Of a stretch of DNA of 64,000 nt, positions 1 to 64,000 are shown one piece after another. The notes below the pieces were generated by a model. It had not been told where the DNA came from and did not search any database. It saw nothing but the letters and a program-made list of their open reading frames with translations. Within the stretch, counting starts at the first letter, position 1. Each line of letters opens with the position of its first letter. The DNA lies in the IMG/VR virus record IMGVR_UViG_3300037725_000018, positions 159,358-223,357 of that record, one strand, 5' to 3'. Both the position numbers and the translations under genes were made by a program.

Positions 1-1
1 A

Positions 2-172
2 GAGAGGGGAATGATTCCCACGATCCAAGAATCCACGTCTTCGCGGGATCGGCGTTCGAAGATCACGGAAGCCACCAAAGAAATTGAGCCGCTTGTGACT
101 TCGGTTCTTGAAGAGTTTGGCCTTGACGACACGAAGGCAGCAAGCCGCTGGAGCAAGGCAGGGCTTTTCTAA
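2..172 (+). CDS. 3' end of hypothetical protein truncated by window start
   Basis: Frame 2 open from base 2 (ERGMIPTIQES...SKAGLF*) to TAA 170-172, followed by a terminator-like hairpin. Confidence 0.45.
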   Translation, partial: ERGMIPTIQESTSSRDRRSKITEATKEIEPLVTSVLEEFGLDDTKAASRWSKAGLF

Positions 173-190
173 AAGGCGTTCGCTTCAAAC

Positions 191-222
191 AAAGGGAAGG
201 GCAAAGGCCCCTTCCCTTTTTT
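191..222 (+). terminator. Intrinsic terminator-like hairpin
   Basis: AAAGGGAAGGG..CCCTTCCCTTT stem followed by T-run. Confidence 0.7.
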
Positions 223-251
223 TATTTGAAAGCGATATAGGTGGTACTGAC

Positions 252-431
252 ATGATTGTGCTTTACGAGTCTAGAAAAGAGTGGGGGGAAATCCGCGAAT
301 TTTCTGTTGGTCCCAACCCCACGATAGAGCTTCGGGGAGAAACGTGCTCGATTGAAAACTTAGGTGATAACATTACAACCGTCAAATTCAAAAAAATTAA
401 AATCAAGCGGGCCTTAAAAGAAATTTCATAA
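252..431 (+). CDS. Family A small protein
   Basis: 59 aa from internal ATG of track ORF 108..431; starts MIVLYES, basic C-terminal helix IKRALKEIS. Confidence 0.75.
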   Translation: MIVLYESRKEWGEIREFSVGPNPTIELRGETCSIENLGDNITTVKFKKIKIKRALKEIS

Positions 432-438
432 AAAAGTA

Positions 439-466
439 GGAACCGGGCTTTATTCTCCCTGTTAAA
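439..466 (+). promoter_or_regulatory. Class B ECF-like promoter for 515..796
   Basis: GGAAC-N17-GTTAAA, then AAAGAGGGAACCCTTTT 5' hairpin. Confidence 0.65.
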
Positions 467-514
467 GCAAACGGAAAAAGAGGGAACCCTTTTCACCAAC
501 GAACCCTGTTTGCT

Positions 515-796
515 ATGAACGCCACGAAAGAAGAGATCCGCGAAAAGTTTTCTCTTCCGTCTGACAGTCGGGCAAGGAAGCTTCGGGACATGTTTTCGAA
601 GCACGTCACGTATCTGGACAAGAGCCTAAACCGGGCTTGGAAGGGTCCGGTCGAAGCGGTTGTGCCGAAAGAGAAGGCTAAAGACATGCGGGAAGCAATG
701 AGCTTCATCGGTGCTCATGTGGATAAGACCGAAAGCCTTCCGGGTGGCCGCGTTCGGCTTTACAGCCGGGGCTACTACGTTCACGTTGGGGCTTAA
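515..796 (+). CDS. Hypothetical phage protein (class B cassette inserted in family A array)
   Basis: 93 aa ORF with own promoter, 5' hairpin and terminator. Confidence 0.75.
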   Translation: MNATKEEIREKFSLPSDSRARKLRDMFSKHVTYLDKSLNRAWKGPVEAVVPKEKAKDMREAMSFIGAHVDKTESLPGGRVRLYSRGYYVHVGA

Positions 797-829
797 ATGA
801 AGCGACAGCTTCCCATTCAAACCCGCAGG

Positions 830-863
830 AAGGCCCACAGGGGGAAACCTCTTGTGGGCCTTT
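830..863 (+). terminator. Intrinsic terminator-like hairpin
   Basis: AAGGCCCACAGGGGG-AAA-CCTCTTGTGGGCCTT after 515..796. Confidence 0.7.
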
Positions 864-953
864 GCCATACCCTTTTCGGTTCCGAAAACTTCTTAGAAAC
901 AATTGTGTGGACAGGCAATATCTACCAGTAGACAAAGAAAAATAACAAAGAAA

Positions 954-1175
954 ATGATTGCAGTTATAGTCTCGACGCCAAAAGACTACGGAGAAGCTTC
1001 AAAGCTTCGGATCTATCTTTCCGTTAATGACGTTTTTAAAGAAGGAAAAAAAGACTCCAAAGAAATTCAGGTTATTTCAACCCCAAATTTCACCCGAAAG
1101 CAAAACAACCAGATTGAAGAAAAGAGTTGGTTTAAAAATATAAGGTCTAAAAAAGAACAAGTAAAAAACCTTTAA
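954..1175 (+). CDS. Family A small protein
   Basis: 73 aa, MIAVIVS (internal ATG of track ORF 903..1175). Confidence 0.75.
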   Translation: MIAVIVSTPKDYGEASKLRIYLSVNDVFKEGKKDSKEIQVISTPNFTRKQNNQIEEKSWFKNIRSKKEQVKNL

Positions 1176-1179
1176 CGGC

Positions 1180-1332
1180 ATGATCATCATACTTAGCGAA
1201 ACAGAAGAAGAAGATTATAAAGTGGAAGAAGTATTTGAATATGGCCCCGCTTCTATGTCTTGGTATCTTACAGATGATGAAGTTTCGAGAGAAGAGATTA
1301 GACACATAAAAAAAGACCTAAAAACATGGTAG
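1180..1332 (+). CDS. Family A small protein
   Basis: 50 aa, MIIILSETEEE...IRHIKKDLKTW; below track cutoff, read by hand. Confidence 0.7.
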   Translation: MIIILSETEEEDYKVEEVFEYGPASMSWYLTDDEVSREEIRHIKKDLKTW

Positions 1333-1658
1333 TTTTCTTTGAATCAAAAACGGAATTTTCAAATGCGCTTTCGAACTCTACGTCCAAAAACACACTTCTT
1401 GATCTTTCGGTTCGCGTAAACGGTGTTAAGCTTTCGTACGCGGAACACGAAAAGACATACAAAAAACATGTAAGTCCCAAATCTTTAAAGTTAGCGCAGA
1501 AGCAGGGGACGGTATTTGGGCTTTCCGACGAAAAAAAGCGGCTTACTCTGTCCGGTGGAAAGCTTGTATACAATTCGGGTTCATTTGCACTTTCTTCTGC
1601 TTTGTTTTCAACGTTTAAGTCAATATCCGGCTCGCACAAAACTGGCAATATAATATAA
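1326..1658 (+). CDS. Family A small protein (VNG subfamily)
   Basis: 110 aa, MVVFFES...VRVNG. Confidence 0.75.
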   Translation: MVVFFESKTEFSNALSNSTSKNTLLDLSVRVNGVKLSYAEHEKTYKKHVSPKSLKLAQKQGTVFGLSDEKKRLTLSGGKLVYNSGSFALSSALFSTFKSISGSHKTGNII

Positions 1659-1674
1659 CACAAGTTGAAAACCC

Positions 1675-1845
1675 ATGATTATCGTTGTGTCTGAAAATGA
1701 AAGAGATCGAAGAAGTCTTGTTGGCTTTCCTCTTCACAACAAGGGAGGATGCAAGCACGTACTAAACACAAAGCAATCTAAAGCCGCAAACTTGAAAAAG
1801 TCTATCGTGGCTAGAATTGAAATTGTGAACTTGCACGGTTGGTAA
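1675..1845 (+). CDS. Family A small protein
   Basis: 56 aa, MIIVVSENE; read by hand. Confidence 0.7.
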   Translation: MIIVVSENERDRRSLVGFPLHNKGGCKHVLNTKQSKAANLKKSIVARIEIVNLHGW

Positions 1846-1851
1846 AAGAAG

Positions 1852-2031
1852 ATGATTTTCATAATGTACGAAACAAAAAAAGAGCAGAGGCGTTCTTACA
1901 TTAACGCAAATGGAGAAGGTTTTTGTTTTTTTGGTTGGGAGGGAATGAAACTTTTGCCGGAAACAAAACTTAAAAGAATTGTAATCGAAAGGTTCAGAGA
2001 AGCTAGAGTGAAAAATGGTCGTCATTTTTGA
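1852..2031 (+). CDS. Family A small protein
   Basis: 59 aa, MIFIMYETKKE; read by hand. Confidence 0.7.
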   Translation: MIFIMYETKKEQRRSYINANGEGFCFFGWEGMKLLPETKLKRIVIERFREARVKNGRHF

Positions 2032-2260
2032 AACAGAAAAAGAAGTCGTTGACGCAATTTCATATAAAAACGTTCCCGCAAAGTGGGAAGTCAACGGAAA
2101 ACCAGTAGAGGCAAAAGAGGTTATCGTAATGCCAAATAACCTAACAAAAAATCACTTTCCCGCCCACAAACAAATTGTGAAACGAAATCTTCACGAAAAG
2201 CAAGAAGACCTCTCGATTCTAAAAAAAGTTTGGTCGTTTGCAGCGTCAATCTTCAACTAA
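2015..2260 (+). CDS. Family A small protein (VNG subfamily)
   Basis: 81 aa, MVVIFETEKE...WEVNG. Confidence 0.8.
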   Translation: MVVIFETEKEVVDAISYKNVPAKWEVNGKPVEAKEVIVMPNNLTKNHFPAHKQIVKRNLHEKQEDLSILKKVWSFAASIFN

Positions 2261-2262
2261 AA

Positions 2263-2442
2263 ATGCCCATGCCCATAATCGTCGGAAAAAGAAAGGAGCT
2301 TAAAGAGGCTTACGTTATCCCAATGACACAAAGACAGTCCCGGACCTACAAATGGTTTAAGCATTCTGAAGTAAGAAATATGGGAACTAAGATGGTCAAG
2401 GAGTTAATCAGAGAAATATCATCTGAACTTAAAAGAAATTGA
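2263..2442 (+). CDS. Family A small protein (atypical start)
   Basis: 59 aa, MPMPIIVG...MVKELIREISSELKRN. Confidence 0.65.
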   Translation: MPMPIIVGKRKELKEAYVIPMTQRQSRTYKWFKHSEVRNMGTKMVKELIREISSELKRN

Positions 2443-2452
2443 AACCCAAGTT

Positions 2453-2638
2453 ATGTTCATTGTATTTGAAAGCGAAAAAGAGCGAAAAGAAGCTGTAAAC
2501 ACCGACAAATCATCGGTTCGTTCATTTTGGATTGAGGAAGAAATGATTTCAATTAAAAACGTCATGCGGGTTTACAGTTGGGACAACATGCGGCTCGGAA
2601 AGTCTCAGGCACGCAAAAAAGTAGCACATAGGCTTTAA
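2453..2638 (+). CDS. Family A small protein
   Basis: 61 aa, MFIVFESEKE. Confidence 0.8.
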   Translation: MFIVFESEKERKEAVNTDKSSVRSFWIEEEMISIKNVMRVYSWDNMRLGKSQARKKVAHRL

Positions 2639-2645
2639 TAAGGAT

Positions 2646-2831
2646 ATGCAAATTATATTCGAGACGTACCTAAAATTTCAAGCTCACTCCACGCCGGAGC
2701 TTAGTTTTTCCGGCTTCAAGGTCGGGGAAGCAAGAGACGTGCCTTCCCGTTGCATCCATGTTAAAAACACAGACACGATCCGGTCTATAAAAAAGCGGCT
2801 TCGAAAAGGGCTCGCGCAAGGCAAAAATTGA
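2646..2831 (+). CDS. Family A small protein
   Basis: 61 aa, MQIIFET...IRSIKKRLRKGL. Confidence 0.8.
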   Translation: MQIIFETYLKFQAHSTPELSFSGFKVGEARDVPSRCIHVKNTDTIRSIKKRLRKGLAQGKN

Positions 2832-2919
2832 CTTCCATATCGAGACCGGGTAGAGAAACGATTTCAAAAGACCTACCCCCCTTCAAATAACAAGTTCAAT
2901 TGACCCCCCCCCCTTAAGG

Positions 2920-3081
2920 ATGGTTTTGATTGCACATTCGCATAAAGAACTTCAAATTGCAGTTAGAATGTCACACGACCTTCTTCTTGTTCACGATTCG
3001 GTTTTCTTTCCCCGCTCTTCATACTGGATTCGAAACAAAGAAAATATGCATCGGTTCATAAAAAGTGATTTGAAAGTGTAA
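2920..3081 (+). CDS. Family A small protein
   Basis: 53 aa, MVLIAHSHKE...HRFIKSDLKV; read by hand. Confidence 0.65.
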   Translation: MVLIAHSHKELQIAVRMSHDLLLVHDSVFFPRSSYWIRNKENMHRFIKSDLKV

Positions 3082-3098
3082 AGATTAGTAGTAACATC

Positions 3099-3308
3099 AT
3101 GGTTGTTGTATATACAAAGAAAACATTAAGGAAGATAGAATCAAAGGTCGTGGAAAAGTTTTTAGAAGAAGATGAGGACGCTTTTATTATGCCAGTGGAG
3201 CTTCCGGTGTTGAACTACAAGACGCAGCGGAGCATTGTCCAAAACGCGATTCAGTCTACGTCGTGGGAAGAATACACAAACCCTGAAATGCGACCTCAAA
3301 ACATATGA
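3099..3308 (+). CDS. Family A small protein
   Basis: 69 aa, MVVVYTK. Confidence 0.75.
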   Translation: MVVVYTKKTLRKIESKVVEKFLEEDEDAFIMPVELPVLNYKTQRSIVQNAIQSTSWEEYTNPEMRPQNI

Positions 3309-3487
3309 TCATTATCCTTCCAGAAAACGAAAAAGAACACGGGGCAGCTCTTTGGCGTCGGTGGGACAAAAATCCCAAGATACTTGTCCTTCCATACCGA
3401 ATGTCAAGTTTTCAAGGAGAAGGTGGGGCAGCCGTTTTCGGGAGGGTAAGGTTTCACGTAAAAGACAAACTAAGTAAAAAAGCATGA
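3305..3487 (+). CDS. Family A small protein
   Basis: 60 aa, MIIILPENEKE; ATGA overlap with upstream gene. Confidence 0.8.
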   Translation: MIIILPENEKEHGAALWRRWDKNPKILVLPYRMSSFQGEGGAAVFGRVRFHVKDKLSKKA

Positions 3488-3678
3488 TGGTTTTGATCTT
3501 TCAAGATGAAGAGTAAAGAAGTAAGGTTCTTGAGCAGCCCGGAGCAACCTTTTTTTCAAAAGTCAAATGCCACGACAAGAACATTAGAATTAAAGAAACG
3601 TGTGAATTTCTTCAAGGCAGGCTAAGAAACTCTAAAAAGCTGTCTAAACTTTTGAGGCTAAAAATTAAAACGGCTTAA
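3484..3678 (+). pseudogene. Family A member with in-frame stop
   Basis: MMVLIFQDEE*RSKVLEQ...KLLRLKIKTA*; single TAA at 3514-3516, frame otherwise open to 3678. Confidence 0.65.
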
Positions 3679-3686
3679 TAGAAGAA

Positions 3687-3881
3687 ATGCAAATCATCTT
3701 CAACGACATAGACGAAATCAAATCGTGCATCGAAGAGTCAATATATGCCAACTCGAAAACGCGCACCCTTAGAGGAACAAATGTTTCCATAAACGTTTGG
3801 GACATGTGGCACACCGATTATGTGCGAGCTAATGGAGCAGAGGTTATAAAAAAAGTTAGATCCAAATTGAAAGAAGAATGA
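3687..3881 (+). CDS. Family A small protein
   Basis: 64 aa, MQIIFNDIDE...VIKKVRSKLKEE. Confidence 0.8.
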   Translation: MQIIFNDIDEIKSCIEESIYANSKTRTLRGTNVSINVWDMWHTDYVRANGAEVIKKVRSKLKEE

Positions 3882-4093
3882 TTATATACTTCGAACGTGG
3901 CGAAAAACAAAAAAGCCACCTGCGCGGCCTTTTTGGAAGGCAAAAGAAAACAGACCTTTCCTTCCACTTCGGAAAGATTGAAGACACAGACTGCTATTGG
4001 TATAACATTTCCGGAAACACAAAACGAAAAAGACCGGGTGAAGGTCTTAGAAGCAGAGAGCACTTAAAATTCATAACCGAAATTGCAATTTGA
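3878..4093 (+). CDS. Family A small protein
   Basis: 71 aa, MIIYFER; ATGA overlap. Confidence 0.8.
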   Translation: MIIYFERGEKQKSHLRGLFGRQKKTDLSFHFGKIEDTDCYWYNISGNTKRKRPGEGLRSREHLKFITEIAI

Positions 4094-4100
4094 AAACCCC

Positions 4101-4286
4101 ATGCATATACTTTTTGAGGACACACGCGAATTTAAAAAATACGACGGGACGTTTTATTACTTCAACGGTGGGCCGGAAATTTACGCGCATGAAGCAAGTG
4201 TTTTGACATACAGACGCAAAAAACTTACATTAGACAAACAAAAAAGAAAGCGCGTAAAAAAGAGGCTCAAAAAAAACATCGCATAA
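4101..4286 (+). CDS. Family A small protein
   Basis: 61 aa, MHILFEDTRE...RVKKRLKKNIA. Confidence 0.75.
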   Translation: MHILFEDTREFKKYDGTFYYFNGGPEIYAHEASVLTYRRKKLTLDKQKRKRVKKRLKKNIA

Positions 4287-4305
4287 CGGCGGCAGCAGGC
4301 AAAAA

Positions 4306-4491
4306 ATGGTTATTATAGTATCGGAAGAAAACACAAAACAAAAAACGTGGACGTTTTACGATAAAAATTTTTTTTCAGATCACAAGACGTGGTTTATCCC
4401 CACGGAGTCTTATGAAATAGAGCAAGGAGAAAGGTTCCCAAGCGTCCGGAGAAAAGCGAATACATCCCATATCATCAAGTCTCTTTCTTAA
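4306..4491 (+). CDS. Family A small protein
   Basis: 61 aa, MVIIVSEE. Confidence 0.8.
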   Translation: MVIIVSEENTKQKTWTFYDKNFFSDHKTWFIPTESYEIEQGERFPSVRRKANTSHIIKSLS

Positions 4492-4495
4492 ACCA

Positions 4496-4663
4496 GTGAT
4501 TATAGCAATTCCAGAATCCAAATTTGAGTGGCAAGTTTTCTATCAAGACTTACCTTTTAAAGATTTAAAAGTTGTCCCGGAACCCCGAATTTACGATAAC
4601 TACATAGAAATGTCAAGAAAAAGAACGGTTCTTTCGATAATAAAGGAACAAACAACTTCTTGA
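4496..4663 (+). CDS. Family A small protein (GTG start)
   Basis: 55 aa, MIIAIPES; read by hand. Confidence 0.65.
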   Translation: MIIAIPESKFEWQVFYQDLPFKDLKVVPEPRIYDNYIEMSRKRTVLSIIKEQTTS

Positions 4664-4665
4664 AA

Positions 4666-4725
4666 ATGATCATCACGATTCCAGCGGAGAATAATAAAGA
4701 AAGAGAAAAATGGGAATGCTTGTAA
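4666..4725 (+). pseudogene. Truncated family A stub
   Basis: 19 aa MIITIPAENNKEREKWECL*, overlapped by next member. Confidence 0.5.
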
Positions 4726-4892
4726 TCTTTGAAAATTTTGAAGAAATGGACAAAGTTTCAAAACCGAAGGGAAAGTACGAGCTTGTCGGGGAAGCAAAAG
4801 TCCCCGCGTTCAACGTCCACGTCAAAAGAAACTTCAAACGCCCAAGCGTGTTTAGAAGAGAAATGAAAATAGCTGTGTTCTCTAAGTTGTAA
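4716..4892 (+). CDS. Family A small protein
   Basis: 58 aa, MLVIFENFEE. Confidence 0.75.
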   Translation: MLVIFENFEEMDKVSKPKGKYELVGEAKVPAFNVHVKRNFKRPSVFRREMKIAVFSKL

Positions 4893-5431
4893 GAGCAAAA
4901 GCAATAAGACAGCCATCCCGACCACTTTTCCTTGGACATGATACAGACAAAGAGTATTACAACATCCGGTCACACAAACCCGAAAGCGGTTTATTAGTAG
5001 GTGGTTTGCATATAAACGGGGAAAAGCTTTCTAGCCATTGGATATATGTCAGGTGAGTGAATGGAAGAAAGCCCCACACAAGGCAAATAAAACCTCACGT
5101 GAGGTAAAATATGGTTTTTATATTGAGACCGGGGCGAAAACCATTTCATTTTTACCGGGGGTACCGATTATAGCAAGTTATTTTTACCCCCACCCCCCTG
5201 TAGAATGTACACAGCCTTGTAGTAGATGGTAGAATGTACATGTGAATTCAAAAAGCCGTTTCAAAACGAAATGCAAAAGCTTCAATTCAAGACAAAGCAC
5301 ATGTAGTTTTTACCGTTTGCAGTTTTGGCATGGAATTTGCCTTCTGCGTCAAAACAAGACGTGTAGCTTTTACAAGGGAGGTGGGCGTTGGCATACAGTT
5401 TGCTTTAAAAAACCATAAACAGATAATTGGC

Positions 5432-5593
5432 ATGATTGTTGTTATCGAAAGAAGAGAAGACATAAACGGCTCCAGCCTTAAATTTTTTGATTCTGAAATA
5501 AGGCTAAAAGTAGGCAGGGCAGTTGTTCGTAGGTGGTGCCCGTCTGGGTGGCCTTTACGATACAAAAGAGAGTACATCCGAAAGCATATTTGA
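5432..5593 (+). CDS. Family A small protein
   Basis: 53 aa, MIVVIER...REYIRKHI (internal ATG of 5330..5593). Confidence 0.7.
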   Translation: MIVVIERREDINGSSLKFFDSEIRLKVGRAVVRRWCPSGWPLRYKREYIRKHI

Positions 5594-5612
5594 AAACCAG
5601 TTGAAAAAAGAT

Positions 5613-5786
5613 ATGATCGTTATCCTTGTTGAAGAGAAGGCCAATTCTTTTAGCGTCGAAGACTTTGAAAAAGAAGTTGCAGTTATCCCAAGTGCAAAGG
5701 CGTACGTCTCTCTTTCGGTTCTTTCAAATGTTCAAGGGCTAAAGATGCGGAGGCGACATGTGGATAATGCCATTCGAAAGCTTTAA
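5613..5786 (+). CDS. Family A small protein
   Basis: 57 aa, MIVILVEE (internal ATG of 5523..5786). Confidence 0.7.
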   Translation: MIVILVEEKANSFSVEDFEKEVAVIPSAKAYVSLSVLSNVQGLKMRRRHVDNAIRKL

Positions 5787-5859
5787 TAGAAGCCTCTGTC
5801 TTTTCTTCTAAGAAGTTTTTCATGTGTGCCCTTGCGGTGGGATAGGCAAATAAAAAAAA

Positions 5860-5893
5860 CCCCACACAAGGCAAATTGGCGCCTCGCGTGGGG
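5860..5893. terminator. Repeated bidirectional terminator-like hairpin (CCCCACACAAGGC family)
   Basis: CCCCACACAAGGC..GCCTCGCGTGGGG at a convergent junction; same left arm at 5072 and 11510. Confidence 0.65.
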
Positions 5894-5920
5894 AATTGGG
5901 TGCCCGAATGTGGCCGACGT

Positions 5921-6166
5921 TTACAGATTCATCGCCATAGCCGAAGCCAAGTGCTTCAAGAAGTGATGGATATCTCCGTTTTTGAAATCAATCTTTCGAA
6001 TGATCCTTTCAATCCGTTTCCTCTCTTGTCCCCGCGTCTGTTTGATCTGTTCAATCACATTTGAAGCTTGGATGTAGTTGACGGTTCCGTTTTCAGACTC
6101 GACGGTGTAAGTGCGGGTAGTGTCAACGTCTGCTTCCTTGAAGTACGTCGTGATGAAGTCGTTCAT
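5921..6166 (-). CDS. Hypothetical phage protein (class B)
   Basis: 81 aa MNDFITTY...; start chosen downstream of promoter and leader. Confidence 0.75.
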   Translation of the reverse strand: MNDFITTYFKEADVDTTRTYTVESENGTVNYIQASNVIEQIKQTRGQERKRIERIIRKIDFKNGDIHHFLKHLASAMAMNL

Positions 6167-6219
6167 CGGCTTTTTGTTTTGTGAAAGAGTCTCCATTGTC
6201 ACGTCTAACAACACAATTA

Positions 6220-6247
6220 AAAAACGAGCGCCCCCCAAGGATGTTCC
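6220..6247 (-). promoter_or_regulatory. Class B promoter inside terminator hairpin (weak -10)
   Basis: GGAAC-N17-GTTTTT; hairpin nearly identical to the one at 6586-6630. Confidence 0.45.
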
Positions 6248-6270
6248 CAAGGGAGGCGCTCGTCTTGGTT

Positions 6271-6540
6271 TTACCAATCCCAACTGTCCCAATTGTTTTC
6301 GGTTTCAAAAACCACTTCTCCGTCTTCGACTCGCTGAATAATGTTTTTGTTATACAACGTGTACGTTCTCATTCGCCCGTCAGAATACTTCATGACAAGC
6401 GAGTGGTCGGAAGGAAGAGTCTTCGTCTCCCGGCCTTCATTTTTGGAAAAACGAAAGTAATGCTTTGCTTCTTCTTTCCGGTAAAACACATTCAAGTGTT
6501 CATCGGAGAGAACAAAAAACGGGGCTTCGTAATCAAACAT
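6271..6540 (-). CDS. Hypothetical phage protein (class B)
   Basis: 89 aa MFDYEAPF...WDSWDW. Confidence 0.75.
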   Translation of the reverse strand: MFDYEAPFFVLSDEHLNVFYRKEEAKHYFRFSKNEGRETKTLPSDHSLVMKYSDGRMRTYTLYNKNIIQRVEDGEVVFETENNWDSWDW

Positions 6541-6585
6541 GTTTCTGTTTGCTTTTATGAAGTTTCCTCTCTTTAAGCCAGTGCA

Positions 6586-6613
6586 ATAAACAAGCGCCCC
6601 CCAAGGGTGTTCC
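6586..6613 (-). promoter_or_regulatory. Class B ECF-like promoter
   Basis: GGAAC-N17-GTTTAT. Confidence 0.65.
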
Positions 6614-6656
6614 CAAGGAAGACGCTCGTTTTGGTTTTTCAATTGCAACTTCCTTT

Positions 6657-6827
6657 TTACGAAGGAAGTGGAACTTCCGTCACGTTGGGTTCGCCATAGT
6701 TTTCTTCTAGCTCTTCAATCGAATCGTACCCGGCGTCGTCTACGTAATACGCCAAAGCATCTTCTTTGCTTTCGGCGGCGTAGAGGCCCAACATGGTTCC
6801 GTTTGCGGAAATCTCAAATGCTTTCAT
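6657..6827 (-). CDS. Small acidic hypothetical protein (class B)
   Basis: 56 aa MKAFEISANG... Confidence 0.7.
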   Translation of the reverse strand: MKAFEISANGTMLGLYAAESKEDALAYYVDDAGYDSIEELEENYGEPNVTEVPLPS

Positions 6828-6867
6828 GAGCTTCGGTGGTTTTTGTTTTCTTTCCCTGTGCAACCTT

Positions 6868-6895
6868 GTAAACCCACAGCCTACGAGTATGTTTC
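6868..6895 (-). promoter_or_regulatory. Class B ECF-like promoter
   Basis: GAAAC-N17-GTTTAC, with a TTCA box 11 nt upstream. Confidence 0.6.
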
Positions 6896-7153
6896 ACGAA
6901 CGCACGTGAACGTTTCTTCCGGCCACGGGGGACCGGAGATTTCCCGAAGCTGCCTTCCGTCTTCATCAATCTCAAAGACTTCCACATCTTCGAGCTTCGC
7001 CTCTTCCCACGGGAACAGGTTTAGCTCCATGTGGGCTTGATTTCGAGCGTTGTCTACCGCCTTTTGTGGACTTGCACTTGACCGGGCATAGACAAACCCG
7101 TATCGGCCCGAGTCCTTGCCAGTTGCAACTGCCGATGCTTCGTAGGTAGCCAT
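6881..7153 (-). CDS. Hypothetical phage protein (class B)
   Basis: 90 aa acidic ORF with A/C-rich leader. Confidence 0.75.
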   Translation of the reverse strand: MATYEASAVATGKDSGRYGFVYARSSASPQKAVDNARNQAHMELNLFPWEEAKLEDVEVFEIDEDGRQLREISGPPWPEETFTCVRETYS

Positions 7154-7199
7154 TTGTTTCTTTTGTCTTTGTGAACAGGTTCTCTTTTCTAAGCCACTA

Positions 7200-7220
7200 C
7201 AACAACAACAACAACAACAA
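7200..7220. repeat. (CAA)7 microsatellite in promoter region
   Basis: Seven perfect CAA units. Confidence 0.9.
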
Positions 7221-7289
7221 ACAAAAGGGAAGGGGAACTGCTCCCCTTCCCGTGTGAAGATTTGTTTAACTAGTGAAACTTAGCTTCAG

Positions 7290-7484
7290 TTAAGAAGAAG
7301 ACTTAGGGTAGATGATTTCCGAACCAACAGTTCGGGCGTCTTCGTCTTCGTAGCGGTAGAGAACTTCCGCGTCTTCCCCAAGACGCTTTGCGTGGTTTAT
7401 AGCCTCTACCTCCGAAAGATAAAACGCGGTGTCCGGGCCGTAGTTTCCATCGGGGGAAACAAGGTATTCTTCTGAAATCGTCAT
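7290..7484 (-). CDS. Small acidic hypothetical protein
   Basis: 64 aa MTISEEYL... Confidence 0.7.
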   Translation of the reverse strand: MTISEEYLVSPDGNYGPDTAFYLSEVEAINHAKRLGEDAEVLYRYEDEDARTVGSEIIYPKSSS

Positions 7485-7537
7485 ATCGGTTTTTGTTGTT
7501 AACTGTCTGTCTTGAAGCTTTGAGTTTCCTGTTAACC

Positions 7538-7819
7538 TCACACACTTGCCCAATCGGGATCTTCCCCTTCACGGGTAATGTCTTCGGCAGAAAAGCTTCG
7601 GACCCGGTGAGGAAAGAAATACACCTTCATATTTTCCCCATCGATAGAAGCGACGTATCCACCACTTCCTTCGGTGGCCTTGTCAAGTTGACGCCGCACC
7701 TCGTAGGATTGGGGAGTGTCGTCAAACTCGACGGTAATGGTTCCTTCTTCCTCAAGCTGGTGCCAGAACTCTTCAGTTGCCGGGTGCGGGTCTTCAACGT
7801 GAACGTGAATGTTATCCAT
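7538..7819 (-). CDS. Acidic hypothetical protein (class B)
   Basis: 93 aa MDNIHVHVED... Confidence 0.75.
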   Translation of the reverse strand: MDNIHVHVEDPHPATEEFWHQLEEEGTITVEFDDTPQSYEVRRQLDKATEGSGGYVASIDGENMKVYFFPHRVRSFSAEDITREGEDPDWASV

Positions 7820-7870
7820 AGGGTTAAGTGTTTGGGATGTTGCGGATTGTCTGCCGAAAAATGCGTGTGC

Positions 7871-7898
7871 TTAAAAAGGTGTTGGAAGATGAAGTTCC
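7871..7898 (-). promoter_or_regulatory. Class B ECF-like promoter
   Basis: GGAAC-N17-TTTTAA preceded by four TTCAC boxes (7898-7933). Confidence 0.6.
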
Positions 7899-8166
7899 GT
7901 GAAGCTTGTGTGAAGTGTGAATACTCTGTGAAGAGGGAACACTTTGTTGGTTTGAAGGTTTAAGTTAGTGCAGGGGGAGGAATATCTTTTTTTGCGTAAG
8001 TAGATTCTGTGAAGTGGAATGAATATTGCTTCGGTAGCAAATTCCATTCCAACCCTTCCGGCAGGTGTTCATTCAATATTGATTTATGTTTCCTGTAGAG
8101 ACTCAAGTAAACTTATTTTAGCCCCCAACCCTCTTAGACGCCGTTGAACGGGCTTTGGGCTTTTAT

Positions 8167-8192
8167 TTGAATATTGAATATTGAATATTGAA
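8167..8192. repeat. TTGAATA tandem heptamer repeat
   Basis: ttgaata x3 plus ttgaa in a gene-free interval. Confidence 0.85.
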
Positions 8193-8596
8193 CGCCAAGT
8201 GCCAACCAACCTGCCTTCAGCGGCTACAGACGTAGATTCTATGTTTCTCGCTCGGGGTTTGGTAAACTTATTTATTGTTGGAACGGGTTTTGCTACCGTA
8301 GACATACAATAACACATCAAATACTATGCCACACCCCAAGGCACATAGATCGCCTCTAAGCGGTTTAAGTGTTTGTAGGTATGTGGGGCAAGGCCATGTG
8401 GCGAAATCCACGCACACACGCGCACGTGCGCCCGTGAGGCTTGTCTTGATGTTAGCGGTGCAACGCTGTCCCCGCGTCTTTTGACACACGCTCCCTTGTG
8501 AGCTTAGGGACCTAAGTATGAGAAAAGATGCGGGGACGCTTTTCACGTGTCCCCGTTGACAGACGCCGAAGTTTTTTGATACACATTTGCCGGGTG

Positions 8597-8625
8597 GGAA
8601 CAAACTTATAGTTTCCCCCGTTTTA
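8597..8625 (+). promoter_or_regulatory. Candidate promoter for family A array 2
   Basis: GGAAC-N18-GTTTTA within a hairpin, 13 nt before ATG 8639. Confidence 0.45.
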
Positions 8626-8638
8626 GCGCCAAAAAAAG

Positions 8639-8812
8639 ATGATCGTCGTTATAGACAAAAAAGAAAGAGAAGACTTCGCTGCAACCAAGTTTCACAAGTT
8701 CGTAAACGTCCCTCCGGGTATGAGAAAAGACGTGGGGTGTCTTCATAACTTAGAAGACGGGTCCGGGCACCTTCTTCGGTTTGCAAAAGTTTTAGTCAAG
8801 TCTTACTTGTGA
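8639..8812 (+). CDS. Family A small protein
   Basis: 57 aa, MIVVIDKKERE; read by hand. Confidence 0.7.
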   Translation: MIVVIDKKEREDFAATKFHKFVNVPPGMRKDVGCLHNLEDGSGHLLRFAKVLVKSYL

Positions 8813-8886
8813 AAGAAAAAGCTGACGTGCGTGGTCCCCGTATACAATTTTTATTAGCCAATGCCAATGTCAATTTTTATCCGTTT

Positions 8887-9099
8887 ATGGTTGTTCTTAT
8901 TGAAACAAAAACAGAAGACGAAGAGTTTTACAATTACGTGTCCGGGATGCGGGTTTTGGTTTTGGGGACTTTTGAAACGGTCCCTTTATATCGAATACCG
9001 GATTTTGAAATTTTTAAGGTAGCCAAAACTGAAGGCTTCTGTGTAAAGGAGAATGGTCGGCTCACAATTCTTCATCACGGAATAGCAAAAGTGAGGTAA
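8887..9099 (+). CDS. Family A small protein, paralog of 9105..9308
   Basis: 70 aa, MVVLIET; shares FET..LY...F.....K.EG....E.GRL. Confidence 0.8.
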   Translation: MVVLIETKTEDEEFYNYVSGMRVLVLGTFETVPLYRIPDFEIFKVAKTEGFCVKENGRLTILHHGIAKVR

Positions 9100-9104
9100 A
9101 AAAG

Positions 9105-9308
9105 ATGGTTCTTGTTTTCGAAGACGAAACAGAAAAAGAAAGGTTTGACAAACAGGTGTCCGAAACGGGCGTGGGAGTGTTTGGCCTTTTTGAAACCCTT
9201 TCTTTGTATAAAGAAAAAGCATTTAAGGTTCTTCGGTTTGCCAAAAGAGAAGGGCTAATTACAAGAGAAGACGGGCGTCTCATTTTAGTTTACTATGGAG
9301 TAGAGTAA
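9105..9308 (+). CDS. Family A small protein
   Basis: 67 aa, MVLVFEDETE. Confidence 0.8.
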   Translation: MVLVFEDETEKERFDKQVSETGVGVFGLFETLSLYKEKAFKVLRFAKREGLITREDGRLILVYYGVE

Positions 9309-9324
9309 AACGTAGGGAAAAAAG

Positions 9325-9549
9325 ATGGTTATTCTTGTTGAAAACAAAAGAGAAAAAACCCCTTTGAAAAAAGCGTGTGGGGGAAGAGTTGAAGACGAAT
9401 TTGAACTTTTAAAAGAGCGGATTCTGTTGCACGCGGGGCACTCGTCTCCGATGGATTTTCTAGTGTACATCAAAAAAAGGCTCCACTCTTGCCCAAGCAC
9501 CGGAAGACTTACCTGCGACATAACGCCAATACGTAACAACAAAAAATAA
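9325..9549 (+). CDS. Family A small protein
   Basis: 74 aa, MVILVEN. Confidence 0.75.
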   Translation: MVILVENKREKTPLKKACGGRVEDEFELLKERILLHAGHSSPMDFLVYIKKRLHSCPSTGRLTCDITPIRNNKK

Positions 9550-9558
9550 CAGACAGTT

Positions 9559-9756
9559 GTGGTTGTTATCATTGAAGACTCGAAACTTGTTTCAGAAATT
9601 CAAGACTACTTCTCCGTCTGTTTAGAGGAAAATCTTGATGTGTATGAGCAGGTTTGGCTTTGCCGTGTGGATAGCAGCAAGCCGGAATATTTGCGTTTTA
9701 TGAAAAAACGCGGATTTGACAGGATAGAAGAGAACAAAAGAATGATTTTTAAGTAA
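9559..9756 (+). CDS. Family A small protein (GTG start)
   Basis: 65 aa, MVVIIEDS. Confidence 0.75.
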   Translation: MVVIIEDSKLVSEIQDYFSVCLEENLDVYEQVWLCRVDSSKPEYLRFMKKRGFDRIEENKRMIFK

Positions 9757-9808
9757 GCATACGCAAGGGAAAAATTAGCTCCTTCATCAAAACTGCGTAA
9801 AGTGTGCA

Positions 9809-9994
9809 ATGATTGTTTTCGTTGTTGAAAGCACAGAAGGCAAGTCCGCGTTTTTTGATTTGACAAACAAAAACCGGAAAAACTTTGGAAGCGGCGTAAG
9901 CGTGGTTTTCTCTCATAAGTACGTCGGCTCCGGAACGGCCCGAGAATGCGCTTTGAAAGTCAAACAAAAGATCAAAAAATCCAAGCAAAAGTAA
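9809..9994 (+). CDS. Family A small protein
   Basis: 61 aa, MIVFVVESTE. Confidence 0.8.
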   Translation: MIVFVVESTEGKSAFFDLTNKNRKNFGSGVSVVFSHKYVGSGTARECALKVKQKIKKSKQK

Positions 9995-10000
9995 TGAGCC

Positions 10001-10186
10001 GTGGTTATCCTAATAGAAAGCAAAAAAGAGGAAAAAGAGCTTAATAACTTAGTGAGGAGTTCTGGTTTTGAACTTGACTTTCTTGAAAGACTTCCTGCCT
10101 TTTGGCACGTGCCGGAACTTTTGCTGCGTGACCTGAAAACGGTAGGTTTTAAAACAGAACAAAGGCGATTAAAATTTAATCGGTAG
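10001..10186 (+). CDS. Family A small protein (GTG start)
   Basis: 61 aa, MVILIESKKE. Confidence 0.8.
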   Translation: MVILIESKKEEKELNNLVRSSGFELDFLERLPAFWHVPELLLRDLKTVGFKTEQRRLKFNR

Positions 10187-10201
10187 TAACCGAATCAGCT
10201 A

Positions 10202-10396
10202 ATGATTGTCATTTTGAAAAACATACAGGAGGGCAGGCATTTAGAAAATGTTAAGGGGGTGGGTCCCAAAAGAGAAGAGGTCGTATACGAATATAGATAT
10301 GGGCCACGCCTGCGGGTTCAAATCCTAAGAGATTGCAGAAAAGGGGCAAAAGAAGGTGGGGAGCGGCTGAAAATTCCGGGCCGAATACGTCAGTAA
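10202..10396 (+). CDS. Family A small protein, paralog of 10413..10613
   Basis: 64 aa, MIVILKN; shares R...L.D.R.G.K..G.RLK.P. Confidence 0.8.
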   Translation: MIVILKNIQEGRHLENVKGVGPKREEVVYEYRYGPRLRVQILRDCRKGAKEGGERLKIPGRIRQ

Positions 10397-10412
10397 AAAC
10401 AGATATGTAAAT

Positions 10413-10613
10413 ATGATCGTCATTGCAAATAACTTAAATGAAGACCGTTGGATAGTGGGACACCCGAATATCGAAAGAAAAGAAATTGCCTACGTTTACG
10501 TGTGGACACGGGAAGAGAGGACCCGTCTTTTAAAAGACTTCAGGCGGGGGATAAAAAAGAGTGGCAAAAGGCTAAAAATGCCCGATCACATGGAAACAAG
10601 TAAAAAATGGTAA
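10413..10613 (+). CDS. Family A small protein
   Basis: 66 aa, MIVIANN. Confidence 0.8.
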   Translation: MIVIANNLNEDRWIVGHPNIERKEIAYVYVWTREERTRLLKDFRRGIKKSGKRLKMPDHMETSKKW

Positions 10614-10624
10614 AAACGCTTCCC

Positions 10625-10816
10625 ATGATATTCATCTTCAAAGAGTTTGAGTACTCAAACAACATTGACTTCTTTAAAGAGACGATTATTTCAAGCGACG
10701 GGTTGGTAAAGTCCGGTTCTGTCGTTGCCGATTCTCCCGGAACAATCCCTCTAACAAAGAGTTCATACAAAAAAATCAAAGAATACGTCAAAACCCGGTT
10801 GTCAAACAAACAGTGA
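10625..10816 (+). CDS. Family A small protein
   Basis: 63 aa, MIFIFKE...KKIKEYVKTRL. Confidence 0.75.
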   Translation: MIFIFKEFEYSNNIDFFKETIISSDGLVKSGSVVADSPGTIPLTKSSYKKIKEYVKTRLSNKQ

Positions 10817-10998
10817 TCATCATCGAAGAAAACATGTTTGAACAGAAGCTAACGTTTCCCATTCGGCTTGCCCCCGAAGAACGAGTAAGCCGAAAAGACG
10901 CTTTCTTAAACGGGTGTATCTCTGCGCTTACTTTGCATAACCCAAGTGAAGGCTGGACGAAAAGGCGGCTTTGTTTAATCACCGAACGTTACCAATAA
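10813..10998 (+). CDS. Family A small protein (GTG start)
   Basis: 61 aa, MIIIEEN; GTGA overlap. Confidence 0.7.
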   Translation: MIIIEENMFEQKLTFPIRLAPEERVSRKDAFLNGCISALTLHNPSEGWTKRRLCLITERYQ

Positions 10999-11017
10999 CG
11001 AAACCCTTTGAAAAGAT

Positions 11018-11215
11018 ATGGTCGTTTGCTTTGAAAACGAAAATGAACTTGTTTCCAATACAACGATTCTTTTCGGGCGCAAGTCCGTAAACGGAATCAT
11101 TCTTGACCCTGAAGAAATTTGTATAGTCAAAAGACCGGATAATATCCATGCCCAAGTTGAAAAAAGCTTTTCGACCTGTCGCCTCACCTGTTTTGTAAAA
11201 AGTTCACGCACATAA
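11018..11215 (+). CDS. Family A small protein (VNG subfamily)
   Basis: 65 aa, MVVCFENENE...SVNG. Confidence 0.8.
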   Translation: MVVCFENENELVSNTTILFGRKSVNGIILDPEEICIVKRPDNIHAQVEKSFSTCRLTCFVKSSRT

Positions 11216-11226
11216 AAACCGGACTC

Positions 11227-11427
11227 ATGGTTGTCTATTTTGAAAAAAGAACGGAGTTTCTAAACCATTCACAATTCACAAATCGATTTCGAACAACAAT
11301 AACCGTTAACGGGCAGGTTCTTGTCAATTGCGAATATATCGTCTCGCCCAATAAAAAAGCGCCCCTTCAAATAAAAGAAAAGGACGTTCCTTTGTATCCG
11401 GGAACGCGCCTTGTTTTCGTTTTTTAA
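11227..11427 (+). CDS. Family A small protein (VNG subfamily)
   Basis: 66 aa, MVVYFEKRTE...TVNG. Confidence 0.8.
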   Translation: MVVYFEKRTEFLNHSQFTNRFRTTITVNGQVLVNCEYIVSPNKKAPLQIKEKDVPLYPGTRLVFVF

Positions 11428-11509
11428 ACGCTTGCCCAAAGCTTTGCAGAAGGCGCAAGACGGGTTTTCGGCTTTCGGTCTTTAAGGTACCCTTTACATA
11501 CAGAGAAAA

Positions 11510-11543
11510 CCCCACACAAGGCGTCCATTTGCCTCATGTGGGG
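11510..11543. terminator. Repeated bidirectional terminator-like hairpin (CCCCACACAAGGC family)
   Basis: CCCCACACAAGGC..GCCTCATGTGGGG at a convergent junction. Confidence 0.7.
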
Positions 11544-11571
11544 CCTCTTTTGTTTATGTGTTGGGGGGGGA

Positions 11572-12051
11572 TTACAAAAGCCTTCTTAGGGCTCGAAGAA
11601 GCGCCCCGCGAAAGTAGTTTCCGCTTTGCCGGGGGTCTCCGTCTCCGTAGGATCGGTACTTAACAAGCCCCCTACGCCGAAGTGCCCTCTTTGTTGCCGT
11701 TGGGTTTGCTGAAGTGACAAGCGGTTTGGTCGGGTCGTCTGCGTGAATGACGGTTGCGCGAATCACCTCCTTCATGGTTTCGGAAAGCTCTTCGGTGGAC
11801 TGAAGGCGTGCAAGCTCGACCATTGACTTGCAATCCTCCGGGTCCCACATCCGATACCAACCGTCCGCTAAGTTGCGTGCAGGGTTAATGTCAAGAAACT
11901 CCGCAAGCCGATCAAGAGCCTCCTTGACCTCCTTTTCGCTTATGTTAACACCATCGGCATTTAAAGCCATGTAAACGTCATGGGCGGTGAAGGCTTGCCC
12001 GTCCTCGTATTCGTTTTTCACCGTACTTGCAGTTTTCAAAATTACGTCCAT
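11572..12051 (-). CDS. Hypothetical protein, possible winged-helix DNA-binding domains
   Basis: 159 aa; FTAHDVY..L...EVKEALDRL and KRALRRRGLV patterns resemble wHTH. Confidence 0.65.
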   Translation of the reverse strand: MDVILKTASTVKNEYEDGQAFTAHDVYMALNADGVNISEKEVKEALDRLAEFLDINPARNLADGWYRMWDPEDCKSMVELARLQSTEELSETMKEVIRATVIHADDPTKPLVTSANPTATKRALRRRGLVKYRSYGDGDPRQSGNYFRGALLRALRRLL

Positions 12052-12103
12052 CGTCTCTTTTGTTTGTTTGTTGGAAAGGACTTCCCTCTCTGTTTCGTGT
12101 GCT

Positions 12104-12131
12104 TAAAATAGAAAAGCCCGTGGACAGTTCC
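12104..12131 (-). promoter_or_regulatory. Class B ECF-like promoter in hairpin
   Basis: GGAAC-N17-ATTTTA; upstream TTAAC..CTTCAC box. Confidence 0.65.
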
Positions 12132-12167
12132 ACGGGCCGTGTGAAGCGTTTGTTAACAAGTGATTTT

Positions 12168-12428
12168 TTAAGAAAGGTCCCACGTGATCGATTCAACCGC
12201 ATCAGCCTTATTTCGGACACTTTCCAAATCCGAATGCACTTGAATCATCTTTTTGCGCTGGAAGGCAAGACCGGCCTTCCCATCAATTTGAATGTACGCC
12301 ATTGCGACGTTTGCGGTTTTTTCCGGGTCGTAGTATTCGGGGTCCCCGTAAGAGTGTCTTCCTCGCTCTCGAAGCCGGGACTCGATCTCTTCTTGAATTT
12401 TCGAAAGCGCGTCTTCTACGATGCTCAT
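12168..12428 (-). CDS. Hypothetical phage protein
   Basis: 86 aa ORF. Confidence 0.75.
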   Translation of the reverse strand: MSIVEDALSKIQEEIESRLRERGRHSYGDPEYYDPEKTANVAMAYIQIDGKAGLAFQRKKMIQVHSDLESVRNKADAVESITWDLS

Positions 12429-12461
12429 GGGCTTTTGGTTTTGGTTTGTGAAAATTCGGCT

Positions 12462-12671
12462 TTAAGAGAAAGGATCTCGAAGATAGTCGTACCGGATATC
12501 GAAGTATGCCATTTTCTTCGTGTCAGTTACCCCGACGATGTTTCCGGTATCTTCGTCCTTTACGTGCCACTCGCTTAGGCTTTTTCGGACTTCAAAAGAC
12601 CGACCGTCTTCTCGTTTTGCGCGGTAGCGGCCCCGCTCGATCTTGCTTGTTTCAATTTCAAACGTGTCCAT
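12462..12671 (-). CDS. Hypothetical phage protein (class B)
   Basis: 69 aa ORF. Confidence 0.75.
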   Translation of the reverse strand: MDTFEIETSKIERGRYRAKREDGRSFEVRKSLSEWHVKDEDTGNIVGVTDTKKMAYFDIRYDYLRDPFS

Positions 12672-12724
12672 TTTTCAAGCCTTGTTTTATCGTTTGAAAA
12701 CGACCTCCCCTTTCTTGCGTGTAT

Positions 12725-12752
12725 ATAAACTGGTGGCCCACTGGACGGTTCC
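12725..12752 (-). promoter_or_regulatory. Class B ECF-like promoter in hairpin
   Basis: GGAAC-N17-GTTTAT; CTTCA 11 nt upstream. Confidence 0.7.
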
Positions 12753-12795
12753 AGTGGGCCACATGAAGATTCGGTAAAATAAAGCCCGTAGCCTG

Positions 12796-13002
12796 TCACA
12801 TCTTTCGGGAAGGGTTTCGGCTCTTTTCAAGGGTGTGCCGGGTAAACCCGTTTAGCCACCACTTTCGAAACGTTGAGCCTATCGCATACGGGCAATCGCT
12901 TACCCACCCGCCTTCCTTTTTCGCAGCATATCCTTCCTTGCGAATTTCTTCTTTTAGGTCCGAATGAGGGAGAGGCTCCATGTTTCCAACAAGGTCTTTC
13001 AT
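12796..13002 (-). CDS. Rmf/CrpP-fold-like small protein
   Basis: EGYAAKKEGGWVSDCPYAIGSTFRKWWLNGF matches the ribosome modulation factor pattern GYxA..G....CPY......R..WL.GW. Confidence 0.6.
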   Translation of the reverse strand: MKDLVGNMEPLPHSDLKEEIRKEGYAAKKEGGWVSDCPYAIGSTFRKWWLNGFTRHTLEKSRNPSRKM

Positions 13003-13043
13003 CGTCTTTTTGGGTTGGTTGGTAAAGGTCTTGTGGATTTGAT

Positions 13044-13277
13044 TTAGCTGAAGTTTCGGGCAAGAACCATCATGGCAGCTTTCATAAGCTGCTTTTCGGT
13101 CACGTCCGCTTTAGTATGCACAGACAGGTACTTGTACGACGAGCCGGGGCGAACCCCAAGGGTCACGTCAAAATCCATGTAGTGACCGGAGGACTCCAAG
13201 AGGTCTTTAACTTTTTCCCCCTGACCCGGAAGAATGTACCCAAGGTTTGCAGTCGTGCGGCTACCAGAAGTTTCCAT
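13044..13277 (-). CDS. Hypothetical phage protein (class B)
   Basis: 77 aa ORF. Confidence 0.7.
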   Translation of the reverse strand: METSGSRTTANLGYILPGQGEKVKDLLESSGHYMDFDVTLGVRPGSSYKYLSVHTKADVTEKQLMKAAMMVLARNFS

Positions 13278-13311
13278 TGCGTTGGGAAGCTTTTAAGTTC
13301 AACAGGCGGCT

Positions 13312-13339
13312 TTGAAAAAAACGCCGGAAGGCGGGTTTC
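13312..13339 (-). promoter_or_regulatory. Class B ECF-like promoter in hairpin
   Basis: GAAAC-N17-TTTCAA. Confidence 0.5.
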
Positions 13340-13377
13340 ACCCCCCGGCGCGTTTGGCTACTTTTGATTTTGGATTA

Positions 13378-13602
13378 TTAGAAGAACTGTTCGTCAAGCC
13401 ACTCCTCAACGATGTGGAATTCTTCGTCGGTGATCTTCTCACCGTCCTTTTCCCCATCGGAGGGGTAGTGCTCGATCCAAACGGCCCGTTCGACCTCGAC
13501 GGACGTTTCCGCAGGGGAACGCCGCGTTGCCTTCATGTGGCTAACGCTCATGTCAACTTCGATCACGCCGTCTTCGTGATGAACCGATTCGGTAACTGTC
13601 AT
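13378..13602 (-). CDS. Acidic hypothetical protein (class B)
   Basis: 74 aa ORF. Confidence 0.75.
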   Translation of the reverse strand: MTVTESVHHEDGVIEVDMSVSHMKATRRSPAETSVEVERAVWIEHYPSDGEKDGEKITDEEFHIVEEWLDEQFF

Positions 13603-13666
13603 GGCTGTAAGCTGCTTTTGTTTGAAAGATCAAACCCGAAGGGGCTTTCCCCCTTCTTGCGCTACT

Positions 13667-13694
13667 TTACACACGCGAAAAACGGATTGGTTCC
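13667..13694 (-). promoter_or_regulatory. Class B ECF-like promoter
   Basis: GGAAC-N17-GTGTAA; TTCAC..CTTCAC upstream. Confidence 0.7.
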
Positions 13695-13736
13695 CGGCCA
13701 AAGTGTGAAGCCTTTGTGAAGCCAAGCCCCGGCCCG

Positions 13737-14018
13737 TTAAAGAAGCTCACCGAGCCGGATCGGTTCCGGGGAAGAGCGGAGGGCTTCCCGCTCGCGCTTG
13801 CGGGACCGAAGCGCGGACATGCGCTTTTTGATGTTGCGCCTCTGCTCTTTGGCTTGCCGCTCTTTTTCGCGGCGAATGGCTTCTTTATACTCCGCTTTGG
13901 AGTCGTAAGAAGTCCAGTAGCGGCCCAAAGGCCCGTCCCACTCGATCCGCAGGCCATCAAAGTCGCTAAAGCGGGTGGAAGCGCGAACGGCTTTTTGGGT
14001 AGGCTCGCAAATATTCAT
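13737..14018 (-). CDS. Hypothetical protein with basic coiled coil (class B)
   Basis: 93 aa ORF. Confidence 0.7.
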   Translation of the reverse strand: MNICEPTQKAVRASTRFSDFDGLRIEWDGPLGRYWTSYDSKAEYKEAIRREKERQAKEQRRNIKKRMSALRSRKREREALRSSPEPIRLGELL

Positions 14019-14056
14019 TGTCTTTGGGGGATTGGTTCCCTCTCTTTCGCAATACC

Positions 14057-14084
14057 TTACACGCGGGGAAAGCGGGTCTGTTCC
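14057..14084 (-). promoter_or_regulatory. Class B ECF-like promoter
   Basis: GGAAC-N17-GTGTAA; CTTCA 11 nt upstream. Confidence 0.7.
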
Positions 14085-14290
14085 GGTTTAGGATGTGAAG
14101 AAGCTGTAAGCTCCTTCGGGCCTTTTGTTTTGCTTTTAAGCGTGTTTTGAACCTGCCTTTCCCCTACCCATTTCCACGGAGAGAAAAGTCCTTGTGGGCT
14201 TTCACAAAAACCTCAAAAGCCGCTGCGTAAAGGCGTGCCCCGCCGAAAATGGGCAGGGCACGCAGGCGCTACTTGCTTTTTTGGTTTCTT

Positions 14291-14503
14291 TTAAGCTTCC
14301 GGCGTGTAGGAAACAAACGCCGGGTCGCTTTCGCTTTCGAGCTTTTCGTCAATCCCGGAAAGCTCTTCCCGTTCGATCTTGTTGCGAACGTCGTAGTGAA
14401 CCACGTCCCAACCACCACGGGCGTCAAGAAAGTAAATCACCTTCTCCCCCGGCTCGATGTGGTTTTCGGCGTAGTCACGCGCTTGGGCAAGAGTCATAAC
14501 CAT
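14291..14503 (-). CDS. Acidic hypothetical protein (class B)
   Basis: 70 aa ORF. Confidence 0.75.
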   Translation of the reverse strand: MVMTLAQARDYAENHIEPGEKVIYFLDARGGWDVVHYDVRNKIEREELSGIDEKLESESDPAFVSYTPEA

Positions 14504-14558
14504 AGCAGCTTTAACTTTTTTGTTTGCTTGAAGGGGCCTTTCCCCGTCTTGCGTGTGT

Positions 14559-14586
14559 GTAAACCCACCGAAACCGGGGTTGTTTC
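14559..14586 (-). promoter_or_regulatory. Class B ECF-like promoter in hairpin
   Basis: GAAAC-N17-GTTTAC; CTTCAC..CTTCAC upstream. Confidence 0.7.
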
Positions 14587-14634
14587 GGTTTTGAATGTGA
14601 AGCGTCTGTGAAGGAAGGTTTCTTGGCAGACATA

Positions 14635-14671
14635 AAAAAGCGGGTCACGGAAAGCCCGTGACCCGCTTTTT
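14635..14671. terminator. Bidirectional intrinsic terminator
   Basis: AAAAAGCGGGTCACGG..CCGTGACCCGCTTTTT perfect stem. Confidence 0.85.
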
Positions 14672-14690
14672 GGTTCTGTGTGGCTGACTT

Positions 14691-14993
14691 TTAGCTAAGA
14701 GAATCAAGGTAGCCGGAAAGAGCGCCAACCGAAAGCCGCTTGGACTCTCCGGTTTTCATGTCGCTAACCTTCACGCGACCGTCTTCTTTAACGGAAAGCA
14801 CGTAGCGGTCAAACTCTGCAATCGACCACCCGTGACGCTCTTCCCGAACGGTCGGGCCGAAAGAGATTCCCGTGACTTTAAGCTCGTCACGGCCAATCTT
14901 CTCCCCGGTGCTAATGTCCGGGTTGGTGTATCCGGCGCTGAAAAGCTTCTGGTTGGCTTTCCGGTAGATTTCGTTTTTGGCCTTGTCAGTCAT
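14691..14993 (-). CDS. Hypothetical phage protein (class B)
   Basis: 100 aa from MTDKAK. Confidence 0.75.
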   Translation of the reverse strand: MTDKAKNEIYRKANQKLFSAGYTNPDISTGEKIGRDELKVTGISFGPTVREERHGWSIAEFDRYVLSVKEDGRVKVSDMKTGESKRLSVGALSGYLDSLS

Positions 14994-15038
14994 GGGCTTT
15001 CTCTTTTGATGAGGGGTTTCCCTTCCTAAGTGCAATAT

Positions 15039-15066
15039 GTAAATGCGCTTTTATAGGAGCAGTTCC
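15039..15066 (-). promoter_or_regulatory. Class B ECF-like promoter
   Basis: GGAAC-N17-ATTTAC; CTTCA 11 nt upstream. Confidence 0.7.
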
Positions 15067-15085
15067 AAGCTCTCTTGTGAAGACT

Positions 15086-15397
15086 TTATGAAGACAGAGA
15101 GCTTTCAAGGTCTTCAATCACCATTTCAACGCGGCTTAAAACCGGGCTTTCCTTCTCTTCGGATACAGACGTTCGGTACATTTGTCCGGTCATTTCCATA
15201 AGCCTCTCGTACGCAAATCTAGACGGGCTTCCGTATGGAAACGTTTCCACGTCTTTCATGTCTTCTGCGTGAGCCGCCAAAACCTTGTACGTGGCCTTTA
15301 AGTCCGAATAGGTGCCACGGGTTATGATCGCCTCTTTTATCTTTCGAAAATGGCTTAGAAGGCGTTGTGCAACCTCTCGCTTGCGTTTGTCTTTCAT
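15086..15397 (-). CDS. Hypothetical helical protein (class B)
   Basis: 103 aa from MKDKRK. Confidence 0.7.
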   Translation of the reverse strand: MKDKRKREVAQRLLSHFRKIKEAIITRGTYSDLKATYKVLAAHAEDMKDVETFPYGSPSRFAYERLMEMTGQMYRTSVSEEKESPVLSRVEMVIEDLESSLSS

Positions 15398-15442
15398 GTC
15401 GGCTTGGTTTTGTTTTTCTAAAAGTAGAGTGAATGCGCGTAC

Positions 15443-15470
15443 GTATACAAAAAGAAAAGGTCGGTGTTCC
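15443..15470 (-). promoter_or_regulatory. Class B ECF-like promoter
   Basis: GGAAC-N17-GTATAC. Confidence 0.6.
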
Positions 15471-15547
15471 CGCCTTTTTTGGAACACACAAGGCCACCTG
15501 TTAGTTTGGGCCTCTTGTAGAAAGCCAACAAACAAAAAGCGAAACCG

Positions 15548-15748
15548 ATGATACAAGTTGTTGTGGATACAAGTGAAGAATCCGCTTGGATGCAGACGTT
15601 TTCAAAAGAGTTTCCAACTGAAGAAGTGGACTATTTTCATTCTGGTAAGGCAATGGAAGAGCTTGGGCTAGCCCCAATAGAAACCGGATATCGAATCTAC
15701 ATTTCAAATAAGCTTGAACACAGGTTTAAAGCGACAAAAAAGACATGA
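15548..15748 (+). CDS. Family A small protein
   Basis: 66 aa, MIQVVVDTSEE. Confidence 0.7.
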   Translation: MIQVVVDTSEESAWMQTFSKEFPTEEVDYFHSGKAMEELGLAPIETGYRIYISNKLEHRFKATKKT

Positions 15749-15900
15749 CGATATTGATTGAAAAACCCAATGAGGCAAACCGTTTTTTAAACTTTAAGAT
15801 ACGGTCGGGTGAACGCATGATTGCAAAACCTAGTTCCCTCAAAAACAAAATTATTGCATTGCGCCAAATCAAAGAATCTGTAAGGGCCGAAAAGAAATGA
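15745..15900 (+). CDS. Family A small protein
   Basis: 51 aa, MTILIEKPNE; ATGA overlaps at both ends; read by hand. Confidence 0.7.
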   Translation: MTILIEKPNEANRFLNFKIRSGERMIAKPSSLKNKIIALRQIKESVRAEKK

Positions 15901-16121
15901 TCATCATTGAAAGACAAAGTCAAAAACGGTGGGAAGTTACGGTTCGCTCTGCAAAAAGGGAAGTTTTTACCAAAGAAACACATTCGGAAATGGGGGGTAG
16001 AATCGAAAAAAAGTATTCCGTCAAACATCAAGACTCCAATGTAAAAAGAGTCTTGCGCCACATGCTAAATAATTACGACCACGAATACTCTTTAGTTACC
16101 GCTAGCAGCTTCTTGAATTAG
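15897..16121 (+). CDS. Family A small protein
   Basis: 74 aa, MIIIER. Confidence 0.7.
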   Translation: MIIIERQSQKRWEVTVRSAKREVFTKETHSEMGGRIEKKYSVKHQDSNVKRVLRHMLNNYDHEYSLVTASSFLN

Positions 16122-16679
16122 TTCCTTGACAAATTCAACCCGAACGCTGTCAACGCCTGTTGGAACGCCAGCTTGAGACTTGTCAACTGCAGGAACCTCT
16201 TCGGTTCCCAAAGCTGCCGGGACGTAAGCTTGAAGAATAAAGGCGATTTGCTCGTGTGGACGCCTCATGTACCGGGAATTAAAATTAATATTGTCAACGG
16301 GAACGCCAAACATCTTGAACATAATCGGGGTTCTGTTTGCGATTTCAACAGAATCGGCTAAAAGTTTTGTGTCCATTTCCCCCGTGTTGTGGTGAAGAAG
16401 GTGAATGATCTCGTGGTTTAAAGTTTGGCTGTCCCGCCACTTTGCAAGAACGATTTCCCCCTCTTTGCGATACATACCCGCAATTGTGTTCTTTTCGTTG
16501 ATTTTGTCCAAAACTTCAACGGGAATGTCTTGCCCGATTTGGTTTTCCAAGGCCGAAAGAACCTCTTTTTCACCACGAGTGAGCCCGTGCCCGTTTTTTT
16601 TCTTATCTACGAACGTGAAGAGAAAGAAAAGGGTCAAAAACGAAATCAAAAAAGTGCGTGAAATTTTCATTGGCTTCAT
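16092..16679 (-). CDS. Membrane-anchored/secreted HExxH zinc metallopeptidase-like protein
   Basis: N-terminal hydrophobic segment (FLISFLTLFFLFTFV); TLNHEIIH motif; downstream HEQIA candidate third ligand. Confidence 0.7.
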   Translation of the reverse strand: MKPMKISRTFLISFLTLFFLFTFVDKKKNGHGLTRGEKEVLSALENQIGQDIPVEVLDKINEKNTIAGMYRKEGEIVLAKWRDSQTLNHEIIHLLHHNTGEMDTKLLADSVEIANRTPIMFKMFGVPVDNINFNSRYMRRPHEQIAFILQAYVPAALGTEEVPAVDKSQAGVPTGVDSVRVEFVKELIQEAASGN

Positions 16680-16724
16680 TTTTGCTGTTTGTGGAAAGAA
16701 ACTTTCTTTTGTCGTCTTTGTTAC

Positions 16725-16752
16725 GTGAATAGACAAACGACGAAAAGGTTTC
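16725..16752 (-). promoter_or_regulatory. Class B ECF-like promoter for the metallopeptidase
   Basis: GAAAC-N17-ATTCAC followed by AAAGAAAGTTTCTTT 5' hairpin. Confidence 0.55.
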
Positions 16753-16764
16753 TTTTTTGCTTAT

Positions 16765-16941
16765 ATGATTTTTATTATCACCGAAGACCGAAACGAGTTT
16801 TTCGAAGCTTGTGGCATGTACCAACACAGGCACGCGCCAAGTGCTCTTGCCCAAGTGCTTCCGGACCACGTTGAAATCGCTTCCCTGCCATACAGAAACA
16901 AGTTTGCAATCAAAAAACACCTTTCAAAAACCCCAAAGTAA
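16765..16941 (+). CDS. Family A small protein
   Basis: 58 aa, MIFIITEDRNE...FAIKKHLSK; read by hand. Confidence 0.7.
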   Translation: MIFIITEDRNEFFEACGMYQHRHAPSALAQVLPDHVEIASLPYRNKFAIKKHLSKTPK

Positions 16942-16943
16942 AC

Positions 16944-17228
16944 ATGTACGTAATAATTAGCGCCGAAGAAAAACGTAAGCTTTCAAAACAAAACTTCCTA
17001 TCCGGCCTAGAGTGGAGGCTGGACGTGCCTTCCTCAATTCGCGTAGTAAGAAATTTAAAGATAAACAGACAAAGAATCAAAGAAACCAAATCTGACATAG
17101 CAAGGCATTACCTCCGAAAAATGAAAACAGATAGAACTTGGATCACCGGAAGTTTAAAGGACAAAGAGGCGCTAGAGATCATTCAAGGCAAAAAGTTAAA
17201 AGACTGTCATGATCATTATTTTGTATAG
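16944..17228 (+). CDS. Family A small protein
   Basis: 94 aa, MYVIISAEE. Confidence 0.75.
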   Translation: MYVIISAEEKRKLSKQNFLSGLEWRLDVPSSIRVVRNLKINRQRIKETKSDIARHYLRKMKTDRTWITGSLKDKEALEIIQGKKLKDCHDHYFV

Positions 17229-17367
17229 AACAAATAAAGAGTGGGACGGAGTTCACGACGCTTTTAACACAGAAGCCTCTGACCCTTCCGAAGACTTGTT
17301 TATCATTCCGGATGAAAAAAGCCACTACTTTACCGCGAAACTAATTTTTGGCACAAAAAACGCTTGA
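17209..17367 (+). CDS. Family A small protein
   Basis: 52 aa, MIIILYRTNKE; read by hand. Confidence 0.65.
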   Translation: MIIILYRTNKEWDGVHDAFNTEASDPSEDLFIIPDEKSHYFTAKLIFGTKNA

Positions 17368-17386
17368 AGACAGCTTTGGCCGTTAG

Positions 17387-17869
17387 TTAATAGTCGTACA
17401 TCCCCTTTCGAAGCGGAACTTCTCCGAAGTGAAGAAACGCGCAATTTGGGCACACGATTTTTAAGTTTTCCCAACGGTGGTCTCTTTTGTCCCCGTTTTC
17501 GTGCATCAAAACAAGCGGGACTTTCTTATCTGTTACTCTCCGCTCGTCAAATCCACAGATTTCACATTCTTCTTTTTTATACCCGGAGCGAAGAAGCCTC
17601 TTTTTTAGTTTTACAGAATCGTATCCGGGCTTTTTCCCGTCAATAATGTCGTCAAGCGCGTCTTTTCCTTCATGAAGATTATGTGGGTTTGGAATCCCTT
17701 TCCCCGCTTGGTTTTTCTGCTCCTCGAAAAGCCCGTACATCTTGGCGTACTTTTTGTAGGTGTTATACGAACAGCCTAAGTATTCAGCCGCCTGCCTGCA
17801 AGACTTTGTTAGGTCATTTGCATTTTCAATCTCCGCTTTCGAGAAGTTGTATGAACTTGTATCGGGCAT
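17387..17869 (-). CDS. HNH endonuclease-like protein with N-terminal HTH (possibly degenerate)
   Basis: CEICG...LVLMHENGDKRDHRWENLKIVCPNCA; usual final His after CPNC is Ala. Confidence 0.75.
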   Translation of the reverse strand: MPDTSSYNFSKAEIENANDLTKSCRQAAEYLGCSYNTYKKYAKMYGLFEEQKNQAGKGIPNPHNLHEGKDALDDIIDGKKPGYDSVKLKKRLLRSGYKKEECEICGFDERRVTDKKVPLVLMHENGDKRDHRWENLKIVCPNCAFLHFGEVPLRKGMYDY

Positions 17870-17909
17870 AACAGTTTAAAAAAGGATTACTACTGTTAAT
17901 TGATAATGA

Positions 17910-18200
17910 TTAATAAAAAGCGTCTAAGCCGCCTAGAACGTTTAGGTCAACAACGTTTTCGATTGCCCCTGTAATGTTGTCCCAATTGAGCATAGCACCC
18001 GGATACGCCAAAATATAGACGTTTTCAGGCACTCGAATCGATTGGTTTGTGTAGTCTTCGGGGCGAATTTTAATCAAAACCCGCTCGTCTGCCGTGGAGT
18101 TTTGGGCCGCGTCAAATACTGCTTTTGAAAGCTCTGATGGGCTGTAATATTCGCGGTGCGCGTCGTTGTTTTTTGAAACTGTAATTAAACTTGTGTTCAT
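17910..18200 (-). CDS. Small tail-associated protein, homologous to N-terminus of 38333..39043
   Basis: RPEDY..I.VP..V.....PGA......G..ENVVDLN shared. Confidence 0.7.
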   Translation of the reverse strand: MNTSLITVSKNNDAHREYYSPSELSKAVFDAAQNSTADERVLIKIRPEDYTNQSIRVPENVYILAYPGAMLNWDNITGAIENVVDLNVLGGLDAFY

Positions 18201-18223
18201 TTTCTTGTAAGGCGTTTTCTTCG

Positions 18224-18604
18224 TTACAAGTCTTCAAATTGATTTTCTGCGTCTGCGAAGAACGAAAGGTTGCCTCGGGCGTCTGTCCACCACACCGGGT
18301 TGGGCTCCACGCTGTCCGGAGCGCCTTTCTCCGTGCCTTTTACGTAATTGTATGCGACCACGTAAATGTTTTCGCCACCTACAATAGCACGCTGATAAAT
18401 GATTTCGAGATCGGGCTCGGAAACCGTGTAGCTTTTGCGAGCAGCGATTCCTCGCCTTGGGTATTGAAGCCTTCGTGCTTGGTTTTCGTACCCGGCGAGT
18501 TGGATTTGCCCGGTCTTGTTGATCTTGTCAATGGTTACTGAACTGATAATCCAATATGATGCCGTGACGCCTCTCGGCGTTTCCATGTCTTTAATTAGTG
18601 CCAT
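18224..18604 (-). CDS. Putative tail fibre assembly/accessory protein
   Basis: 126 aa directly downstream of the largest fibre gene; MALIKDMETPRGVTASYWII-type start. Confidence 0.55.
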   Translation of the reverse strand: MALIKDMETPRGVTASYWIISSVTIDKINKTGQIQLAGYENQARRLQYPRRGIAARKSYTVSEPDLEIIYQRAIVGGENIYVVAYNYVKGTEKGAPDSVEPNPVWWTDARGNLSFFADAENQFEDL

Positions 18605-18625
18605 AAGAATGTTGAGTGGTTTAGG

Positions 18626-21600
18626 TTAATAGATTTCCCAATCGTCGTTCGTTGAGTTGTAAACAAGCGTAACGGAGTTGTTGTCTGTCGGAATAGTTGC
18701 GTTTGTGGAATCGTCAATGGTCGAAGATCCGGCAGTTTCAATCGTTACTGTTCCAGAGCCGTTGTTTTTAACGTTGATTTCTTTTCCGTCAATGTTTTCA
18801 GAAGATTGAATTGTTAAGGTAACGTTCCCGCTGGACGTGTCCACAGAGTAGTATCCGCTTCCGTCTGTGTTTTGTGTTGAAGAAACGTCTAAGCGGTCGT
18901 TGATGAGCGTTCCACCTATAAATTGAAGGTCGGTGTTTGTTACGACCCGATCTCCACCAAGACCAACGTAGTTTGAAGTTGAAATGGTGATGTTTCCGAT
19001 TGCAACTGCATTGTCTGCGCCAACTGTGGACCCGGAACCGACCGCAAAACTACCATTTACAGTAATAGCGCCGTTATCTAAACTTCCATTAGCTAAAAGA
19101 ACGGTATTTTCAACATCTTGTGAAAGACCGTTTCCTGACCAATAAGCTGTGATTGCGCCCTGCCCAACTCTAAATATGTTTCCCGGAAGAATAGGACCGG
19201 AAAAGTCAAAATCACTTAAATCAGAAACCCCAAGAAGGAATAGATTTTGAAGAATATTTCCGGAAGGAAATGCGTTTGTGTTGTTTCCGGATTTCCAAAG
19301 AAAGAGATCATTTGCGCTATCGGTGTTTAAGTTAAGATCGCTTCCTAAAAGAACTGACGTTGTGAGAATTTGATCTCCGGAAAATACGCTGTCTCCAATC
19401 AAAATTCCGTTTGCGTTTGAACTGGACGTTCTTCCAGATACGTCGTTTGTAGTTCCGAAGAATATCGATCCGGCTGGAGAAAATGAAAGCGCGTCTTGTG
19501 AAGCGGAAGGATTAACAGTTGCCACATAATTGGAGGTATAAACTGTAGCTTCGGTTTCGTCACTTCCACGCCGAACTACAAATGAATCTCTGCGGGAGAA
19601 TGATGTGCCCGATCCCACAACAAAGTCTTCTTCTTGATTATTCCATTCACCAACAGCCACTCCAGCTTCTTCAGTCATTTGAAGACCACGTCCAATTGTA
19701 ATTGCTGAATTATTTTCTGCGGTATTTGCTGCATTTTCTTCACCACCAAGAACAATAGAAGAAGGAAACTTTGAAGAACCTACTTCTCTAAATCCAATTG
19801 TAAATGCAAAGTTTTCATCATATGATGCTCCAAATCCCTCCGCACCAAAGTCTGTGGATTCAAGGGTTCGAAGTTCTCCCGTGGAAGTGTCTCGTATGAC
19901 AAACTCACCACCAACATCTTCAGCATTTCTAACATGATGGGTAACTACCCCGGTATCGGAAACGCTAAACGCTTTGTCAATTGAGTCTCCAACAGAAGTG
20001 TTGTATAGGTTAATGCTAAACACGTCAGATATGCTTCCACTCGACTGTTTAACAACAACACCCTCTGTATCTCCAAGAACAACACGGTTCTCGGTATCCG
20101 CAACTGCGGTTCCACCAATTGCAATAGAGTTGGTTCGGGCTTCACCTTTAATGGCAATAGCGTCAGAACCGCGAACATCACCTTTAATCGAAACGGAACG
20201 CCGCGCTTCATTCAAGTATGTCCCTGTGTCCGGATCTCTTTCGATACTTCCGTCTGCAAAAACTGCCGAATTTTCTGCCAAGTTGTCAAAATCCGATGAA
20301 GAAAAGAACGCTCTAAACGCTCCACCAACTTTGAAAAGGTTTTCAATTGAAGATGAATAAAGAGAGGTTTCTCCAACCACCGATAAGTCGTCAACTCCAA
20401 ATAAGATTGCTGACTCGATTCTTGTAGAAGGTGTAGATGAATTTCCGTTGCCACTTTCCCAAAGAAGCGATTGCACTATGTTGTCATTCGGTACAATATC
20501 GCTAGAAACAAGAATTGAGTCAAGTATATCAGACCCACTACCTATTGTAGTTTTTAGGATAATGGAATCACCTACCGAATTCGTACCCATTCCGGTAAAG
20601 TCGGAAAAATCTCCTACAACAACAGACCCTTGAACATCTACGTCTTGTTCAACGGGGTCGGAGGCAGAACTTGGAGAAAATCCTGAACTCAAAAAGGCAT
20701 TTGCATAAACTACGCTTCCATCCGAACCTTCTCGCACGTAAAAAAGATCGGATCTGTCACCATCCGATACCCCATTACCTACAGTAAATTCATAATCATT
20801 TGCGTTGTACTGCCCAAGAACAACTCTATTTGCATTTGATATATCAATTCCTCTACCAATTGCATATGAAGAACCAGTAAATGCAGGTGGATTTACGTTA
20901 ATATCTGCGCCAATTCCTATACTTAATGCCTCCGATACGCTAACTCCAAAATTATTTGAAGAATCCCCACCACCTATGGCTATTGTGCTTTGGTCATTTG
21001 CGGACACGTTCCTACCGATTGCAATGCTATCTTGTCCGCTAGCCCCTGTTTTATCTGTAGAAGTTCCACCAAAAACAATGGAATTATTACCCGTTGTTCC
21101 GGTTCTATAGCCAAATGTGAATGAATTATTGTTTCCACCGTACTTTGCTTCAAGATTATCCGAATCAGAAAGTGTAATCAACTCTCCGGTGGAAGAGTCT
21201 TGAAGGATGAAATTTGACTCAGTATCGGCTTCGGTGATACCAAGTCCAACGGAACCACCAACATCACCTTGAACGATTGTTCCGGTTTCATCTATCTCGA
21301 AAACTGTCTCGTACTGGCCCAAGCTGGCGTTATAAGCGTCAACAGAAAGGCCGTGACGAACATGGGTTCCATCCCGATACGTTACGTACAGCCCATCCAC
21401 TTCCCCGCGACCATCATAATATATGTTATCTCCGGGGCTTGCGGCAGGCGCTCCGTCCCCAACCCCAACTGCAAATATCCGGCTAGAATCTGTTAGGTTG
21501 GCGATTTGATTAATTTTGCTTGCCAGATAGTCTTCGTTGTATGTCCCCACCGTAAAGTTTGCCACGTTTTTGGAAACGGTGGCTCGCCCAATTGCCGCTG

Positions 21601-24496
21601 AATCGTTTGCGGTTGCCGTGGCGTTTCGCCCCACGGTAACAGAGAAGTTTCCGGAAGACTCTAGCCCCCGGCCAATGGCAATCGCGGCAAAGCCGCTTGC
21701 CTCCGAATCCCCAATCACGATGCTGTCGGAGCTTTCGTTTCCAGACCTTTTTCCGAACGTGAACGCCCCGTTCCCACCGTACCTAGCCGATAGGTTCGAG
21801 CCGGATAGGGTAATGAGTTCTCCGGTGGAAGCATCTTGAAGGACAAATTCGCTTGCGGCGTTTTGCCCGGTAACGTCAACGCTAACCGTAGTGGCTCCTG
21901 TGGACGGATTGAACGCGGAGGTAAGACCAATTCCAGTTTGAATGTTTGACGTGCCGCCACCGCCTCCAAGCAACGAACCGTCTACGTACTCAAGCTCTTT
22001 TGTGCTTGGGTTTCGAACAAGAACCTGTGAAGTGTTCGACCCGGAAGTGATCTCCCTTCCGATAGACAGAACGGACTCATACGTTCCGAGACTTTCGTTA
22101 TAAGCGTCAACAGAAAGGCCGTGGCGAACATGTGTCCCGTCACGATATGTGACATACAGCGAATCCACGCGGCCTCGACCGTCGAAGTAATCGTTGGCAC
22201 CAGAATTTGCTGAAGGGTTGTCTCCAGCACCAACTTGAAGCACGCGGTCGGAGGCGGCGATTCCTGAAATAGATCCGGGCTCCGTTCCCACGTCCTCGTT
22301 GTAGTTACCTATAGCTGCGCCTCCGTGGAATCCGGCTCGCGTGAACGATCCCGTGGCCAGAGCGCCAAGTCCGCTAGCCACGGTTTCGGAACCTGCGGCT
22401 AGGCTGGCGAATCCAGAGGCAACGGTGAATCCACCGAATGCGGCTGCGACGTTGTTGGTGGCTTCGGTGAACCGACCGAAAGCAACGGCATTGGGCGCTG
22501 TAGCTTTCACATTAGTTCCTTGCGTGAACGCGGACTCGCCCGTGCTGTCGTTGAATATGCCGAAGGCAACCGAACCGACGCCACTGGCCTCGTTGAAACT
22601 GCCCACCGTGAAACTGTTGCTTCCAACACTGCCCGAGCGCCCACCGAACGTGACTGCGCCGTTGCCTTCATACGTTATTTCGGAGTTTTCGACAAGCTCG
22701 CCTGAAGACTTGATGAACCCAAAGCCTGCAGCCACGTCTTCGCTACCGGGGTTCAGGTTCACCGTAAACTCGTCCGTGCTGGCGTTATAAAACGTGCTGA
22801 TGCTTGTGCCACCTGTAACGTTCACAGCTCCCGACATCAAACTGCTCCCGGCAACGTATTCAAGCTCGTTGGTGGAGGGATTGCGAACAAGAACCTGTGA
22901 AGTGTTCGTTCCAACAGAAAGGTCATTGAGCTTTAGAGTGGTTAAGATGTTCACGGAACCCCCCGATATTACTTCTAAGGCGTTCGAACGGTCAGAGTCT
23001 CCGGTTCCGTTTCCGATTATGAAAAGACGATCTTCATCGCTTGAAGTATCGCTTGGAATAGTATTGTACTCTCCAATTACAGTTGTGTGTATTTCATCTT
23101 TATAATTTAAAGAAAGTCCACGACCACTTCCAAATGTCAAGCCAAAATTATTGTTTGTATATCCACTGGTATTAAGTTCATTTTCTTTCCCAAATACAGT
23201 CAAGTTTGAAACAACTGGTCCATCATAAGTTGTAATTTCATTTAGTGATCCTGAGACAAAACCTCTCGTTAATTGTTTTGTGGAAAAACTAAAAGAAGGA
23301 ACAAATTGGAGGTCTTTTCTATCAAAAGAAGAAATATCGGTATCATTTAAAGGATTCGATGATGGAAAGGTGAGAACGTATTCGTCTGTACTCGAATTAT
23401 ACTCAACGGTGTCAGGTGTAGTCCAGTTTCCGGAACCCAACTTTCCAATTGAGTTATACTTCCATCGACCATCCAAAATGGGATTGTTTTCTAGGTTCGC
23501 ACCTATAAGACGAAGTTCATTTGTTGTAGAATTATATGAAAATCCAGCGTCTCCTCGAAATACTATGTTTATCGAATTTTCAGCTCCCTGAACAAAAACC
23601 GTATTAGCAAACGCTATAGAACTTTCTCTACTAAAATTAGCTAAATTAATAACTTCTTCTGCAGAAACGCTGTCTCCCGCAGCAAAAAAACTTTGGATAT
23701 TATTCCAATGCTGACTTTCGACACCGATTGAAGCTGATTGTACAAATTCATTTAGAACACCGGGCATTTCGCCAATGATTAAAGAACCTTCCACCGAAAA
23801 AGATTCTACCTCTTCATCTACCCTGTCAGACACAATAACAGAGTGGTTCGCCCCGTCAAATGATCCGTTCTCTTCGCTATCCCCCTGCAAAAGTATAACA
23901 GAATTGCGACTTTGTGAATTTAGCTTGGTATTATTTAATGAAATAAAAGATCGTTCTAAGTTACCATCAACTTCTCCGGAATTAGACGTAAAGAAACTTC
24001 CTTCTATATTACCACCCGAGCTTGGAATAGTGCCTGTTGCTGATACGAAACTAGTTGTTGTGCCAAGATTACCAAATGAAGCAGTGTCTCCGGACAAATA
24101 TGATGCTTGATGTCCTCCGCTACCAACGTCAAAAGCAAATCCTATAAATGAAGAGTATAAAGACACAAACGTTTGTGAGGAGAAGTCTACATCACTCCCC
24201 ACAACTAAATTTTGTATTCCCGATTCAACATTAGTTATCGTATCTCCAAGGGCTAACCCGGAACCGGAACCTTCAATTTTTAACAGGTCGTTACTTTTAT
24301 CATAAACAAAGGTAGAGTCAGATCCAAAACTTCCAGCGTCATTGAAGATGATCTCCCCGTCAGAGCCGGGTGCGATAACGTCGCTGCTATCTACACCAAC
24401 ACTAATATCCGGAAGTCCTGTGGATTGGTTGATAAAAGCGGTAATATTGGAAGATCGGTCCAAGTCTTCGACCGTTACGTGCGTCTTTTTTGCCAT
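18626..24496 (-). CDS. Giant modular tail fibre/adhesin with YadA-head-like repeats
   Basis: 1956 aa, G/S/D/N-rich and acidic; repeated A.G...A.G beta-roll turns; internal repeated modules. Confidence 0.8.
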   Translation of the reverse strand: MAKKTHVTVEDLDRSSNITAFINQSTGLPDISVGVDSSDVIAPGSDGEIIFNDAGSFGSDSTFVYDKSNDLLKIEGSGSGLALGDTITNVESGIQNLVVGSDVDFSSQTFVSLYSSFIGFAFDVGSGGHQASYLSGDTASFGNLGTTTSFVSATGTIPSSGGNIEGSFFTSNSGEVDGNLERSFISLNNTKLNSQSRNSVILLQGDSEENGSFDGANHSVIVSDRVDEEVESFSVEGSLIIGEMPGVLNEFVQSASIGVESQHWNNIQSFFAAGDSVSAEEVINLANFSRESSIAFANTVFVQGAENSINIVFRGDAGFSYNSTTNELRLIGANLENNPILDGRWKYNSIGKLGSGNWTTPDTVEYNSSTDEYVLTFPSSNPLNDTDISSFDRKDLQFVPSFSFSTKQLTRGFVSGSLNEITTYDGPVVSNLTVFGKENELNTSGYTNNNFGLTFGSGRGLSLNYKDEIHTTVIGEYNTIPSDTSSDEDRLFIIGNGTGDSDRSNALEVISGGSVNILTTLKLNDLSVGTNTSQVLVRNPSTNELEYVAGSSLMSGAVNVTGGTSISTFYNASTDEFTVNLNPGSEDVAAGFGFIKSSGELVENSEITYEGNGAVTFGGRSGSVGSNSFTVGSFNEASGVGSVAFGIFNDSTGESAFTQGTNVKATAPNAVAFGRFTEATNNVAAAFGGFTVASGFASLAAGSETVASGLGALATGSFTRAGFHGGAAIGNYNEDVGTEPGSISGIAASDRVLQVGAGDNPSANSGANDYFDGRGRVDSLYVTYRDGTHVRHGLSVDAYNESLGTYESVLSIGREITSGSNTSQVLVRNPSTKELEYVDGSLLGGGGGTSNIQTGIGLTSAFNPSTGATTVSVDVTGQNAASEFVLQDASTGELITLSGSNLSARYGGNGAFTFGKRSGNESSDSIVIGDSEASGFAAIAIGRGLESSGNFSVTVGRNATATANDSAAIGRATVSKNVANFTVGTYNEDYLASKINQIANLTDSSRIFAVGVGDGAPAASPGDNIYYDGRGEVDGLYVTYRDGTHVRHGLSVDAYNASLGQYETVFEIDETGTIVQGDVGGSVGLGITEADTESNFILQDSSTGELITLSDSDNLEAKYGGNNNSFTFGYRTGTTGNNSIVFGGTSTDKTGASGQDSIAIGRNVSANDQSTIAIGGGDSSNNFGVSVSEALSIGIGADINVNPPAFTGSSYAIGRGIDISNANRVVLGQYNANDYEFTVGNGVSDGDRSDLFYVREGSDGSVVYANAFLSSGFSPSSASDPVEQDVDVQGSVVVGDFSDFTGMGTNSVGDSIILKTTIGSGSDILDSILVSSDIVPNDNIVQSLLWESGNGNSSTPSTRIESAILFGVDDLSVVGETSLYSSSIENLFKVGGAFRAFFSSSDFDNLAENSAVFADGSIERDPDTGTYLNEARRSVSIKGDVRGSDAIAIKGEARTNSIAIGGTAVADTENRVVLGDTEGVVVKQSSGSISDVFSINLYNTSVGDSIDKAFSVSDTGVVTHHVRNAEDVGGEFVIRDTSTGELRTLESTDFGAEGFGASYDENFAFTIGFREVGSSKFPSSIVLGGEENAANTAENNSAITIGRGLQMTEEAGVAVGEWNNQEEDFVVGSGTSFSRRDSFVVRRGSDETEATVYTSNYVATVNPSASQDALSFSPAGSIFFGTTNDVSGRTSSSNANGILIGDSVFSGDQILTTSVLLGSDLNLNTDSANDLFLWKSGNNTNAFPSGNILQNLFLLGVSDLSDFDFSGPILPGNIFRVGQGAITAYWSGNGLSQDVENTVLLANGSLDNGAITVNGSFAVGSGSTVGADNAVAIGNITISTSNYVGLGGDRVVTNTDLQFIGGTLINDRLDVSSTQNTDGSGYYSVDTSSGNVTLTIQSSENIDGKEINVKNNGSGTVTIETAGSSTIDDSTNATIPTDNNSVTLVYNSTNDDWEIY

Positions 24497-24580
24497 TTAA
24501 CTATTTAGCTAGTTTAAAATTCGCCTGTGTTTCAAAAAGATGTGAAAACCTTTTAAAGTCTTTGTTAATATATAGGTAGT

Positions 24581-27500
24581 TTAAATCTCTTCAGATGTTA
24601 CGTTTCCGTTGTTGTCTACTGCAATTCGGTATTGGGTAGTTCCATCCGGTGTCGTGACAACCACTCCGTTTCCGGGGGTTTGAATGTCGATTTCATCATC
24701 AACAATGGTTACGTTTCCACCATAAAAGTCTGTGCCTCCTGTGTCCCCGATTGCAACTGTGTTTGACGTGGAAACTGACGCAATTCCACCGATTGCTACA
24801 GAGTTGTTTGCACCATCTGAAACATTTCCACCGGAAATGGAAGTTGCATTTGAAGCATTGCCGATGAATCCACCATTTTTCCCGGCTATGATAACAGACC
24901 CATCCCGTTGAAGACCACCCGCATAGGCTAAAATTTGCTTTTCGTTATATGCAAAAACCGTTACATTTGAAGTTGAATTGTTTTGTTGTCTAAACTCATC
25001 TATATTTGAAGAATCTATATCTGTTTTTATAAGGAACGTACCAAAGTCTATAGTAGCGTCAACTCCGTCAACGCTACTTGTAAACATGGCATTATCGAAG
25101 AAAGTAAGATTACTAACGTTAGTTAAAGAACTATTATAAAAGAAACTGTCGGCAACTCCCGCATCCCCCACGTCAGAATTTAGCAAAAAACTTTGACTTG
25201 GAGACCCATCTCCAGTAGAGTTAATTATTATAGAATTTGTAGGTGAACCGAATCCCGTATCGTTTAGGGTTGAATCTGTAGATGAAGGGAGATGAACAGA
25301 TGTTGTAGTAAAAATGGGAGTACCAGTTTTTACCTCTATAAACGCTCCAGTAATTCGTGTGCTGTCATTTTCACCCACCCCGACTTCAAATGAAGCATCT
25401 GACACGCCTTCATTATATGTTCCTATCAAAGTTTTACCGCTGCCAAATCCCCCCGAATTTAAGTTTAAGTTATTCCCTAAAACAACCGTTTCAGTTGGAG
25501 AATTTGTAACATTGTTTTGAAAACCAATGATTAAAGTTTCATCTGAAGAGTTTGTGTTTCCTATTCCAAAGGCAAAAGAGTTGTTTGCTTCAATGTTTTG
25601 CCGGGTTCCAGAAAAAGAACCTGCACCTCCTATGGCAACGGATCTTTCACCTCTAATATAATTTCCATAGCCCAAAGCCGCAGAAAAACGTGCTTGGTCG
25701 AAGCTACCGCTATTAATCTCGTTATAATGACCCACTATAACATTTCCTTCACCATTAGCAAAGTTTTCGGTATCTGAAGCAAGGCTTGGGTCTGCACCAC
25801 CAAAAACGGAACTATACTGTCCTGTATCGGTGCCTCTTCTATATCCTACCGTAAATGATCCGTTTCCTTCATGTTTTGCCGTGAGATCCGCACCACTAGA
25901 AAGAGAAATCAACTCTCCGGTGGAAGAATCTTGAAGAATCATATCCGATTCTGTATCGGCTTCAACCGGGTCAACATCAAGCGTTGTATTTCCTGTAGAG
26001 GCGTTGAATGTAGATGTAAGCCCAAGTCCTGCAAGAATTGCTCCACCGTTTCCACCACCACCGTTAAGTGCATTTAAGTCAAACGTCTCAATCTCTCCGG
26101 TGTTTGGGTTTCGAACAAGGGCTTCAGATATGTTAGAGCCAGAATCCGGCTTTCCGATTTTGATTGTTCCATCATCTTCAACTGTGAAAACTTGATTTAC
26201 AGCGTCTCCAACAGAAGTGTTGTATAGATTCACAGAGAAAAGGTCTGCTGTAGAACCTTGAACCTGCTTGACAACAGTTCCGTTGTCGTTTCCAAGAACA
26301 ATTCTATCCGAAGTGTTCACTTCAACATTTGGCCCGATACCCACAGAACGTGGAGCCCTCATTGTTGCCCCGCGAATGGAAAGAGAGTTTTGAACGTCTT
26401 TGATCGGGCTATCAACAGATCCGGTTCCAACCAAAACAAGCGATCCTTCTCTTTCGTTGTTTGGACCAACGGCTTGATAAGCCAAAATGGTATCGTCGTT
26501 GAACGCAAATACACTAATCGGTCCTGCTCCAGTTTCCGTTACGGCAAACTTTCTGCTGTTATCGTTATTCCCCTGACCGTCTTGACCAATTCTAGTTGAG
26601 TGAATAAAGGCATTTTCGTAAATTTCCGAAACACTATTTTGTGGAGTTAATTCGGCATTGATAAACATAGAGCCATCTCCACCTTGAGTTACGCCTTCGG
26701 ATACAATACTGCTGTTTAAAACGAAAGAACCACCTAGTTCACCCTCTCCAATTATAGAGTCAACAATAATGCTGTTAGATACGAAAGCACTACCTTCATT
26801 TACTCCGGATTCTACAGAGCTGGAAATAACGATATTTCTCCCACCGCGAAGCCCCCTCCAAGATGCTGTCGGGTCAATGTTGAGATATAGGTTATCTAGG
26901 TGAGTAACAGTTTCCTCATCTGCATTTCCTAAACGTTTAACAGCCAGTGCATTTCTTCGGGCCGAATCAGTTCCGCTTCCAACAAGAAAAGCCAAGTCCG
27001 TGCTTGAAGCAATGTCTAAGTTTCCAGACCCAATAATTACAGTTGGAAGAAAGGACGTATCTCCACTTCCCCAAGAAATATCATTACCGATAGCAAAGGT
27101 ATTATCTGATGCATCTTGAAAAATCGTGTTATTTTCACCTATTGCATAAAACGATTCAGAACCAAATGAGCTTTCAAGAGTATTATTACGCCCAAAAGCG
27201 TATCCATTTTCTGGATAAATTGTATTTCCTATTCCTATTCCAACGGTTCCGGTATTTTCTAACGTGTTGTTCGAGCCAAAGGCAAAAGACAGGTTAGTTT
27301 CGGTATTGAACGTAGAGTTAAATCCTACTGAATTTCCCGGCCCAATTGCAACGTTGTTTGTTCCGGGAGCCGAAGACGGATTGGATTCGGTAGCGCCGAT
27401 AACAACGCTGCTTTCGCCAATTCCATTTGAAACGCTTCTGTATCCAAGTGTAAGCGCCCCATTCCCTTCGTATCGTGCCCCAAGTGCAGGTGAACCACCA

Positions 27501-27781
27501 TCATCGAGCGTGATCAACTCCCCTGTTAGAGAGTCTCGAACAAGCAAATCGCCAGCCGAATCCCCGCCGTTAGGGTTGGCAAGCGTGACTTCGCCAAACT
27601 CGTTGACTTCAAACACAGATTCTTCTGTTCCCGTGCTTGGGTTAAACGATTTCACGGAAAGGGAAGACTGTTCGGTTCGAGTCAAAATTTCATCTTCTTC
27701 AAACCGAATCGCAGCGCCGGAATAATCGTAGTCTACAGAAACCGTAGGTTGATTTTTAAGTTGTGTTTCTATAAGTGCCAT
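24581..27781 (-). CDS. Modular tail fibre/adhesin with YadA-like repeats
   Basis: 1066 aa; shares modules with neighbours; C-terminal TTPDGTTQYRIAVDNNGNV motif. Confidence 0.8.
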   Translation of the reverse strand: MALIETQLKNQPTVSVDYDYSGAAIRFEEDEILTRTEQSSLSVKSFNPSTGTEESVFEVNEFGEVTLANPNGGDSAGDLLVRDSLTGELITLDDGGSPALGARYEGNGALTLGYRSVSNGIGESSVVIGATESNPSSAPGTNNVAIGPGNSVGFNSTFNTETNLSFAFGSNNTLENTGTVGIGIGNTIYPENGYAFGRNNTLESSFGSESFYAIGENNTIFQDASDNTFAIGNDISWGSGDTSFLPTVIIGSGNLDIASSTDLAFLVGSGTDSARRNALAVKRLGNADEETVTHLDNLYLNIDPTASWRGLRGGRNIVISSSVESGVNEGSAFVSNSIIVDSIIGEGELGGSFVLNSSIVSEGVTQGGDGSMFINAELTPQNSVSEIYENAFIHSTRIGQDGQGNNDNSRKFAVTETGAGPISVFAFNDDTILAYQAVGPNNEREGSLVLVGTGSVDSPIKDVQNSLSIRGATMRAPRSVGIGPNVEVNTSDRIVLGNDNGTVVKQVQGSTADLFSVNLYNTSVGDAVNQVFTVEDDGTIKIGKPDSGSNISEALVRNPNTGEIETFDLNALNGGGGNGGAILAGLGLTSTFNASTGNTTLDVDPVEADTESDMILQDSSTGELISLSSGADLTAKHEGNGSFTVGYRRGTDTGQYSSVFGGADPSLASDTENFANGEGNVIVGHYNEINSGSFDQARFSAALGYGNYIRGERSVAIGGAGSFSGTRQNIEANNSFAFGIGNTNSSDETLIIGFQNNVTNSPTETVVLGNNLNLNSGGFGSGKTLIGTYNEGVSDASFEVGVGENDSTRITGAFIEVKTGTPIFTTTSVHLPSSTDSTLNDTGFGSPTNSIIINSTGDGSPSQSFLLNSDVGDAGVADSFFYNSSLTNVSNLTFFDNAMFTSSVDGVDATIDFGTFLIKTDIDSSNIDEFRQQNNSTSNVTVFAYNEKQILAYAGGLQRDGSVIIAGKNGGFIGNASNATSISGGNVSDGANNSVAIGGIASVSTSNTVAIGDTGGTDFYGGNVTIVDDEIDIQTPGNGVVVTTPDGTTQYRIAVDNNGNVTSEEI

Positions 27782-27796
27782 AAAATTTTTATGAAT

Positions 27797-30700
27797 TTAA
27801 AGTTCTTCTGATACAATCGTACCGTCGTTCTTGACTTTCACGCGAAATCTAGTTCCATCGGGGCTTTTCAAAATTTGCCCAAGCCCCGGCGTCGTAACCT
27901 CCATTTCTCCAGACGTGACCCGAACAGAACCGCCGAAGTCAACTGCTTTCGCCACAACGTCCGAAAGCTCTACGGTGAAAGCGTCCGTGCTAGCGTTGTA
28001 GCTGGAGTCAATTCCTATGCCGCCAACAACGTTTGTCGAGCCGCCACCACCGGAAAAGTTGCTTGCATCTATGTATTCTAGCTCTTTCGTACTTGGGTTT
28101 CGAACAAGCACTTGTGAGGCGTTGGTGCCCTCTGCGATTTCACGTCCAATTGACAGAACGGTTTCAACTTGTGTTACGCCATCTACGTTCTTAATGTATT
28201 CGCCTGTGGAGTCGTTTACCTGAAATCGTTCAACCGTTAAGCCTTCACGAACATATGTTCCGTCCCTGTAGGTGACGTACAATCCGTCTGCTCTTCCAAG
28301 TCCGTCATTAAATTCACTACCAAATCCTTGTTGACTTGGATTATCACCAACTCCAACAGCAAGTAAGCGGTCCTGCGGCGTGATATCTTCAATACCGTCG
28401 GGCTCGTTGCCTGTGCCAAGGTAATCTTCATTATAAACACCTTGAGCGATTCCAGCATACGTGCGAGAGATTGTATAGTTTCCCATTGCTGTGGAACTAT
28501 AGCCTTTTGCTTCTGTGTAAATTCCCATCGCGGTAGATCCAATGCCGCTTGTTTCTGTGTTGGACCCCATTGCAACGGATTGGTTGGCGTTTGCTATTGT
28601 GCTAATTCCCATTGCAATGGAGTAAAAACCGTTTGCTTCTGTGCCAGCCCCTATTGCCGTGGAAAAACCACCGCTTGCTTCTGTGTTCTCTCCCATCGCA
28701 ACAGAATTAGCACCAACCGCACCCGCACGTGAACCCAACGTGAACGCCCCATTTCCTTCGTATTTTGCGAAAGCACTTGACCCGTCAAGCGTAATCAACT
28801 CTCCGGTGGACGAGTCCCGAAGAATCATATCCGATTCCGTATCTGAAATAATTGGATCAACGTTGAACGTCGTATCGCCTGTTGACGGGTTGAACACGGA
28901 TTCAAGCCCAGTTCCTGCAACAATGGTTTCGCCTCCACTACCCAACGTGGACCCATCTACGTATTCAAGCTCGTTTGTGTTGGGGTTTCTGACGAGAACT
29001 TGGCTTGCGTCTGTGCCCTCAGAAATCTCCGGGCCAATTCGAAGCTCGGTTTCATAGTCCCCCAAACTAGCGTTGTAACTGTCCAGAGAAAGCCCGTGCC
29101 GGATGTGCGTGCCTTCACGAACTGTAACGTACAGCCCGTCCACTCTTCCGCGACCGTCAATGTAATTCCCGTCGCCGGGGCTTGTGCTTGGGTTTTCACC
29201 CACGCCCACCGCGAATATGCGCTCAGAAAGGGATTGGAAGTCCTCGATCCCCTGCTGTGCGGGTGGTGGATTCTGGGTGAGACCGCCAAGATAGTCTTCG
29301 TTGAAGAACCCAACAACCCGGCTTGCATACGGCCACGCCACGGTGTTGTCTCCCCCGGCGTGAGAAGATCGCCCTCTAGCAAGCGTGTCGGAACCTTCGC
29401 TGTGAGAACTTGTTCCAAGAGCTTCAGTCCGAAACCCCTCGGCGTGAGCAGCCGCGCCCCCCCCGGCGACGGTCGAGTTACCTTCAGCAACGCAGTTTGT
29501 CCCCACCGCTTGGGTTCCAAGGCCCAGAGCGACGGCACCAGAATCAGTCGCCTGCGCTCCCTGTCCAGCGGCGAACGCGCCTATGTCCGTGGCCCTAGAA
29601 CCGCTTCCTAAAGCAACTGCGGCTGTGGAAGTGGCCTCTGTGTTCTCGCCAAGGGCGATAGATGCTTCTCCGGTCGCAATAAGCCCGGTGCCTCCTGCGG
29701 CGAACGAGCCGTTTCCTATCGATTGGGCTGAATCTCTCTGCCCGAAGGTGAACGCTCCACTGCCTTCGTAACGCGCCCGGTCGCCCGGAGTACGCGCAAC
29801 TTCCCCGGAAACGTCTGCGTTCATCAAAAGCCCGCCCGTTTCGGCGCTTGATGAAATTTGTCGAGTCGTAAAAAATATTTTCCCGAACGTTTCATTTTGC
29901 TGCGGGATATCCGACTGGTCCAATCCGGGAAAGTTGCTAAGAAGCGTTCCCTGCCCGGTATCCACAACGCTTGTTGTTGTGGTGTCGGTGATCTCCGCAA
30001 TAAGCCTGTAATCAAGGCTAAAGGTGCCACTGTCGAACTGCTCGACAATAACGTAATACTTCTCTGCCGACGAATTTTCTTGCCAATTCACTTCAACGGG
30101 GTTGCTGGAGTCAGGCGTTGGAAGGCTTTGGCGAAAGTCACCGTCCCTTGCGGTGAGAAGCCCACCCGGCGTCTCAGCTAAGACGAACCACGTCAGAAAA
30201 AAGTTTCCCGAATTAGAGTGCTGGACGTTCACAGTTGTCGGGATATCGGGAACAAAACCCATGTCAAACGTGCCACCCGGTTGGACGGTGAAGCCTGAAG
30301 AAATAAGTGAAGACCCGTTGAACGCAAGGTCTGGGCTTGCCCCTAGACTTCCGTTATCGTTAAATTGAACTTCATTATCATTTCCAGAAGCAACAACGTC
30401 GAAGATGGTTTCGCCCGTTGAAGCGTTAAATGTGGAGGAAAGCCCAAGTCCCGCCTGTATGGTTGAACTCCCATTCCCGCCACCGGAAAATTGACTACCG
30501 GAAACTTTTTCTATTTTTCCGGTCGTTGGGTTGCGAACAAGAACTTGATCTGTATTAGAAGCATTTGAAGGTTCTGTTATTTCGATATCACCATTTTTTC
30601 GAAAAACAAACCCGTCACTTCTGTTCCCATCATTGTTTCCATTTCCAATGACAAATAGTTTGTCATTGTCTGTAGCTGTGTCGGTTCCGGCTTCATTAAA

Positions 30701-32179
30701 TTCGCCAAATATAGCCATTGGAACTTCGTTTGAATAATCAAGATTGAGACCATTACCGAACGCAAACTTTGAACCGTATGCGTCAGATTCTGTAAACGTT
30801 TCGGTATTCATCTCATTTCCGGTACCGAACACATAAATATCGCTAGTGGAACCAGCTTGATTTTCCCCTATAGCGTTTATTTCATTAAATCTACCAAAAA
30901 CGAAAACTCGGTCATTGCCCGTACGGAACCCGCCCGGTCGATAACGAAGAACGCCTTGATTAAAATCAAATTGACTAAGATCAGAGTTGCTTAATGGCTC
31001 ACTATTAAAACTTACAGTCCAAACATTTGTTGATGAATTGAAACTAGAATTTCCAGCTTCAACATAAGAAGACCCATTTACGCTTTGGTTATCAAACTCA
31101 AAAAGACTAAAACTTGGGTTTCCAAAAAGTTCGGGACCGTCTTCTATTTTTAATTCATTTGTGGTGCTGTTGTATTCAATTGCAAGGTCTGAAACATCTC
31201 TGTAATTGACGAAATTATCAATTCCAAAGTTTCCGGAATAATCGGAATCTACAAGTGATCCGGAACTACTAAACATCAAAGAGGTTAAAGTAGAATCAAT
31301 CAAGCCTTGTTGCCCAGCCTTAATTGAATTTCTAATCCCCCTAGCCGCCGCAGATTGGGCACCTATAAAGAGATTTGATGATGAATCATTCAAATTTCCA
31401 AACTCTACCTTGTCCGGGAGAAGTCCAAGATATGCATTATACTTTCCCCCATTAGCGTTAAAGTTTCCGCTTGCTAATCCTACTATTAAACTTTTGTCAA
31501 TGTTTTCTATTGTATTTGAGCTTGTAGAGGCAACATTGACAAAAGAGTCAGTTATGTTATTTAAGGACACGCCACCGTCTGCGGCATTAACAAAACTTCT
31601 TTCTGTATTACTTATTGAACCACTACGAACATTTGCAAAAGTATATTCTACGTCTTCACCAAATGTACCACCATCCCCTGTAAGAAAGGAAGCAATTTTA
31701 TCTGTGCCAAATCCAGCCCCGGAATACGTCATATCGTTTCCGGTTGCAAAAGTAAAACCAATGTTGGAAACTTCGGAACCTTGACCCGTGACAATCGAGT
31801 TTTCTACAACGCCGGGAATTGTAATGTTAACCCCGGTAATAAAACTTTCTTTTGCGGGAATTGCAAAATCAGCAATATCTACCCCAAATCCAGTAACAAA
31901 GTTAGATTCTCCAAATTCTGTTGACGTTGGGTTTCCAAGAACAACTTGTCCGGGTTCTCCAACCGAAAGGTCCCCAATGTTAGCGTCAAACGTTAGGTCC
32001 GGGCTTGAACCAAACGTACCTTGATCGTTGAATTGAATTTCGGTGTCGTTTCCTGCTACGCTAGCAAGGATATCGGCGTCAACGTCGAAAACGTAGTTTC
32101 CCGTTGAACTGTTGAAGGTAACGGAAACGTCACCGTCAGCAAAAAGTAGATCGTCTTCTGTTATGTGAAGTCCTGCCAT
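27797..32179 (-). CDS. Modular tail fibre/adhesin with Hep/Hag YadA head repeats
   Basis: 1460 aa; tandem S.AMG..TEA.G repeats; C-terminal KSPDGTRFRVKVKNDG. Confidence 0.85.
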   Translation of the reverse strand: MAGLHITEDDLLFADGDVSVTFNSSTGNYVFDVDADILASVAGNDTEIQFNDQGTFGSSPDLTFDANIGDLSVGEPGQVVLGNPTSTEFGESNFVTGFGVDIADFAIPAKESFITGVNITIPGVVENSIVTGQGSEVSNIGFTFATGNDMTYSGAGFGTDKIASFLTGDGGTFGEDVEYTFANVRSGSISNTERSFVNAADGGVSLNNITDSFVNVASTSSNTIENIDKSLIVGLASGNFNANGGKYNAYLGLLPDKVEFGNLNDSSSNLFIGAQSAAARGIRNSIKAGQQGLIDSTLTSLMFSSSGSLVDSDYSGNFGIDNFVNYRDVSDLAIEYNSTTNELKIEDGPELFGNPSFSLFEFDNQSVNGSSYVEAGNSSFNSSTNVWTVSFNSEPLSNSDLSQFDFNQGVLRYRPGGFRTGNDRVFVFGRFNEINAIGENQAGSTSDIYVFGTGNEMNTETFTESDAYGSKFAFGNGLNLDYSNEVPMAIFGEFNEAGTDTATDNDKLFVIGNGNNDGNRSDGFVFRKNGDIEITEPSNASNTDQVLVRNPTTGKIEKVSGSQFSGGGNGSSTIQAGLGLSSTFNASTGETIFDVVASGNDNEVQFNDNGSLGASPDLAFNGSSLISSGFTVQPGGTFDMGFVPDIPTTVNVQHSNSGNFFLTWFVLAETPGGLLTARDGDFRQSLPTPDSSNPVEVNWQENSSAEKYYVIVEQFDSGTFSLDYRLIAEITDTTTTSVVDTGQGTLLSNFPGLDQSDIPQQNETFGKIFFTTRQISSSAETGGLLMNADVSGEVARTPGDRARYEGSGAFTFGQRDSAQSIGNGSFAAGGTGLIATGEASIALGENTEATSTAAVALGSGSRATDIGAFAAGQGAQATDSGAVALGLGTQAVGTNCVAEGNSTVAGGGAAAHAEGFRTEALGTSSHSEGSDTLARGRSSHAGGDNTVAWPYASRVVGFFNEDYLGGLTQNPPPAQQGIEDFQSLSERIFAVGVGENPSTSPGDGNYIDGRGRVDGLYVTVREGTHIRHGLSLDSYNASLGDYETELRIGPEISEGTDASQVLVRNPNTNELEYVDGSTLGSGGETIVAGTGLESVFNPSTGDTTFNVDPIISDTESDMILRDSSTGELITLDGSSAFAKYEGNGAFTLGSRAGAVGANSVAMGENTEASGGFSTAIGAGTEANGFYSIAMGISTIANANQSVAMGSNTETSGIGSTAMGIYTEAKGYSSTAMGNYTISRTYAGIAQGVYNEDYLGTGNEPDGIEDITPQDRLLAVGVGDNPSQQGFGSEFNDGLGRADGLYVTYRDGTYVREGLTVERFQVNDSTGEYIKNVDGVTQVETVLSIGREIAEGTNASQVLVRNPSTKELEYIDASNFSGGGGSTNVVGGIGIDSSYNASTDAFTVELSDVVAKAVDFGGSVRVTSGEMEVTTPGLGQILKSPDGTRFRVKVKNDGTIVSEEL

Positions 32180-32193
32180 AAAAATACTTTAGT

Positions 32194-34050
32194 TTAGTAT
32201 GTTAAAGGTTTTTTACTAATTTTGTAGATTGCCTCTTCATCTTCGGTACTCGTTTCATCCGTGAAATAGATATTTCCTTTATACTCTCCAATAAAAGAGC
32301 CGAACCGTCCCGTAGGACGTTCACCACGATTTCTAGGTGCCCACCAAAACGAGCGTTGCCTGTCAAGATCGTAAACGTATCTCCCCGGATCTCCAGAAAA
32401 CGTGTTGAAGTGAATTTGATTGTTAGCCACTCCTTCTCGTGCTACCGTAACGTCTTCGGGATTTTCATCTGCGTCTCCTACAACGGATGGATCAATAGGA
32501 ACTGGCGTTATTTCTAAAGTTTGAAGATTTAGTTTCCTATACCCCTCCAGTATAATATTACTTCCATTTATCGAAGTAATACCGCCGATATAAGAGTGGT
32601 TATTATCGTCTGGAACTTCCCATTTCCGGTAGTAGTCTATGCTTTCGGTAACGATATCGATAACCACAATCTGTTTATAATACTTGTTATTAGCTGTGTC
32701 CAAACTAGCTGGAACATCCACATAAAGTTTACGGTTTTCCGAAGATATAAAAATGCTGTGGTCCGAAGTGGGAGTTATGTATTTTTGATCAATGTTTGAA
32801 GACCCTATTTGTATTTCACTATCAATTTCAAGAACACTAGATACCGTTTGATTCTCAATGTCGAAACGAAGAATTTCGGTATCCGCTCTAATGAAATACA
32901 AATACTCATTTCCCTGTATGTCCACATAGTAGCTTAACCCCTGAATACTGTCCGGTATGCCGGGATCGAAAATTTTTGTAACATAAGGTTCTCCGGTGCT
33001 AGGATTTATATCATTCAAGTCAATTTTCCATATGTTTCCACCACCCGGTTCATCGGCAAAGTAAAATGTGTCCCTTACAAGATTTAAGTCTGTTGGAAAG
33101 TCAACTTCTGTGGGCTGGTCAACCAAAACAAATTCTTCGGTGTCTAAGTCCAGAATGGAAATTGCATCTATGCCATCAAACCCACCGTTATTGAATTTAA
33201 ACACATACTTTCCTATTACTTGGTTTCTTGTGCCTTGAGACAAAGCTGTTGTTCCGTCGTCTATGATTTCATAAGACGTATCATATACATCGCCTTGAAC
33301 AAACTCTATACTATCATTGTTTACTTTGAATTCAGCGGTTTTGTTTGGCTTCACAACTTCTGTGGGGGACTTCCCTTCCGATTCTGGAAACCGAACCGGA
33401 TAATCTGTGCGGTTTTCTATGGTGAACTTTTGTCCATCTCCAAGATCGTCAAATTCGCTAGGCTTAAATTCATTGTAACCACGATTAAATGGGTCTTGAA
33501 CGTCTCCGGTGTCCCAAGGCGTTTCAGCGGTAAACACAAACGTATCACCATCAGAAATTTCTTCAACTTCATAAAATCCTGAGTCAATGGTCGTAGTCTC
33601 TGGTTCCACCGGAAATGAGGTTTTACCGAAGACTAATTCTCCCCCGGAATTATAGTTTGATAAAGACTCTCCCGGTGGAACAGATACAAAGTCTTTTCCT
33701 TCTACTCCACCTGTAAAGCCAAAAGAAGACGAGTCAGGTGCAACTAAAACCTTAACAGAAGCGCGGTTTTTAATTGTCACTTCTCTGTTTTCAGAAAAAG
33801 AAGAAGGTGGAAGAACTACATTTATTTGTATCAGTTCAGATCCTGTGTTCTTTATCACGTATACATCACTTTCTACGTTATCCTCCCCAACTAGATTTAT
33901 TCCGGCTGTACCATCTACATCTATAATGCGAGATTTTAGTTTTCTTTCATCTGTTACTTCAAATTCTCCTGTGGAGGCGTTAAAAGAAAAGTCAACGTCC
34001 CCGGATGAATTTTCAAATGAATCTTTCGTTGAGTAGCTATCTACTGCCAT
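32194..34050 (-). CDS. Tail-associated protein, probable C-terminal beta-propeller
   Basis: 618 aa acidic; FNASTG motif; repeated four-strand patterns in C-terminal half. Confidence 0.6.
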   Translation of the reverse strand: MAVDSYSTKDSFENSSGDVDFSFNASTGEFEVTDERKLKSRIIDVDGTAGINLVGEDNVESDVYVIKNTGSELIQINVVLPPSSFSENREVTIKNRASVKVLVAPDSSSFGFTGGVEGKDFVSVPPGESLSNYNSGGELVFGKTSFPVEPETTTIDSGFYEVEEISDGDTFVFTAETPWDTGDVQDPFNRGYNEFKPSEFDDLGDGQKFTIENRTDYPVRFPESEGKSPTEVVKPNKTAEFKVNNDSIEFVQGDVYDTSYEIIDDGTTALSQGTRNQVIGKYVFKFNNGGFDGIDAISILDLDTEEFVLVDQPTEVDFPTDLNLVRDTFYFADEPGGGNIWKIDLNDINPSTGEPYVTKIFDPGIPDSIQGLSYYVDIQGNEYLYFIRADTEILRFDIENQTVSSVLEIDSEIQIGSSNIDQKYITPTSDHSIFISSENRKLYVDVPASLDTANNKYYKQIVVIDIVTESIDYYRKWEVPDDNNHSYIGGITSINGSNIILEGYRKLNLQTLEITPVPIDPSVVGDADENPEDVTVAREGVANNQIHFNTFSGDPGRYVYDLDRQRSFWWAPRNRGERPTGRFGSFIGEYKGNIYFTDETSTEDEEAIYKISKKPLTY

Positions 34051-34086
34051 TTTGCTGTTTTTTACTTGGTTTTTGTTTGAAAATCG

Positions 34087-34758
34087 TTAAACTGTTTCTG
34101 TTTTCAAAAGCCCGTCGTTTCCAAGCCGAACACGTTTTCTTTCGTTTCCGTCCGGACTTACAAGAATAATCCCTTTTCCCGGCTCATAAAACTCTGCATC
34201 CCCACCAACGTTTAAAGTGAATATTTCGCTAAGGCTTGAGTCTTCTGCCAAAATAAGCGGGTCCGTTTGCCCGGAGTTGGCCGTAATTGTGATTTGGTTG
34301 AGTCTTGTGTCGTCTGTTTGCCCGGAACCTACAAGACTTGTTCTCAAGTTTCCGGAATTTGTAACGTCAACAAGCCACTCGTTTCCGTTATCGGATTGAA
34401 GAACAATTCCGTCCGGGTCAATTGAAACTTCTGTTGCTCCGGTGGATGCATTAAAAGAAGTGACAATTCCGTTCTTACCGTCTAAATTCGCAGTAACGGC
34501 TTGGCTAAGTTCATCTTCTGTAACAACGCTTTGGACTGCCCCACCATCGTCGGGGTCGGTTCCGATTTTCCACTCCTCGCTTATGTTGTCATAATAAAGA
34601 ACCGCAGAAGGTTTGTTTCCGCGCCCAATCCGAAGACCTCCAAACTCCGGAAGAGCCGTTAACGTAGGGTCGGGCGTATTGACAAAATCGCTATTAAAAT
34701 CAACGATCTTGTCTTTTGCCTTAAAGTCTTCTACAAGTGTATCTACTAGTGTTGCCAT
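34087..34758 (-). CDS. Short tail fibre/structural protein
   Basis: 223 aa; FNASTG linker; LQSDNGNEW and LVSPDGNERKRVRL motifs. Confidence 0.7.
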   Translation of the reverse strand: MATLVDTLVEDFKAKDKIVDFNSDFVNTPDPTLTALPEFGGLRIGRGNKPSAVLYYDNISEEWKIGTDPDDGGAVQSVVTEDELSQAVTANLDGKNGIVTSFNASTGATEVSIDPDGIVLQSDNGNEWLVDVTNSGNLRTSLVGSGQTDDTRLNQITITANSGQTDPLILAEDSSLSEIFTLNVGGDAEFYEPGKGIILVSPDGNERKRVRLGNDGLLKTETV

Positions 34759-34817
34759 TCAGTTGCCGGGATTTCAAACGTGCATAGAAATTGTAAACCA
34801 TACTTTAAAAAAGATTT

Positions 34818-36149
34818 TTATGAAAGGCGATCAACTTCCTCTTTCAAGTCTTTCACGCTTTGAATCAAAACGCTAACCATCCGGGAGTAATTTACAGATT
34901 TTGGACCATCTTCATCAAAGCTTACAAATTCCGGGTAGACCTCGGCAACCTCCTCGGCAACAAGCCCGTACTGCTCTTCCCCGTGTTCGGTTTCATATGT
35001 GACCGGGCGAAGGCTTGAAATCTTCTCAATTTGGCTTTCTGTGCCGACAATATTGTTCTTAAACCGCTCGCTAGAAAGTTCTGTAAGTTGGTTGCATGTG
35101 ATTTCTCCAAGCCCTGAACTTCTCGTTGCCGTTGCGTCTAAGTTTCCTTGCAACGTAAGCGTTCCGGCGTTGTTGAGACTAACGTTTTCGGCGTTCATTG
35201 TCAAAACCCCGTTTCCAGTTGCAGAGCCACCGTCAAGCCCGGTAGAGTTATCCACGATAAGGGAACCGGAGTTGAAGTTGTATGTCCCCGATCCGGTGTT
35301 TGAACCTGTCGTCTTGATATAATTGTTGTCAAGGTAAGTTGTGTCAACGGAAACCTCATAATCATTTGTTCCCGTTGGGCCAGAGAGATTGATTCCGGTT
35401 CCCGCCGTTAATACTGTTCCAAGGTCAACTCTTAGCTCTAAAGTTCCCGCCGATTCATTGGTAATAGATTGAAGTCCATATGTGGAATCTACAATAATGT
35501 CAAGCCCACCAGAAGTTGCTCCACTTGGAAGATTTTGAAGGACGCCATCTAGAAATCTTCCCGTGTACACGTAGCAAGAAAGAAATGCCGAACCAACTCC
35601 AGACGTTAAAAGCTGTTCAAGTTCTTGACTTGCAACGATGATTGAGGCAACCGGGTCAACTTGCCACTCAACCGGATCTCCACCAACGGTAGCAACCGGA
35701 CTTACGCGATTGGAAGCGTTGGCAGGCGTGTTTTTGAAAAGGTCAAACCCATATCCACCTCCCGTTTCACTTGAAGACGTGTCAAGTTTTTGGGGAATGA
35801 TCTGTGTCCAGTTTCGGACTCGGCGTTGGTTCGGAGTTTTCCCGCTCATGTCCACGGAGCCAGATTTAAGTTGAAGCGTCACGCTTTCCGGAAACAGAAG
35901 TTCATATGAAAATCCCGGCTGTCCTCCACTTGGAGTTGCGCCAAGTTCAAGTTGAACTTTTTGAGCAACTCCATTGGAAACAGCCGAAGCCGGATTTTCC
36001 GATATTTCTTCTCCAAAAACCTCCGTGGCCCCAATTGAAATCTGGCTTGGGATAGACTCGTTATAAAAGGCGTTTTGGTCCTGTGTATTTGCAAATCCGA
36101 TAAGTTTCTTAAAGGATATCGCAGACCGTGTTGCGTCAGATAGTGCCAT
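34818..36149 (-). CDS. Tail fibre protein with C-terminal intramolecular chaperone (Peptidase S74)
   Basis: LSSERFKNNI...LRPVTY...YGLVAEEV.EVYPEFV...VNYSRM..coiled coil. Confidence 0.85.
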   Translation of the reverse strand: MALSDATRSAISFKKLIGFANTQDQNAFYNESIPSQISIGATEVFGEEISENPASAVSNGVAQKVQLELGATPSGGQPGFSYELLFPESVTLQLKSGSVDMSGKTPNQRRVRNWTQIIPQKLDTSSSETGGGYGFDLFKNTPANASNRVSPVATVGGDPVEWQVDPVASIIVASQELEQLLTSGVGSAFLSCYVYTGRFLDGVLQNLPSGATSGGLDIIVDSTYGLQSITNESAGTLELRVDLGTVLTAGTGINLSGPTGTNDYEVSVDTTYLDNNYIKTTGSNTGSGTYNFNSGSLIVDNSTGLDGGSATGNGVLTMNAENVSLNNAGTLTLQGNLDATATRSSGLGEITCNQLTELSSERFKNNIVGTESQIEKISSLRPVTYETEHGEEQYGLVAEEVAEVYPEFVSFDEDGPKSVNYSRMVSVLIQSVKDLKEEVDRLS

Positions 36150-36229
36150 TTTTTATTTTAAAGTTTCATTAATATTTGATACAAAGTTGTGTAACAGGTT
36201 TGAATTTGAAATTAAATGAACTTATGTTA

Positions 36230-38266
36230 CTACACTCCACCCCAAACAACTTCGATGCTTTCAATTTCTACGTTTGAAGCGTTGCCCATTGTAATGCGGT
36301 AAAACATCCGGTCTTGGTGGTTGGCCGTAAACTTCGTTTGCGTAGTGACCCCAATCGGAGTTCCGTCAAGCGTTTGGTTATCGTTCACCCCGGCGTCAGG
36401 GTTATATGCACCGTCTTCATCGGAAATGTTTCCCGTTACAAACTGTTCGGAAACGTCAAGCCAACCCGTTCCCGTTTCTCCGGAATTAGGGTCAGCTATT
36501 GACTCGTCTCCAACACGAATTTCCATGATAAACTGGTTCGTTCCAAGAGAAGACGTTCCGGCGTCAACCATCGAACCGGAGCCTTGAATTTTCAATGCAA
36601 AGTTAGCAACAGATTGAGTATCTGTAAAGTACCCAATATACCTACGAGTTCCGGTGAGCGTGTCGTACTCAATTCCGGAATTTCCCGGCCCGTAGTCGAT
36701 ATCTCCACCATTTGAAGTGTTTCGAAAATCTCCCTTCGGGTAAACAAGTTTTCCACCAAACACTTGAAGCTCATTAGTTCCAGAAAGACTTGCGGTGTTG
36801 TCATAATTTGGACTTACGTTTGCGAAGTCTCCGGTTGTTTCTTCAACCCTTCTGTTTTCGTTGATAAAGTCGTTTTGAAGGTCTGGATTTGTTTGGGAAG
36901 TCACGCTATCCACCAAGAACTTTCTATTTGCTTGAATAGTAAGTGGCGTTGGGTTGTCTTGCGTTTCATCGTTTACGCTAATTTGGAATGAAGGTTGTCC
37001 TCCCGGTGTGGAAGAGGTTCCAACAACAACCGGGGAACTTGTTCCGTTTCCAAGTTCACCTGTTTCCGTCACGTTCAAGACTTCAGCGTATGAAGACGGT
37101 GAAGGAACTGTTGGAGCGGAAATGTCAAAATCTGAAAGCTGGTCAAATGTAAGGCCGTTTTCGTCGTATGTGTAATAATACAAGTTTGCAACGTCAATGT
37201 CAGTTTCTACAGAAGCAAGCGTAAAGTAGTCAACACCACTTACAGTTTTTGAACCTGACGTTACGACAGTTCCATAGTTATAACCGTCTCCGACCGTTCC
37301 TTGTCGGGTAATTGAAATATTTTGACTACCGTTTTGAACGCTTGGGTCGTAATAGAAAACGGCTGTGTTTGTGTCCCCAATCTCGCTAGACGTGGACGGG
37401 TCAAAATGAACAACCTCAATTGTGTGAAGTCCAAACGAACCAAAGCCGCTTTCAACAACTTGAAATTGTGCGGTTCTATACCTGTTTCCAGTTGGAGAAC
37501 CATCGACAAATGTCACGTCGTCGCTTGCGTCAACAACAAACCCTGTTCCTGTTCCGAAGTTTGTTCCGCTTCCTCCGGTTGTGTTGATTGAACTTTGCGT
37601 GCTTGTAAGGTCTACAGAATCAACTTGGGTCCCATCAACGTAAAGGCGAAGTTCTCCGGTGTCTCCTTGCGTAAATGCATCGTCTGGATATTGCCCGGTT
37701 GCACCTGCCTTATCGAAATTTAAAGTTCCACGGATTCTTCCCTGCGCTCCTTGACCATCAAAAATTCCCGTTTCATACGGGTCGTTTGTCTGGTTTTCAG
37801 AGTTTGAAAAACTGTAGCCGGAAGAACGGTTGATTGTTCCAGAGCGGGTATTTGCGGATTCATTCAAACTTAGATTTTGGCTTGCTCCTTGGTCGGAGCT
37901 TGTCGTTGAAAGTACCTCCGCGTTTGGAAGAAGCTGTTCTAAAACTTCACCAACTCTTCGCCCATTGTCGTCTAAAACGAAGTCAAACGCTCGAACCGCG
38001 CCTTCAACGTCAACTTTTTCTCTTGGGGTTCCGGGCGTACCTGAAGGGAAGTTTGATCCATTTCCAATAAGAACAGAACCATCACTTGATCCCGGAAAAG
38101 CTCCGGAGTCAGACGTTGTTCTCATAACTTCAATTTGACCCGAAGAAATGTCTTGTTTTAAAAGAAGAGCAATATTTTCGTTGTTTTCATCCACGCGACC
38201 GGGTTGACCAACTTCTGGTTCGTTATCCGGATCGTTGGAAATTACACTTGAATTAAGTCTTGCCAT
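36230..38266 (-). CDS. Structural (baseplate/tail) protein
   Basis: 678 aa acidic beta-rich protein in the virion cluster. Confidence 0.65.
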   Translation of the reverse strand: MARLNSSVISNDPDNEPEVGQPGRVDENNENIALLLKQDISSGQIEVMRTTSDSGAFPGSSDGSVLIGNGSNFPSGTPGTPREKVDVEGAVRAFDFVLDDNGRRVGEVLEQLLPNAEVLSTTSSDQGASQNLSLNESANTRSGTINRSSGYSFSNSENQTNDPYETGIFDGQGAQGRIRGTLNFDKAGATGQYPDDAFTQGDTGELRLYVDGTQVDSVDLTSTQSSINTTGGSGTNFGTGTGFVVDASDDVTFVDGSPTGNRYRTAQFQVVESGFGSFGLHTIEVVHFDPSTSSEIGDTNTAVFYYDPSVQNGSQNISITRQGTVGDGYNYGTVVTSGSKTVSGVDYFTLASVETDIDVANLYYYTYDENGLTFDQLSDFDISAPTVPSPSSYAEVLNVTETGELGNGTSSPVVVGTSSTPGGQPSFQISVNDETQDNPTPLTIQANRKFLVDSVTSQTNPDLQNDFINENRRVEETTGDFANVSPNYDNTASLSGTNELQVFGGKLVYPKGDFRNTSNGGDIDYGPGNSGIEYDTLTGTRRYIGYFTDTQSVANFALKIQGSGSMVDAGTSSLGTNQFIMEIRVGDESIADPNSGETGTGWLDVSEQFVTGNISDEDGAYNPDAGVNDNQTLDGTPIGVTTQTKFTANHQDRMFYRITMGNASNVEIESIEVVWGGV

Positions 38267-38332
38267 TTATCTTTTCTTTATGTGTGGTATTCTTAGTGTA
38301 GACTTTGCTTGACTTCTGATTATATATAGAAA

Positions 38333-39043
38333 CTATGAAGTAACCTGTTGCAACTTTTTATCTAGCTCTTGAACCGCCTCTATAAGAACGGATGTAAGTT
38401 TTGAGTACTGGACGCCTAGGGGGTTTCCATCTTCATCTTTGGTCACAAATTCCGGGTACACGTCGTTGACTTCTTCGGCAATAAGACCTTTACTTTTCTC
38501 CCCATTTTCTTTCCATGTAAAATTTACCGGGTTTAAATTTCGAATCTTTTTAAGTTCTCCGTTAAGCGGACTTATATCTTTCTTTAAGTCTCTTCTTGAA
38601 AGTTCGGTAAGAGAATTACATGTGATGTTGTCGTCAACAGTTAACGTCTCTTTTACCCGAAGATTTTTTTCAAAAGTGGATTCGTTACTCGATGTGTTGT
38701 TTTGAACGGTTAAATTTCCGTTAACTGTTAGATCGTCTGGAAGAGAGAAGTTCGAGCCTGCAAGTTTGTTTAGATCCACCACGTTTTCGGTAGATCCGGT
38801 AAACGCTCCGTCGTCAAACTCTGCTCCCGGAAGAACAACAACGTTAACATAACTTGGGACGTTGATTCCGGTAATACCGCTATAATTTCCGGGCTGAACA
38901 GTTACTTGGTATTCGTTGTTGTTTCCCGGATCGGTGTCAACGTCAATAATATCTTTGATCTGCCCAAAATCAGACGGAAGAAGTTCAAACCCTTCCAAGT
39001 CTTCATTTGGTTGTGACCGCGATACTCTAGATACAATTGCCAT
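38333..39043 (-). CDS. Tail fibre protein with C-terminal intramolecular chaperone (Peptidase S74)
   Basis: LSRRDLKKDI...LNPVNFTW...GLIAEEV..VYPEFV...VQYSKL. Confidence 0.85.
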   Translation of the reverse strand: MAIVSRVSRSQPNEDLEGFELLPSDFGQIKDIIDVDTDPGNNNEYQVTVQPGNYSGITGINVPSYVNVVVLPGAEFDDGAFTGSTENVVDLNKLAGSNFSLPDDLTVNGNLTVQNNTSSNESTFEKNLRVKETLTVDDNITCNSLTELSRRDLKKDISPLNGELKKIRNLNPVNFTWKENGEKSKGLIAEEVNDVYPEFVTKDEDGNPLGVQYSKLTSVLIEAVQELDKKLQQVTS

Positions 39044-39531
39044 TACGTTTTGTCAATCCACTTTTCAAAGGTTAATGTTCCGGTTCCGTCTTGCGCTTGC
39101 GTTTCAAACGTCGCCTGCTTTTGAAATCTACCGGGGATCTCCGGGTAGAAAACGTCGCAGCCGTGCGTTCCGGGAATTCGTGTAACGATGATTTGATCCG
39201 TGAGACGGTCTACCGTCTGTCTATAAATAGATGATCCACCGCAGATGTAAAGATTGTGATATCGGTCGGAGAGAGACCTTAGCTGCTCTAAAGTGAGGTA
39301 ACGAACGTTTTCGTTTTTATTGGACTTTGACCTTGGATTTCGAGTTAAAACGAAAAACGAGCGATTCGGAAGAGCACCCATGTTTTCAAATGTTTTTCTG
39401 CCAACAGCGCACCTGCCCCCAGTCGTGTGAAACCGAAACCAAGATAGGTCTTTCGGGTAGCTCCACGGAATCCCGTGTCCGGTTTTTCCAATGCCCCGGT
39501 CTTCGTCAAATGCAACAATTTGTGTAACCAT
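39043..39531 (-). CDS. folA: Dihydrofolate reductase
   Basis: IVAFDEDRGIG..GIPWSYPKDLSWFR..T...VGRKTFENM.ALPNR...ICGGSSIY..CDVFYP. Confidence 0.92.
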   Translation of the reverse strand: MVTQIVAFDEDRGIGKTGHGIPWSYPKDLSWFRFHTTGGRCAVGRKTFENMGALPNRSFFVLTRNPRSKSNKNENVRYLTLEQLRSLSDRYHNLYICGGSSIYRQTVDRLTDQIIVTRIPGTHGCDVFYPEIPGRFQKQATFETQAQDGTGTLTFEKWIDKT

Positions 39532-39552
39532 AGTTTATATAGGATTTAGTGT

Positions 39553-39993
39553 TTATTTAAATTCAACAGTAACAAATCCCGCATCGTCTTTTCCAAAACT
39601 CACGTTTTGAAACTTTGAACGAATAGCTTTTCTGTATATTCTTTCTCTTTTTGCTGTAGACCCATCGTAGGCGTATCCTTTAAGATACGGATAATCTGAA
39701 AGCTCGGTCTTCCAAAGGTCCTGCGCTATATCAAAAACAGTTGAAACCACCTTTGTTGCTTTATCTTCACCTGTAAGTTCAAGCCAGCTTCCACCACGAA
39801 CTGCAAAGTTTATGTCAACATACTCTCTTCCATTGTTATCAAATACAACGAAATAATTGTTTTCATTTGTTTCGAAGCTAGCCTTTACGTCTACCTGTAC
39901 AGTATCTCCACGTCTGTTTATATTCTTAGTGTTATATTTCCATTCATATTGTTCATCAAAAATTTCCGTAAGTAAGTCGTTCAGCTTTATCAC
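39553..39993 (-). CDS. Hypothetical protein, possibly virion-associated
   Basis: 146 aa; MIKLNDLLTE N-terminal helix. Confidence 0.65.
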   Translation of the reverse strand: MIKLNDLLTEIFDEQYEWKYNTKNINRRGDTVQVDVKASFETNENNYFVVFDNNGREYVDINFAVRGGSWLELTGEDKATKVVSTVFDIAQDLWKTELSDYPYLKGYAYDGSTAKRERIYRKAIRSKFQNVSFGKDDAGFVTVEFK

Positions 39994-40000
39994 TTGGCCG

Positions 40001-40678
40001 CTAGTAATGTTTTAAGTATTCTTGATTTTGGACTTGGGTTTTGCTCCAAGCCGCGTATTCGGTTTGTCCGTTTCGGTTTTTGTATGCAGACAAGTTTTCG
40101 TTTCGGTTCTGCCTGTCTTGAACGTGAGACACGTGAATCCACCCGGACTCCCCAAACTCGTAAATGATTTGGTCATACGGAAGACCACTCTCTACAACAA
40201 TCCATTCGTAAACGGTAGACAAACTTTCATTTGAAACTTGAAAGTCGATTGCTTGGCCTGTGGTGTGTTGTGAATTGTCATGGGAACCAATAGCCCGGTT
40301 AAGTTTCAATGAGCGATACCCGCTTGTCACGATAACGGGTTTACCGAAGTGAGTTCGAACAGGCTCCATAACGTTTTGAAGAAGCTTTCGAAAGTTGTCC
40401 ACGTGCTTCTTTGGTGGGGTATTGTCAATCCCAAGACGCTTTGCGGTATTGGAGTGAATCATTTCTCGATACCGAAAGTGCCTTGTAAGATGGTCTTGGG
40501 GCTTTGGACGGACCCAACGCTTTTCTTGAGGCTCATATTCTACGTCTGTCGGGTCTTCTTCTTTTACGCCTACCTTAACCTCTGGAGGCTCCACAACGGA
40601 AGGCTCAAAGGAAGGTGACGGTTTATCTTGATTTTCAGATTTGAAAAACGAAGCTGCCTTTTTAAAAATGTTCTTCAT
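40001..40678 (-). CDS. Peptidase M15A (D-Ala-D-Ala peptidase-like), probable endolysin
   Basis: HFRYREM..S.TAKRLGIDN...VTSGYRS..LNRAIG...SQH..GQAIDF...WIHVS; start placed after TATATA motif. Confidence 0.88.
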   Translation of the reverse strand: MKNIFKKAASFFKSENQDKPSPSFEPSVVEPPEVKVGVKEEDPTDVEYEPQEKRWVRPKPQDHLTRHFRYREMIHSNTAKRLGIDNTPPKKHVDNFRKLLQNVMEPVRTHFGKPVIVTSGYRSLKLNRAIGSHDNSQHTTGQAIDFQVSNESLSTVYEWIVVESGLPYDQIIYEFGESGWIHVSHVQDRQNRNENLSAYKNRNGQTEYAAWSKTQVQNQEYLKHY

Positions 40679-40720
40679 ATTACACATCTTTTTGTGTATA
40701 TATAGGGCAAAAATAAAAAA

Positions 40721-40746
40721 GGGAAGACCTGTTTTCAAGTCTTCCC
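40721..40746 (-). terminator. Terminator-like hairpin downstream of tRNA
   Basis: GGGAAGAC..GTCTTCCC stem with A/T-run. Confidence 0.55.
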
Positions 40747-40770
40747 TTCGTTCTTAAAAAAGTAAGTGAG

Positions 40771-40843
40771 TACCCAAGGCAGGACTCGAACCTGCAACCT
40801 TCGGATTAGGAATCCGACGCTCTTCCGGTTGAGCTACATGGGT
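40771..40843 (-). tRNA. tRNA-Arg(CCU)
   Basis: ACCCATG/CTTGGGT acceptor stem (one mismatch), TAGCTCAA D-arm, TCGGA-TTCCTAA-TCCGA anticodon arm, GGTTCGAGTCC T-arm; no encoded CCA. Confidence 0.9.
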
Positions 40844-40863
40844 AGCCAATCTGTTTTGACTAA

Positions 40864-41178
40864 TTAGAAGCTCACGCCAACAAAAGCTCCAACGTCAACA
40901 ACGTCAAACGGCCCGACGCTATCGTTGGTTACAGAAAACGGTGTGCGTACCATAATAGAAGCGTAAATCGGATCGTTGAGGTTATCTTCGGTTAGGCGAA
41001 AGCCCACTTGGGAAAGAAGTCGGTCTTCTCCTTCAAAATCCATGTCCTTTTTCCGAAAATCCCCAACAGACACGATATCTTTTTCCGACATGACTTGATT
41101 TCCAAGCCGATCACACGTGCCATGTGTGATTAACGTATCTGTTGGGTTCCAATGCTTACAAGATTGGCAGTATTTCAT
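40864..41178 (-). CDS. Hypothetical Cys-containing protein
   Basis: MKYCQSCKHW...GTC. Confidence 0.65.
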   Translation of the reverse strand: MKYCQSCKHWNPTDTLITHGTCDRLGNQVMSEKDIVSVGDFRKKDMDFEGEDRLLSQVGFRLTEDNLNDPIYASIMVRTPFSVTNDSVGPFDVVDVGAFVGVSF

Positions 41179-41200
41179 GATTTCTTCTTAATTTGATTTT

Positions 41201-41443
41201 TTACCACCGGACTTCCCGGTACACTTCTTCTCCATTCACTTCAAACCGGGTAAAAGGCAAAGACTGAACCGTTTCTTCGGCGTTAAACTCTTGCCTGTAG
41301 ATGGAATTTTTATTTCCACCTGCAACGGCCTTTACCTTTTCACCTTCTTCGGTTTCCCCAACGTAGGTGAACGAATACTTGTAGTAAGATGAAAATTCAA
41401 GTTCAACTTCGCCGTACTTTTCTACTACTTGGGAGTATTCCAT
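41201..41443 (-). CDS. Hypothetical phage protein
   Basis: 80 aa, SSYYKYSFTY motif. Confidence 0.75.
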   Translation of the reverse strand: MEYSQVVEKYGEVELEFSSYYKYSFTYVGETEEGEKVKAVAGGNKNSIYRQEFNAEETVQSLPFTRFEVNGEEVYREVRW

Positions 41444-41454
41444 TGGTTTGCCTC

Positions 41455-41613
41455 TTAGTAGTAGTTTGCAAGAAAGGATTTGTGCTTGCGGTTTTCCGCT
41501 TCGTCCTCTTCCGGGAACGATTCTTCTTCGATCTCTTCTTCAAGGTCTTCGAAGAATCCGTAACGGAAGCGGTCAGCGGCTTCAAGGCTTTCGGTAGACA
41601 GAAAATCATCCAT
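41455..41613 (-). CDS. Small very acidic protein (class B)
   Basis: 52 aa MDDFLSTE...EDLEEEIEEESFPEEDE. Confidence 0.65.
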   Translation of the reverse strand: MDDFLSTESLEAADRFRYGFFEDLEEEIEEESFPEEDEAENRKHKSFLANYY

Positions 41614-41663
41614 CGGTCTTTGGCGTTTTTTGTTCAAGGAACTTCCCTTCTTAATCCACTACG

Positions 41664-41691
41664 TTAAATGACAAAGGGCCGGGTTGGTTCC
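41664..41691 (-). promoter_or_regulatory. Class B ECF-like promoter in hairpin
   Basis: GGAAC-N17-ATTTAA; CTTAAC..CTTCA upstream. Confidence 0.7.
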
Positions 41692-41725
41692 GGCCCTTTG
41701 TTTGAAGCGTTTGTTAAGAAGCTAG

Positions 41726-41968
41726 TTACTCTTCTTCACGTTCCCATTCGTCCATTTCGTGATAGACGGGAAGAACGGTAAACCGCGAATACCCGTACTT
41801 TTCGGCACCGAACTTTACCGCTTCTTCTTCGGTGTCGAAATCATCGTACGTTTGCCTCTTTCGCCCGTACGTACCGATTTGGCGAACGTTAAGTACCGAA
41901 TGGCATTCCCCGTCCACGCGCCGTTCCCGAAGCTTGTAAACGCGGTACTGCTTTTTGACGTTATCCAT
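41726..41968 (-). CDS. Hypothetical phage protein
   Basis: 80 aa ORF. Confidence 0.75.
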   Translation of the reverse strand: MDNVKKQYRVYKLRERRVDGECHSVLNVRQIGTYGRKRQTYDDFDTEEEAVKFGAEKYGYSRFTVLPVYHEMDEWEREEE

Positions 41969-42007
41969 AGCGGTTTTAAGCGGTTTTGATTAGAAAGAAA
42001 GGTGATG

Positions 42008-42481
42008 CTACTTAGAAGTGAAAACGCCTTCTTCAAGCCCTTCCTTCGGGCTTAGAGCGCCCATCTGGAGCCGGGTAAACACCATACCTACAATCTCGTC
42101 GGCAATTTTCACCAAGGCTCGTTCAAACCGCGCCTGTTGCTTCGAGTTGTGTTCATCTTCGAAGTAGGAAACATAATCCTTTCGCTCGACCGCCCGGAGA
42201 TTGTAGTACATCATTTCCGCAAGGTCAGTGGCCTTTTCGGAAAGATGATCTTCGCTAAGGCGAACAAGCTCACTTGCCATGTCCGTCCGGGCGTTGCACG
42301 AACCGTTGTTGTAGTGGTCGTATGTAAGATTCGAAATCGACCGAAGAAGCTCGCCTTCCTCTGTGCTTGCAGGTCCGGTAGACGGAACCAAGGCGTCGTA
42401 ATACTTCGAGTAAAGGTCGAACAGATCCGCTTCCCGGTTCCAATAGGTCTTTTCCGGGGAAGTGTCGGCAGTAGCAGGCAT
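42008..42481 (-). CDS. Hypothetical phage protein (class B)
   Basis: 157 aa; YW...LVPSTG.A.TEEGELLR..S...YD.YNNG pattern. Confidence 0.75.
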   Translation of the reverse strand: MPATADTSPEKTYWNREADLFDLYSKYYDALVPSTGPASTEEGELLRSISNLTYDHYNNGSCNARTDMASELVRLSEDHLSEKATDLAEMMYYNLRAVERKDYVSYFEDEHNSKQQARFERALVKIADEIVGMVFTRLQMGALSPKEGLEEGVFTSK

Positions 42482-42527
42482 GACGCTTTCTTTGTTGGTA
42501 AAAGGTCTCTTTCCTTAATGCAGTAGC

Positions 42528-42555
42528 TTTAATGTCCGTTAGGCACGTTTGTTTC
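42528..42555 (-). promoter_or_regulatory. Class B ECF-like promoter
   Basis: GAAAC-N17-ATTAAA; CTTCA 11 nt upstream. Confidence 0.65.
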
Positions 42556-42859
42556 AACGATCCGTTTGAAGATTTTTTGAAACTGCTGAAATGACTTCTT
42601 CACTTTCAATTTGAGACAGAATCTCACGTCCGGTGTGGGGAATGAGGTTAAAACTCCACCCCCTATCGTATCGCATAACAATCCTTTCTTCTCGCTCGTT
42701 GGTCACGTCAAGTTTGCTAACGTGGCCTTCTGCGCCAAGATCGGTGATTGCAAAGTCTTCACTTGGCTCCGGGTACACCTTCGCAGAAAAGGCAAACGGT
42801 ACACTATCGATTGTCACGGTGCCTCGTACCCAATTTCCTTTAACGCTTGTGATGTTCAT
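42554..42859 (-). CDS. Hypothetical phage protein
   Basis: 101 aa ORF. Confidence 0.75.
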   Translation of the reverse strand: MNITSVKGNWVRGTVTIDSVPFAFSAKVYPEPSEDFAITDLGAEGHVSKLDVTNEREERIVMRYDRGWSFNLIPHTGREILSQIESEEVISAVSKNLQTDR

Positions 42860-42904
42860 AGTAGATTTTTTGTTTTGGTTTCGTTGGTTTAGAGAGTTAT
42901 TAGA

Positions 42905-43147
42905 TTAGAAGTTTTGTGGAGTCAAGACCTTCTTTTCTTCAACGCCAAACTCGTTTGCAAATTCCGTTTCAAGATTTTCCGCAAAACTAAGGTCCGAAAC
43001 GCGGTCAAGCTCGGAGTTTTCAAACGGGGGGCTAAAAAACCAAACAACGCCGTGATCAAATTCCCGACGCACAAACGATCTTGGCTCTCCGCTTTTTTGT
43101 GGGGTTAAGTGGTGACTAACGTGGTGGTCGATAAACTTGCTTTTCAT
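42905..43147 (-). CDS. Hypothetical phage protein (class B)
   Basis: 80 aa from MKSKFIDHH; start re-called downstream of promoter. Confidence 0.7.
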   Translation of the reverse strand: MKSKFIDHHVSHHLTPQKSGEPRSFVRREFDHGVVWFFSPPFENSELDRVSDLSFAENLETEFANEFGVEEKKVLTPQNF

Positions 43148-43185
43148 TTTCTCTGTTGGGTCAGTTCCTTTGATAACGCAACAAG

Positions 43186-43213
43186 TTAAATGGAAAACAG
43201 CCAAGCTAGTTTC
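43186..43213 (-). promoter_or_regulatory. Class B ECF-like promoter
   Basis: GAAAC-N17-ATTTAA; CTTAAC..CTTCAC upstream. Confidence 0.65.
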
Positions 43214-43234
43214 CAACCGGACGTGAAGCGTTTG

Positions 43235-43435
43235 TTAAGAGACGAAGTGTTCAAGAGGGAACGGAAAATTTTCAAAACGGTGAAATGGGGGGCTTATCTT
43301 TGTGACGTGTGTTCTGTCTTTTTCGCCAATTCCCCGCTCCCAAACCAAAAATGTAGTGCCTTCAACGTTCCTATACAAATCTTCAAGCTCTTTTTCGTGA
43401 TCGGAAAGTTCTTCGTAGGTTAAAAGAACGTGCAT
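43235..43435 (-). CDS. Small acidic hypothetical protein
   Basis: 66 aa ORF. Confidence 0.7.
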   Translation of the reverse strand: MHVLLTYEELSDHEKELEDLYRNVEGTTFLVWERGIGEKDRTHVTKISPPFHRFENFPFPLEHFVS

Positions 43436-43448
43436 GACTTGGAAATAT

Positions 43449-43793
43449 TTAGCTAAGAAGATTGTGCGGATACATCCATCCCCGAACGGACGTGTTTTCC
43501 TTTCCGTCCCGAACGAAGGTGACTTTCACTCGGCAATAGCCATACTCAGAGCCTTTACGACGCCACGTGCGACCCGTAACTTCGACGTTCACGGCCACTT
43601 TAAGGTTTCGCCCGTCATTGTACTGCGGGTGTTTCCTTCCGGTGTCGAGCCGAAACTCAGCTTCTTTCCAATTGGTGCAATCGGAAATCAAGCCGCCTGC
43701 ACCCGGCCCGTGCTGCTCTTCCCACGAATCGGGAAGAATGTAATCTCCTTCTTGCGGGAGGTAGTCTTTCGGGGAAGAAGTCAAGCCTTTCAT
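43449..43793 (-). CDS. Hypothetical phage protein (class B)
   Basis: 114 aa ORF. Confidence 0.75.
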   Translation of the reverse strand: MKGLTSSPKDYLPQEGDYILPDSWEEQHGPGAGGLISDCTNWKEAEFRLDTGRKHPQYNDGRNLKVAVNVEVTGRTWRRKGSEYGYCRVKVTFVRDGKENTSVRGWMYPHNLLS

Positions 43794-43843
43794 ATCGGCC
43801 TCAAAGTGTTTGGTGAAAAAGTCTTCCTTGCCAAAGCACTACA

Positions 43844-43871
43844 TCAAATAAGAAAAGCCGGGGTTGGTTCC
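43844..43871 (-). promoter_or_regulatory. Class B ECF-like promoter in hairpin
   Basis: GGAAC-N17-ATTTGA; TTCAC..CTTCAC upstream. Confidence 0.7.
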
Positions 43872-43901
43872 CGGCCTTTCTGTGAAGGTTGTGTGAACAG
43901 A

Positions 43902-44060
43902 TTAGAAAAGAAACATAAGCAAAATCCCAAGCGTGATAAGAACCGCAAACGATTCAAGTGGGTTAACGGTAAACTCAAGTTCCCTCAAGTTTCCGCGTTC
44001 ATCTTCCCACGGGTAAAGAGTAACGACAAAAAGGTATGTGGTTCCACGTGGATAAAGCAT
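43902..44060 (-). CDS. Small protein with C-terminal transmembrane helix
   Basis: 52 aa MLYPRG...FAVLITLGILLMFLF; read by hand. Confidence 0.55.
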   Translation of the reverse strand: MLYPRGTTYLFVVTLYPWEDERGNLRELEFTVNPLESFAVLITLGILLMFLF

Positions 44061-44094
44061 TTCTTTGTTTTTGTTTTATTTGAAGGTTGTTTGG

Positions 44095-44340
44095 CTAGCA
44101 GCGCGGATCATCGATGCAATCGATCCACTCGTAGTTTCCAAACTCGTCAATTTCGTAAACGTCAATAAACGCCCCGTGTTCCGGGTCCTCGTTAAGAATA
44201 TCCTGTTTGGACTCTTTAAAGCTACTGCGCTCTTTAGCACACGTCTTTTTAGCTGACGCAAGATCATCGTCTCTGTCTTGAGGTGGGTTTGTCCACCACC
44301 ACGCTTCGTAAACTTTCGTTCCCGGCTTTTTACTATTCAT
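44095..44340 (-). CDS. Acidic hypothetical protein
   Basis: 81 aa ORF. Confidence 0.7.
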   Translation of the reverse strand: MNSKKPGTKVYEAWWWTNPPQDRDDDLASAKKTCAKERSSFKESKQDILNEDPEHGAFIDVYEIDEFGNYEWIDCIDDPRC

Positions 44341-44475
44341 AGCTACTGCCTGTTTTTATGGAATTTAGCTTTAACGTCGCACATCTTAAAAAAAGCGGTG
44401 GGGGACTTCAATCTCGCTTTCAATAACCATAGCAGGCTTTTTGCCTTTGGTGAAGGGTTTCCTGTCTTAACTTCA

Positions 44476-44862
44476 CTACATTACACGCCGTATCCACCGG
44501 ACAGGTTTCAAAAGATTGTGTGAAACGCGGTTCCATCCGGTAAAGTGCTCTTCTTTAACGTCAACAGTCTTTTCCTTCCACTTCACGTCTCCACGTACAG
44601 AACAGATCCCGTCGTAAAGGTCTTTTGCTTCTTTTCTTCCAGACACGTTGTACTTCTTTTTGGCGTACCAGAAGTATTTTGGCGACGTAGACTGGAAAAC
44701 ATACTTTCTTTTTTGGTGAAGAAAAAGGGAGTGATATTCATAAGTGTCTGTTTCGTAAACCGCTAAGAAGTCTCCGGTTTCGCTAACGTAAAGAAAATCT
44801 TTTCTGGACCGAAGTTTCTGATCAAGCTGATTTCTTTTTCTTTTCACCACGTCTCTTTTCAT
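44476..44862 (-). CDS. Hypothetical basic protein
   Basis: 128 aa ORF. Confidence 0.6.
   Translation of the reverse strand: MKRDVVKRKRNQLDQKLRSRKDFLYVSETGDFLAVYETDTYEYHSLFLHQKRKYVFQSTSPKYFWYAKKKYNVSGRKEAKDLYDGICSVRGDVKWKEKTVDVKEEHFTGWNRVSHNLLKPVRWIRRVM
44481..44509 (-). promoter_or_regulatory. Class B ECF-like promoter (18-nt spacer)
   Basis: GAAAC-N18-GTGTAA with CAGGAAACCC leader. Confidence 0.5.
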
Positions 44863-45064
44863 TTTGTAACAATTTCTTCAAATACAATATAAGTTCGATA
44901 TCGTTTTGAAAATTTTCCGTCCATTTTCCTTCTTCTGACCCCTCTTTTGTATAATATTTAAATCTAAAAGAAGGAAACGCTTGGGTATCAAATATAATAA
45001 GGTCTTTCTTCACGACCGAAACAGAATATGGGTTTCGGAAAGCTTCTTTCGTTATAACGATCAT
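44822..45064 (-). CDS. Family A small protein (dispersed)
   Basis: 80 aa, MIVITKE. Confidence 0.7.
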   Translation of the reverse strand: MIVITKEAFRNPYSVSVVKKDLIIFDTQAFPSFRFKYYTKEGSEEGKWTENFQNDIELILYLKKLLQNEKRRGEKKKKSA

Positions 45065-45077
45065 GATACTTGCCCGT

Positions 45078-45326
45078 TCAAATGTGGTCTTTTATTTCCT
45101 TCCGGGTTCTTCGTCTTGCTCTGCTCCCCGAAGTAGAATCTTGAGTTAGCCAGTTATATATCACTAAAGATACAAAAGACGCAACGTTTTGTTCCCACTT
45201 ATATAACGTGAAAAACTTCTCTTTTTTGGTTTCTCGAAAGAGCAGGTCTTTTTCTTTGAACTCGGGGTTGTCTTCGGCATCCGGCATATATGCCGGGGGG
45301 TCTTGTCTGTTAAGAATAATCAGCAT
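45078..45326 (-). CDS. Family A small protein (dispersed)
   Basis: 82 aa, MLIILNR...RKEIKDHI. Confidence 0.7.
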   Translation of the reverse strand: MLIILNRQDPPAYMPDAEDNPEFKEKDLLFRETKKEKFFTLYKWEQNVASFVSLVIYNWLTQDSTSGSRARRRTRKEIKDHI

Positions 45327-45499
45327 AGCCTGCGTGTTGAAATTTGAAATTCAATAATCATTCTAGTTTTTCCGAAAATTGCGTGTTCTTTTAAACAGAA
45401 GATGTTTGCTTTTGTTCCTTTTAGAATATAAATCTTGTCTCCGTCTCTCAAAAAGTCGTCTTCAATCAATCTTTGATCTGTTCTCTTTACAACAGTCAT
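45320..45499 (-). CDS. Small hypothetical protein coupled to thyA stop
   Basis: 59 aa from MTVVKRTD; ATGA overlap. Confidence 0.5.
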   Translation of the reverse strand: MTVVKRTDQRLIEDDFLRDGDKIYILKGTKANIFCLKEHAIFGKTRMIIEFQISTRRLC

Positions 45500-46410
45500 A
45501 CCGCAATCGGGGCCTTGATCCAACTTCCGCTTTCGTACCCTTTTAGATTAAAATCTTCAAACTCAAAGTCGTCAATCGACGTTTGACCTTCGGAAACTTC
45601 AAGAGAGGGGAGGGAATAGCTTTTTCGGTTCATCATTTCAACGGCAGGCTCGAAGTGATTTTTATACAAATGCGCGTCCCCAATTGTATAGACAAGTTCG
45701 CCGGGAACGTGTCCGGTAAGCCGCGAAACCATGATTGTAAGAAGAGAATAGGAGGAAATGTTAAATGGAAGGCCCAAAAACGTGTCGTTGGACCGAATGT
45801 AAATCTGGCAGTCCAGCGCCCTTTTTGGAACGTCGTATGTTTGAAGAACAGACTCGTTAACGGGTTTGCTGCACGGGCCACCTAAAACCTCTTCTTCAAG
45901 TGCCGTTACCCGCTCTTGAAAAGAAAGCGTTCGGCTGTAGAATTGAAACATGATGTGGCAAGGAAATAGGTTCATGTCTTCGAGCTTCCCTGCGTTCCAA
46001 GCGGAAACGACGTGTCTTCTACTGTCCGGGTTGGAGTTGATATTGTCAATAACGTTTTGAAGCTGGTCAATGCGGTTTCCGTCCTTGTCTTCCCACTTTC
46101 TCCATTGAACGCCGTACAACGGGCCAACATTTCCATCTTCGTCTGCCCACTCGTCCCAAATTCCAACTTCGTTTTCAACAAGGTACTTGATGGATTCTTC
46201 CCCCCGAAGAAACCATATAAGCTCGTGAACTAAGCTTCGAAACTTTGTTTCTTTAACTGTAACAATTGGAAAGTTGTCTGTTGAAACCGGGAACCTCATT
46301 TGGTGGCCGAAAACCGAACGGGTTCCTGTTCCTGTTCGGTCTTCTTTGTCTGTTCCCGTTTGGATAATTTTTTGAATTAGGTCTGTATACTGCTTATCAA
46401 CAATGTTCAT
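45496..46410 (-). CDS. thyA: Thymidylate synthase
   Basis: DRTGTGT, YGVQWR, RRHVVSAWN, FPCH, YIRSNDTFLGLPFNI (Asn, dUMP type), GDAHLY. Confidence 0.95.
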   Translation of the reverse strand: MNIVDKQYTDLIQKIIQTGTDKEDRTGTGTRSVFGHQMRFPVSTDNFPIVTVKETKFRSLVHELIWFLRGEESIKYLVENEVGIWDEWADEDGNVGPLYGVQWRKWEDKDGNRIDQLQNVIDNINSNPDSRRHVVSAWNAGKLEDMNLFPCHIMFQFYSRTLSFQERVTALEEEVLGGPCSKPVNESVLQTYDVPKRALDCQIYIRSNDTFLGLPFNISSYSLLTIMVSRLTGHVPGELVYTIGDAHLYKNHFEPAVEMMNRKSYSLPSLEVSEGQTSIDDFEFEDFNLKGYESGSWIKAPIAV

Positions 46411-46597
46411 GTTTTGATATGTGTTTGATAACTTTGTTTCTTATGTTTAACTTATCTTCGATTTTTGTTTTTCCGTATTTAAACTCCGGAAATGAACGGT
46501 ATTTGTTCTTGTAGTTTACCGGGTATACCTTATCTGAAGTAGAAGCTGGCTCTTTGAAAAGCTCAAATGTAAGCGCACGTTCAAACAAAATAATCAC
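46397..46597 (-). CDS. Family A small protein (GTG start, dispersed)
   Basis: 66 aa, MIILFER...IRNKVIKHISKH. Confidence 0.7.
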   Translation of the reverse strand: MIILFERALTFELFKEPASTSDKVYPVNYKNKYRSFPEFKYGKTKIEDKLNIRNKVIKHISKHEHC

Positions 46598-46598
46598 G

Positions 46599-46751
46599 TC
46601 ACATCTTTTCCTTAACGAATGACTTGATTCTTCGCCTTTTCTTTTCGCTTCGGAAATAGTCAACGGAGTGGATGCAATCGATGGAGAAGCTATTCTTCTC
46701 AATGACGCTCCATATTCGAAGGTTTTCTGAATTTCGAGTTAAAATCACCAA
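46599..46751 (-). CDS. Family A small protein (TTG start, dispersed)
   Basis: 50 aa, MVILTRNSE...RIKSFVKEKM; read by hand. Confidence 0.55.
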   Translation of the reverse strand: MVILTRNSENLRIWSVIEKNSFSIDCIHSVDYFRSEKKRRRIKSFVKEKM

Positions 46752-46768
46752 CGTCTAACGCTTGTTTG

Positions 46769-47350
46769 CTAGAGCCTTTGAATATCAATATCTACCTTAC
46801 CGCTTAGAGTTCTCCCGTGTGCCCCGGCAGAGTGTGGCATGGTCCACCAACGGGCAAGGCTTTTGCTTTGTCTTGGAAAAGAGACGTACCTATTTTCTTT
46901 CATGTACTCGAAGATCGTTTTGTCTTCGGTCACGTCAATTTCAACAAAGAACGGCTCCCCGTTTTCTACAGTCCCAAGCTTCTTCATAAAATCTCTGTTT
47001 TGAAGCTCTTGTCGGCTTGCGGTGGAAGGGCCAAGTCCGTTTCTGTAAACATAAGCATGAACAGAGATTTTGTCTCCGTTTTTAACCGCAACAATCCGGT
47101 CGCTGTCTTCGTGGGTTGGGCTAAAAAGCTGTCCCCAACCACCGTTTTTGACTCTTTGGTAGCTAAACGGCCTCACTTCGCTAAAACCAACGAGTTTGAT
47201 GGATTCCCCGTCTTTTACGTTTTCGCCAAAGTCAACTCGAAGCTTCCAAACTTCCCGGCTTTGGAAGGTAAAGCCCACAAAGCAGTTGTAAACCGCTCGT
47301 TTCCAAAACGGGCGAACCCACGTCTTGTCTTTTGGAATATGAAATTTCAT
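46769..47350 (-). CDS. Hypothetical beta-rich protein
   Basis: 193 aa from MKFHIPK; ATGA overlap with upstream gene. Confidence 0.65.
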   Translation of the reverse strand: MKFHIPKDKTWVRPFWKRAVYNCFVGFTFQSREVWKLRVDFGENVKDGESIKLVGFSEVRPFSYQRVKNGGWGQLFSPTHEDSDRIVAVKNGDKISVHAYVYRNGLGPSTASRQELQNRDFMKKLGTVENGEPFFVEIDVTEDKTIFEYMKENRYVSFPRQSKSLARWWTMPHSAGAHGRTLSGKVDIDIQRL

Positions 47351-47667
47351 GTCAATTCTGCAAAAATTTTGAATGTGTCTGAATCTAACCTTTTGAGTCG
47401 GATTCCACACAGAACAAGCGTGGAACCTGACTGCTCGGCAAACGAATTGATCTGTTTATAAATGCAAAGAGAAATGGACTCCATAACCTTTTGGATACGC
47501 TTCTTGTCCCTTTTATACTTGTACAAAGGGATTGCGTTCCGGTCAACCTCGATTTCAAGGTCTATAAGGTCCCCGGACTTTGAATAGTCAATTGTAAAGG
47601 AAATGTCAAACTGGTCGTAGACCTCTTGCAAATGTTTTTCGATAACTTTCTCTTTTGAAGAGTTCAT
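47347..47667 (-). CDS. Hypothetical protein
   Basis: 106 aa ORF. Confidence 0.7.
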   Translation of the reverse strand: MNSSKEKVIEKHLQEVYDQFDISFTIDYSKSGDLIDLEIEVDRNAIPLYKYKRDKKRIQKVMESISLCIYKQINSFAEQSGSTLVLCGIRLKRLDSDTFKIFAELT

Positions 47668-47676
47668 CGTTTTTTG

Positions 47677-48093
47677 TTAATTCACAAGTGCGGATTTGAT
47701 TTCTTCTCTACGGTCTTCTAAGATTTCAAACCACTCTTCCTTTCGAATTTCGTTAGTTCCAAGGTAATACTCCCAATCTTCTTCATCTACCTGTTGAATA
47801 TACGCCTCGTCTGGAACAACCGTCTTTCTTCGAAGGGCCGGGACCATATCGATTTGGTGGACAAAAGAAATTTCAACGTCTCCGTCTTTTTCCTTCCGGC
47901 TTGTCCAGTTGTCCCCACAAACGATGCACGTAAAAAACGCATTTTCCTCGCTTGTGTCATATACATCTTGATCTCGAATATCCATAAACTCCCCGTTTGC
48001 TGGCCCCTCTTGGATTTGCGGAACTACGGACTTGCAGCCGCAGCATTTGCACTCGATAAACGGGGAATCGTCGGTTTCGTGTGGTTCAAACAT
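47677..48093 (-). CDS. Zinc-ribbon protein
   Basis: CKCCGC and CIVCG motifs. Confidence 0.7.
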   Translation of the reverse strand: MFEPHETDDSPFIECKCCGCKSVVPQIQEGPANGEFMDIRDQDVYDTSEENAFFTCIVCGDNWTSRKEKDGDVEISFVHQIDMVPALRRKTVVPDEAYIQQVDEEDWEYYLGTNEIRKEEWFEILEDRREEIKSALVN

Positions 48094-48104
48094 ATAAGTT
48101 TTTA

Positions 48105-48830
48105 TTAGTTTAAGGCTTTATGAATTTCTTTACGAATGAATGTTCGAAGCGATTCGTTTTTTTCGTCTTCGTCCGGGTCACTTGACGTGTATGTTGGTTC
48201 GTCGGAATCCCCGTCTTCGGAGCTTTGATCCGCGTCGTCGGATTTTACAGATTGACGTTTCTTTCTAACAAGCTCTTCTTTTTCTTCGTCAGAAAGTTTT
48301 TCTGCCTTTGATTTTGGAACGCATTTTGGGTACTCGTGTTCCGGATTGTCTTCTCTATCTTCGTCGTCGCTTGACGCTCCACACGGCGGGTGCTCTCCGT
48401 CAACGGTTCTTGAAATATCTACCCAATTTTCCTCATCGAACCAGTTATCCAAATCTTCATCTTCGTTTAACATTCGAGAAACAGACTTGAACGTGTCAAC
48501 GTCTTCTCGAATTTGATTTCGAATGAAAGTGCGAATAACGGACTCGGATTTTCTTTGGTCGCTTGGATCTGAACTTACCATGTCTGGATCTTGCTTGTTG
48601 TCGTTGTTTTTACGTCTTTTCCGGCGAACCAAACGCTCTTTTTCTTTTTTTGTCATTTGATCCGCTTTCTTTTTCGGAACGCATTTTGGATAACCTTTCT
48701 TTTCTGTGTTCTCTCCACATTCAGGGTGAGAACCGTCGTCGTTTGTCCGGGATATATCAACCCACGTTCCACCCCCTTTGCTAGAGTCAAACCACGTGTC
48801 AAGACCGTCTTTTTCGCCTAAGATTCCCAT
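48105..48830 (-). CDS. Protein with two tandem WF..W.DISR...HP.CG...YPKCVP domains (DUF5872-associated type)
   Basis: Domain repeated twice, each copy followed by an amphipathic (I/L)RTFIR helix. Confidence 0.75.
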   Translation of the reverse strand: MGILGEKDGLDTWFDSSKGGGTWVDISRTNDDGSHPECGENTEKKGYPKCVPKKKADQMTKKEKERLVRRKRRKNNDNKQDPDMVSSDPSDQRKSESVIRTFIRNQIREDVDTFKSVSRMLNEDEDLDNWFDEENWVDISRTVDGEHPPCGASSDDEDREDNPEHEYPKCVPKSKAEKLSDEEKEELVRKKRQSVKSDDADQSSEDGDSDEPTYTSSDPDEDEKNESLRTFIRKEIHKALN

Positions 48831-48835
48831 AACTG

Positions 48836-49624
48836 CTACTTGCCGATTTGCCTTTTGATTTCTTCACGGACCACCTTCCGAAGCATTTGTTCTTCAACGG
48901 TTTCCCACTCGCCCCCAAGTTCTTCGTACCTTTGAACAGCCCAACCATTAGCGTAAGCGGAATTTCCGGTAATTGTTACTGTTGACCCTTGACGCATAAC
49001 CCACGTTCCGTGTTCAGTCTGTGGGCACCAAACATCTTCTCTTCCGTCGTCTTCAATGTGCATGTTTTGTAAACCTCGGTGGCGGCGCTCTACGTCAAAA
49101 CTTGATAATTCTTCAAGGGCTTCTCCTTCAACACTTTCCGAAAGCTTCGCAGATGTTAAAAGGTTGTAGCTCGTTGGAAGCTCAGACGTTTCAATGAGCC
49201 TTCGGTCTTCAAACTTGTTTTTTCGAAAGGCAACCCACTTGTGCCCCGGAGTGCAGCGAACATCAAAACTTACCCTGTCTTTTGACATGCGCTTTATCGG
49301 AGCATCTTCGAATCTATGTTTATCTTCAACTTTGCTCCATGAAAGCACATTTTCATCTATATCATAAGCCAAAATTTCATCGCCAATTTCAATTCGGTCA
49401 TGGGCTTTCCAACCTTCGCGAGTCAAGGCTTGACTGTCAAGGGGGACGCAAGGGTAAACGTCAAATCCATCCCCGTCGTTTGGGGCCTCGACGGTTACTT
49501 CCTCCCCGTCCACAGTTCGGGACACGGAGTTTTTTTCGCCCTTGGTTACGGCAAGCACGTCTTGCCAGAGGTCTTCATCTTTTGGCCTGTTATCTGTATC
49601 TTCTGTTAAACGTCTTCTTTTCAT
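48836..49624 (-). CDS. DUF5872-like protein interrupted by a mini-intein
   Basis: Exteins join to FDVYP|SAYANGWAVQRYEELGGEW. Confidence 0.8.
   Translation of the reverse strand: MKRRRLTEDTDNRPKDEDLWQDVLAVTKGEKNSVSRTVDGEEVTVEAPNDGDGFDVYPCVPLDSQALTREGWKAHDRIEIGDEILAYDIDENVLSWSKVEDKHRFEDAPIKRMSKDRVSFDVRCTPGHKWVAFRKNKFEDRRLIETSELPTSYNLLTSAKLSESVEGEALEELSSFDVERRHRGLQNMHIEDDGREDVWCPQTEHGTWVMRQGSTVTITGNSAYANGWAVQRYEELGGEWETVEEQMLRKVVREEIKRQIGK
48962..49450 (-). mobile_element. Mini-intein (Hint domain, no homing endonuclease), 163 aa
   Basis: Starts CVPLDSQALTREGW; block B CTPGHKW; block F DVWCPQT.HGTWV; ends ITGN before Ser +1. Confidence 0.88.
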
Positions 49625-49672
49625 CTGTTTTTGTTACTAATTTATACGACATTCATGCATAACATATATATC

Positions 49673-50266
49673 TTAGTTTTGCCTGACATTCGAGTTTTCA
49701 AGCATTTTTGAAAAGTCGTCAAAACTTACCCGCTCTGCTTGGTCGTTCATGATTTTAACCTTGTCTTTGTACTCTTCTTCATGCTTTTCGATAATCGTGT
49801 GAAGGATCTGCATCCCCTGTTTCATGTACACCGTTCCGAACGCTTCCTCGCAAAGCTCGTATCGGTTTTGAAACAGGTCTTGACTTTCTTCAACAATTTC
49901 ACCCTCAAGTTCGATGTAATACGTCATTTTGTTTGATTTGGCTTTGTTTTGATAAAAGTCTCTATTTGGGTTTTTTGTTTTCATACTGTCGTATTCTTCC
50001 ATGATCCGGTCCCCCTCTTTCGGTTCAAGCATAACAATCATCTGCCCGTCCTCTTCCGGAGAAGGCCGGACTTCAACGTTGTATTTGTCTTTTACTCGTT
50101 TGATTGGTTTTCTTCGCTCTGAGTTCACAAACCGCTCGCTAGAGAACAGAGTTTTAAACACAGAAGAGGTCTTGACATTTTCATACAAATGAGCGATTTT
50201 ATCTTTCGCCCAAAAAAGGAAAGAGAAAGGAAACGCTTCTTTAAGCTTTTGTTTCGGGGTTTTCAT
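49673..50266 (-). CDS. Hypothetical protein
   Basis: 197 aa ORF. Confidence 0.7.
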   Translation of the reverse strand: MKTPKQKLKEAFPFSFLFWAKDKIAHLYENVKTSSVFKTLFSSERFVNSERRKPIKRVKDKYNVEVRPSPEEDGQMIVMLEPKEGDRIMEEYDSMKTKNPNRDFYQNKAKSNKMTYYIELEGEIVEESQDLFQNRYELCEEAFGTVYMKQGMQILHTIIEKHEEEYKDKVKIMNDQAERVSFDDFSKMLENSNVRQN

Positions 50267-50267
50267 G

Positions 50268-50603
50268 CTACTGCCGTGTGTAGTTTATAAATTCATCAAA
50301 TCTTTCGGCGTTAAACGCCTTGTCGTCAACAAATACGTCAAAAGCGGGTTTGCCCATTTTTAACTCGTCGTATTTACACCCCCACCTTTGAAGTTGGCGT
50401 TCTGTAAGGGGCCTCCAGTTTTTCCCGGTCTTTGTTCCTCTTGCGGTCCAATAAACAACGGTATGACCGTCTTCGTAGATTTGGTTGATCTTTTTGATGT
50501 TTTCCTCGATTGGAACCGCGCTTTCGTATGAATAGTCTTCAGGGCCTTCTGTTTGGCCTCTACCTTCACAAATTACGTTATCAATGTCTACATATACGTC
50601 CAT
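50268..50603 (-). CDS. HAD-family (capsule-biosynthesis-type) phosphatase
   Basis: VDIDNVIC, YWTARG, MGKPAFDVFVDDKA motifs. Confidence 0.85.
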   Translation of the reverse strand: MDVYVDIDNVICEGRGQTEGPEDYSYESAVPIEENIKKINQIYEDGHTVVYWTARGTKTGKNWRPLTERQLQRWGCKYDELKMGKPAFDVFVDDKAFNAERFDEFINYTRQ

Positions 50604-50605
50604 AT

Positions 50606-51256
50606 CTAAAATCCGTTTAAACGCTTTCTCATGCTTTCTACAGAACCATCATGTCCGAACATCGTTTTTAGCTTCTGCACATACATACGAATATGTTCGT
50701 CCGTTTGTTCCGAGCACCACCAATCGATGTGCTGGTTTAAATCCAGTGTACGCAACCTTTCGATAAGCTTTTTTGCCCCGGACGGGCGAATCACGTAAGC
50801 CACGAAACCTACGTTTGGCTTCTTTGAATAACTTGATGGACTAGAGTACGCAGGCTTTATTTTCTTAGGGTCGTCTTCAAGCAAATCGTGGTTTGGATTC
50901 GGTCTTCGGGCAAACAGGTTGTAAAAATCCCCGTCTGGAAGCCGGGTTAAAATGCTTTCAATCTTGTCTTCAAGCCCTTTAACAAGCGGAACCGCATCGT
51001 CTTCTAAGACCAAAACTGGTACTTCCATACTTTGAACATGCATCCAAAGAGAAAGGTGGGCAATCGCCGCCCCTGCTCTACCTTTCTTTGAATCTTCATA
51101 ATTGGGATTTTTGACTTTCGACAGCGCCGTTTGCACCCGAACGTCTTCGGGGTTTTCAACCACGTCTACGGGTTCCCACTGCAAAAGATCAAACGGAAAC
51201 TTTTTTTGTTGAAGCCTGAAATCTTTATCACTCGCAATACAAAATGTTTTGAACAT
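50606..51256 (-). CDS. Glycosyltransferase family 25-like
   Basis: GAAIAHLSLW...VLVLEDDA...AYVIRPSGAKKLI...HIDW. Confidence 0.82.
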   Translation of the reverse strand: MFKTFCIASDKDFRLQQKKFPFDLLQWEPVDVVENPEDVRVQTALSKVKNPNYEDSKKGRAGAAIAHLSLWMHVQSMEVPVLVLEDDAVPLVKGLEDKIESILTRLPDGDFYNLFARRPNPNHDLLEDDPKKIKPAYSSPSSYSKKPNVGFVAYVIRPSGAKKLIERLRTLDLNQHIDWWCSEQTDEHIRMYVQKLKTMFGHDGSVESMRKRLNGF

Positions 51257-51259
51257 TCT

Positions 51260-51496
51260 TTAATACTGGTTTTTATGATGCTCGTTGACGGTGGGGTCTT
51301 CAAAACCAAGAGATTTCAAAGCTTTCTTCATTCGATCCGGGTCATTCAAGTCTTCGGTTCGAATCTAATCGGCATAGCCGAGCTTTTCAACACGCTCGTA
51401 ATACATGTCCCAATACCTACTAATCGCTTCAAGTTTTGAAAGATCCGTTGAAAAGTTCGGAAAGCATCGGGTGTGAAGTGATAACCGATTAGTCAT
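51260..51496 (-). pseudogene. Gene remnant with in-frame TAG, possibly a sulfotransferase-like C-terminal fragment
   Basis: MTNRL..CFPNF..EAISRYWDMYYERVEKLGYAD*IRTEDLND..LKSLGF; TAG at 51365-51367. Confidence 0.5.
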
Positions 51497-52276
51497 TTAT
51501 TGAAACATGTCCAATGGAATATTAAAGTAGTTGTCCACAACTTGACCGTCTCCGGGAGAGGGCTTCCAATTTTTGATGTTTCGGACCTTTCCAACAAGAT
51601 TCGAGCGGTCTAGTCTTCTTCTTGACGTGTTTTTATACTTCCAGAGAAGGTTTTCTCGAACGTTCTTCATGTGATGCATATGAACATCTTCAGGATGAAA
51701 AAGATGTCCTACGTTGTCTTCGGTATTTTTAATTTTTCTAGTAGGGTCCACCTTACAAAAGAAATCGTTTGCTATTTTGGTATTTTGATTAATTTCGCAA
51801 ATGAATGGAACATGAAAACGCCCACCTTCAGAGTACCCTTCCTTTTGATAAATGGGAAGATTCCAGTAGTTTTTGATTTTACAGGCGGTAAGAGGCAGCG
51901 TCCGGTTTTTTACTTGCCTCTTTGCCCATTCAAACTCGCGGGTCCTGTAAAATTCGTCTACATCCATAGACACAAAATGCGTACAGCCGTTTTCTAGGCA
52001 GTCTTCAATTCCGGCCATTCGTTTCTTTTTTTCATGACCCTTGGCTATGTCCACAGTTCCGGTGTCTTTTGGGTTCATCTTAATCAACTTATCAACAAAC
52101 CCCTCTTTTCTTAGAGTTTTCAACCGTTTTTTATCTACTTCTCGGATGCCTTGCCCATAGTAAGATTCGGTTTGATATACAACGTTAATATAATCTACGT
52201 GGTTTTGGACAGAAAGAATCGAATACTTTAAAAGCTCAATTCCATCAAATGCAGAATAAGAAAGTGCAAGTTTCAT
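51497..52276 (-). CDS. GT-A fold glycosyltransferase
   Basis: SILSVQNHVDYINVVY; HFVSMDVDEFY DxD motif. Confidence 0.75.
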   Translation of the reverse strand: MKLALSYSAFDGIELLKYSILSVQNHVDYINVVYQTESYYGQGIREVDKKRLKTLRKEGFVDKLIKMNPKDTGTVDIAKGHEKKKRMAGIEDCLENGCTHFVSMDVDEFYRTREFEWAKRQVKNRTLPLTACKIKNYWNLPIYQKEGYSEGGRFHVPFICEINQNTKIANDFFCKVDPTRKIKNTEDNVGHLFHPEDVHMHHMKNVRENLLWKYKNTSRRRLDRSNLVGKVRNIKNWKPSPGDGQVVDNYFNIPLDMFQ

Positions 52277-52277
52277 G

Positions 52278-52901
52278 TCACAAGTGGTTTATCGTTCCTT
52301 CATCAATCCAATGCTGAATAACTTTTGCTTCGTTTTCTAGGTCATGAATCCGGTCCAATGTATTTTCGGAGGCGCTATCGTCGTAGTAGTGAACACCCGT
52401 GTCTCCAGTTTCGGTCAAGCTATCAAATCCGGTGACGTACACGTTTTGATATCTGTCGTCCATTATGCAGTGAGACACAATGATAAGACCAGATGAAAAA
52501 TCTTTTCGTTTATGCATCCCCAGATTGTTTTTTCGGTTGCACCGATAAACGTGTTTTTTTACTCTATTGTAATTGATCGTTTCAAACTGATCTCCCATTT
52601 TTCTTTTAAGCATGTGAAGACCCCTACGAAGACTGGATTTGTGAGTCCACGTCATTAAAAAGTAAACACTTCCAAACTTCTCTTTAAAGTAGTTTTGGTC
52701 GAACTTCTTTTTCATGTCTCGAAGGGTATATATATTCGTGTTAAAAGATATCGAATCTACCTTCGAGCCAACACGGTCTTCATTTTCAAAAATTCCTTTT
52801 TCAAACCCCTTAAATCGAATGACGTGATTGAAGCTGTCAATCACGTCTCCATTTTTATCATCTAATAAGGTGTCTCCGGATGCGGCAATCAAAGTCTTCA
52901 T
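52278..52901 (-). CDS. GT29-like sialyltransferase (divergent)
   Basis: Sialylmotif L-like IDSFNHVIRF...VGSK; S-like SSGL...VYVTGFD; HYY; HDLENE. Confidence 0.72.
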   Translation of the reverse strand: MKTLIAASGDTLLDDKNGDVIDSFNHVIRFKGFEKGIFENEDRVGSKVDSISFNTNIYTLRDMKKKFDQNYFKEKFGSVYFLMTWTHKSSLRRGLHMLKRKMGDQFETINYNRVKKHVYRCNRKNNLGMHKRKDFSSGLIIVSHCIMDDRYQNVYVTGFDSLTETGDTGVHYYDDSASENTLDRIHDLENEAKVIQHWIDEGTINHL

Positions 52902-52929
52902 AATCGTTTCGTCTTTGGTTTGTGCTTAA

Positions 52930-53433
52930 TCAAACCTCCTCAATTATATCTTTCCAAGCAACCTTTCCAAAAACTCTAGCAAGCCTGTACGCGGTCCACC
53001 GAAGATATTCTGAATCTTTCGGGTCTGAAACCAATACAAGGTCTGCCTGTTTTTGAGTCAAACGCCCACCCTTAATTTGCTTCCAGCTAGTTGTTTCTGC
53101 AAATCCAACAGACGGGTTCACAGAGGGTTCTTTAACTTGATAGGTAACTTCCCCTTTGTTTTTATAAATCCAGTCGTGAGCCACCACAGAACCTTCTAAA
53201 GCGTAATAGTCAAAAAGAAGTACCTTCAAAGGTTGAACGGGCCTTGGGATGCTCATTTCATATTCATAACCTTCCGGAACCGTAAGTTTTGCCTTCTGCC
53301 CATTTAAGAGGGGAAAAACGTGTGTATAGTCTTCACATAAGGTTCGTTTTTTCTTTCCGTTTGACGGGTGGCTTTTCGGGCTGTCAACTTGCCCACATTC
53401 CCAATCTGAAATCAATCTTTCTTCGATTCTCAT
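52930..53433 (-). CDS. DUF1353-like protein
   Basis: TVPEGY...SIPR...AHDWIY...QKQADL...Y...RVFG pattern. Confidence 0.7.
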   Translation of the reverse strand: MRIEERLISDWECGQVDSPKSHPSNGKKKRTLCEDYTHVFPLLNGQKAKLTVPEGYEYEMSIPRPVQPLKVLLFDYYALEGSVVAHDWIYKNKGEVTYQVKEPSVNPSVGFAETTSWKQIKGGRLTQKQADLVLVSDPKDSEYLRWTAYRLARVFGKVAWKDIIEEV

Positions 53434-53801
53434 ACTTCTTTTTTGCTAATTCGATCTTGTATAATGATTTCTCCTTCAACCGGAAAACGAGAGTTTTCTT
53501 CGGAAGGAACGTCTACTCTAAGGTCGTAAACCGATTTTCCCGGTGATATAACTTGTACGTCTTCCGGAGCAAGGTTGAACTTGACTTCTGAAGAATCTTC
53601 ATCTAAAGAAAGTCTGCCGTTTTCTATGCTACATTCAAGGAGGCTAGTTTCATCGGATCTTCTTCTTTTTATCCGGACAAAAAAGTTCCACTCGGACACG
53701 TCTTTTGGGGTTCCGTCGCTTTTAAGAAAACGGTCAATTTCTAAGTAAAGACCGTTTCCTTCGCTTACGTGATAGTTTTTCTCTTTAGGCTGTGAGTTCA
53801 T
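53430..53801 (-). CDS. BppU-N/Ig-like phage structural domain protein
   Basis: DGTPKDVSEW.F...IK...V.F.L.PED......VYDL...VEG.III pattern. Confidence 0.6.
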   Translation of the reverse strand: MNSQPKEKNYHVSEGNGLYLEIDRFLKSDGTPKDVSEWNFFVRIKRRRSDETSLLECSIENGRLSLDEDSSEVKFNLAPEDVQVISPGKSVYDLRVDVPSEENSRFPVEGEIIIQDRISKKEV

Positions 53802-54727
53802 TTTCTAAGATCCTTTCTCTTTTCTTTTTCTTCATCTAGGAGCGTTCTTGGCGAGTTCCCGGACAGACTTTTTTCTGTATTCACAAGAATTTCAATAAGC
53901 CGATACATTTCATCCGGCTCCAAAGAAGCAAACTGGTCGCTCCCCCACATATCTCTGTCTAAGGTCACGTGGCGTTCCATCCACTTCGATCCCAAGGCAA
54001 CGGCTACTGCTGCGGTTTCAAGTTCGGTTTCATGCCCGGAGTACCCAAGCTCTTTACCGTGACCCGTTCCGTACATCTGTTGAAGTGTTCTCTTTAGGTG
54101 TCGGATGTATTGAAGTTGAAGATTTTCTGCTTTTGTCGGGTAGCTTGAAACCGAATGCATAACAACGTCCGGGTCGCAGTTCCAGATGCTTTCTTGAATT
54201 TCCCGCTCAGTTGACATTCCCGTTGAGACAATGAGAAAGTCAAACTTTTCTCTTGCGTATTCGGTAAGCTTTTTGTTTGTAAGATGTGCAGATGGAATTT
54301 TGCCTATGTCCGTGTATTGGGCCATAAAGTCAACACTTTCGGTGTCCCATACGCTAGAGAAAATGGAAACATCCAAGTCCCGGACATACCGAAAAAGTTC
54401 TTCAAACTCTTCCTTGCCAAACTCGATATACTCTTTGTACTTAATGTACGGGATAGGGTCCTCTTCAAATGGGGTTTGGCGAAGCTGGCTTTTTTTCCAT
54501 TCGGGGACGCAAACTTCCGGTGTTCTTTTTTGAAACTTCACAAAATCAAACCCACACGTTTCAGACACATCAATTAACTTTTTCGCGGTGTCTACGTCTC
54601 CGTTGTGGTTGATTCCGATTTCGCCAACCGAAGTTACGTTTTTCGGCGTAACTTGACGTTTATCTGTTGATTTTAAAAAAGAGTCGGTTTGGTTTTTTAC
54701 GTCGTCATATGTGTAAAGTGTGTTCAC
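53798..54727 (-). CDS. neuB: N-acetylneuraminate/nonulosonate synthase (short form, no SAF domain)
   Basis: GEIGINHNGD, VKFQKR, KIPSA, IVSTGMS, MHSVSSYP, GYSGHE, ERHVTLDR.MWGSDQ.ASLEP. Confidence 0.93.
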   Translation of the reverse strand: MNTLYTYDDVKNQTDSFLKSTDKRQVTPKNVTSVGEIGINHNGDVDTAKKLIDVSETCGFDFVKFQKRTPEVCVPEWKKSQLRQTPFEEDPIPYIKYKEYIEFGKEEFEELFRYVRDLDVSIFSSVWDTESVDFMAQYTDIGKIPSAHLTNKKLTEYAREKFDFLIVSTGMSTEREIQESIWNCDPDVVMHSVSSYPTKAENLQLQYIRHLKRTLQQMYGTGHGKELGYSGHETELETAAVAVALGSKWMERHVTLDRDMWGSDQFASLEPDEMYRLIEILVNTEKSLSGNSPRTLLDEEKEKRKDLRK

Positions 54728-54777
54728 GTTACTTTTAATAATATCTTGGTAGTTTGTTCTTCAAAACCTGTGTAACA

Positions 54778-55434
54778 CTAGTATTTGATTTGAATTTTAT
54801 CTTGTTGTTGCATTCGTTTCATAAGTTTCTTCTCTGCGCTGTAGTCGTGTGGCCCGGAAATGTCTTGATCCAACTCTTCAAAATAATGTCTTTTTTCCAC
54901 GTCTGACTTCATGTGAAAACCAAAACCATAAAGATCAATCTCTACGTCACTTCCAGAACACTCGCTTAACAGAATCGTCATTAAAAGTCCAAGACTCGCT
55001 TGCCCGTGAGTGTTATACTTTCGAAGCTTACGTTTTGACAGAGAATAAATTCTATTGTTTAAAAACAAAAGCTCGTTTGCCACATCTTCATAAAATTCAA
55101 CTGCCCGTTTTCTGCGTTTTGATCCAGAGGGTTTGAATATAAGACGTTCTCCGTCCGTGATTCGGGCCATATCCTCTTTAGTTGTTTCAGAGGCGTTAAT
55201 TCCGTGTCCTAAATGCATTACGGAGTTTAAACACCGAAACGTCGTCTTCGACCCAACGTGCTTTTCGTACCCCTCTACCTCTGCACCGTTGAACCTTAAA
55301 ACCCAATCATGGTCGTCAATTTCGCTTCCAAGTGTGTTTTCTAACACAACGCCGGAGTTCCCAACAATCGCCACAGATGAAGGGATCGTGTAGTTGAACT
55401 TAGATTGAAAATACGTTGAAATTCCTTTTGGCAT
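54778..55434 (-). CDS. GT29 sialyltransferase
   Basis: Sialylmotif L AIVGNSG..IDDHDWVLRFN....Y..HVGSKTTFR; S-motif; HYF; HDYSAE. Confidence 0.88.
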   Translation of the reverse strand: MPKGISTYFQSKFNYTIPSSVAIVGNSGVVLENTLGSEIDDHDWVLRFNGAEVEGYEKHVGSKTTFRCLNSVMHLGHGINASETTKEDMARITDGERLIFKPSGSKRRKRAVEFYEDVANELLFLNNRIYSLSKRKLRKYNTHGQASLGLLMTILLSECSGSDVEIDLYGFGFHMKSDVEKRHYFEELDQDISGPHDYSAEKKLMKRMQQQDKIQIKY

Positions 55435-55440
55435 TTTGAT

Positions 55441-56082
55441 TTATTTCACAATATCAAATTGATTAGACTCGCAAAACCTGTTCACAACTTCTTCTTCTTT
55501 ATCCCACGTATGAGAACCGTCGTGGTGGTCGCTCCATTGTTCCCAATAATGGCGGTTTTCAACTTTTTCTTGGTGAAACCCAAATCCGTAAAGCGTAACA
55601 TGCTCGCAAAGGCAAGAAAACGTAAGACAAGCAAACATTCCGGTTGAAGGGTGTCTATTTAACTTGTGTTTTACATCTTTTGAAATATATTCTTTAAATT
55701 CTTCAGTAAGCTCGTAAATCGTATTTGAACTATGCGTTAAATTTCGAGCAACGTTTAAAGACCTTTCGTTAACGGGGACGAATATCAAATTTTGATTTCT
55801 AAGCGTTTTAAGCCAGTTTGAAGGCGTAGACGTGTAGTTAAGCGTTTTTCCCTGCTGAAGAAGCCCGTTGACAAGCCGAAACGTCGTTTTTGATCCAACG
55901 TCTTCTTTATGTCCTTTCACTTCTGCGGCGTTCATCCGAACAACACATTCATGGCTGTCAATTTCTTCTCCATTTCCAGAACCGGAAAGGATTCCGCTAT
56001 TTCCCACCACCGCACAATCAGTGAAGCTAACTGTTTTATCTTTGAATATGCGTTGGTGGGGTTTGGGTTGCCGCTTAATCAT
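55441..56082 (-). CDS. GT29 sialyltransferase
   Basis: CAVVGNSGIL..IDSHECVVRMN...DVGSKTTFR; PSTGMF..C..VTLYGF; HYW; HTWDKE. Confidence 0.92.
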   Translation of the reverse strand: MIKRQPKPHQRIFKDKTVSFTDCAVVGNSGILSGSGNGEEIDSHECVVRMNAAEVKGHKEDVGSKTTFRLVNGLLQQGKTLNYTSTPSNWLKTLRNQNLIFVPVNERSLNVARNLTHSSNTIYELTEEFKEYISKDVKHKLNRHPSTGMFACLTFSCLCEHVTLYGFGFHQEKVENRHYWEQWSDHHDGSHTWDKEEEVVNRFCESNQFDIVK

Positions 56083-56779
56083 TCACTTTTTCTTGATATT
56101 GCCTCCAATCTTCTTTTGTGTCTACGTCAATAACTCTGTTGTTTAGTCGGTAATATATAGTATCTTTGTTATAGAGGTTTTTATTTAGAGAATCAAGTTC
56201 GTCCACCCGAAATACAGATACAAAATGGCTGTACTCGTAGACGTTTTCTCCGGAATGGATTTCAAAGTCAAGGTCTTTGAGCTTCCCCTTTGCCTCTTGC
56301 CTACGAAACTTCCCCCTTTCAGATGGAAAAACGTGACGCGCCTTCATCGTATCTGAATCAAGACGCATCATAAGATGTGAATACGTGTCTTCGGTCGGGG
56401 GCTGCAGGCAAAGAAGGGAAGAAGCTTGGTTCTTTTTGTAAAAGCCAAGGATACTTCGAACGTCTCGCTTGTATTCACGCTCCGGGTAGGTAGGGTACAA
56501 AAGAACAATGTCGTCGTTGTCGTAGAAATCAAACTTTGAAAAGACGTGTTCGATTACAGGCTTTATACTTGTTTCATCCTGTGCAAGTTCTTTGGGGCGT
56601 TCGACAAGCTTCATCCGGCTTTCACGAACGAACTCTTGAATTTTCGGGTCGTCTGTTGTCACAATGATTCGGCTTAAAACTCTACGTGGAAATTTTTCTT
56701 TGATGATCGGGACAAGCTTCCGATTTTTATTCGGAAAACCTTTTGATCCCTCTCTTGCAGGTACAATATAGTGGAACAT
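56075..56779 (-). CDS. neuA: CMP-N-acetylneuraminate (acylneuraminate) cytidylyltransferase
   Basis: IVPAREGSKGFPNKN, VTTDD, RPKELAQD, LYPTYP.R, IDVDT..DW. Confidence 0.9.
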   Translation of the reverse strand: MFHYIVPAREGSKGFPNKNRKLVPIIKEKFPRRVLSRIIVTTDDPKIQEFVRESRMKLVERPKELAQDETSIKPVIEHVFSKFDFYDNDDIVLLYPTYPEREYKRDVRSILGFYKKNQASSLLCLQPPTEDTYSHLMMRLDSDTMKARHVFPSERGKFRRQEAKGKLKDLDFEIHSGENVYEYSHFVSVFRVDELDSLNKNLYNKDTIYYRLNNRVIDVDTKEDWRQYQEKVND

Positions 56780-56825
56780 ACGTGTGTAACATTAAATTTT
56801 AGTAAGTGAATAAAGACTGGCGTTG

Positions 56826-57269
56826 CTACTCTACAACGCGGTCAATTTGATCTGTAAGACTTGTTGTGTACACAAACGATTGAATACCGGACATGTTTCG
56901 AAGATCAAATGTCCGGTACGGATTTTGCTCGAACCCAAAACTTACAATCACGCTATCGTAAAAAGACCTTGGGTTTGGAATAAAGAGGTCCAAAACCGGA
57001 AGAAAACCTTCAAGCGTGTCTGAAACGTTGTCCGGTAAAAACCCAAACGCGGTCAAGACCAAATCTAAAATCTCTTGCTCTGAAATATACTTTATATCAA
57101 TTCCGTGAAGTTTAGAATCGACGTTTTTTTCAAGCACAATCACCTTTCTAGTCTCGGTTTTTCCAGAGGATTTCAAATACTTAAACTCAATAAAGTCCCC
57201 GGACTCCACGTCTTGAAGAACCGTTGGTGATTTATCTGATATTTGATCTTCGTGGTCAAATTCTCTCAT
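56826..57269 (-). CDS. Hypothetical protein (SH3/WYL-like N-terminus, YRTF C-terminal motif)
   Basis: IEFKY..SG..ETRKVIVL...LHGID...YRTFDLRNM. Confidence 0.6.
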   Translation of the reverse strand: MREFDHEDQISDKSPTVLQDVESGDFIEFKYLKSSGKTETRKVIVLEKNVDSKLHGIDIKYISEQEILDLVLTAFGFLPDNVSDTLEGFLPVLDLFIPNPRSFYDSVIVSFGFEQNPYRTFDLRNMSGIQSFVYTTSLTDQIDRVVE

Positions 57270-57460
57270 AGCTCTTTAACACGCCTTTCAAGTTTTTTTT
57301 CAAAGCATCCCGGATATGAAAAAACAGAGTCTTGACTAGTTATTTCACAAGACTTCACGTTAAGAAGAGCCGCTCGAACCGAATCGGTTACTAAATCGGA
57401 CGCATACTTGTCATACTTTTCATTGGACTCTCTGTTGCGGTCAAAAAATATGATAACCAT
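57266..57460 (-). CDS. Family A small protein (dispersed)
   Basis: 64 aa, MVIIFFDRNRE. Confidence 0.75.
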   Translation of the reverse strand: MVIIFFDRNRESNEKYDKYASDLVTDSVRAALLNVKSCEITSQDSVFSYPGCFEKKLERRVKEL

Positions 57461-57463
57461 TTT

Positions 57464-57637
57464 TTAAAAACTGTTTGTGATTATACCCTTCACTTTTTTA
57501 GCGCCCCATGAAGGAAGGATAACCTCGTCTTCTACGGAGTCTAACAGATGATCTTCGCTATATACAAATTCAGAAGAGTAAAAGTTAACCAATCCTTCAT
57601 GGAGCTTTTCATCTTTTCTTGAAAATATGATTACCAT
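57464..57637 (-). CDS. Family A small protein (dispersed)
   Basis: 57 aa, MVIIFSRKDE...VKGIITNSF; read by hand. Confidence 0.7.
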   Translation of the reverse strand: MVIIFSRKDEKLHEGLVNFYSSEFVYSEDHLLDSVEDEVILPSWGAKKVKGIITNSF

Positions 57638-57640
57638 GTC

Positions 57641-58093
57641 CTAGCCATAAATCACTTTGCTTTTGGTTCCGTGAGTTTCGCAATGCTTTAGGGTGTTCTT
57701 GGTTCCACGGGACTTTTCATCGTCTCCACGCGCCTCTTCTGGCATAAGGGCAATAACAATTCCTCCAGCTTCGGAAACCACCTTTGCGATTTCTTCGTTT
57801 CGCTCGAAGTAATTTGTGGCCTTGTACTCCTGCCCGTAGTATTCCGGGTCATGTGCAAAGTATTCTTCATATTCGTAATGGGCCGGGGCATACTCTGTGT
57901 AGGTTACGTCTTCGAACTTCTCTTCATTTTGAAGAAGCCACTTCACCATACGGTCTACGCCTTTTGGATTCCCACCGGAAACAATTTCTAGATTTTCAGC
58001 ACCGAACTTGCTAACGGCTTTTTCAATGACTGTCCGGATCTTGTCCCATCCGTGGTCCCAACTTCTACTTCCAACAATTCCAATCTTTTTCAT
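57641..58093 (-). CDS. SLOG/YspA-like (DUF2493-type) nucleotide-binding protein
   Basis: KIGIVGSRS...IVSGG.PKGVD...RNEEI...SRGTKNT. Confidence 0.8.
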   Translation of the reverse strand: MKKIGIVGSRSWDHGWDKIRTVIEKAVSKFGAENLEIVSGGNPKGVDRMVKWLLQNEEKFEDVTYTEYAPAHYEYEEYFAHDPEYYGQEYKATNYFERNEEIAKVVSEAGGIVIALMPEEARGDDEKSRGTKNTLKHCETHGTKSKVIYG

Positions 58094-58136
58094 AATAGTA
58101 GTAATTGTAAACTGTTTTTTGATTCGTTTAATTCTT

Positions 58137-58577
58137 TCAAACTCCAAGGAAACCGTCCTCAGAGCTATTGTTTTCGCTGTTTAGTATAAACTCGTCCAAT
58201 TCAACGCCCGAAAGAACGTCTTGTTCCGAAAGAGAGATAATGCACTCGTAAGCCCCAACGCATTCTCCAACCGGGCTTTCAACGTCTTCGTCCCAAACCA
58301 TATTTTGAATTTCTTTACGGCTTGGGAGAGAAAGCCGATATCCTCCCACATCGATAGAGCTTAATCCGTCTTCTTTCTCTTTGAATTTGAAATCTCTGTC
58401 AGGGTACCGTTTTGTCAATACCCACATAATCGCATAGTCCGGGTTATGGATAAAGTCTATGTTGTTTGCGGCTCTACTTTCCGAATCTGTAAGTTCAAAG
58501 TTCCCCCGCTCAACTAAGTTTTGAAACGAAAGAGTGCTTTGATCTAGTACCGCTTGTATAAGTTCATTTGGGGTCAT
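58137..58577 (-). CDS. Acidic hypothetical protein
   Basis: 146 aa ORF. Confidence 0.7.
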   Translation of the reverse strand: MTPNELIQAVLDQSTLSFQNLVERGNFELTDSESRAANNIDFIHNPDYAIMWVLTKRYPDRDFKFKEKEDGLSSIDVGGYRLSLPSRKEIQNMVWDEDVESPVGECVGAYECIISLSEQDVLSGVELDEFILNSENNSSEDGFLGV

Positions 58578-58640
58578 TGATATATTTGCTACGTTAGTTT
58601 GTGGTTCATCTACTCATAGATATTAAAAACGTAGCCCTCT

Positions 58641-59120
58641 TTACTGTTCCAACTTGCCCCCAACCATTCTCTTTTTTACCTCTCTGTGCAAATCTTTGAA
58701 AGTGTGCCCTCTCTTTTCATACACCTTTTCTCTTTCAAATATCTTGTCTATTTTCTTGCTCAGATCACAACTTCTTTTCAACCGCACAACACTTCCATCT
58801 TTAAGTTTAACATAATACGTATCGCTAATAAAGAGTGGAAAAATGTCAAAAGACTCCGGATAAGCTACCCTTGCCACATACTTTACATTGTCGGTGCGAT
58901 AAAAATGGATCATTTTTTCCTCGGCACATACAGCGTAGTAACCATCTAAAGAAACGTAACCCGGATCTCTTGACAGCCCATAATTTTTTAGGTCTCTTTC
59001 AAGAGAATCGCATTTAGAATATGCCTTACCGTAAACTTGTAAGACAGAAACTTTTTCAAAAACGGGAATAAGAATTGCCAACAACAAAAAGTTGCCAACG
59101 AAAATTAAAAGCAGATCCAT
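58641..59120 (-). CDS. Membrane-anchored protein, paralog of 59131..59613
   Basis: N-terminal TM helix; shared LQ..G...SK, AE..I.FY..D, FP..F...Y....KD. Confidence 0.7.
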   Translation of the reverse strand: MDLLLIFVGNFLLLAILIPVFEKVSVLQVYGKAYSKCDSLERDLKNYGLSRDPGYVSLDGYYAVCAEEKMIHFYRTDNVKYVARVAYPESFDIFPLFISDTYYVKLKDGSVVRLKRSCDLSKKIDKIFEREKVYEKRGHTFKDLHREVKKRMVGGKLEQ

Positions 59121-59130
59121 TGAAATTTAC

Positions 59131-59613
59131 TTAAACGTTATCTTTTTTCCTTCGCTCGATTTCCCGCACGATTTCTGAAAACGAGAGTTCCGTATCAAGT
59201 TCACCATTTTTCGGCCTATGTGTTCCGTTAATAACCGATGAAAAATACCTGTGTAGTTCGCTAAACGGAAAAACAACTGCGCTTTTTTTGCCAAAGTCTT
59301 TTGTTAAGATCACGTAAGAGTGTGGAAAAAACATAAGTGGTGGAAAAAAGCCCCGGCGCATAGCTACACAAAGAGCCTCTTTATCCTCCCCGTAGAAGTA
59401 TATTGCATCTTCTGCAACAATATAGTCCGGGACTCCCTTTTTGCCAGATACCTCTAAGGGGCCTTTGCCATTCTCAATGTATCCCACGACCTCCGGGCGC
59501 TCATCCTTACTAAAAACAAGTCCCCCAAGAATTTGTGCCTGCAAAACCAACTCTATGAAATACAAGGCAACCACGCCTCCAACGGCAATTGAAAAAAGAA
59601 AAATCCAAATCAT
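59131..59613 (-). CDS. Membrane-anchored protein, paralog of 58641..59120
   Basis: N-terminal TM helix and shared motifs. Confidence 0.7.
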   Translation of the reverse strand: MIWIFLFSIAVGGVVALYFIELVLQAQILGGLVFSKDERPEVVGYIENGKGPLEVSGKKGVPDYIVAEDAIYFYGEDKEALCVAMRRGFFPPLMFFPHSYVILTKDFGKKSAVVFPFSELHRYFSSVINGTHRPKNGELDTELSFSEIVREIERRKKDNV

Positions 59614-59628
59614 TATTTTAATTTGAAA

Positions 59629-60141
59629 TTAAAGGGCCTGTTCTACAATTTCGTCGTGTTTCATTTCGTCGATTTTGCTTTTCTCCCCGAAAACATCCCC
59701 ACTTAGTTCTCCAGCATAGTCAAACGCACAAATTCTTCCGTCTACAACACTTTTCCCGACCTGCCTGCAATCGATGTTTTCAGCCCAAGCCGGGACCATT
59801 GATTCAAATCCTGTTTCTTTGTCCGGTTCAGAAAACGGGATCACCCGCTCCATCATAAGAACGTCAATTCCGTTCATCGAAAGCGTTCTACAGGCGGCAA
59901 GCCTATCCCGGTTCTCTGTTTGGTTTTCGTAGTTTTCTCTTTCGTCAGAGTTTTGGTGCCTTGCGGGGTAATCAATGGGAAGCTTCAAAACATAGTCAGT
60001 TCCTTCTTTAGCCCAAACTATTCTCCCCATTCCGGAGCCAATCCGAACAAACCCAAGCTCTTTAAGTCGCTTTTTACACTCCGAAACTTTTCTGTTGTAC
60101 AACTCCGCTTCGTCGCTAAATACCTCTGACACGTCGTTCAT
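59629..60141 (-). CDS. Minimal protein-kinase-like (phosphotransferase fold) protein
   Basis: RIGSGMGRIVW Gly-loop, YVLKLP Lys, N..E helix, LMMERV, D...QVG...FDY. Confidence 0.65.
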   Translation of the reverse strand: MNDVSEVFSDEAELYNRKVSECKKRLKELGFVRIGSGMGRIVWAKEGTDYVLKLPIDYPARHQNSDERENYENQTENRDRLAACRTLSMNGIDVLMMERVIPFSEPDKETGFESMVPAWAENIDCRQVGKSVVDGRICAFDYAGELSGDVFGEKSKIDEMKHDEIVEQAL

Positions 60142-60177
60142 AACAGGCTTTGGGGGTTTGACTTCAAAACTCGATAT

Positions 60178-60264
60178 TTACACGCAAAAAAGACAAAGCT
60201 TGTTCCCGGTTCACACACGCTTAATTTTTAAAACCGGGAACACACTTTTAAAAAGCCTGTTCAA
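60178..60264. promoter_or_regulatory. Divergent pair of class B promoters
   Basis: Minus: GGAAC(60202-06)-N18-GTGTAA; plus: GGAAC(60237-41)-N17-GTTCAA. Confidence 0.55.
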
Positions 60265-60307
60265 AGAGTAGAAATAAATAAGGCCCCAATGACAAAGCTT
60301 ATTAGAT

Positions 60308-60613
60308 ATGAAGCTTCTTTTTTGCCCCCATTGCGACGACATGTTCAAACTTGACAGAACTGAAACCCGCTCTTGCAAGTGCGGAAGAGTCCGGGGAAAG
60401 AAGTCTGACGGTAGCCACGCAGTTACAAACGGCTGTGGAATCCCTGTTGCTATTGACAACCGGGACTTGTTTATGGCGGCTATGAATCTTAATGAAGAAG
60501 ACTCCGGTGATATGCAATATGAAGAATTCCAGAAGAAGTATAAAATTAAAGCTTGGCTTCGGCCCCACGAAGGAAAAGGAAACCCTCGGTCTGTCGTTGA
60601 CGAAGACCTGTAG
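60308..60613 (+). CDS. Zinc-binding hypothetical phage protein
   Basis: MKLLFCPHCDD...SCKCG; only plus-strand gene in this block. Confidence 0.75.
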   Translation: MKLLFCPHCDDMFKLDRTETRSCKCGRVRGKKSDGSHAVTNGCGIPVAIDNRDLFMAAMNLNEEDSGDMQYEEFQKKYKIKAWLRPHEGKGNPRSVVDEDL

Positions 60614-60919
60614 TTAGTTGAGGGGAATCTCTTCGACCGCATTTGTTTTCTCGTTAAACCGAAGATAATACTTTCCAGCTTCCGCACCTGACTCGTAAGA
60701 CATGCAGACGTGTTTGGATATGTAAAGCTGGTGGATACTAGGATCAAAAGGGACCCAAAATATCTTTCGTTTATAGTCGCAAATCGGTGATCGATCTGAG
60801 TACGTAACAGACCAATCGTGTACGTTTCGAAAAAGGTTATACGTGCTTTTGATTCGTCGGTTTATATCAAGAGGTTCCATCATTTTCTTACTAGTCTTCA
60901 TCGATCCATTTATCATCAA
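60614..60919 (-). CDS. Hypothetical protein (start uncertain)
   Basis: 101 aa ORF. Confidence 0.55.
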   Translation of the reverse strand: MMINGSMKTSKKMMEPLDINRRIKSTYNLFRNVHDWSVTYSDRSPICDYKRKIFWVPFDPSIHQLYISKHVCMSYESGAEAGKYYLRFNEKTNAVEEIPLN

Positions 60920-61865
60920 TATATCCTTTCATTCCAGAGGGATACGAGTCGAAACGTTCTCCATCTTGATCACAAATTCCGTACTTTGAATCTCCGTTAA
61001 ACTGCTTTGAAAATGGGCAAAAGGCACACTTGAACTTTTCCGGGCGCTTTTCCATTGGCTCGGTCGTCTTTTTTCCACCCGGAAAGCCTGTCCGGAGAAA
61101 CTCGTTGAGCCAGTTGTCTACTTGTTCATGGGCCTCACTTGACGTTGGTGGAGTCCATTCGTTGATTCGGCCCGAATCCCAACGCGGGTCAACTTCTCTT
61201 TGGGCAATCCAATACGAAACGTCAACTTGCTCTTTTTTTACTCCAAGCTTGTTTGCGTAAAAGTCTCTGTATGCCAAAAGCTGGTTGACGCGCTCTGGCT
61301 CTTGTTTGTCCCACTTGTTCCAACCGCTTGTTGACGTTTTAATGTCAATGATCTTGTAAGACTCGCGGTGCTTTTCTTTTAAGATCACGTCAAGATAGCC
61401 CACAAACACAACTCCGTCTTTTACCTCTTCTTCAATGGGAACCTCAATACCAACAAGTTCAGTAAAGCTCGGATCAAAGTAATAGTCCCGGTACTTTTTG
61501 AACTCGTCAAGTATCTTTTCGGTCTTCTTGAAGTATTCAGCAAGCTCTCTAGGCGTTGTTGGGGTATCTTCGATACTTGCCCAAGGCTCATTTTCGTTCG
61601 TCTGTTTAAACGCCTCTTGAAGCTTCTCTTTAAACATTTGCTTCAAGTCAATGGCCTTAGCCTTTTCTTTTCCCTCCTCGTACAGAACTTTTAGGTAATG
61701 CTGGATTGTTTCGTGAAAAGCCGTTCCCCCGATTGTGTGAATGCTATCTGTCGGAGGTTTATGGCCTTGCACGTACCTGTACTCCCAAGACTTCGGGCAA
61801 CTCACAAACTTTTTCATTTGCGAGTAACTAATTGTGTGACTATCTGACTTTTTTGAGTTTTGCAT
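60891..61865 (-). CDS. PD-(D/E)XK nuclease, Cas4/RecB-like exonuclease
   Basis: ISYSQ....SCP..W; GTAFHETI; IE; GYLD; IIDIKT; QL.AY; CAFCP...C. Confidence 0.88.
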   Translation of the reverse strand: MQNSKKSDSHTISYSQMKKFVSCPKSWEYRYVQGHKPPTDSIHTIGGTAFHETIQHYLKVLYEEGKEKAKAIDLKQMFKEKLQEAFKQTNENEPWASIEDTPTTPRELAEYFKKTEKILDEFKKYRDYYFDPSFTELVGIEVPIEEEVKDGVVFVGYLDVILKEKHRESYKIIDIKTSTSGWNKWDKQEPERVNQLLAYRDFYANKLGVKKEQVDVSYWIAQREVDPRWDSGRINEWTPPTSSEAHEQVDNWLNEFLRTGFPGGKKTTEPMEKRPEKFKCAFCPFSKQFNGDSKYGICDQDGERFDSYPSGMKGYIDDKWIDED

Positions 61866-61892
61866 GAAGAAAGACCTTGTTTGGTTCTTTCT

Positions 61893-62111
61893 TCATATAT
61901 AGTCAGACTGTATTTTATTATGAAGTTCTTGTTTAGATTCTACTCTTAGACTAGAAGAAAATTTTTGGTAGTCGTATGCCCGAATGCCTAGCTTGCTTTT
62001 TTCTCTCCGGATGAAAAGGAGTGAAAAATTTTCATCCTTGATTAAAGAAAGAAACGGATTATCAAAGTTTGGAATACTTTGGTAATATGTGCGATCAAGA
62101 AAGATAACCAT
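61893..62111 (-). CDS. Family A small protein (dispersed)
   Basis: 72 aa, MVIFLDR...LHNKIQSDYI. Confidence 0.7.
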   Translation of the reverse strand: MVIFLDRTYYQSIPNFDNPFLSLIKDENFSLLFIRREKSKLGIRAYDYQKFSSSLRVESKQELHNKIQSDYI

Positions 62112-62117
62112 CGATCT

Positions 62118-62687
62118 TTATCGGTTATCTCCGTCTCCACGAAGAACGTTTCTTTCGCTTCTGTCAAGTAGCTTGTTTACATTTAAGCTCATAACCGTTT
62201 CTAAACTAAAGAATCCGGCATGATGAGATATATGTTTCATGGTGCTAAATATAGTCTTCAAATTTTGAGCAATGTCTTCAATCTTTTCTTCTTTTCCATC
62301 GTCACCGCGAATAATCTTTTTGATTCTTCCATTCACGCGAACAGAACTTAAAAGAAGTTGTTCGGAGTATTCTCCGATTTGTTTAATCTGCGGTCCAAGT
62401 GGGCTTCCGGAAATATCTTGATCTAACTCTTCTTGAAACTGTTCTGTGTCTATATCAAGCTCATCAATAATACGAGCAGTGTACCACATAACGTCTCCAA
62501 GCTCACCCGCAAGACTTTTCCGTTCTTTTTGGCCGTACCTTTTGTTTCTGGCTCCGGCGTATTTAGAAGCCTTTTCATGAAACTCTCCAGCTTCATCGGA
62601 AAGCCCAAGTGCAACATAAGAAATTGCTTTTTCAGATGGATAAACTGCCGTTTCTTTTGTTTTTTCGATGTACTGTTGAATATTCAT
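62118..62687 (-). CDS. MazG-like nucleotide pyrophosphohydrolase with duplicated, degenerate second half
   Basis: LGLSDEAGE...GELGDVMWY; C-terminal N..KL.DR..R.VL.G.GDNR. Confidence 0.85.
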   Translation of the reverse strand: MNIQQYIEKTKETAVYPSEKAISYVALGLSDEAGEFHEKASKYAGARNKRYGQKERKSLAGELGDVMWYTARIIDELDIDTEQFQEELDQDISGSPLGPQIKQIGEYSEQLLLSSVRVNGRIKKIIRGDDGKEEKIEDIAQNLKTIFSTMKHISHHAGFFSLETVMSLNVNKLLDRSERNVLRGDGDNR

Positions 62688-62719
62688 AACTGTATTTGTC
62701 TTATGGCTTTTGTTTGTTC

Positions 62720-63049
62720 TTAAAGGTTATCTCCGTTTTCAAACCAATGGTCATACCGAAAATCGTATCGGGTACGCTCTCTTTTTGTGGCAAATTTCGG
62801 AGGGTGTGTTTCAACCAAGTTCGGCTCCATCCACTCGATTTCAATCTCGTTGACGTTCTTTTTTAGCTTTTCAAACGCCTCTTGAAGAAGCCGATTGTTT
62901 TGCTCGATCTCCCGTCGCATAGACCCAAGACGATCCTCTCCGGTCATTTGCTTGTACTTCTTATATGCCTCTTTTAACTCTTGGTTCTTTTTGGCGTAAA
63001 ACTTACGAATTTCAGAAGGAAATTGAGAGTTTTTGATTCGCTGTTTCAT
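62720..63049 (-). CDS. Hypothetical coiled-coil protein
   Basis: 109 aa ORF. Confidence 0.65.
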   Translation of the reverse strand: MKQRIKNSQFPSEIRKFYAKKNQELKEAYKKYKQMTGEDRLGSMRREIEQNNRLLQEAFEKLKKNVNEIEIEWMEPNLVETHPPKFATKRERTRYDFRYDHWFENGDNL

Positions 63050-63055
63050 AGTCTG

Positions 63056-63424
63056 TTAATATCTTGTGTTGTTTTGTGGTTCGTTTTCTTCGGAAGAAGA
63101 AGGCGTTTGACCTTCTGTTCGTTCTTTATGTAGACTGTACATGATCTTTAGGTAGTTCAAAGCGTCTTCGAACCGCCCGTCAATCTTTTCTTCTTGATGT
63201 ATGTTGTCGCTCTTTGCATATGACATAAGGCTCGTCACATGCTTCATAAAGTAGACTGTAGCAACTAAGATCGGGTCTACGTCAAGAAAGTCCGCAATGA
63301 CCCGGAAGTTTTTATGTACGTCTTTTGCGTCCCCACTATACGCGGGGTTCTTCCTCTCTTCAGTTCTTCTTGCGTTCTTTAAAAGCTTGTTTTTTCTCTT
63401 CTGGTACTTTTTCTTTGTTGTCAT
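63056..63424 (-). CDS. Nucleotide-modification-associated domain 1-like (all-alpha NTP-PPase)
   Basis: KN.AY....DV..NF...KH......I..RF.DA.NY pattern. Confidence 0.65.
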   Translation of the reverse strand: MTTKKKYQKRKNKLLKNARRTEERKNPAYSGDAKDVHKNFRVIADFLDVDPILVATVYFMKHVTSLMSYAKSDNIHQEEKIDGRFEDALNYLKIMYSLHKERTEGQTPSSSEENEPQNNTRY

Positions 63425-63624
63425 GTCTCTTTTTCTTTCCTTAGAAATGTCTTCACAAGATGCTCTTCATCGTCGGTGGTGTAAATGGATTGCCATTTTA
63501 AGGAAACGTAAGACCCGGATCTGTTGTACCGGGTTTTCATTTCATCCCCTTCTTGGCACACAGATTTGAAAAATTCTCTATCTGGTTTATTTTCTCCCCT
63601 AGAAATGTCAAATACGAATGTCAT
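63421..63624 (-). CDS. Family A-like small protein (dispersed)
   Basis: 67 aa, MTFVFD; ATGA overlaps at both ends. Confidence 0.6.
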   Translation of the reverse strand: MTFVFDISRGENKPDREFFKSVCQEGDEMKTRYNRSGSYVSLKWQSIYTTDDEEHLVKTFLRKEKET

Positions 63625-64000
63625 ATCTGTTTGAGGTCTTTAACTTCATCTTCTTCAAGTGGGTAATTTTTCATTACCTCTTTGAACCGGGACTTATGTT
63701 TTTCGTCTTTCATGAAGATTTCAAAATACTCTTTCGCCTCCGAAACAGAGCAGTCGTAAAAGTCAACCAAATACTCGATCATCCAGTCTTTTGGAAAATC
63801 GCTTCCCTCTTCTTCCTTCTTCACATATTTGTAATACGTGTCGTCAGGAGGAAGAAGATGTTTGTACATTTTGTATGCCGCCTCGTCTGGCATTTCCATT
63901 GTAAGGTGTTGTACTTCGTTCACAACCGGACAGAGATCCGGGTTCATGGAAACGCCCCGGTTGACCATGTACGTGTTCCACTGCTTTCTCTCGGACTCAG
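63621..64000 (-). CDS. Clamp loader small subunit (T4 gp62-like), 5' end beyond window
   Basis: WNTYMVNR.VSMNPD...VNE.Q...Y...LP....Y.KY.K...Y.CS..EAKEY; frame open to window end. Confidence 0.7.
   Translation of the reverse strand, partial: ESERKQWNTYMVNRGVSMNPDLCPVVNEVQHLTMEMPDEAAYKMYKHLLPPDDTYYKYVKKEEEGSDFPKDWMIEYLVDFYDCSVSEAKEYFEIFMKDEKHKSRFKEVMKNYPLEEDEVKDLKQI

What the first reader, a model, noticed from the sequence alone, without database searches (positions are those of the whole stretch)
252..63624. Candidate new system: about 50 hypervariable mini-proteins sharing one N-terminal beta-strand tag
Seen: 50 ORFs (48 intact, 2 broken; intact ones 50-110 aa, most 50-75) start with Met plus 3-5 hydrophobic residues (mostly I/V/L/F/Y) and then usually E/D/S/N, e.g. 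MVVIFE, MIIYFE, MFIVFE, MQIIFE, MVLVFE, MVVCFE. An N-cap-like helix often follows (ESEKE, EDETE, NDIDE), and many end in a basic amphipathic helix (IKRALKEIS, IRSIKKRLRK, VIKKVRSKLK, KKIKEYVKTRL, IRNKVIKHISK). The middles are unrelated. Third codon positions in the tag vary freely (ATT/ATC/ATA, GTT/GTC/GTA/GTG), so conservation is at the protein level. Established: T-even phage internal proteins (IPI-III) share a short N-terminal capsid-targeting sequence on small, basic, highly variable bodies, and IPI* inhibits GmrSD restriction. Inference: this is either a library of tagged effectors (packaged and injected, or docked on a common partner) or one small beta-alpha-beta-alpha fold diversified into a decoy/anti-defence arsenal. 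I do not recognise it as a named family.
Basis: partly seen in the sequence, partly recalled or inferred. Interest (0 to 1): 0.92.

Follow-up and report, generated by a model that had tools for sequence, protein, structure and literature searches.

The report
Phage mini-protein family, shared N-terminal motif
An uncultivated 223-kb jumbo phage carries about 50 real, translated genes for roughly 60-residue basic proteins that share only a 10-17-residue N-terminal strand-plus-helix motif; the family matches nothing known and its function is still unknown.

Summary
I count 46 intact and 2 broken small ORFs (50-110 aa, median 62). Each starts with Met, then 3-5 I/V/L/F/Y, then usually E/D/S/N, and often has a second Glu at position 10. 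A leave-one-out scoring matrix that keeps 75% of members passes 0.6% of 2,242 control viral ORFs. Conservation is at the amino-acid level. Twelve orthologue pairs in a diverged strain give dN/dS 0.08-0.54, so the genes are coding.

With the first 12 residues removed, only two recent duplicate pairs remain detectably related. Profile comparisons between subgroups mostly align only the first 16-17 residues. About a third of members also share a C-terminal basic motif.

There is no match in Pfam, PHROGs, PDB, GenBank phages or 1.84 billion protein representatives, and no second array in IMG/VR.

The window is the end of a 223-kb jumbo phage contig. The genes sit in three tight same-strand arrays plus scattered singletons.

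Best reading: a lineage-specific, fast-diverging multigene family made by tandem duplication. The constant N-terminal module would serve as a docking or fold-nucleating element, and the proteins are probably an early host-takeover or counter-defence repertoire. The function is inferred, not shown. The analogy to T4 capsid targeting is weakly disfavoured.

The parts
252..5786 (+). Array 1, 21 intact members. Starts-ends: 252-431, 954-1175, 1180-1332, 1326-1658, 1675-1845, 1852-2031, 2015-2260, 2263-2442 (atypical, MPMPIIV), 2453-2638, 2646-2831, 2920-3081, 3099-3308, 3305-3487, 3687-3881, 3878-4093, 4101-4286, 4306-4491, 4496-4663 (GTG), 4710-4892, 5432-5593 (internal Met of ORF 5330-5593), 5613-5786. 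One untagged ORF, 515-796, lies inside the array.
   Evidence: ORF lists and translations. Spacing between neighbours is mostly -20 to +19 nt.
3484..3678 (+). Broken member. It has the tag MMVLIFQDEE, then an in-frame TAA at 3514-3516. The frame is otherwise open and ends in a basic tail.
   Evidence: The other assemblies are identical here.
4666..4725 (+). 19-codon stub that carries a tag (MIITIPAE...). It is overlapped by member 4710-4892 in another frame and is a remnant of a lost copy.
8639..11427 (+). Array 2, 13 members: 8639-8812, 8887-9099, 9105-9308, 9325-9549, 9559-9756 (GTG), 9809-9994, 10001-10186 (GTG), 10202-10396, 10413-10613, 10625-10816 (ORF opens at 10607), 10813-10998 (GTG), 11018-11215, 11227-11427. 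It holds the recent duplicates 8887/9105 and 10202/10413.
   Evidence: Twelve orthologues in strain L006 give dN/dS 0.08-0.54. Member 10413 is largely deleted in L006.
15548..17367 (+). Array 3, 6 members: 15548-15748, 15745-15900, 15897-16121, 16765-16941, 16944-17228, 17209-17367.
44822..45064 (-). Scattered member (MIVITKE), next to thymidylate synthase.
   Evidence: The orthologue in the 74%-level relative L151 keeps the tag (MVVIDF).
45078..45326 (-). Scattered member (MLIILNR).
   Evidence: The orthologue in L151 begins MLIISGR.
57266..57460 (-). Scattered member (MVIIFFD).
57464..57637 (-). Scattered member (MVIIFSR), adjacent to the previous one.
61893..62111 (-). Scattered member (MVIFLDR).
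63421..63624 (-). Scattered member (MTFVFDI).
2904..2913 (+). Poly-C tract 8 nt upstream of member 2920-3081. Its length varies between assemblies (C10, C11, C13).

Best explanation
This is a lineage-specific multigene family of at least 50 copies in an uncultivated 223-kb jumbo phage. It encodes proteins of about 60 residues, mostly basic.

Shown:
- The genes are coding and under purifying selection.
- They lie in three tightly packed same-strand arrays plus scattered singletons.
- All members share an N-terminal module of 10-17 residues: Met, four beta-branched or aromatic residues, an acidic or polar residue, then a short helix that usually carries Glu at position 10.
- About a third also share a C-terminal hydrophobic-K-K-x-hydrophobic-K motif.
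- The bodies are otherwise unrelated in sequence.
- Neither the family nor a similar array is detectable anywhere else.

Inferred:
- The family grew by tandem duplication followed by fast divergence and turnover.
- The constant N-terminal strand-helix is either the nucleus of a small alpha/beta fold or a docking strand for one common partner.
- The variable body gives each paralogue its own target.
- The arrays are expressed apart from the virion genes, probably early, as a host-takeover or counter-defence repertoire.
For: Real genes: dN/dS is 0.08-0.54 for 12 orthologue pairs. Packing is tight and operon-like, with ATGA overlaps.

Specific motif.

Protein-level conservation, not RNA. Folding energy around the start codon equals that of other genes.

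Duplication and turnover:
- Adjacent paralogues 8887/9105 (41% identity) and 10202/10413 (37%), with weaker links such as 8887/10001, 2646/4710 and 1326/11227.
- One nonsense copy and one stub.
- One member deleted in strain L006.
- Members diverge faster than the minus-strand neighbours: mean amino-acid identity about 0.82 against 0.92, and nucleotide identity 82-86% against 90%.

Second shared element: the C-terminal motif occurs in 13 of 46 members against 2.9 expected.

Structure: a moderate AlphaFold2 model (pLDDT 72.6) places residues 3-5 in a strand, followed by helix 8-14, inside a small alpha/beta unit.

Not in the late class: CTATATAWA occurs three times in the window, each just upstream of a virion gene and never in the arrays. 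The arrays converge on the tail-fibre module from the opposite strand.

Long-term retention: tagged singletons are kept in a relative whose virion protein is 74% identical.
Against: No expression, localisation or interaction data exist. The host is unknown.

Common descent of all members is not demonstrable. With the tag removed, only two pairs remain related. Two of three profile comparisons between subgroups align only 16-17 residues.

The two structure models are of low to moderate confidence (pLDDT 58 and 73) and find no structural neighbour. A shared fold is therefore unproven.

Between orthologues the tag is barely more conserved than the body (87% against 83%).

The promoter argument rests on only three sites.
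Confidence: 0.45

Rival explanations
1. Packaged internal proteins. The N-terminal motif would act as a capsid-targeting and protease-processing signal, as in the T4 internal proteins. The basic bodies would be co-packaged with DNA and injected as anti-restriction or takeover factors.
For: All members share an N-terminal tag on small basic bodies. An [LIV]-x-E tripeptide, the published consensus for the T4 prohead protease, lies in the first 12 residues of 26 of 46 members. The arrays abut the tail-fibre module.
Against: About 50 different cargo genes is unprecedented. The arrays are separate, convergent units without the CTATATAWA motif seen at virion genes. Tagged singletons lie among nucleotide-metabolism genes. 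There is no similarity to any internal-protein family in PHROGs or Pfam or to any GenBank phage. The [LIV]-x-E count follows almost automatically from the tag's composition. The phage's head protease and scaffold were not examined.
Confidence: 0.12
2. Handle for a phage-encoded chaperone or unfoldase. The exposed hydrophobic N-terminus followed by an acidic residue would be recognised by the phage's own DnaJ, MoxR-like AAA+ or ClpB-like AAA+ protein. That recognition would time the folding, delivery or degradation of the whole set.
For: A DnaJ homologue, an AAA_5 ATPase and a 655-residue double-AAA Clp-like protein are encoded within about 6-18 kb upstream of array 1. The tag is short, hydrophobic and N-terminal.
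Against: The link is purely contextual and no co-variation or interaction was tested. From general knowledge, acidic flanks are unfavourable for DnaK-type binding. In the AlphaFold2 model the strand is part of the fold.
Confidence: 0.1
3. Co-assembly element. The aggregation-prone N-terminal strand would pair between paralogues, so that members form mixed oligomers or sheets. The family would then act as one heteromeric assembly rather than as independent binders.
For: The strand is very beta-prone and is followed by a charged residue. Copy number is high and the termini are conserved.
Against: There is no evidence of co-variation between members. The second model pairs the strand within the monomer. 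Each body is separately conserved.
Confidence: 0.08
4. Not a protein feature. The motif would reflect a nucleotide-level requirement, such as a translation-initiation signal in a host that lacks Shine-Dalgarno sites, a recombination site, or spurious ORFs.
For: Leaders are A-rich without Shine-Dalgarno sites, and codons 2-5 all have U in the middle position.
Against: Other genes of the same phage lack the motif and start with MK, MN or MA. Third codon positions and synonymous codon usage are unconstrained. There is no special RNA structure. dN/dS is below 1 in all 12 pairs tested.
Confidence: 0.03

Closest known systems
T4 internal proteins IPI, IPII and IPIII with their capsid-targeting sequence (established knowledge; sequences neither typed nor fetched)
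   Same: Small basic proteins with variable bodies share a short N-terminal element. An [LIV]-x-E tripeptide is present in many members.
   Different: This family has about 50 genes where T4 has three. The tag is a hydrophobic strand of 4-5 residues rather than a longer targeting peptide. There is no sequence or family match. The arrays are not co-located or co-oriented with head genes and lack the candidate late promoter. Packaging and cleavage are untested.
Blocks of small early or accessory genes in large phages, such as the T4 'hyperplastic' regions and paralogue families in jumbo phages (established knowledge)
   Same: Tightly packed, same-strand small ORFs of unknown function. They evolve fast, show strain-level gain and loss, and are interspersed with homing endonuclease genes.
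   Different: As far as I know, those blocks consist mostly of unrelated ORFs or small paralogue groups. Here about 50 genes share one N-terminal module while their bodies have diverged beyond recognition.
Phage anti-defence gene islands (anti-CRISPR and anti-restriction loci)
   Same: Clusters of small, fast-evolving, lineage-restricted proteins with no homologues.
   Different: No associated regulator gene was looked for. Members are mostly basic. No known anti-defence family was matched in PHROGs or Pfam, and the dedicated anti-defence libraries were not searched. Members of known islands do not share a common terminal motif.
Families with a conserved N-terminus and a variable C-terminus, such as polymorphic toxins and mycobacterial PE/PPE proteins
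   Same: A constant N-terminal part is joined to variable remainders, and copy number is high.
   Different: In those families the N-terminal parts are whole trafficking domains of about 100 residues or more, tied to secretion systems and immunity genes. Here the constant part is 10-17 residues on proteins of 60 residues, in a phage, with no paired genes evident.

Membership tests
T4-type internal proteins with capsid-targeting sequence | An N-terminal targeting peptide that ends at a prohead-protease site (L/I-x-E). | tested here: inconclusive
   [LIV]-x-E occurs within the first 12 residues in 26 of 46 members. This follows from the tag's composition, and no cleavage data exist.
T4-type internal proteins with capsid-targeting sequence | Sequence or profile similarity to known internal virion proteins. 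| tested here: not met
   No consistent PHROGs or Pfam family across 45 members. tblastn of one member against 50,697 phage genomes gave no match at E up to 10.
T4-type internal proteins with capsid-targeting sequence | Expression together with head genes (late class). | tested here: inconclusive
   CTATATAWA is found only upstream of three virion genes and not in the arrays. The arrays are convergent with the virion module. This rests on three sites and there are no transcript data.
T4-type internal proteins with capsid-targeting sequence | Presence in the virion and injection with the DNA. | not testable with these tools
   This needs virion proteomics, and the phage is uncultivated.
T4-type internal proteins with capsid-targeting sequence | A T4-like prohead protease and scaffolding core in the same genome. 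| not tested
   The head module is outside the window and outside the roughly 20 kb fetched upstream.
One homologous single-domain family (full-length paralogy) | Sequence or profile similarity beyond the N-terminal module across the whole set. | tested here: not met
   Without the tag, jackhmmer links only 2 pairs and 0 decoys. Body-only blastp is at chance level. Two of three profile comparisons between subgroups align only 16-17 columns. The third aligns 61 columns at 75% probability.
One homologous single-domain family (full-length paralogy) | Signs of descent by duplication: tandem layout, recent duplicates, a second shared motif. | tested here: met
   Full-length pairs and subclusters are seen. 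The C-terminal motif occurs in 13 of 46 members against 2.9 expected. Members lie in tandem same-strand arrays.
Any curated protein family or solved fold | A significant match in Pfam, PHROGs, PDB sequences, PDB folds or BFVD folds. | tested here: not met
   The best Foldseek E-values are 2.3 (PDB) and 0.37 (BFVD).
S4 RNA-binding domain (a lead from the VNG motif of subcluster 11227/11018/2015/1326) | A significant profile match to the S4 domain. | tested here: not met
   Profile A3 against ribosomal protein uS4 gives E = 1.2 and 13 bits. The single sequence gives no hit. Pfam gives no S4 hit at E up to 0.1.

The most novel reading that the evidence does not exclude
The phage would encode a combinatorial library of about 50 mini-binders. 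Each would carry the same N-terminal beta-strand 'plug', which docks by strand addition onto one common hub. The hub could be a phage machine, such as its Clp-like or MoxR-like ATPase or a packaging or delivery apparatus, or it could be a central host protein. One docking site would then be armed with many interchangeable specificity modules. That would be a new organisational principle for phage host-takeover or counter-defence.
Probability: 0.18. Interest if true: 0.85.

Novelty: new variant of a known kind. Interest (0 to 1): 0.6.

Why it matters
Large phages devote much of their genome to small orphan genes whose logic is unknown. Here about 5% of a 223-kb genome is one family whose only common feature is a 10-17-residue N-terminal module. 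That gives a concrete handle. A single peptide can be fused, mutated or used as bait to ask what all 50 proteins have in common.

If the module is a docking or targeting signal, it would define a new way for phages to deliver or organise many effectors, and a portable tag for doing so. If it is only the slowest-evolving core of a small fold, the family is a clean natural example of how far 60-residue proteins can diverge after tandem duplication while staying under selection.

Either way, the set is a compact pool of candidate host-takeover or anti-defence proteins from a little-known phage lineage that is distantly related to the 'huge phages'.

Tried and rejected
- Close DNA matches in GenBank phages: none.
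- Pfam and PHROGs on 45 members: only scattered single hits at E above 0.005.
- Word-based homologue search with member 9105-9308: only itself and an 89% strain variant.
- Full HMMER search of 1.84 billion representatives with the subcluster profile A2: only the four paralogues themselves.
- AlphaFold2 with the whole-family alignment: pLDDT 58, not usable.
- AlphaFold2 with a cleaner 16-sequence alignment: pLDDT 72.6. Foldseek on that model against PDB and BFVD found nothing significant.
- PDB sequence searches: nothing significant. A weak resemblance to the S4 domain was rejected.
- DNA-pattern scans for two or three consecutive tagged starts:
  - The IMG/VR triple pattern returned 21 stretches, of which only this phage has an array.
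  - The metagenome scan gave 9 chance matches, and that collection did not return this phage's own contigs.
  - These patterns hit only 1-3 member pairs or triples within the window itself, so absence elsewhere is weak evidence.
- Attempts to reach the arrays in more distant relatives through the 678-residue virion protein: the contigs end before the arrays.
- The 160-residue neighbour used as an anchor turned out to be a mobile HNH endonuclease, and its best large-contig context is an unrelated phage without tags.
- 41 kb around the best hit in huge phage LR756508.1: no array.
- Bacteroides-type promoter pattern: not enriched.
- Sigma-70 and terminator scans, repeats, Rfam and tandem repeats: nothing that explains the motif.
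- RNA-structure and codon-bias explanations: rejected.
- Two literature searches found no description of such a family.

Full report
**Where the window comes from**

The window is the last 64 kb (contig positions 159,358-223,357) of IMGVR_UViG_3300037725_000018, a 223,357-bp viral contig. Near-identical copies occur in several JGI and Logan assemblies. It has no close DNA match among 50,697 GenBank phages.

Its gene content is that of a large tailed phage:
- very large fibre-like proteins with YadA-head repeats and an endosialidase-chaperone domain;
- thymidylate synthase and a PD-(D/E)XK exonuclease;
- a MazG-like protein;
- three GT29-like glycosyltransferases;
- one tRNA-Arg.

A 678-residue virion protein has 28-36% relatives in the 'huge phage' genomes LR756500-LR756508. 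Start codons are preceded by A-rich leaders without Shine-Dalgarno sites. G+C is 43.5%.

**Checking the observation**

Nearly every small plus-strand ORF in 252-5786, 8639-11427 and 15548-17367 has the motif. Six small minus-strand ORFs elsewhere have it too. The motif is Met, then 3-5 I/V/L/F/Y residues, then usually E/D/S/N.

After checking GTG starts and internal Met starts, I count 46 intact members of 50-110 aa, median 62. Two copies are broken. One has a single in-frame TAA at 3514-3516. The other is a 19-codon stub at 4666-4725.

Four more tagged singletons lie upstream of the window, so the family has at least 50 copies.

Tests against chance:
- Shuffles give a mean of 8.5 tagged ORFs, against 42 observed.
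- A leave-one-out position matrix that retains 75% of members passes 0.6% of 2,242 ORFs from 1.1 Mb of unrelated viral contigs and 1 of 187 other window ORFs. At the member median it passes none of the 2,242.
- The density of tagged ORFs in those control contigs is 0.43 per 10 kb. The same pattern finds 25 in the first 18 kb of the window.

The test is failed by a wide margin.

**Protein feature or nucleotide feature?**

The information around the start lies on the middle base (T) of codons 2-5. Third positions are nearly uninformative. Synonymous codon choice for Ile, Val, Phe and Leu in the tag does not differ significantly from the rest of the genes. Predicted RNA folding energy around the start equals that of other genes of the phage. 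Other genes of the same phage start with ordinary MK, MN or MA N-termini. The motif is therefore selected at the amino-acid level.

**Are they genes?**

A diverged strain (L006, 82-90% nucleotide identity) covers array 2 and the next minus-strand block. All 12 orthologous members have dN/dS below 1, ranging from 0.08 to 0.54.

Members diverge faster than their untagged neighbours. Mean amino-acid identity is about 0.82 against 0.92.

There is also turnover. Member 10413 is largely deleted in L006, which leaves its tag fused upstream of the next gene. The window itself holds one nonsense copy and one stub.

Between orthologues the tag is only slightly better conserved than the body (87% against 83%), so each body is itself constrained.

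In a more distant relative, whose virion protein is 74% identical, the two singletons next to thymidylate synthase are retained. Their bodies have diverged but the tag is kept.

**What is shared and what is not**

All-against-all blastp finds a few full-length paralogue groups (alignments A2 and A4):
- 8887/9105/10001/9559;
- 10202/10413;
- 2646/4710;
- 1326/11227/2015/11018, with an invariant VNG.

Everything else aligns only over the first 11-25 residues.

With the first 12 residues removed, iterative HMM searches among the 46 members and 460 shuffled decoys link only 8887/9105 and 10202/10413. Body-only blastp scores are at the level of shuffles.

Profile-profile comparison gave mixed results:
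- Subclusters A2 and A4 aligned over 61 columns at 75% probability.
- The broader set A5 aligned to each of them over only 16-17 columns.

Averaged propensities give a strand at residues 2-5 and a helix at 7-13, with no in-register consensus further on.

A second, weaker shared element is the basic C-terminus:
- net charge of +3 or more in the last 18 residues in 28 of 46 members;
- median pI 9.3;
- a hydrophobic-K/R-x-x-hydrophobic-K/R/S motif in 13 of 46 tails, against 2.9 +/- 1.5 in shuffled tails.

**Structure**

AlphaFold2 with the noisy whole-family alignment gave pLDDT 58.

With a cleaner 16-sequence alignment, the model of 11018-11215 reached pLDDT 72.6 and pTM 0.50. Its elements are:
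- strand 3-5;
- helix 8-14;
- strands 15-18, 21-24 and 34-37;
- helix 40-53;
- strand 56-59.

This is a small alpha/beta unit in which the tag is a strand of the fold.

Foldseek found nothing significant in PDB or BFVD. PDB sequence searches gave only a non-significant resemblance of the VNG region to the S4 domain of uS4 (E = 1.2), which I reject.

**Distribution**

- No Pfam or PHROGs family matches.
- The only homologue of 9105-9308 among 5.8 billion clustered proteins is the strain variant.
- A full HMMER scan of 1.84 billion representatives with the A2 profile returns only the four paralogues.
- tblastn of a canonical member finds nothing in GenBank phages at E up to 10.
- DNA-pattern scans for consecutive tagged starts recover only this phage in IMG/VR and only chance matches in the metagenome collection.
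- 41 kb around the best huge-phage hit has no array.

The pattern scans are insensitive. More distant relatives' contigs ended short of the arrays. 'Restricted to this lineage' is therefore the best current statement, not a proof.

**Context**

The three plus-strand arrays are separated by two minus-strand blocks (about 5.9-8.3 kb and 11.5-15.4 kb). These blocks hold untagged small genes, have higher G+C, and have roughly one hairpin terminator per gene.

The arrays end 20 nt from an HNH homing-endonuclease gene. They converge on the tail-fibre module.

The 9-mer CTATATAWA occurs three times in the window against 0.25 expected. Each copy is directly upstream of a virion gene and none is in the arrays. 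This is a candidate late promoter.

Upstream of array 1 lie genes for SprT-like and SleB-like proteins, an IF1-like protein, DnaJ, a MoxR-like AAA_5 ATPase, a ClpB-like double AAA+ protein, ferritin and an RNA ligase.

**Interpretation**

The following is firmly shown:
- This is a real, translated, lineage-restricted multigene family.
- Its only family-wide feature is a 10-17-residue N-terminal strand-helix module.
- About a third of members share a basic C-terminal motif.
- There are clear traces of tandem duplication, fast divergence and gene loss.

The function is inferred. The layout is tight, same-strand operon-like arrays that lie apart from and converge on the virion genes. The arrays lack the candidate late motif, the proteins evolve faster than their neighbours, and tagged singletons sit among nucleotide-metabolism genes. 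This layout is what early or accessory regions of large phages look like. I therefore favour an early host-takeover or counter-defence repertoire, in which the constant module is a fold nucleus or a common docking strand and the variable body sets the target. My confidence in the whole statement is about 0.45. Confidence in the descriptive part is much higher.

The T4-style capsid-targeting reading remains possible, at about 0.12. It has no positive support beyond the shared N-terminus, the basic bodies and the [LIV]-x-E tripeptide, and that tripeptide follows from the tag's composition. I did not type or fetch T4 internal-protein sequences, so that comparison rests on the published description and on the negative family and tblastn searches.

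A chaperone or unfoldase handle, and co-assembly through the strand, are speculative alternatives prompted by context. A nucleotide-level or artefact explanation is essentially excluded.

**Novelty and verdict**

The family belongs to no described family or fold that could be tested. The general kind, blocks of small fast-evolving accessory genes and paralogue expansions in large phages, is known. What is unusual is about 50 copies held together only by one short N-terminal module. I rate it a new variant of a known kind, with interest 0.6. The most novel reading not excluded is a plug-in library of binders that share one docking strand, with probability about 0.18.

Noticed in passing
window 2904-2913: A poly-C tract 8 nt upstream of member 2920-3081 is the only indel among otherwise near-identical assemblies. 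It is C10 in the window, C11 in L002, L005 and L166, and C13 in L003. It could be a phase-variable tract or a homopolymer assembly error.
   Followed up: partly
window 50606-56779 (- strand): A glycan-modification cluster: three GT29 sialyltransferase-like proteins (52278-52901, 54778-55434, 55441-56082), a CMP-sugar-type cytidylyltransferase (56075-56779) and a GT25 glycosyltransferase (50606-51256). This is unusual cargo for a phage.
   Followed up: no
window 12796-13002 (- strand); L002 4574-5659; L166 10001-12989 and 17588-19555: Translation and proteostasis genes. There is a 68-residue protein with a sub-threshold match to ribosome modulation factor (E 6e-5, 23.4 bits against a cut-off of 27.9). 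Upstream of the window are an IF1-like protein, DnaJ, a MoxR-like AAA_5 ATPase with a 633-residue neighbour, and a ClpB-like double AAA+ protein.
   Followed up: no
window 38321-38329, 39534-39542, 40697-40705 (- strand): CTATATAWA occurs exactly three times against 0.25 expected. Each copy is just upstream of a virion-module gene. It is a candidate late promoter that resembles the T4 late-promoter type.
   Followed up: partly
window 5900-8320 and 11570-15400 (- strand): Two blocks of untagged genes of 56-159 residues interrupt the arrays. Their G+C is higher (0.49), each gene has a strong hairpin terminator, and a recurrent upstream element (ACACGCAAGA followed by a GGGGAA-like run) and 50-54-nt repeats are present. 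They look like independently transcribed insertions.
   Followed up: partly
window 17387-17869 (- strand): An HNH endonuclease at the junction between array 3 and the tail-fibre module has more than 100 relatives at 39-68% identity, several of them on contigs over 100 kb. It is probably a mobile homing endonuclease.
   Followed up: partly
window 36230-38266 (- strand); LR756508.1 340407-341807: A 678-residue virion protein has 28-36% relatives in the 460-735-kb 'huge phage' genomes LR756500-LR756508. This links the 223-kb phage distantly to that group.
   Followed up: partly
L006 1960-2208 versus window 10413-10816: In the diverged strain, member 10413 is mostly deleted. Its first 19 or so codons, tag included, are fused in frame upstream of the next member's own tagged start. 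This is an example of array turnover.
   Followed up: partly
window 40770-40843 (- strand): A single tRNA-Arg(CCT) lies between the virion module and the small-gene region.
   Followed up: no

What the first reader, a model, noticed from the sequence alone, without database searches (positions are those of the whole stretch)
252..5786. Array 1: 23 family A units in 5.5 kb, translationally coupled
Seen: 21 intact and 2 broken members lie head-to-tail with spacers mostly under 30 nt or ATGA/short overlaps (1326, 2015, 3305, 3484, 3878). Upstream contexts are A-rich, with no obvious Shine-Dalgarno. Six members fall below the ORF-track cutoff and were found only through the motif. One unrelated self-contained cassette (439-863) interrupts the array. 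Inference: a polycistronic expansion locus where units are added and lost.
Basis: partly seen in the sequence, partly recalled or inferred. Interest (0 to 1): 0.78.

Follow-up and report, generated by a model that had tools for sequence, protein, structure and literature searches.

The report
Expanding small-gene array in T4-like phage
A 223-kb T4-like phage from tidal-flat sediment carries a 5.5-kb run of 21 working and 2 broken genes for ~60-residue proteins that share little beyond a hydrophobic N-terminal tag. Related phage strains have gained, lost and rewritten individual units, but what the proteins do is still unknown.

Summary
Window 252-5786 holds 21 intact and 2 broken + strand ORFs of 50-110 aa. 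They start M-(I/V)-(I/V)-(I/V/L)-(F/I/L/V)-E..E and are packed with overlaps or short spacers, with one unrelated conserved gene at 515-796.

They are real genes. Against an ~83% identical co-occurring strain, dN/dS is 0.22-0.24 in frame and 0.88-1.04 in shifted frames.

Unit content varies. One unit is killed by a nonsense codon, and a ~340-nt deletion left a 19-aa stub. The sister strain has four extra units. A more distant relative, with flanks 64-99% identical, shares only 7 of ~31 units at 30-49% identity. Recognisable paralogs lie next to each other, so units arise by tandem duplication and then diverge beyond recognition.

Beyond the first ~12 residues the members share only size and a basic C-terminus. 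No Pfam, PHROG, PDB or fold match exists, and 1.84 billion representatives gave no relative outside this lineage.

The missing Shine-Dalgarno is genome-wide, not special to the array.

Transcription could not be tested. Two conserved noncoding elements suggest more than one transcription unit.

My best reading is a fast-turnover accessory family of host-interaction or anti-defence proteins. Its function is inferred, not shown.

The parts
191..219 (+). G+C-rich hairpin followed by a T run, ending the upstream + strand genes just before unit 1
   Evidence: Terminator-like site in the scan. Upstream genes read.
252..431 (+). u01, 59 aa, leader MIVLYE
   Evidence: Its own cluster is the top hit of the profile search.
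515..796 (+).
   Evidence: 95% aa identity and dN/dS 0.07 against variant B. Orthologs at 77% and 59% identity head the arrays of more distant relatives. No Pfam, PHROG or PDB match. AF2 pLDDT 72, with weak resemblance to a LAGLIDADG/WhiA-type domain.
954..1175 (+). u02, 73 aa, leader MIAVIV
   Evidence: dN/dS 0.26
1180..1332 (+). u03, 50 aa
   Evidence: dN/dS 0.16
1326..1658 (+). u04, 110 aa; overlaps u03 by 7 nt
   Evidence: 0.27
1675..1845 (+). u05, 56 aa
   Evidence: 0.23
1852..2031 (+). u06, 59 aa
   Evidence: 0.45
2015..2260 (+). u07, 81 aa; overlaps u06 by 17 nt
   Evidence: 0.25. AF2 model pLDDT 75, pTM 0.34.
2263..2442 (+). u08, 59 aa, atypical start MPMPIIV
   Evidence: Weak ortholog in variant C.
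2453..2638 (+). u09, 61 aa
   Evidence: 0.15. 39% identical ortholog in variant C.
2646..2831 (+). u10, 61 aa
   Evidence: 0.16. Ortholog in C. Paralog of u20.
2832..2919 (+). Conserved noncoding element 1 (GAGACC..CAAGTT..C-tract). It ends in a length-variable C10 tract at 2904-2913, 6 nt before the u11 start codon.
   Evidence: 80% identical in variant C, where the flanking proteins are only 30-49% identical. The tract is C10 here, C11 in L008 and C12 in run X2, and is interrupted in B and C. It is the only C or G run of 9 or more in the genome.
2920..3081 (+). u11, 53 aa
   Evidence: 0.25
3099..3308 (+). u12, 69 aa
   Evidence: 0.16
3305..3487 (+). u13, 60 aa; ATGA overlap with u12
   Evidence: 0.27. 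Ortholog in C.
3484..3678 (+). u14, broken unit: TAA at codon 11 (3514-3516), remainder in frame
   Evidence: Intact 64-aa ortholog in variant B. Found by the family profile with one stop inside.
3687..3881 (+). u15, 64 aa
   Evidence: 0.26
3878..4093 (+). u16, 71 aa; ATGA overlap with u15
   Evidence: 0.09. 42% identical ortholog in C.
4101..4286 (+). u17, 61 aa
   Evidence: 0.25. 49% identical ortholog in C.
4306..4491 (+). u18, 61 aa
   Evidence: 0.18
4496..4663 (+). u19, 55 aa, GTG start conserved in variant B
4666..4725 (+). Broken unit: a 19-aa stub that keeps the leader MIITIP of a 58-aa unit intact in variant B
   Evidence: A ~340-nt deletion removed that unit's body and the next 68-aa unit. 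The joint 4644>4741, with 449 letters between, is seen in the contigs of runs X6 and X7.
4716..4892 (+). u20, 58 aa (60 aa from the ATG at 4710)
   Evidence: 0.11. Ortholog in C.
4893..5431 (+). Noncoding region. It holds a hairpin at 5072-5104, element 2 (5125-5198, a paralog of element 1) and nested inverted repeats at 5200-5377.
   Evidence: No family remnant. Divergence from B is 0.095 against dS 0.55. RNA fold z -5.8 on + and -3.6 on -, with no compensatory changes. Part of it is conserved in C. Variant B has an extra 64-aa unit at its 5' side.
5432..5593 (+). u22, 53 aa. Variant B carries two tandem copies, 49% identical to each other.
5613..5786 (+). u23, 57 aa, the last unit
   Evidence: 0.42
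5860..5893 (-). Hairpin plus T run (read on the - strand), where the array converges with the - strand block 5921-8317
   Evidence: The same stem motif recurs at 5072 and 11510.

Best explanation
Array 1 is the largest cluster of a lineage-specific multigene family in a T4-like jumbo phage. The family has roughly 45-50 members in the genome. Each unit encodes a ~50-80-residue, mostly basic protein. Its N-terminus is a conserved hydrophobic strand plus an acidic turn (M-I/V-I/V-I/V/L-F/I/L/V-E-x3-E). The rest of the protein is free to change.

Shown: the units are translated genes under purifying selection. New units arise by tandem duplication. Copies diverge so fast that only neighbours are still recognisable as relatives. 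Units are removed by deletion or nonsense mutation, so even co-occurring strains differ in repertoire.

Inferred: the genes are expressed as a few compact polycistronic messages from the accessory + strand island. In T4-type phages such islands typically hold early genes. The proteins would act on host or defence targets, with the conserved N-terminal module as a common structural or docking piece and the variable, basic remainder giving specificity. Arms-race turnover would explain the birth-and-death pattern.
For: Coding: dN/dS is 0.24 over 1156 codons, and below 0.5 for all 18 orthologous pairs. It is 0.22 in frame against 0.88 and 1.04 in shifted frames. Motif codons vary synonymously.

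Family: 26 strict-motif ORFs against 0.4 in shuffles. The leader logo from 72 members has I/V at positions 2-3 in 57-59 of 72 and E at position 10 in 34 of 72. 28 of 37 members have pI above 8, with the charge in the C-terminal third.

Birth by tandem duplication: body similarity with z above 4, after the first 12 residues are removed, is found in 5 of 61 adjacent pairs against 4 of 587 non-adjacent pairs (Fisher p = 6e-4). Variant B has u22 in two tandem copies and a paralog of u19 beside it.

Loss: a nonsense codon in u14 and a deletion stub at 4666. Both strains coexist in the same runs, and joints sit at these places.

Turnover: variant C has flanking genes 64-99% identical, but only 7 of ~31 units are detectable, at 30-49% identity.

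Phage type and context: the phage has a gp23-type capsid protein and a gp21-type protease. The array lies in one of the few + strand islands, among ORFan genes.

Precedent: T4 amplifies a small counter-defence gene by recombination and loses accessory genes by deletion (PMC9391042).
Against: No function is shown. There is no homolog with a known role, and no confident fold: AF2 pTM is 0.34, ESM pLDDT is about 0.4, and the dimer prediction gave no answer. No transcript data were available, so 'early' and 'polycistronic' are inferences from layout.

Common ancestry of all members is not proven. Only 9 of 21 units are recognised by a leave-one-out profile at E below 0.03, and body similarity is near background for most pairs. 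A moderate dN/dS of 0.24 does not itself show positive selection.
Confidence: 0.55

Rival explanations
1. [quoted passage not shown] On this reading, otherwise unrelated small basic proteins are loaded into the prohead, trimmed by the gp21-type protease after h-x-E, and injected with the DNA as a varied anti-defence payload.
For: The phage has a gp21-type protease. T4 gp21 cuts after L/I-x-E. The T4 leader is 10 residues long, and T-even internal proteins are diverse, often basic, and share only that leader (PMC9026906; PMC3012670). Family A has hydrophobic-x-E at residues 4-6 in many members and unrelated, basic bodies.
Against: The head module of the same genome holds at least 8 proteins with a different shared leader, (K/R)KL(K/R)RIIREE. 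That leader ends in I-x-E and sits beside the protease, scaffold and capsid genes, so it is the better candidate for this phage's targeting sequence. Only 22 of 72 members have E at position 6. No large protein carries the family A leader. Adjacent paralogs show whole-gene duplication rather than leader shuffling. There is no resemblance to the T4 leader sequence itself.
Confidence: 0.12
2. The units are not homologous. The N-terminal pattern would be convergent, imposed on every tightly packed cistron by translation initiation without a Shine-Dalgarno (an unstructured start region) or by some other N-terminal rule for small proteins in this host.
For: No gene in this genome uses a Shine-Dalgarno. 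Bodies are mostly unrelated.
Against: Long genes start differently (MA.., MS.., MK..). Motif codons include ATC, GTC, GTG and CTT, so A/U richness is not what is conserved. The pattern is position-specific at the protein level. Related T4-like phages of Bacteroidota hosts lack such ORFs, with one each in Flavobacterium phage immuto and RM378, close to the 0.2 strict-motif hits their shuffled sequences give. Duplicates of intermediate age (30-50% identity) link the members.
Confidence: 0.08
3. The units encode nothing of use. They would be decaying duplicates or selfish filler tolerated in a plastic region of a large genome.
For: Two units are broken in this genome. Repertoires differ freely between strains. 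Predicted folds are poor.
Against: Purifying selection acts on every orthologous pair tested. 21 of 23 frames are open despite dS of about 0.5. The GTG start of u19 is conserved. Headful-packaged T4-type genomes pay for extra DNA, as shown by the deletions that compensate for amplification in T4 (PMC9391042).
Confidence: 0.07

Closest known systems
Hyperplastic (plastic periphery) regions of T4-type phage genomes, which hold clusters of small ORFan early genes
   Same: The host genome is a T4-like phage. The region is a block of small, tightly packed, overlapping ORFs between conserved modules, with no database matches, and it varies between close relatives. The concept is as summarised in PMC2147016.
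   Different: Here the ORFs are not a mixed bag. Dozens of them carry one N-terminal signature, and several are demonstrably tandem duplicates. No per-gene promoter/stem-loop cassettes are seen, only two conserved noncoding elements per array.
Gene 'accordion' amplification of a counter-defence gene: T4 tifA (eLife 2022, PMC9391042)
   Same: A small accessory gene in a T4-type phage is multiplied in tandem by recombination, and accessory DNA is lost by deletion. Here adjacent paralogs and unit-sized deletions are observed.
   Different: Accordion copies are near-identical and transient. Here the closest paralogs are 30-50% identical and most are unrecognisable, so this is an old, diversified, maintained family. 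No counter-defence activity has been shown.
T-even internal proteins that share only a capsid targeting sequence (IPI, IPII, IPIII and their polymorphic replacements)
   Same: A T4-type phage carries a set of diverse, often basic small proteins whose only common feature is a ~10-residue N-terminal leader. The loci are polymorphic between strains (PMC3012670; PMC9026906).
   Different: The leader sequence is different: a hydrophobic beta-type run rather than MKTYQEFIAE. There are tens of members rather than three. They lie in accessory operons. A separate and more convincing leader family exists in this phage's head module.
Multigene families of large eukaryotic DNA viruses (for example the tandem, variable-copy families at poxvirus or asfarvirus genome ends); from general knowledge, not tested here
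   Same: Tandem paralog arrays show birth-and-death dynamics and strain-to-strain copy differences, and are thought to serve host interaction.
   Different: Those proteins are larger and keep recognisable domains. They occur in a different virus realm and genome architecture. No homology to family A.

Membership tests
Any curated protein family (Pfam-A, PHROGs) or solved structure | A significant profile or fold match | tested here: not met
   Nothing in Pfam or PHROGs better than E = 0.0055, and nothing reaches a Pfam curated cut-off. The family profile found no PDB sequence at E up to 1. Foldseek against the PDB gave a best E of 6.5. Atlas look-alikes scored below 0.8.
T4-type capsid-targeted internal proteins | The phage encodes a gp21-type prohead protease | tested here: met
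   PF03420 match of 107 bits at genome 32450-32959.
T4-type capsid-targeted internal proteins | An N-terminal leader of about 10 residues ending in the protease motif L/I-x-E | tested here: inconclusive
   Hydrophobic-x-E at residues 4-6 in part of the family (E at position 6 in 22 of 72; E at position 10 in 34 of 72). The cleavage motif of this phage's own protease is unknown.
T4-type capsid-targeted internal proteins | Being the phage's leader-bearing set associated with head genes | tested here: not met
   A different leader family, ending IREE, occupies the head module. Family A lies in accessory + strand islands.
T4-type capsid-targeted internal proteins | Presence in the virion and proteolytic removal of the leader | not testable with these tools
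   This needs virion mass spectrometry, and no isolate exists.
Hyperplastic-region accessory gene cluster of T4-type phages | Small ORFs between conserved modules whose content differs between related phages | tested here: met
   Flanks are conserved at 64-99%, while unit content differs between variants A, B and C. The family is absent from the immuto, RM378, Mel-JY01 and LR756508 genomes.
Recent gene accordion (segmental amplification) | Near-identical tandem copies | tested here: not met
   The best paralog pairs are 31-49% identical. No direct DNA repeats of unit length were found.
Tandemly duplicated multigene family (birth and death) | Paralogs cluster as neighbours, with copy gain and loss between strains | tested here: met
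   13-fold enrichment of body similarity among adjacent pairs. Extra, missing and broken units between strains.
Single polycistronic operon with translational coupling | One transcript spans all units | not testable with these tools
   No RNA run was listed. The spacing is compatible, but conserved internal noncoding elements suggest several units.
Integron-like cassette array | A recombination site after each cassette and an adjacent integrase | tested here: not met
   Most spacers are 2-19 nt and carry no repeated site. The conserved element occurs only twice per array.

The most novel reading that the evidence does not exclude
The conserved N-terminal module is a functional address tag, for a common docking partner or for loading and delivery. 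The arrays would then be a phage-borne, continuously re-diversified library of several dozen small effectors aimed at host defences. The two conserved noncoding elements, one ending in a hypermutable poly-C tract 6 nt before a start codon, would switch parts of the library on or off.
Probability: 0.15. Interest if true: 0.85.

Novelty: new variant of a known kind. Interest (0 to 1): 0.6.

Why it matters
Phage accessory regions are usually described as collections of unrelated ORFans. Here one family has been multiplied to roughly 45-50 copies in one genome, and its turnover can be read directly from strains sharing a sediment sample. The data show duplication, divergence past recognition, nonsense decay and unit-sized deletion. 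That makes it a natural system for studying how new small phage proteins are born and how quickly they lose detectable homology. This bears on the origin of viral ORFans. If the proteins turn out to be counter-defence or host-takeover factors, the arrays would be a rich source of small inhibitors from phages of hosts that, on the inference made in this report, are Bacteroidota.

Tried and rejected
- DNA search of GenBank phages with the first 8 kb found no match.
- Rfam on 1-19000 gave only one sub-threshold hit outside the array.
- tRNA scan found nothing in the array.
- The exhaustive profile search of 1.84 billion representatives returned only the lineage's own proteins.
- The AF2 model of u07 was only moderately confident and had no structural neighbour.
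- ESM Atlas features gave PAS-like look-alikes below the level that shuffled proteins reach, so I rejected them.
- The homodimer prediction gave no answer and is not used as evidence.
- The T4 late-promoter motif TATAAATA is not enriched in this genome, so it cannot be used to time expression.
- The sigma-70-type scan gave 16 promoter-like sites against a shuffle mean of 9.6 (sd 3.4), about 2 sd above, on both strands and all consensus matches only, so I did not use it.
- A search for a second broken unit inside 4893-5431 found no remnant there. The second broken unit is the stub at 4666.
- A viral-contig scan with the 93-aa gene found nothing. Relatives came from the protein database instead.
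- A consensus RNA structure for the two short noncoding elements was not found. The long fold of 5063-5431 has no compensatory changes.
- The LAGLIDADG/WhiA-like resemblance of the 93-aa protein is weak (E about 0.01, TM about 0.5) and no LAGLIDADG motif is evident, so it is kept only as a lead.

Full report
**Where the window lies.** The window is the last 64 kb (159358-223357) of a 223,357-bp virus record that CheckV rates complete. The phage is T4-like. It has a gp23-type major capsid protein (PF07068, 223 bits) and a gp21-type prohead protease (PF03420, 107 bits). It also has T4-like tail-fibre tips, thymidylate synthase, DHFR and an endolysin. Its capsid protein is closest to an uncultured 484-kb phage (66%), Microcystis phage Mel-JY01 (52%), the Flavobacterium 'immuto' phages (48%) and Rhodothermus phage RM378 (38%). 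The DNA occurs in tidal-flat metagenomes. Only 2 of 86 long genes have a Shine-Dalgarno core, and upstream regions are 47% A. I read this as pointing to a Bacteroidota-type host; that is an inference from general knowledge. Most genes are on the - strand. The array sits in one of the few + strand islands.

**Checking the observation.** The ORF list and translations confirm 21 intact + strand ORFs of 50-110 aa between 252 and 5786. All start with Met followed by four hydrophobic, mostly beta-branched residues, then an acidic stretch. The overlaps are at 1326, 2015, 3305, 3484 and 3878, and most other gaps are 2-19 nt.

There are two broken members:
- Unit 14 (3484-3678) carries TAA at codon 11 and is otherwise in frame. 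Its ortholog in a sister strain is an intact 64-aa gene.
- At 4666-4725 a 19-aa stub keeps the leader of a 58-aa unit. A ~340-nt deletion has removed that unit's body together with the following 68-aa unit.

The motif is not chance. A strict pattern finds 26 ORFs of 40-120 aa in the genome against 0.4 in shuffles. Codons at the motif vary synonymously (ATT/ATC/ATA, GTT/GTC/GTG, GAA/GAG), so the constraint is on the protein. The A-rich, SD-less upstream context is real but is a property of the whole genome.

**Are they genes?** Protein searches recovered contigs from the same tidal-flat samples:
- One is 99.985% identical to the window (L008).
- A set, 'variant B' (L002-L007), is collinear and about 83% identical.

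Eighteen orthologous pairs give dN 0.124, dS 0.511 and dN/dS 0.24, with every pair below 0.5. As a control, the same nucleotides read in the two other frames give 0.88 and 1.04 against 0.22 in frame. The GTG start of u19 is conserved. These are protein-coding genes under purifying selection.

**Is it one family?** Similarity between members is very weak. Pairwise hits are marginal. A leave-one-out profile recognises 9 of 21 units at E below 0.03 and misses 6. After the first 12 residues are removed, similarity is near background except for a few pairs (b02/b03, b06/b07, u10/u20). What is shared is:
- the leader, summarised from 72 members;
- the size;
- a basic C-terminal third: 28 of 37 members have pI above 8;
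- by eye, a mid-protein h-x-h-h-P strand in many members.

Recognisable body similarity is concentrated in neighbours: 5 of 61 adjacent pairs against 4 of 587 non-adjacent pairs (Fisher p = 6e-4). Intermediate-age duplicates at 31-49% identity sit side by side. I take this as evidence that units arise by tandem duplication and diverge rapidly, so the family is most simply monophyletic. That conclusion is inferred, not proven.

**Gain and loss between strains.** Compared with the window, variant B differs in four ways:
- it has unit 14 intact;
- it has two extra units between u19 and u20, one of them a paralog of u19;
- it has an extra 64-aa unit at the 5' side of the 4893-5431 gap;
- it has u22 as two tandem copies.

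Contigs of four public runs show both variants coexisting, for example about 285x against about 60x in one run and the reverse dominance in another. Joints lie exactly at these places. Array 2 (8639-11427) shows the same behaviour, since unit b07 is absent from the sister strain.

A more distant relative, variant C (L049, another sample), has flanking genes 64-99% identical: IF-1 99%, SprT-like 84%, DnaJ-like 64%. Its array holds about 31 leader-bearing units. Only 7 have a detectable ortholog in the window, at 30-49% identity, with u13 and u16 in swapped order.

**The interrupting gene.** ORF 515-796 (93 aa) is not a family member, but it is the best-conserved gene of the locus. It is 95% identical to variant B with dN/dS 0.07, 77% to C, and 59% to a fourth lineage D. 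It lies inside or at the head of the small-gene array in every relative. It has no sequence match. The AF2 model (pLDDT 72) is an alpha-beta-beta-alpha-beta-beta domain with weak resemblance to LAGLIDADG/WhiA domains (E about 0.01, TM about 0.5). I treat that only as a lead.

**Transcription.** No RNA run was listed, so the polycistronic claim is untested. The layout supports compact operons: a terminator-like hairpin precedes u01 (191-219), and a convergent terminator follows u23 (5860-5893).

The two largest spacers are not junk. The 88-nt spacer 2832-2919 and part of 4893-5431 share a ~75-nt element (GAGACC..CAAGTT..CCCCNCCCC). This element occurs only at these two places in the genome and is about 80% conserved in variant C, where the neighbouring proteins are barely recognisable. 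Region 5063-5431 differs from variant B by 0.095 substitutions per site against dS 0.55 in the flanking genes. It folds more stably than shuffles (z -5.8), though without compensatory changes. These are probably regulatory sites, so I expect two or three transcription units rather than one.

**What the proteins might do.** Nothing known matches:
- Pfam and PHROGs gave nothing.
- PDB sequences gave nothing.
- Foldseek gave nothing.
- The ESM Atlas gave nothing useful.
- A profile search of 1.84 billion representatives returned only the lineage's own proteins.
- The family is absent from the nearest sequenced phages.

Structure predictions are weak. AF2 on u07 gives pLDDT 75 and pTM 0.34, with helix 8-19, a hairpin at 24-31 and a C-terminal helix. 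The dimer job gave no answer.

I considered the T4 internal-protein model seriously. T4 gp21 cuts after L/I-x-E. The internal proteins of T-even phages are diverse, often basic, polymorphic, and share only a 10-residue capsid targeting leader. However, the head module of this genome contains at least eight proteins with a different common leader, (K/R)KL(K/R)RIIREE. That leader ends in I-x-E and sits next to the protease, scaffold and capsid genes. It is the more credible targeting sequence. Family A lies in accessory islands and duplicates as whole genes. I therefore rank the packaging-leader idea as a minority rival.

The reading I commit to is a rapidly turning-over accessory family. It is probably expressed early, and it probably acts on host or defence targets. 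The N-terminal strand and acidic turn would be the conserved structural or docking module, and the rest would be the variable surface. The nearest experimental precedent for the dynamics is the recombination-driven amplification of the counter-defence gene tifA, and the compensating deletions, in T4.

**Verdict.** The family is new and lineage-restricted. The kind of locus, a plastic accessory region with tandem expansion, is known. The scale of the expansion, the leader-only conservation and the directly observable birth-and-death process are unusual. Interest 0.6.

Noticed in passing
Own genome outside the window: G000 about 27.4-39.9 kb, - strand (starts at 39825, 39103, 34437, 33337, 30937, 28923, 28588, 27784): At least eight head-module proteins of 88-186 aa share the N-terminal leader (K/R)KL(K/R)R(I/M)IREE, which ends in the T4 protease motif I-x-E. 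They lie between the portal/terminase, the gp21-like protease, the acidic scaffold and the capsid gene. This looks like the phage's own capsid-targeting leader family.
   Followed up: partly
window 2904-2913: This is the only C or G homopolymer of 9 or more in the 223-kb genome. It sits 6 nt before the u11 start codon and differs in length between near-identical genomes: C10 here, C11 in L008, C12 in the major contig of run X2. It is interrupted by A in variants B and C. It could be a hypermutable switch or a sequencing/assembly artefact.
   Followed up: partly
window 2842-2913 and 5125-5198: Two paralogous ~75-nt noncoding elements (GAGACC..CAAGTT..CCCCNCCCC) occur nowhere else in the genome. 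They are about 80% conserved in variant C although the surrounding genes have diverged almost beyond recognition. No consensus RNA structure was found, so a DNA-level regulatory site is likely.
   Followed up: partly
window 5063-5431: This noncoding stretch evolves about six times more slowly than synonymous sites of its neighbours (0.095 against 0.55). It has nested inverted repeats (GTAGAATGTACA twice, pairing with TGTAGnTTTTAC twice) and a stable predicted fold (z -5.8). No compensatory changes are seen among the five sequences available.
   Followed up: partly
L051 (Logan SRR18572993 contig), 4226-9289: A fourth lineage has an ortholog of the 93-aa gene (59% identity). It is followed by a dozen or so small ORFs of a different repeated type, which share an N-terminal xKExxYL motif, and by none of family A. 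The locus downstream of that gene may be a general hotspot for small-gene expansions.
   Followed up: no
window 8639-11427 and 15548-17367; genome 17.6-23 kb (L014): Further arrays of the same family. Array 2 has 13 units, three of them with non-ATG starts at 9559, 10001 and 10813, and one unit (b07) is missing in the sister strain. Six more units lie at 15548-17367. Others lie in the second + strand island next to a GIY-YIG homing endonuclease gene, and a few scattered ones lie on the - strand.
   Followed up: partly
window 5072-5104, 5860-5893, 11510-11543: Three hairpins share the stem sequence CCCCACACAAGGC. Two sit at convergent ends of + and - strand blocks and look like terminators. The third lies inside the array's large noncoding gap.
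   Followed up: partly
L013 (genome 146000-160000), upstream of the window: The phage encodes homologs of translation initiation factor IF-1 (99% identical between variants A and C), a DnaJ-like chaperone, a MoxR/CbbQ-type AAA protein, an SprT-like peptidase and a cell-wall hydrolase, just upstream of the array. Variant C additionally has a RadC-like gene there.
   Followed up: no
window 6219-6272 and 6585-6638: A 54-nt direct repeat (89% identity), each copy forming a hairpin, follows two successive small - strand genes downstream of the array.
   Followed up: no

What the first reader, a model, noticed from the sequence alone, without database searches (positions are those of the whole stretch)
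439..60264. A second cassette system: 22 ECF-sigma-like promoters (GRAAC-N17-RTKTAM), each driving one to a few small genes
Seen: 19 copies with a 17-nt spacer and 3 with an 18-nt spacer, aligned by hand (e.g. 6586, 6868, 12104, 12725, 13667, 14057, 14559, 15039, 41664, 42528, 43186, 43844). Most are followed by a short purine-rich 5' hairpin (GGGGAAACCCC-like) and an A/C-rich leader without SD. Established: GGAAC-N16/17 promoters are typical of sigma-E/ECF factors, and T4-like phages carry promoter-stem-loop (PeSL) units thought to help shuffle accessory genes. Inference: early/host-takeover genes are read by a host ECF sigma or a phage-encoded ECF-like sigma not in this window.
Basis: partly seen in the sequence, partly recalled or inferred. 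Interest (0 to 1): 0.72.

Follow-up and report, generated by a model that had tools for sequence, protein, structure and literature searches.

The report
ECF-type promoter cassettes in T4-like phage
A large uncultured T4-like phage from tidal-flat mud puts the same ~120-base promoter(-terminator) module, whose core looks like an ECF-sigma promoter rather than a housekeeping one, in front of about 45 small early-type gene cassettes, and these cassettes come and go as units between strains.

Summary
GRAAC-N17-RTKTAM occurs 11 times in the window against 1.1 expected. The 17-nt spacing is specific: 28 genome-wide against 2-6 for other spacings. The motif is 13-15 times denser in intergenic than in coding DNA. 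A weight-matrix scan finds 18 credible sites in the window and about 43-49 in the 223-kb genome. Nearly all are co-oriented with a start codon 30-58 nt past the presumed +1.

The motif is the core of a longer module. It has two upstream TCACA/TTCACA repeats, often a GC hairpin plus T-run that encloses GGAAC, and a purine-rich 5' hairpin. An A/C-rich leader without Shine-Dalgarno follows.

The same module stands before orthologous genes in two related phages (263 and 484 kb). More distant relatives have Bacteroidota sigma-A-type promoters on their cassettes. In three metagenomes an ~88%-identical strain lacks exactly one cassette (630 bp).

So this is a PeSL-like promoter-terminator cassette system with an ECF-type promoter. 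No canonical ECF sigma is encoded. The only sigma-like gene, outside the window, is a two-domain relative of T4 gp55. No RNA data were listed, so start sites are unmapped.

The parts
439..466 (+). ECF-like promoter core (GGAAC-N17-GTTAAA); heads a run of at least 12 tiny + strand genes
   Evidence: PWM 32.5 bits, intergenic, ATG 42 nt after presumed +1
6586..6613 (-). promoter core; GGAAC lies inside a terminator-like hairpin (6597-6620)
   Evidence: (dG -26.5)
6868..6895 (-). promoter core GAAAC-N17-GTTTAC, drives a 56-aa ORF
7871..7898 (-). weaker promoter core (GGAAC-N17-TTTTAA) with three upstream TTCACA-type repeats; divergent partner of 7936
   Evidence: 12.5 bits
7936..7963 (+). promoter core with inverted upstream repeats (GTGAAG); next called + gene is far away (669 nt)
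12103..12131 (-). promoter core, 18-nt spacer; GGAAC in terminator hairpin 12115-12138; drives a 159-aa ORF
12725..12752 (-). promoter core; GGAAC in 13-bp hairpin 12733-12762; drives ORFs of 69 and 86 aa
   Evidence: (dG -27.3)
12165..12794 (-). one whole cassette (promoter 12752 plus two ORFs) that is absent from a co-occurring ~88%-identical strain
   Evidence: joint 12164/12795 on one contig in each of 3 runs, 13 nt replaced; breakpoints lie just after the stop codons at 12796-12798 and 12168-12170
13667..13694 (-). promoter core GGAAC-N17-GTGTAA; leader hairpin GGGGG-AAA-GCCCC (dG -14.6)
14057..14084 (-). promoter core; 93-aa ORF
14559..14586 (-). promoter core; GAAAC in a hairpin; leader hairpin dG -10.6
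15039..15066 (-). promoter core; its leader is >=85% identical over ~33 nt to that of the site at genome 158423
   Evidence: cross-mapping loose ends at 15005/15037
41664..41691 (-). best-scoring promoter core (50.8 bits); GGAAC in hairpin ~41671-41701 followed by TTT
   Evidence: dG -22.9
42528..42555 (-). promoter core GAAAC-N17-ATTAAA; drives a 157-aa ORF whose LR756508 orthologue also has an ECF-like site upstream
43186..43213 (-). promoter core; shares the 16-17-nt upstream run TTAACAAACGCTTCAC with sites 12131 and 41691
43844..43871 (-). promoter core; GGAAC in hairpin ~43851-43881 plus T run
   Evidence: dG -20.3
44481..44509 (-). promoter core, 18-nt spacer; followed by a 14-codon mini-ORF, then an 81-aa ORF
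60178..60206 (-). promoter core, 18-nt spacer; heads a long run of 150-300-aa genes
60237..60264 (+). divergent partner of 60206 (GGAAC-N17-GTTCAA); 90-aa ORF
   Evidence: 15.2 bits

Best explanation
What it is. The motif is the core of a ~110-130-nt composite regulatory module. This distant T4-like phage places the module in front of its pre-late genes: ORFan cassettes and some replication, repair and nucleotide genes.

Anatomy, 5' to 3':
- two TCACA/TTCACA repeats about 11 nt apart, in either orientation;
- in a quarter to a third of copies, a GC-rich hairpin plus T run that ends the upstream unit and encloses the -35;
- GGAAC (-35), a strict 17-nt (rarely 18-nt) spacer, then (c)RTKTAM (-10);
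- a conserved T-G about 6-7 nt downstream, the presumed -1/+1;
- a purine-rich block that often pairs with a following pyrimidine run;
- a C/A-rich leader (CACCAAC) without Shine-Dalgarno, then ATG at +30 to +58.

Shown: the anatomy, its statistics, its conservation in three phages, its retention before orthologous genes, and that a cassette is an indel unit.

Inferred:
1. It is a promoter for bacterial core RNA polymerase carrying a group-4 (ECF)-type sigma. The bipartite fixed-spacer geometry and the GGAAC/GTT signature argue for this.
2. This class fires first and also drives the phage's gp55-like sigma gene. That sigma then reads the separate late class, CTATATATA.
3. Repeated modules act as portable promoter-terminator joints at which cassettes are gained and lost, as proposed for PeSLs.

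- a host sigma of ECF type already in the cell at infection: about 0.45;
- the phage's own two-domain gp55-like sigma: about 0.30;
- another unrecognised phage or injected factor, possibly acting through the TCACA repeats: about 0.15;
- not a promoter: at most 0.10.
For: Statistics. Enrichment and spacing specificity. Of the 41 sites found by the weight-matrix scan, 38 are intergenic. All but a few have a co-oriented start 30-58 nt after the presumed +1. The strict motif is 13-15 times denser in intergenic than in coding DNA.

Conservation.
- The same extended anatomy occurs in G001 (263 kb, capsid protein 64% identical) and in LR756508 (484 kb).
- ECF-like sites are retained upstream of orthologues of about 10 of 15 testable genes, at 30-60% protein identity.

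ECF resemblance. Published ECF consensus sequences quoted in bioRxiv 10.1101/172254 are M. tuberculosis sigma-H (C/G)GGAAc-N17-(C/G)GTT and sigma-E GG(A/G)(A/C)C-N18-(C/G)GTTg.

Other promoter types excluded.
- Sigma-70-like sites are not enriched: 9 against 8.5 expected.
- The Bacteroidota sigma-A pattern is not enriched in G000 or G001. It does drive the cassettes of relatives immuto and Mel-JY01.

Structure around the core.
- Terminator-like hairpins enclose GGAAC (27 terminator-like sites against 16.0 +/- 3.6 expected).
- A separate late class, CTATATATA, stands before structural genes.
- A core site of 21.5 bits lies 30 nt before the sigma-like gene.

Cassette behaviour.
- One 630-bp cassette is an indel in three metagenomes.
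- Ten cassette ORFs have no PHROG match.
- Different modules share exact runs of up to 18 nt.

The phage sigma. Its model has two four-helix domains. The best match is T4 gp55 (Z 10.9), and the N-terminal domain superposes on sigma-E sigma2 at 2.3-3.2 A.
Against: - No transcription start site is mapped. No RNA run was listed for this DNA.
- No canonical ECF sigma is found in the phage, and no second sigma-like paralogue.
- The phage sigma-like protein is also present in relatives without this promoter class. The ECF-like site before its gene is not conserved in G001 or LR756508.
- The host is unknown. 401 sampled Bacteroidota genomes show no excess of GGAAC-N17-GTKTAA over the control. That argues against a housekeeping promoter in those genomes and says little about a small ECF regulon.
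- I know of no precedent for a phage relying on a host ECF sigma for roughly 45 first-wave promoters (my own knowledge, not searched exhaustively).
- The terminator overlap is present in only about 11 of 41 sites.
- The leader hairpin is weak.
- Only one cassette indel was seen.
Confidence: 0.6

Rival explanations
1. The phage's own two-domain gp55-like sigma (genome 74431-75204, outside the window) reads these promoters. Its sigma2-like domain would read the -10 and its C-terminal four-helix domain would read GGAAC. It would be positively autoregulated, as ECF sigmas are. It might also read the late CTATATATA class, which has no -35.
For: - It is the only sigma-like protein in the genome.
- It has two helical domains joined by a linker, the ECF-like architecture. 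The PDB matches are almost all sigma factors.
- One homologue is named 'sigma24 family' by JGI.
- In G000 its gene sits 30 nt behind a 21.5-bit core site.
- Phage-encoded sigmas are a common way to run phage promoter classes (my own knowledge).
Against: - Its best structural match is the late sigma gp55.
- The family is conserved in immuto, Mel-JY01 and RM378, which lack this promoter class.
- The site before its gene is absent in G001 and LR756508.
- No other pre-late promoter class was found that could make the first molecules.
- The promoter consensus is nearly identical in three phages whose sigma-like proteins are only 45-53% identical.
Confidence: 0.3
2. The host housekeeping sigma reads them with help from an activator or sigma-appropriation factor that binds the TCACA repeats or GGAAC. 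This would be an analogue of T4 middle promoters (MotA/AsiA).
For: - Direct TCACA/TTCACA repeats with ~11-nt phasing lie upstream of the -35, usable in either orientation. That looks like a protein-binding site.
- In T4-like phages some PeSL-like units are built on middle promoters ('PmSL', PMC4122927).
Against: - The -10 region fits neither TAnnnT nor the Bacteroidota TAnnTTTG.
- T at the would-be -7 position is poorly conserved.
- No MotA- or AsiA-like protein, nor any other candidate, emerged among the proteins shared only by the three phages that carry this promoter class.
Confidence: 0.12
3. The elements are not promoters. They would be repeated recombination, packaging or RNA-processing sites, or relics of a mobile element, that merely sit between genes.
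For: - Different elements share exact runs of up to 18 nt.
- One indel is bounded by them.
- No start sites are mapped.
Against: - The strict two-block geometry with a 17-nt spacer is what sigma factors read.
- Orientation always follows the downstream gene, and the distance to the ATG is constant.
- Only the two blocks and the +1 region are conserved, not the spacer.
- Sites are retained before orthologues while the flanks diverge.
- No Rfam family matches.
Confidence: 0.06

Closest known systems
PeSL / PmSL elements of T4-like phages (Arbiol et al. 2010, PMC2839356; Comeau et al. 2014, PMC4122927)
   Same: - Both are composite terminator stem-loop plus promoter plus leader modules, repeated between small ORFan genes in plastic regions of a T4-type genome.
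- The consensus is lineage-specific.
- The modules are associated with cassette-sized indels between close relatives.
   Different: - The promoter is not sigma-70-like (TTGACA-N17-TATAAT) and has no Mot box. It is GGAAC-N17-RTKTAM.
- The stem-loop, where present, encloses the -35 instead of lying upstream of it.
- Upstream there are TCACA repeats instead of an AT-rich tract.
- There is no Shine-Dalgarno; the leader is C/A-rich.
- The phage is far outside the classical T4-likes (capsid protein 27-33% identical to other listed gp23-type hits such as the Stenotrophomonas phages; T4 itself was not compared).
ECF (group 4) sigma-dependent promoters, e.g. M. tuberculosis sigma-H/sigma-E and S. coelicolor sigma-R as quoted in bioRxiv 10.1101/172254; E. 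coli sigma-E and alphaproteobacterial EcfG from my own knowledge
   Same: - An AAC-containing -35 (GGAAC).
- A 16-18-nt spacer measured the same way.
- A G/A-T-T/G start of the -10.
- Start about 6-7 nt downstream (presumed here).
   Different: - The -10 continues as TAA/TAC, and its third base is T or G rather than C or T.
- About 45 copies in a phage rather than a small stress regulon.
- No cognate canonical ECF sigma or anti-sigma pair was identified.
Cassette promoters of relatives: Flavobacterium phage immuto (AGTTGC-N20-TATATTTAGGTAT) and Mel-JY01 (CTTGCAT-N~18-GTAAATTTGTA)
   Same: Same phage clade, and the same layout: a near-identical promoter-leader module before each small gene, with no classical SD in immuto.
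   Different: Those promoters fit the Bacteroidota primary-sigma consensus TTG-N17-23-TAnnTTTG. The window's promoters do not.
T4 gp55-dependent late promoters (TATAAATA)
   Same: The phage has such a class (CTATATATA) and a gp55-like sigma.
   Different: That is a separate motif, found before structural genes and lacking a -35. It is not the finding.

Membership tests
PeSL (promoter-early stem-loop) elements | Repeated intergenic module in front of small, poorly conserved ORFs of a T4-type phage | tested here: met
   Capsid, portal, terminase, sheath and baseplate proteins are T4-type. Sites precede ORFs of 52-170 aa that have no PHROG match.
PeSL (promoter-early stem-loop) elements | Sigma-70-like early promoter (TTGACA-like -35, TATAAT-like -10) | tested here: not met
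   The consensus is GGAAC-N17-RTKTAM. Sigma-70-like sites number 9 against 8.5 expected.
PeSL (promoter-early stem-loop) elements | Stem-loop (terminator) adjoining the promoter | tested here: inconclusive
   A strong hairpin plus T run is present in about 11 of 41 sites, and it encloses the -35 rather than preceding it. It is absent or weak in the rest.
PeSL (promoter-early stem-loop) elements | Shine-Dalgarno and start codon at the 3' end of the module | tested here: not met
   The start codon lies at a fixed distance, but there is no SD: 6 of 191 genes have an SD-like 4-mer.
PeSL (promoter-early stem-loop) elements | Indels or replacements between close relatives bounded by the modules | tested here: met
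   One case: the 630-bp cassette 12165-12794 is missing from an ~88%-identical strain in 3 runs. Only 5 kb was examined.
ECF-sigma-dependent promoter | -35 with GGAAC/AAC and -10 beginning (C)GT, 16-18 nt apart | tested here: met
   Position weights, spacing specificity, and the published consensus sequences.
ECF-sigma-dependent promoter | A cognate ECF sigma (sigma2 + sigma4, Pfam Sigma70_r2/r4_2) available to read it | tested here: inconclusive
   There is no canonical hit in the phage. A divergent two-domain gp55-like sigma exists. The host is unknown.
ECF-sigma-dependent promoter | Transcription starts about 6-8 nt downstream of the -10 | not testable with these tools
   No RNA run was listed. 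Only a conserved T-G at the expected place is seen.
Bacteroidota primary-sigma promoter (TTG-N17-23-TAnnTTTG) | -33 TTG and -7 TAnnTTTG upstream of genes | tested here: not met
   Not enriched in G000 (21 against 9-19 in shuffles). It is clearly present in immuto and Mel-JY01 cassettes.
T4 middle (MotA-dependent) promoter | Mot box TGCTT at -30 plus a sigma-70 -10 | tested here: not met
   Neither element appears in the position weights.

The most novel reading that the evidence does not exclude
A small clade of large T4-like phages (223-484 kb) has replaced the host-primary-sigma early promoters used by its relatives. In their place stands a single ECF-type promoter class that runs the whole pre-late programme. 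That class would be read either by hijacking a host ECF sigma (infection-triggered envelope stress would then switch the phage on) or by a gp55-derived phage sigma that has kept or gained a -35-reading domain. The second option would link T4 gp55 to two-domain group-4 sigmas.
Probability: 0.35. Interest if true: 0.78.

Novelty: new variant of a known kind. Interest (0 to 1): 0.56.

Why it matters
PeSLs are the one concrete mechanism proposed for how T4-type phages shuffle accessory genes. They have been described only with sigma-70-type (or Mot-box) promoters, in phages of Proteobacteria.

Here the same modular logic appears in a very distant branch, with a different promoter chemistry. Relatives in the same branch use yet another type, the Bacteroidota sigma-A type. 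That suggests the cassette architecture is ancient and general, while the promoter plugged into it follows whatever polymerase holoenzyme the phage exploits.

If it is the gp55-like protein, it would show a gp55 relative that reads a -35.

In practice, the motif gives a ready marker for annotating early genes and transcription units in this uncultured clade.

Tried and rejected
- RNA evidence. No RNA run was listed for the region, so start sites could not be mapped.
- Complex prediction of the sigma-like protein with a promoter duplex was not folded by the tool. It gives no evidence either way.
- Canonical sigma searches in the phage found nothing or only HTH repeats: PF04542, TIGR02937, PF08281. 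Those repeats belong to a GIY-YIG homing endonuclease.
- An HMM of the sigma-like family found no paralogue.
- A profile search against PDB sequences found nothing.
- Phage RNA polymerase. The three giant ORFs in the window are YadA-like fibres.
- Proteins shared only by the three phages with this promoter class. Pfam, PHROG and Atlas gave repair, nucleotide, OB-fold-like and nucleotidyltransferase-like hits, and no sigma or activator.
- Host inference. Thymidylate synthase hits are 46-51% identical across many phyla, so they are uninformative.
- Host motif scan. 401 Bacteroidota genomes showed no excess over control. Other phyla were not scanned.
- IMG/VR scan with the composite pattern gave mostly single chance hits. 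Only G001 had several. Four other large contigs were not enriched.
- GGAAC-N16-18-GTT looked enriched in Mel-JY01, but the hits are coding repeats.
- The loose ends at 15005/15037 in the read lay-out are cross-mapping of the paralogous promoter at genome 158423, not a recombinant.

Full report
**Context.** The window is the last 64 kb of a 223,357-bp IMG/VR virus record (42.8% GC, CheckV 100%). DNA runs that hold it are tidal-flat metagenomes.

- The genome encodes T4-type capsid, portal, terminase, sheath and baseplate proteins.
- Its capsid protein is 66% identical to that of the 484-kb uncultured phage LR756508 and 64% to a 263-kb IMG/VR contig (G001). It is 52% identical to 'Microcystis' phage Mel-JY01, 48% to Flavobacterium phage immuto and 38% to Rhodothermus phage RM378.
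- Almost no gene has a Shine-Dalgarno: 6 of 191. The bases before ATG (purine at -3, T at -1) resemble those in the Flavobacterium phage.
- So the host probably initiates translation the Bacteroidota way, but its identity is unknown.

- The strict pattern GRAAC-N17-RTKTAM occurs 11 times in the window against 1.13 expected.
- Genome-wide it occurs 28 times with a 17-nt spacer, against 2-6 for spacers of 14-16, 19 or 20 nt.
- An iterated weight matrix converged on 41-42 sites above every shuffle.
- A looser core scan gives 82 sites against 7-17 in shuffles. Of these, 49 are intergenic and 43 have a co-oriented start codon 10-90 nt downstream.
- Strict sites are 13-15 times denser in intergenic than in coding DNA. 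The ratio is 45 in G001 and 11 in LR756508.
- I accept 18 window sites.

- Upstream of GGAAC by about 10 nt lies (c)TTCACA, and 11 nt further up a second TCACA. In some sites, and often in G001, the repeats are inverted (GTGAAG).
- In about 11 of 41 sites GGAAC forms the 5' arm or loop of a GC-rich hairpin (dG -15 to -27 kcal/mol) followed by a T run. This looks like an intrinsic terminator for the upstream unit that overlaps the -35.
- The terminator scan finds these hairpins at 6597-6620, 12115-12138 and 12733-12762.
- After RTKTAM come about 4 variable bases and then a conserved T-G (1.3 bits). That is where a start site 6-7 nt from the -10 would fall.
- Next comes a purine-rich block (81% purine at +7..+18), often paired with a following pyrimidine run. 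Leader MFE is -3.6 against -2.4 kcal/mol for shuffles, p = 0.0008, and 24 of 41 leaders reach -3 or lower.
- Then comes a C/A-rich leader (64% A+C), and ATG at +30 to +58.

**What the sites drive.**

- In the window, 15 of 18 sites are followed by one to three ORFs of 52-170 aa before the next site.
- Sites 439(+), 41691(-) and 60206(-) head longer runs.
- Ten cassette ORFs have no PHROG match.
- Elsewhere in the genome the same sites precede a helicase, an SprT-like protein, a MoxR-like ATPase, an RNA-binding (Ro-like) protein and others.
- Structural genes carry a different signal, CTATATATA followed by (T)GTGAA. It has no -35 and resembles the T4 late promoter.
- Sigma-70-like sites are at chance level.

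**Conservation.**

- G001 (48.7% GC) has 26 core hits with the same upstream repeats and a CACCAACCA leader.
- LR756508 (39.6% GC) has the same module.
- For 15 genes driven by these sites in G000 that have orthologues in G001 or LR756508, about 10 keep an ECF-like site upstream of at least one orthologue. Protein identity there is only 30-60%.
- By contrast, immuto has about 20 cassettes with AGTTGC-N20-TATATTTAGGTAT, and Mel-JY01 has CTTGCAT-N~18-GTAAATTTGTA.
- Those two fit the Bacteroidota/Flavobacterium RpoD consensus TTG-N17-23-TAnnTTTG quoted in bioRxiv 10.1101/172254.
- Neither of those phages has the GGAAC class.
- So the cassette architecture is shared by the clade, while the promoter differs between sub-clades.

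**Cassette mobility.** I laid contigs of four tidal-flat runs on window 11300-16300.

- In three runs, a contig about 12% divergent from the window joins 12164 to 12795 and skips 630 bp, with 13 replaced bases.
- The missing piece is promoter 12752 plus its two ORFs.
- The breakpoints fall directly after the stop codons of the flanking genes, at the 5' edges of two successive modules.
- Different modules share exact runs of up to 18 nt. 24 pairs share 12 nt or more, against 2 among random controls.
- This is what the PeSL model predicts (PMC4122927). It is one event in 5 kb, so it is suggestive rather than a rate.

**Who reads the promoter?** The core matches ECF consensus sequences such as (C/G)GGAAc-N17-(C/G)GTT.

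- The phage has no canonical ECF sigma and no polymerase-like giant ORF.
- Weak region-2 hits in LR756508 and Mel-JY01 led to a conserved 257-aa protein at genome 74431-75204. It has no Pfam or PHROG family but at least 497 metagenomic homologues.
- Its AlphaFold model (pLDDT 77) has two four-helix domains joined by a disordered linker.
- Foldseek hits are almost all sigma factors.
- The second-look aligner ranks T4 gp55 first (Z 10.9, residues 28-151). It superposes the N-terminal domain on E. coli sigma-E sigma2 at 2.3-3.2 A.
- So the phage has a gp55-related sigma with an extra C-terminal domain.

*Points favouring it as the late sigma only:*
- the gp55 match;
- the existence of a T4-like late promoter class;
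- its presence in relatives that lack the GGAAC class.

- its two-domain layout;
- the 21.5-bit site 30 nt before its gene in G000, though that site is not conserved in G001 or LR756508.

*Other considerations:*
- No other pre-late promoter class was found, so the GGAAC class must fire first. That favours a factor already in the cell, a host sigma of ECF type.
- The near-identical consensus in three phages whose sigma-like proteins are 45-53% identical points the same way.
- 401 sampled Bacteroidota genomes show no excess of the motif. That rules out a housekeeping role there and says nothing about a small regulon.
- Proteins shared only by the three GGAAC-class phages include no recognisable sigma or activator.
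My split is host ECF-type sigma 0.45, phage gp55-like sigma 0.30, other phage factor 0.15, not a promoter 0.10 or less.

**Comparison and verdict.**

- Functionally these are PeSL-like promoter-terminator cassettes.
- As a family member they fail two PeSL features, the sigma-70-type promoter and the SD, and they only partly meet the stem-loop feature.
- As ECF promoters they meet the sequence definition, but the cognate sigma and the start site are untested.
- I class the finding as a new variant of a known kind. It is of moderate to good interest, and higher if either unusual reader is confirmed.

Noticed in passing
window ~24574, 38328, 39541, 40704 (- strand); genome-wide 47 sites: A second promoter-like class, C-TATATATA followed 2-3 nt later by (T)GTGAA, stands before structural genes (fibres, baseplate, capsid). 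It has no -35 and resembles the T4 late promoter. G001 uses CTATTTAA-like variants.
   Followed up: partly
genome 74431-75204 (-), outside the window (L004:14431-15204): A 257-aa two-domain sigma-like protein whose best structural match is T4 gp55. The family has at least 497 metagenomic members and no Pfam or PHROG model. It sits after a conserved 97-aa gene that overlaps it in immuto and Mel-JY01; I wondered whether that gene is a gp33 analogue but did not test this.
   Followed up: partly
Mel-JY01 (PP395634), e.g. 68.7-69.5 kb, 129-131 kb, 143 kb: This 'Microcystis phage' carries cassette promoters that fit the Bacteroidota primary-sigma consensus (TTG-N20-TAAATTTG). The recorded cyanobacterial host may deserve a second look.
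   Followed up: no
immuto (MW353176) 60-77 kb: About 20 small-gene cassettes, each preceded by a nearly invariant ~45-nt promoter/leader (AGTTGC ... TATATTTAGGTATCAATAATTAAAACA). This is a PeSL-like system with a Flavobacterium-type promoter.
   Followed up: partly
window 439-5800 (+): A run of at least 12 tiny + strand ORFs (50-110 aa) behind the single site at 439, with no internal GGAAC-type sites. I did not look for its own signals.
   Followed up: no
window 40771-40843 (-); genome 87-99 kb: One tRNA gene lies in the window (Rfam, 71 bits). A large tRNA cluster elsewhere is interleaved with small ORFs and GGAAC-type sites.
   Followed up: no
window 18626-24496 and 27797-32179 (-): ORFs of 1956 and 1460 aa carry YadA-head repeats and share a segment with each other and with G001. 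They are probably long fibres or adhesins. A GC-rich patch lies at 28-30 kb.
   Followed up: partly
window 7223-7251 (-) and downstream: A strong terminator-like hairpin (GGGAAGGGGAGCAGTTCCCCTTCCC) is followed by a (GTT)n run, inside the 819-bp gap that also holds the divergent site pair 7898(-)/7936(+).
   Followed up: no
genome 16271-17365 (-); window 17387-17740 (-): Two homing-endonuclease-like genes. The first is a GIY-YIG protein with four HTH repeats, which gave the only weak 'sigma region 4' hits. The second is an HNH protein conserved in G001.
   Followed up: partly
window 44430-44474 (-): Site 44509 is followed by a 14-codon mini-ORF that ends in a T run before the next 81-aa ORF. 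This could be a leader peptide or simply a degraded cassette.
   Followed up: no
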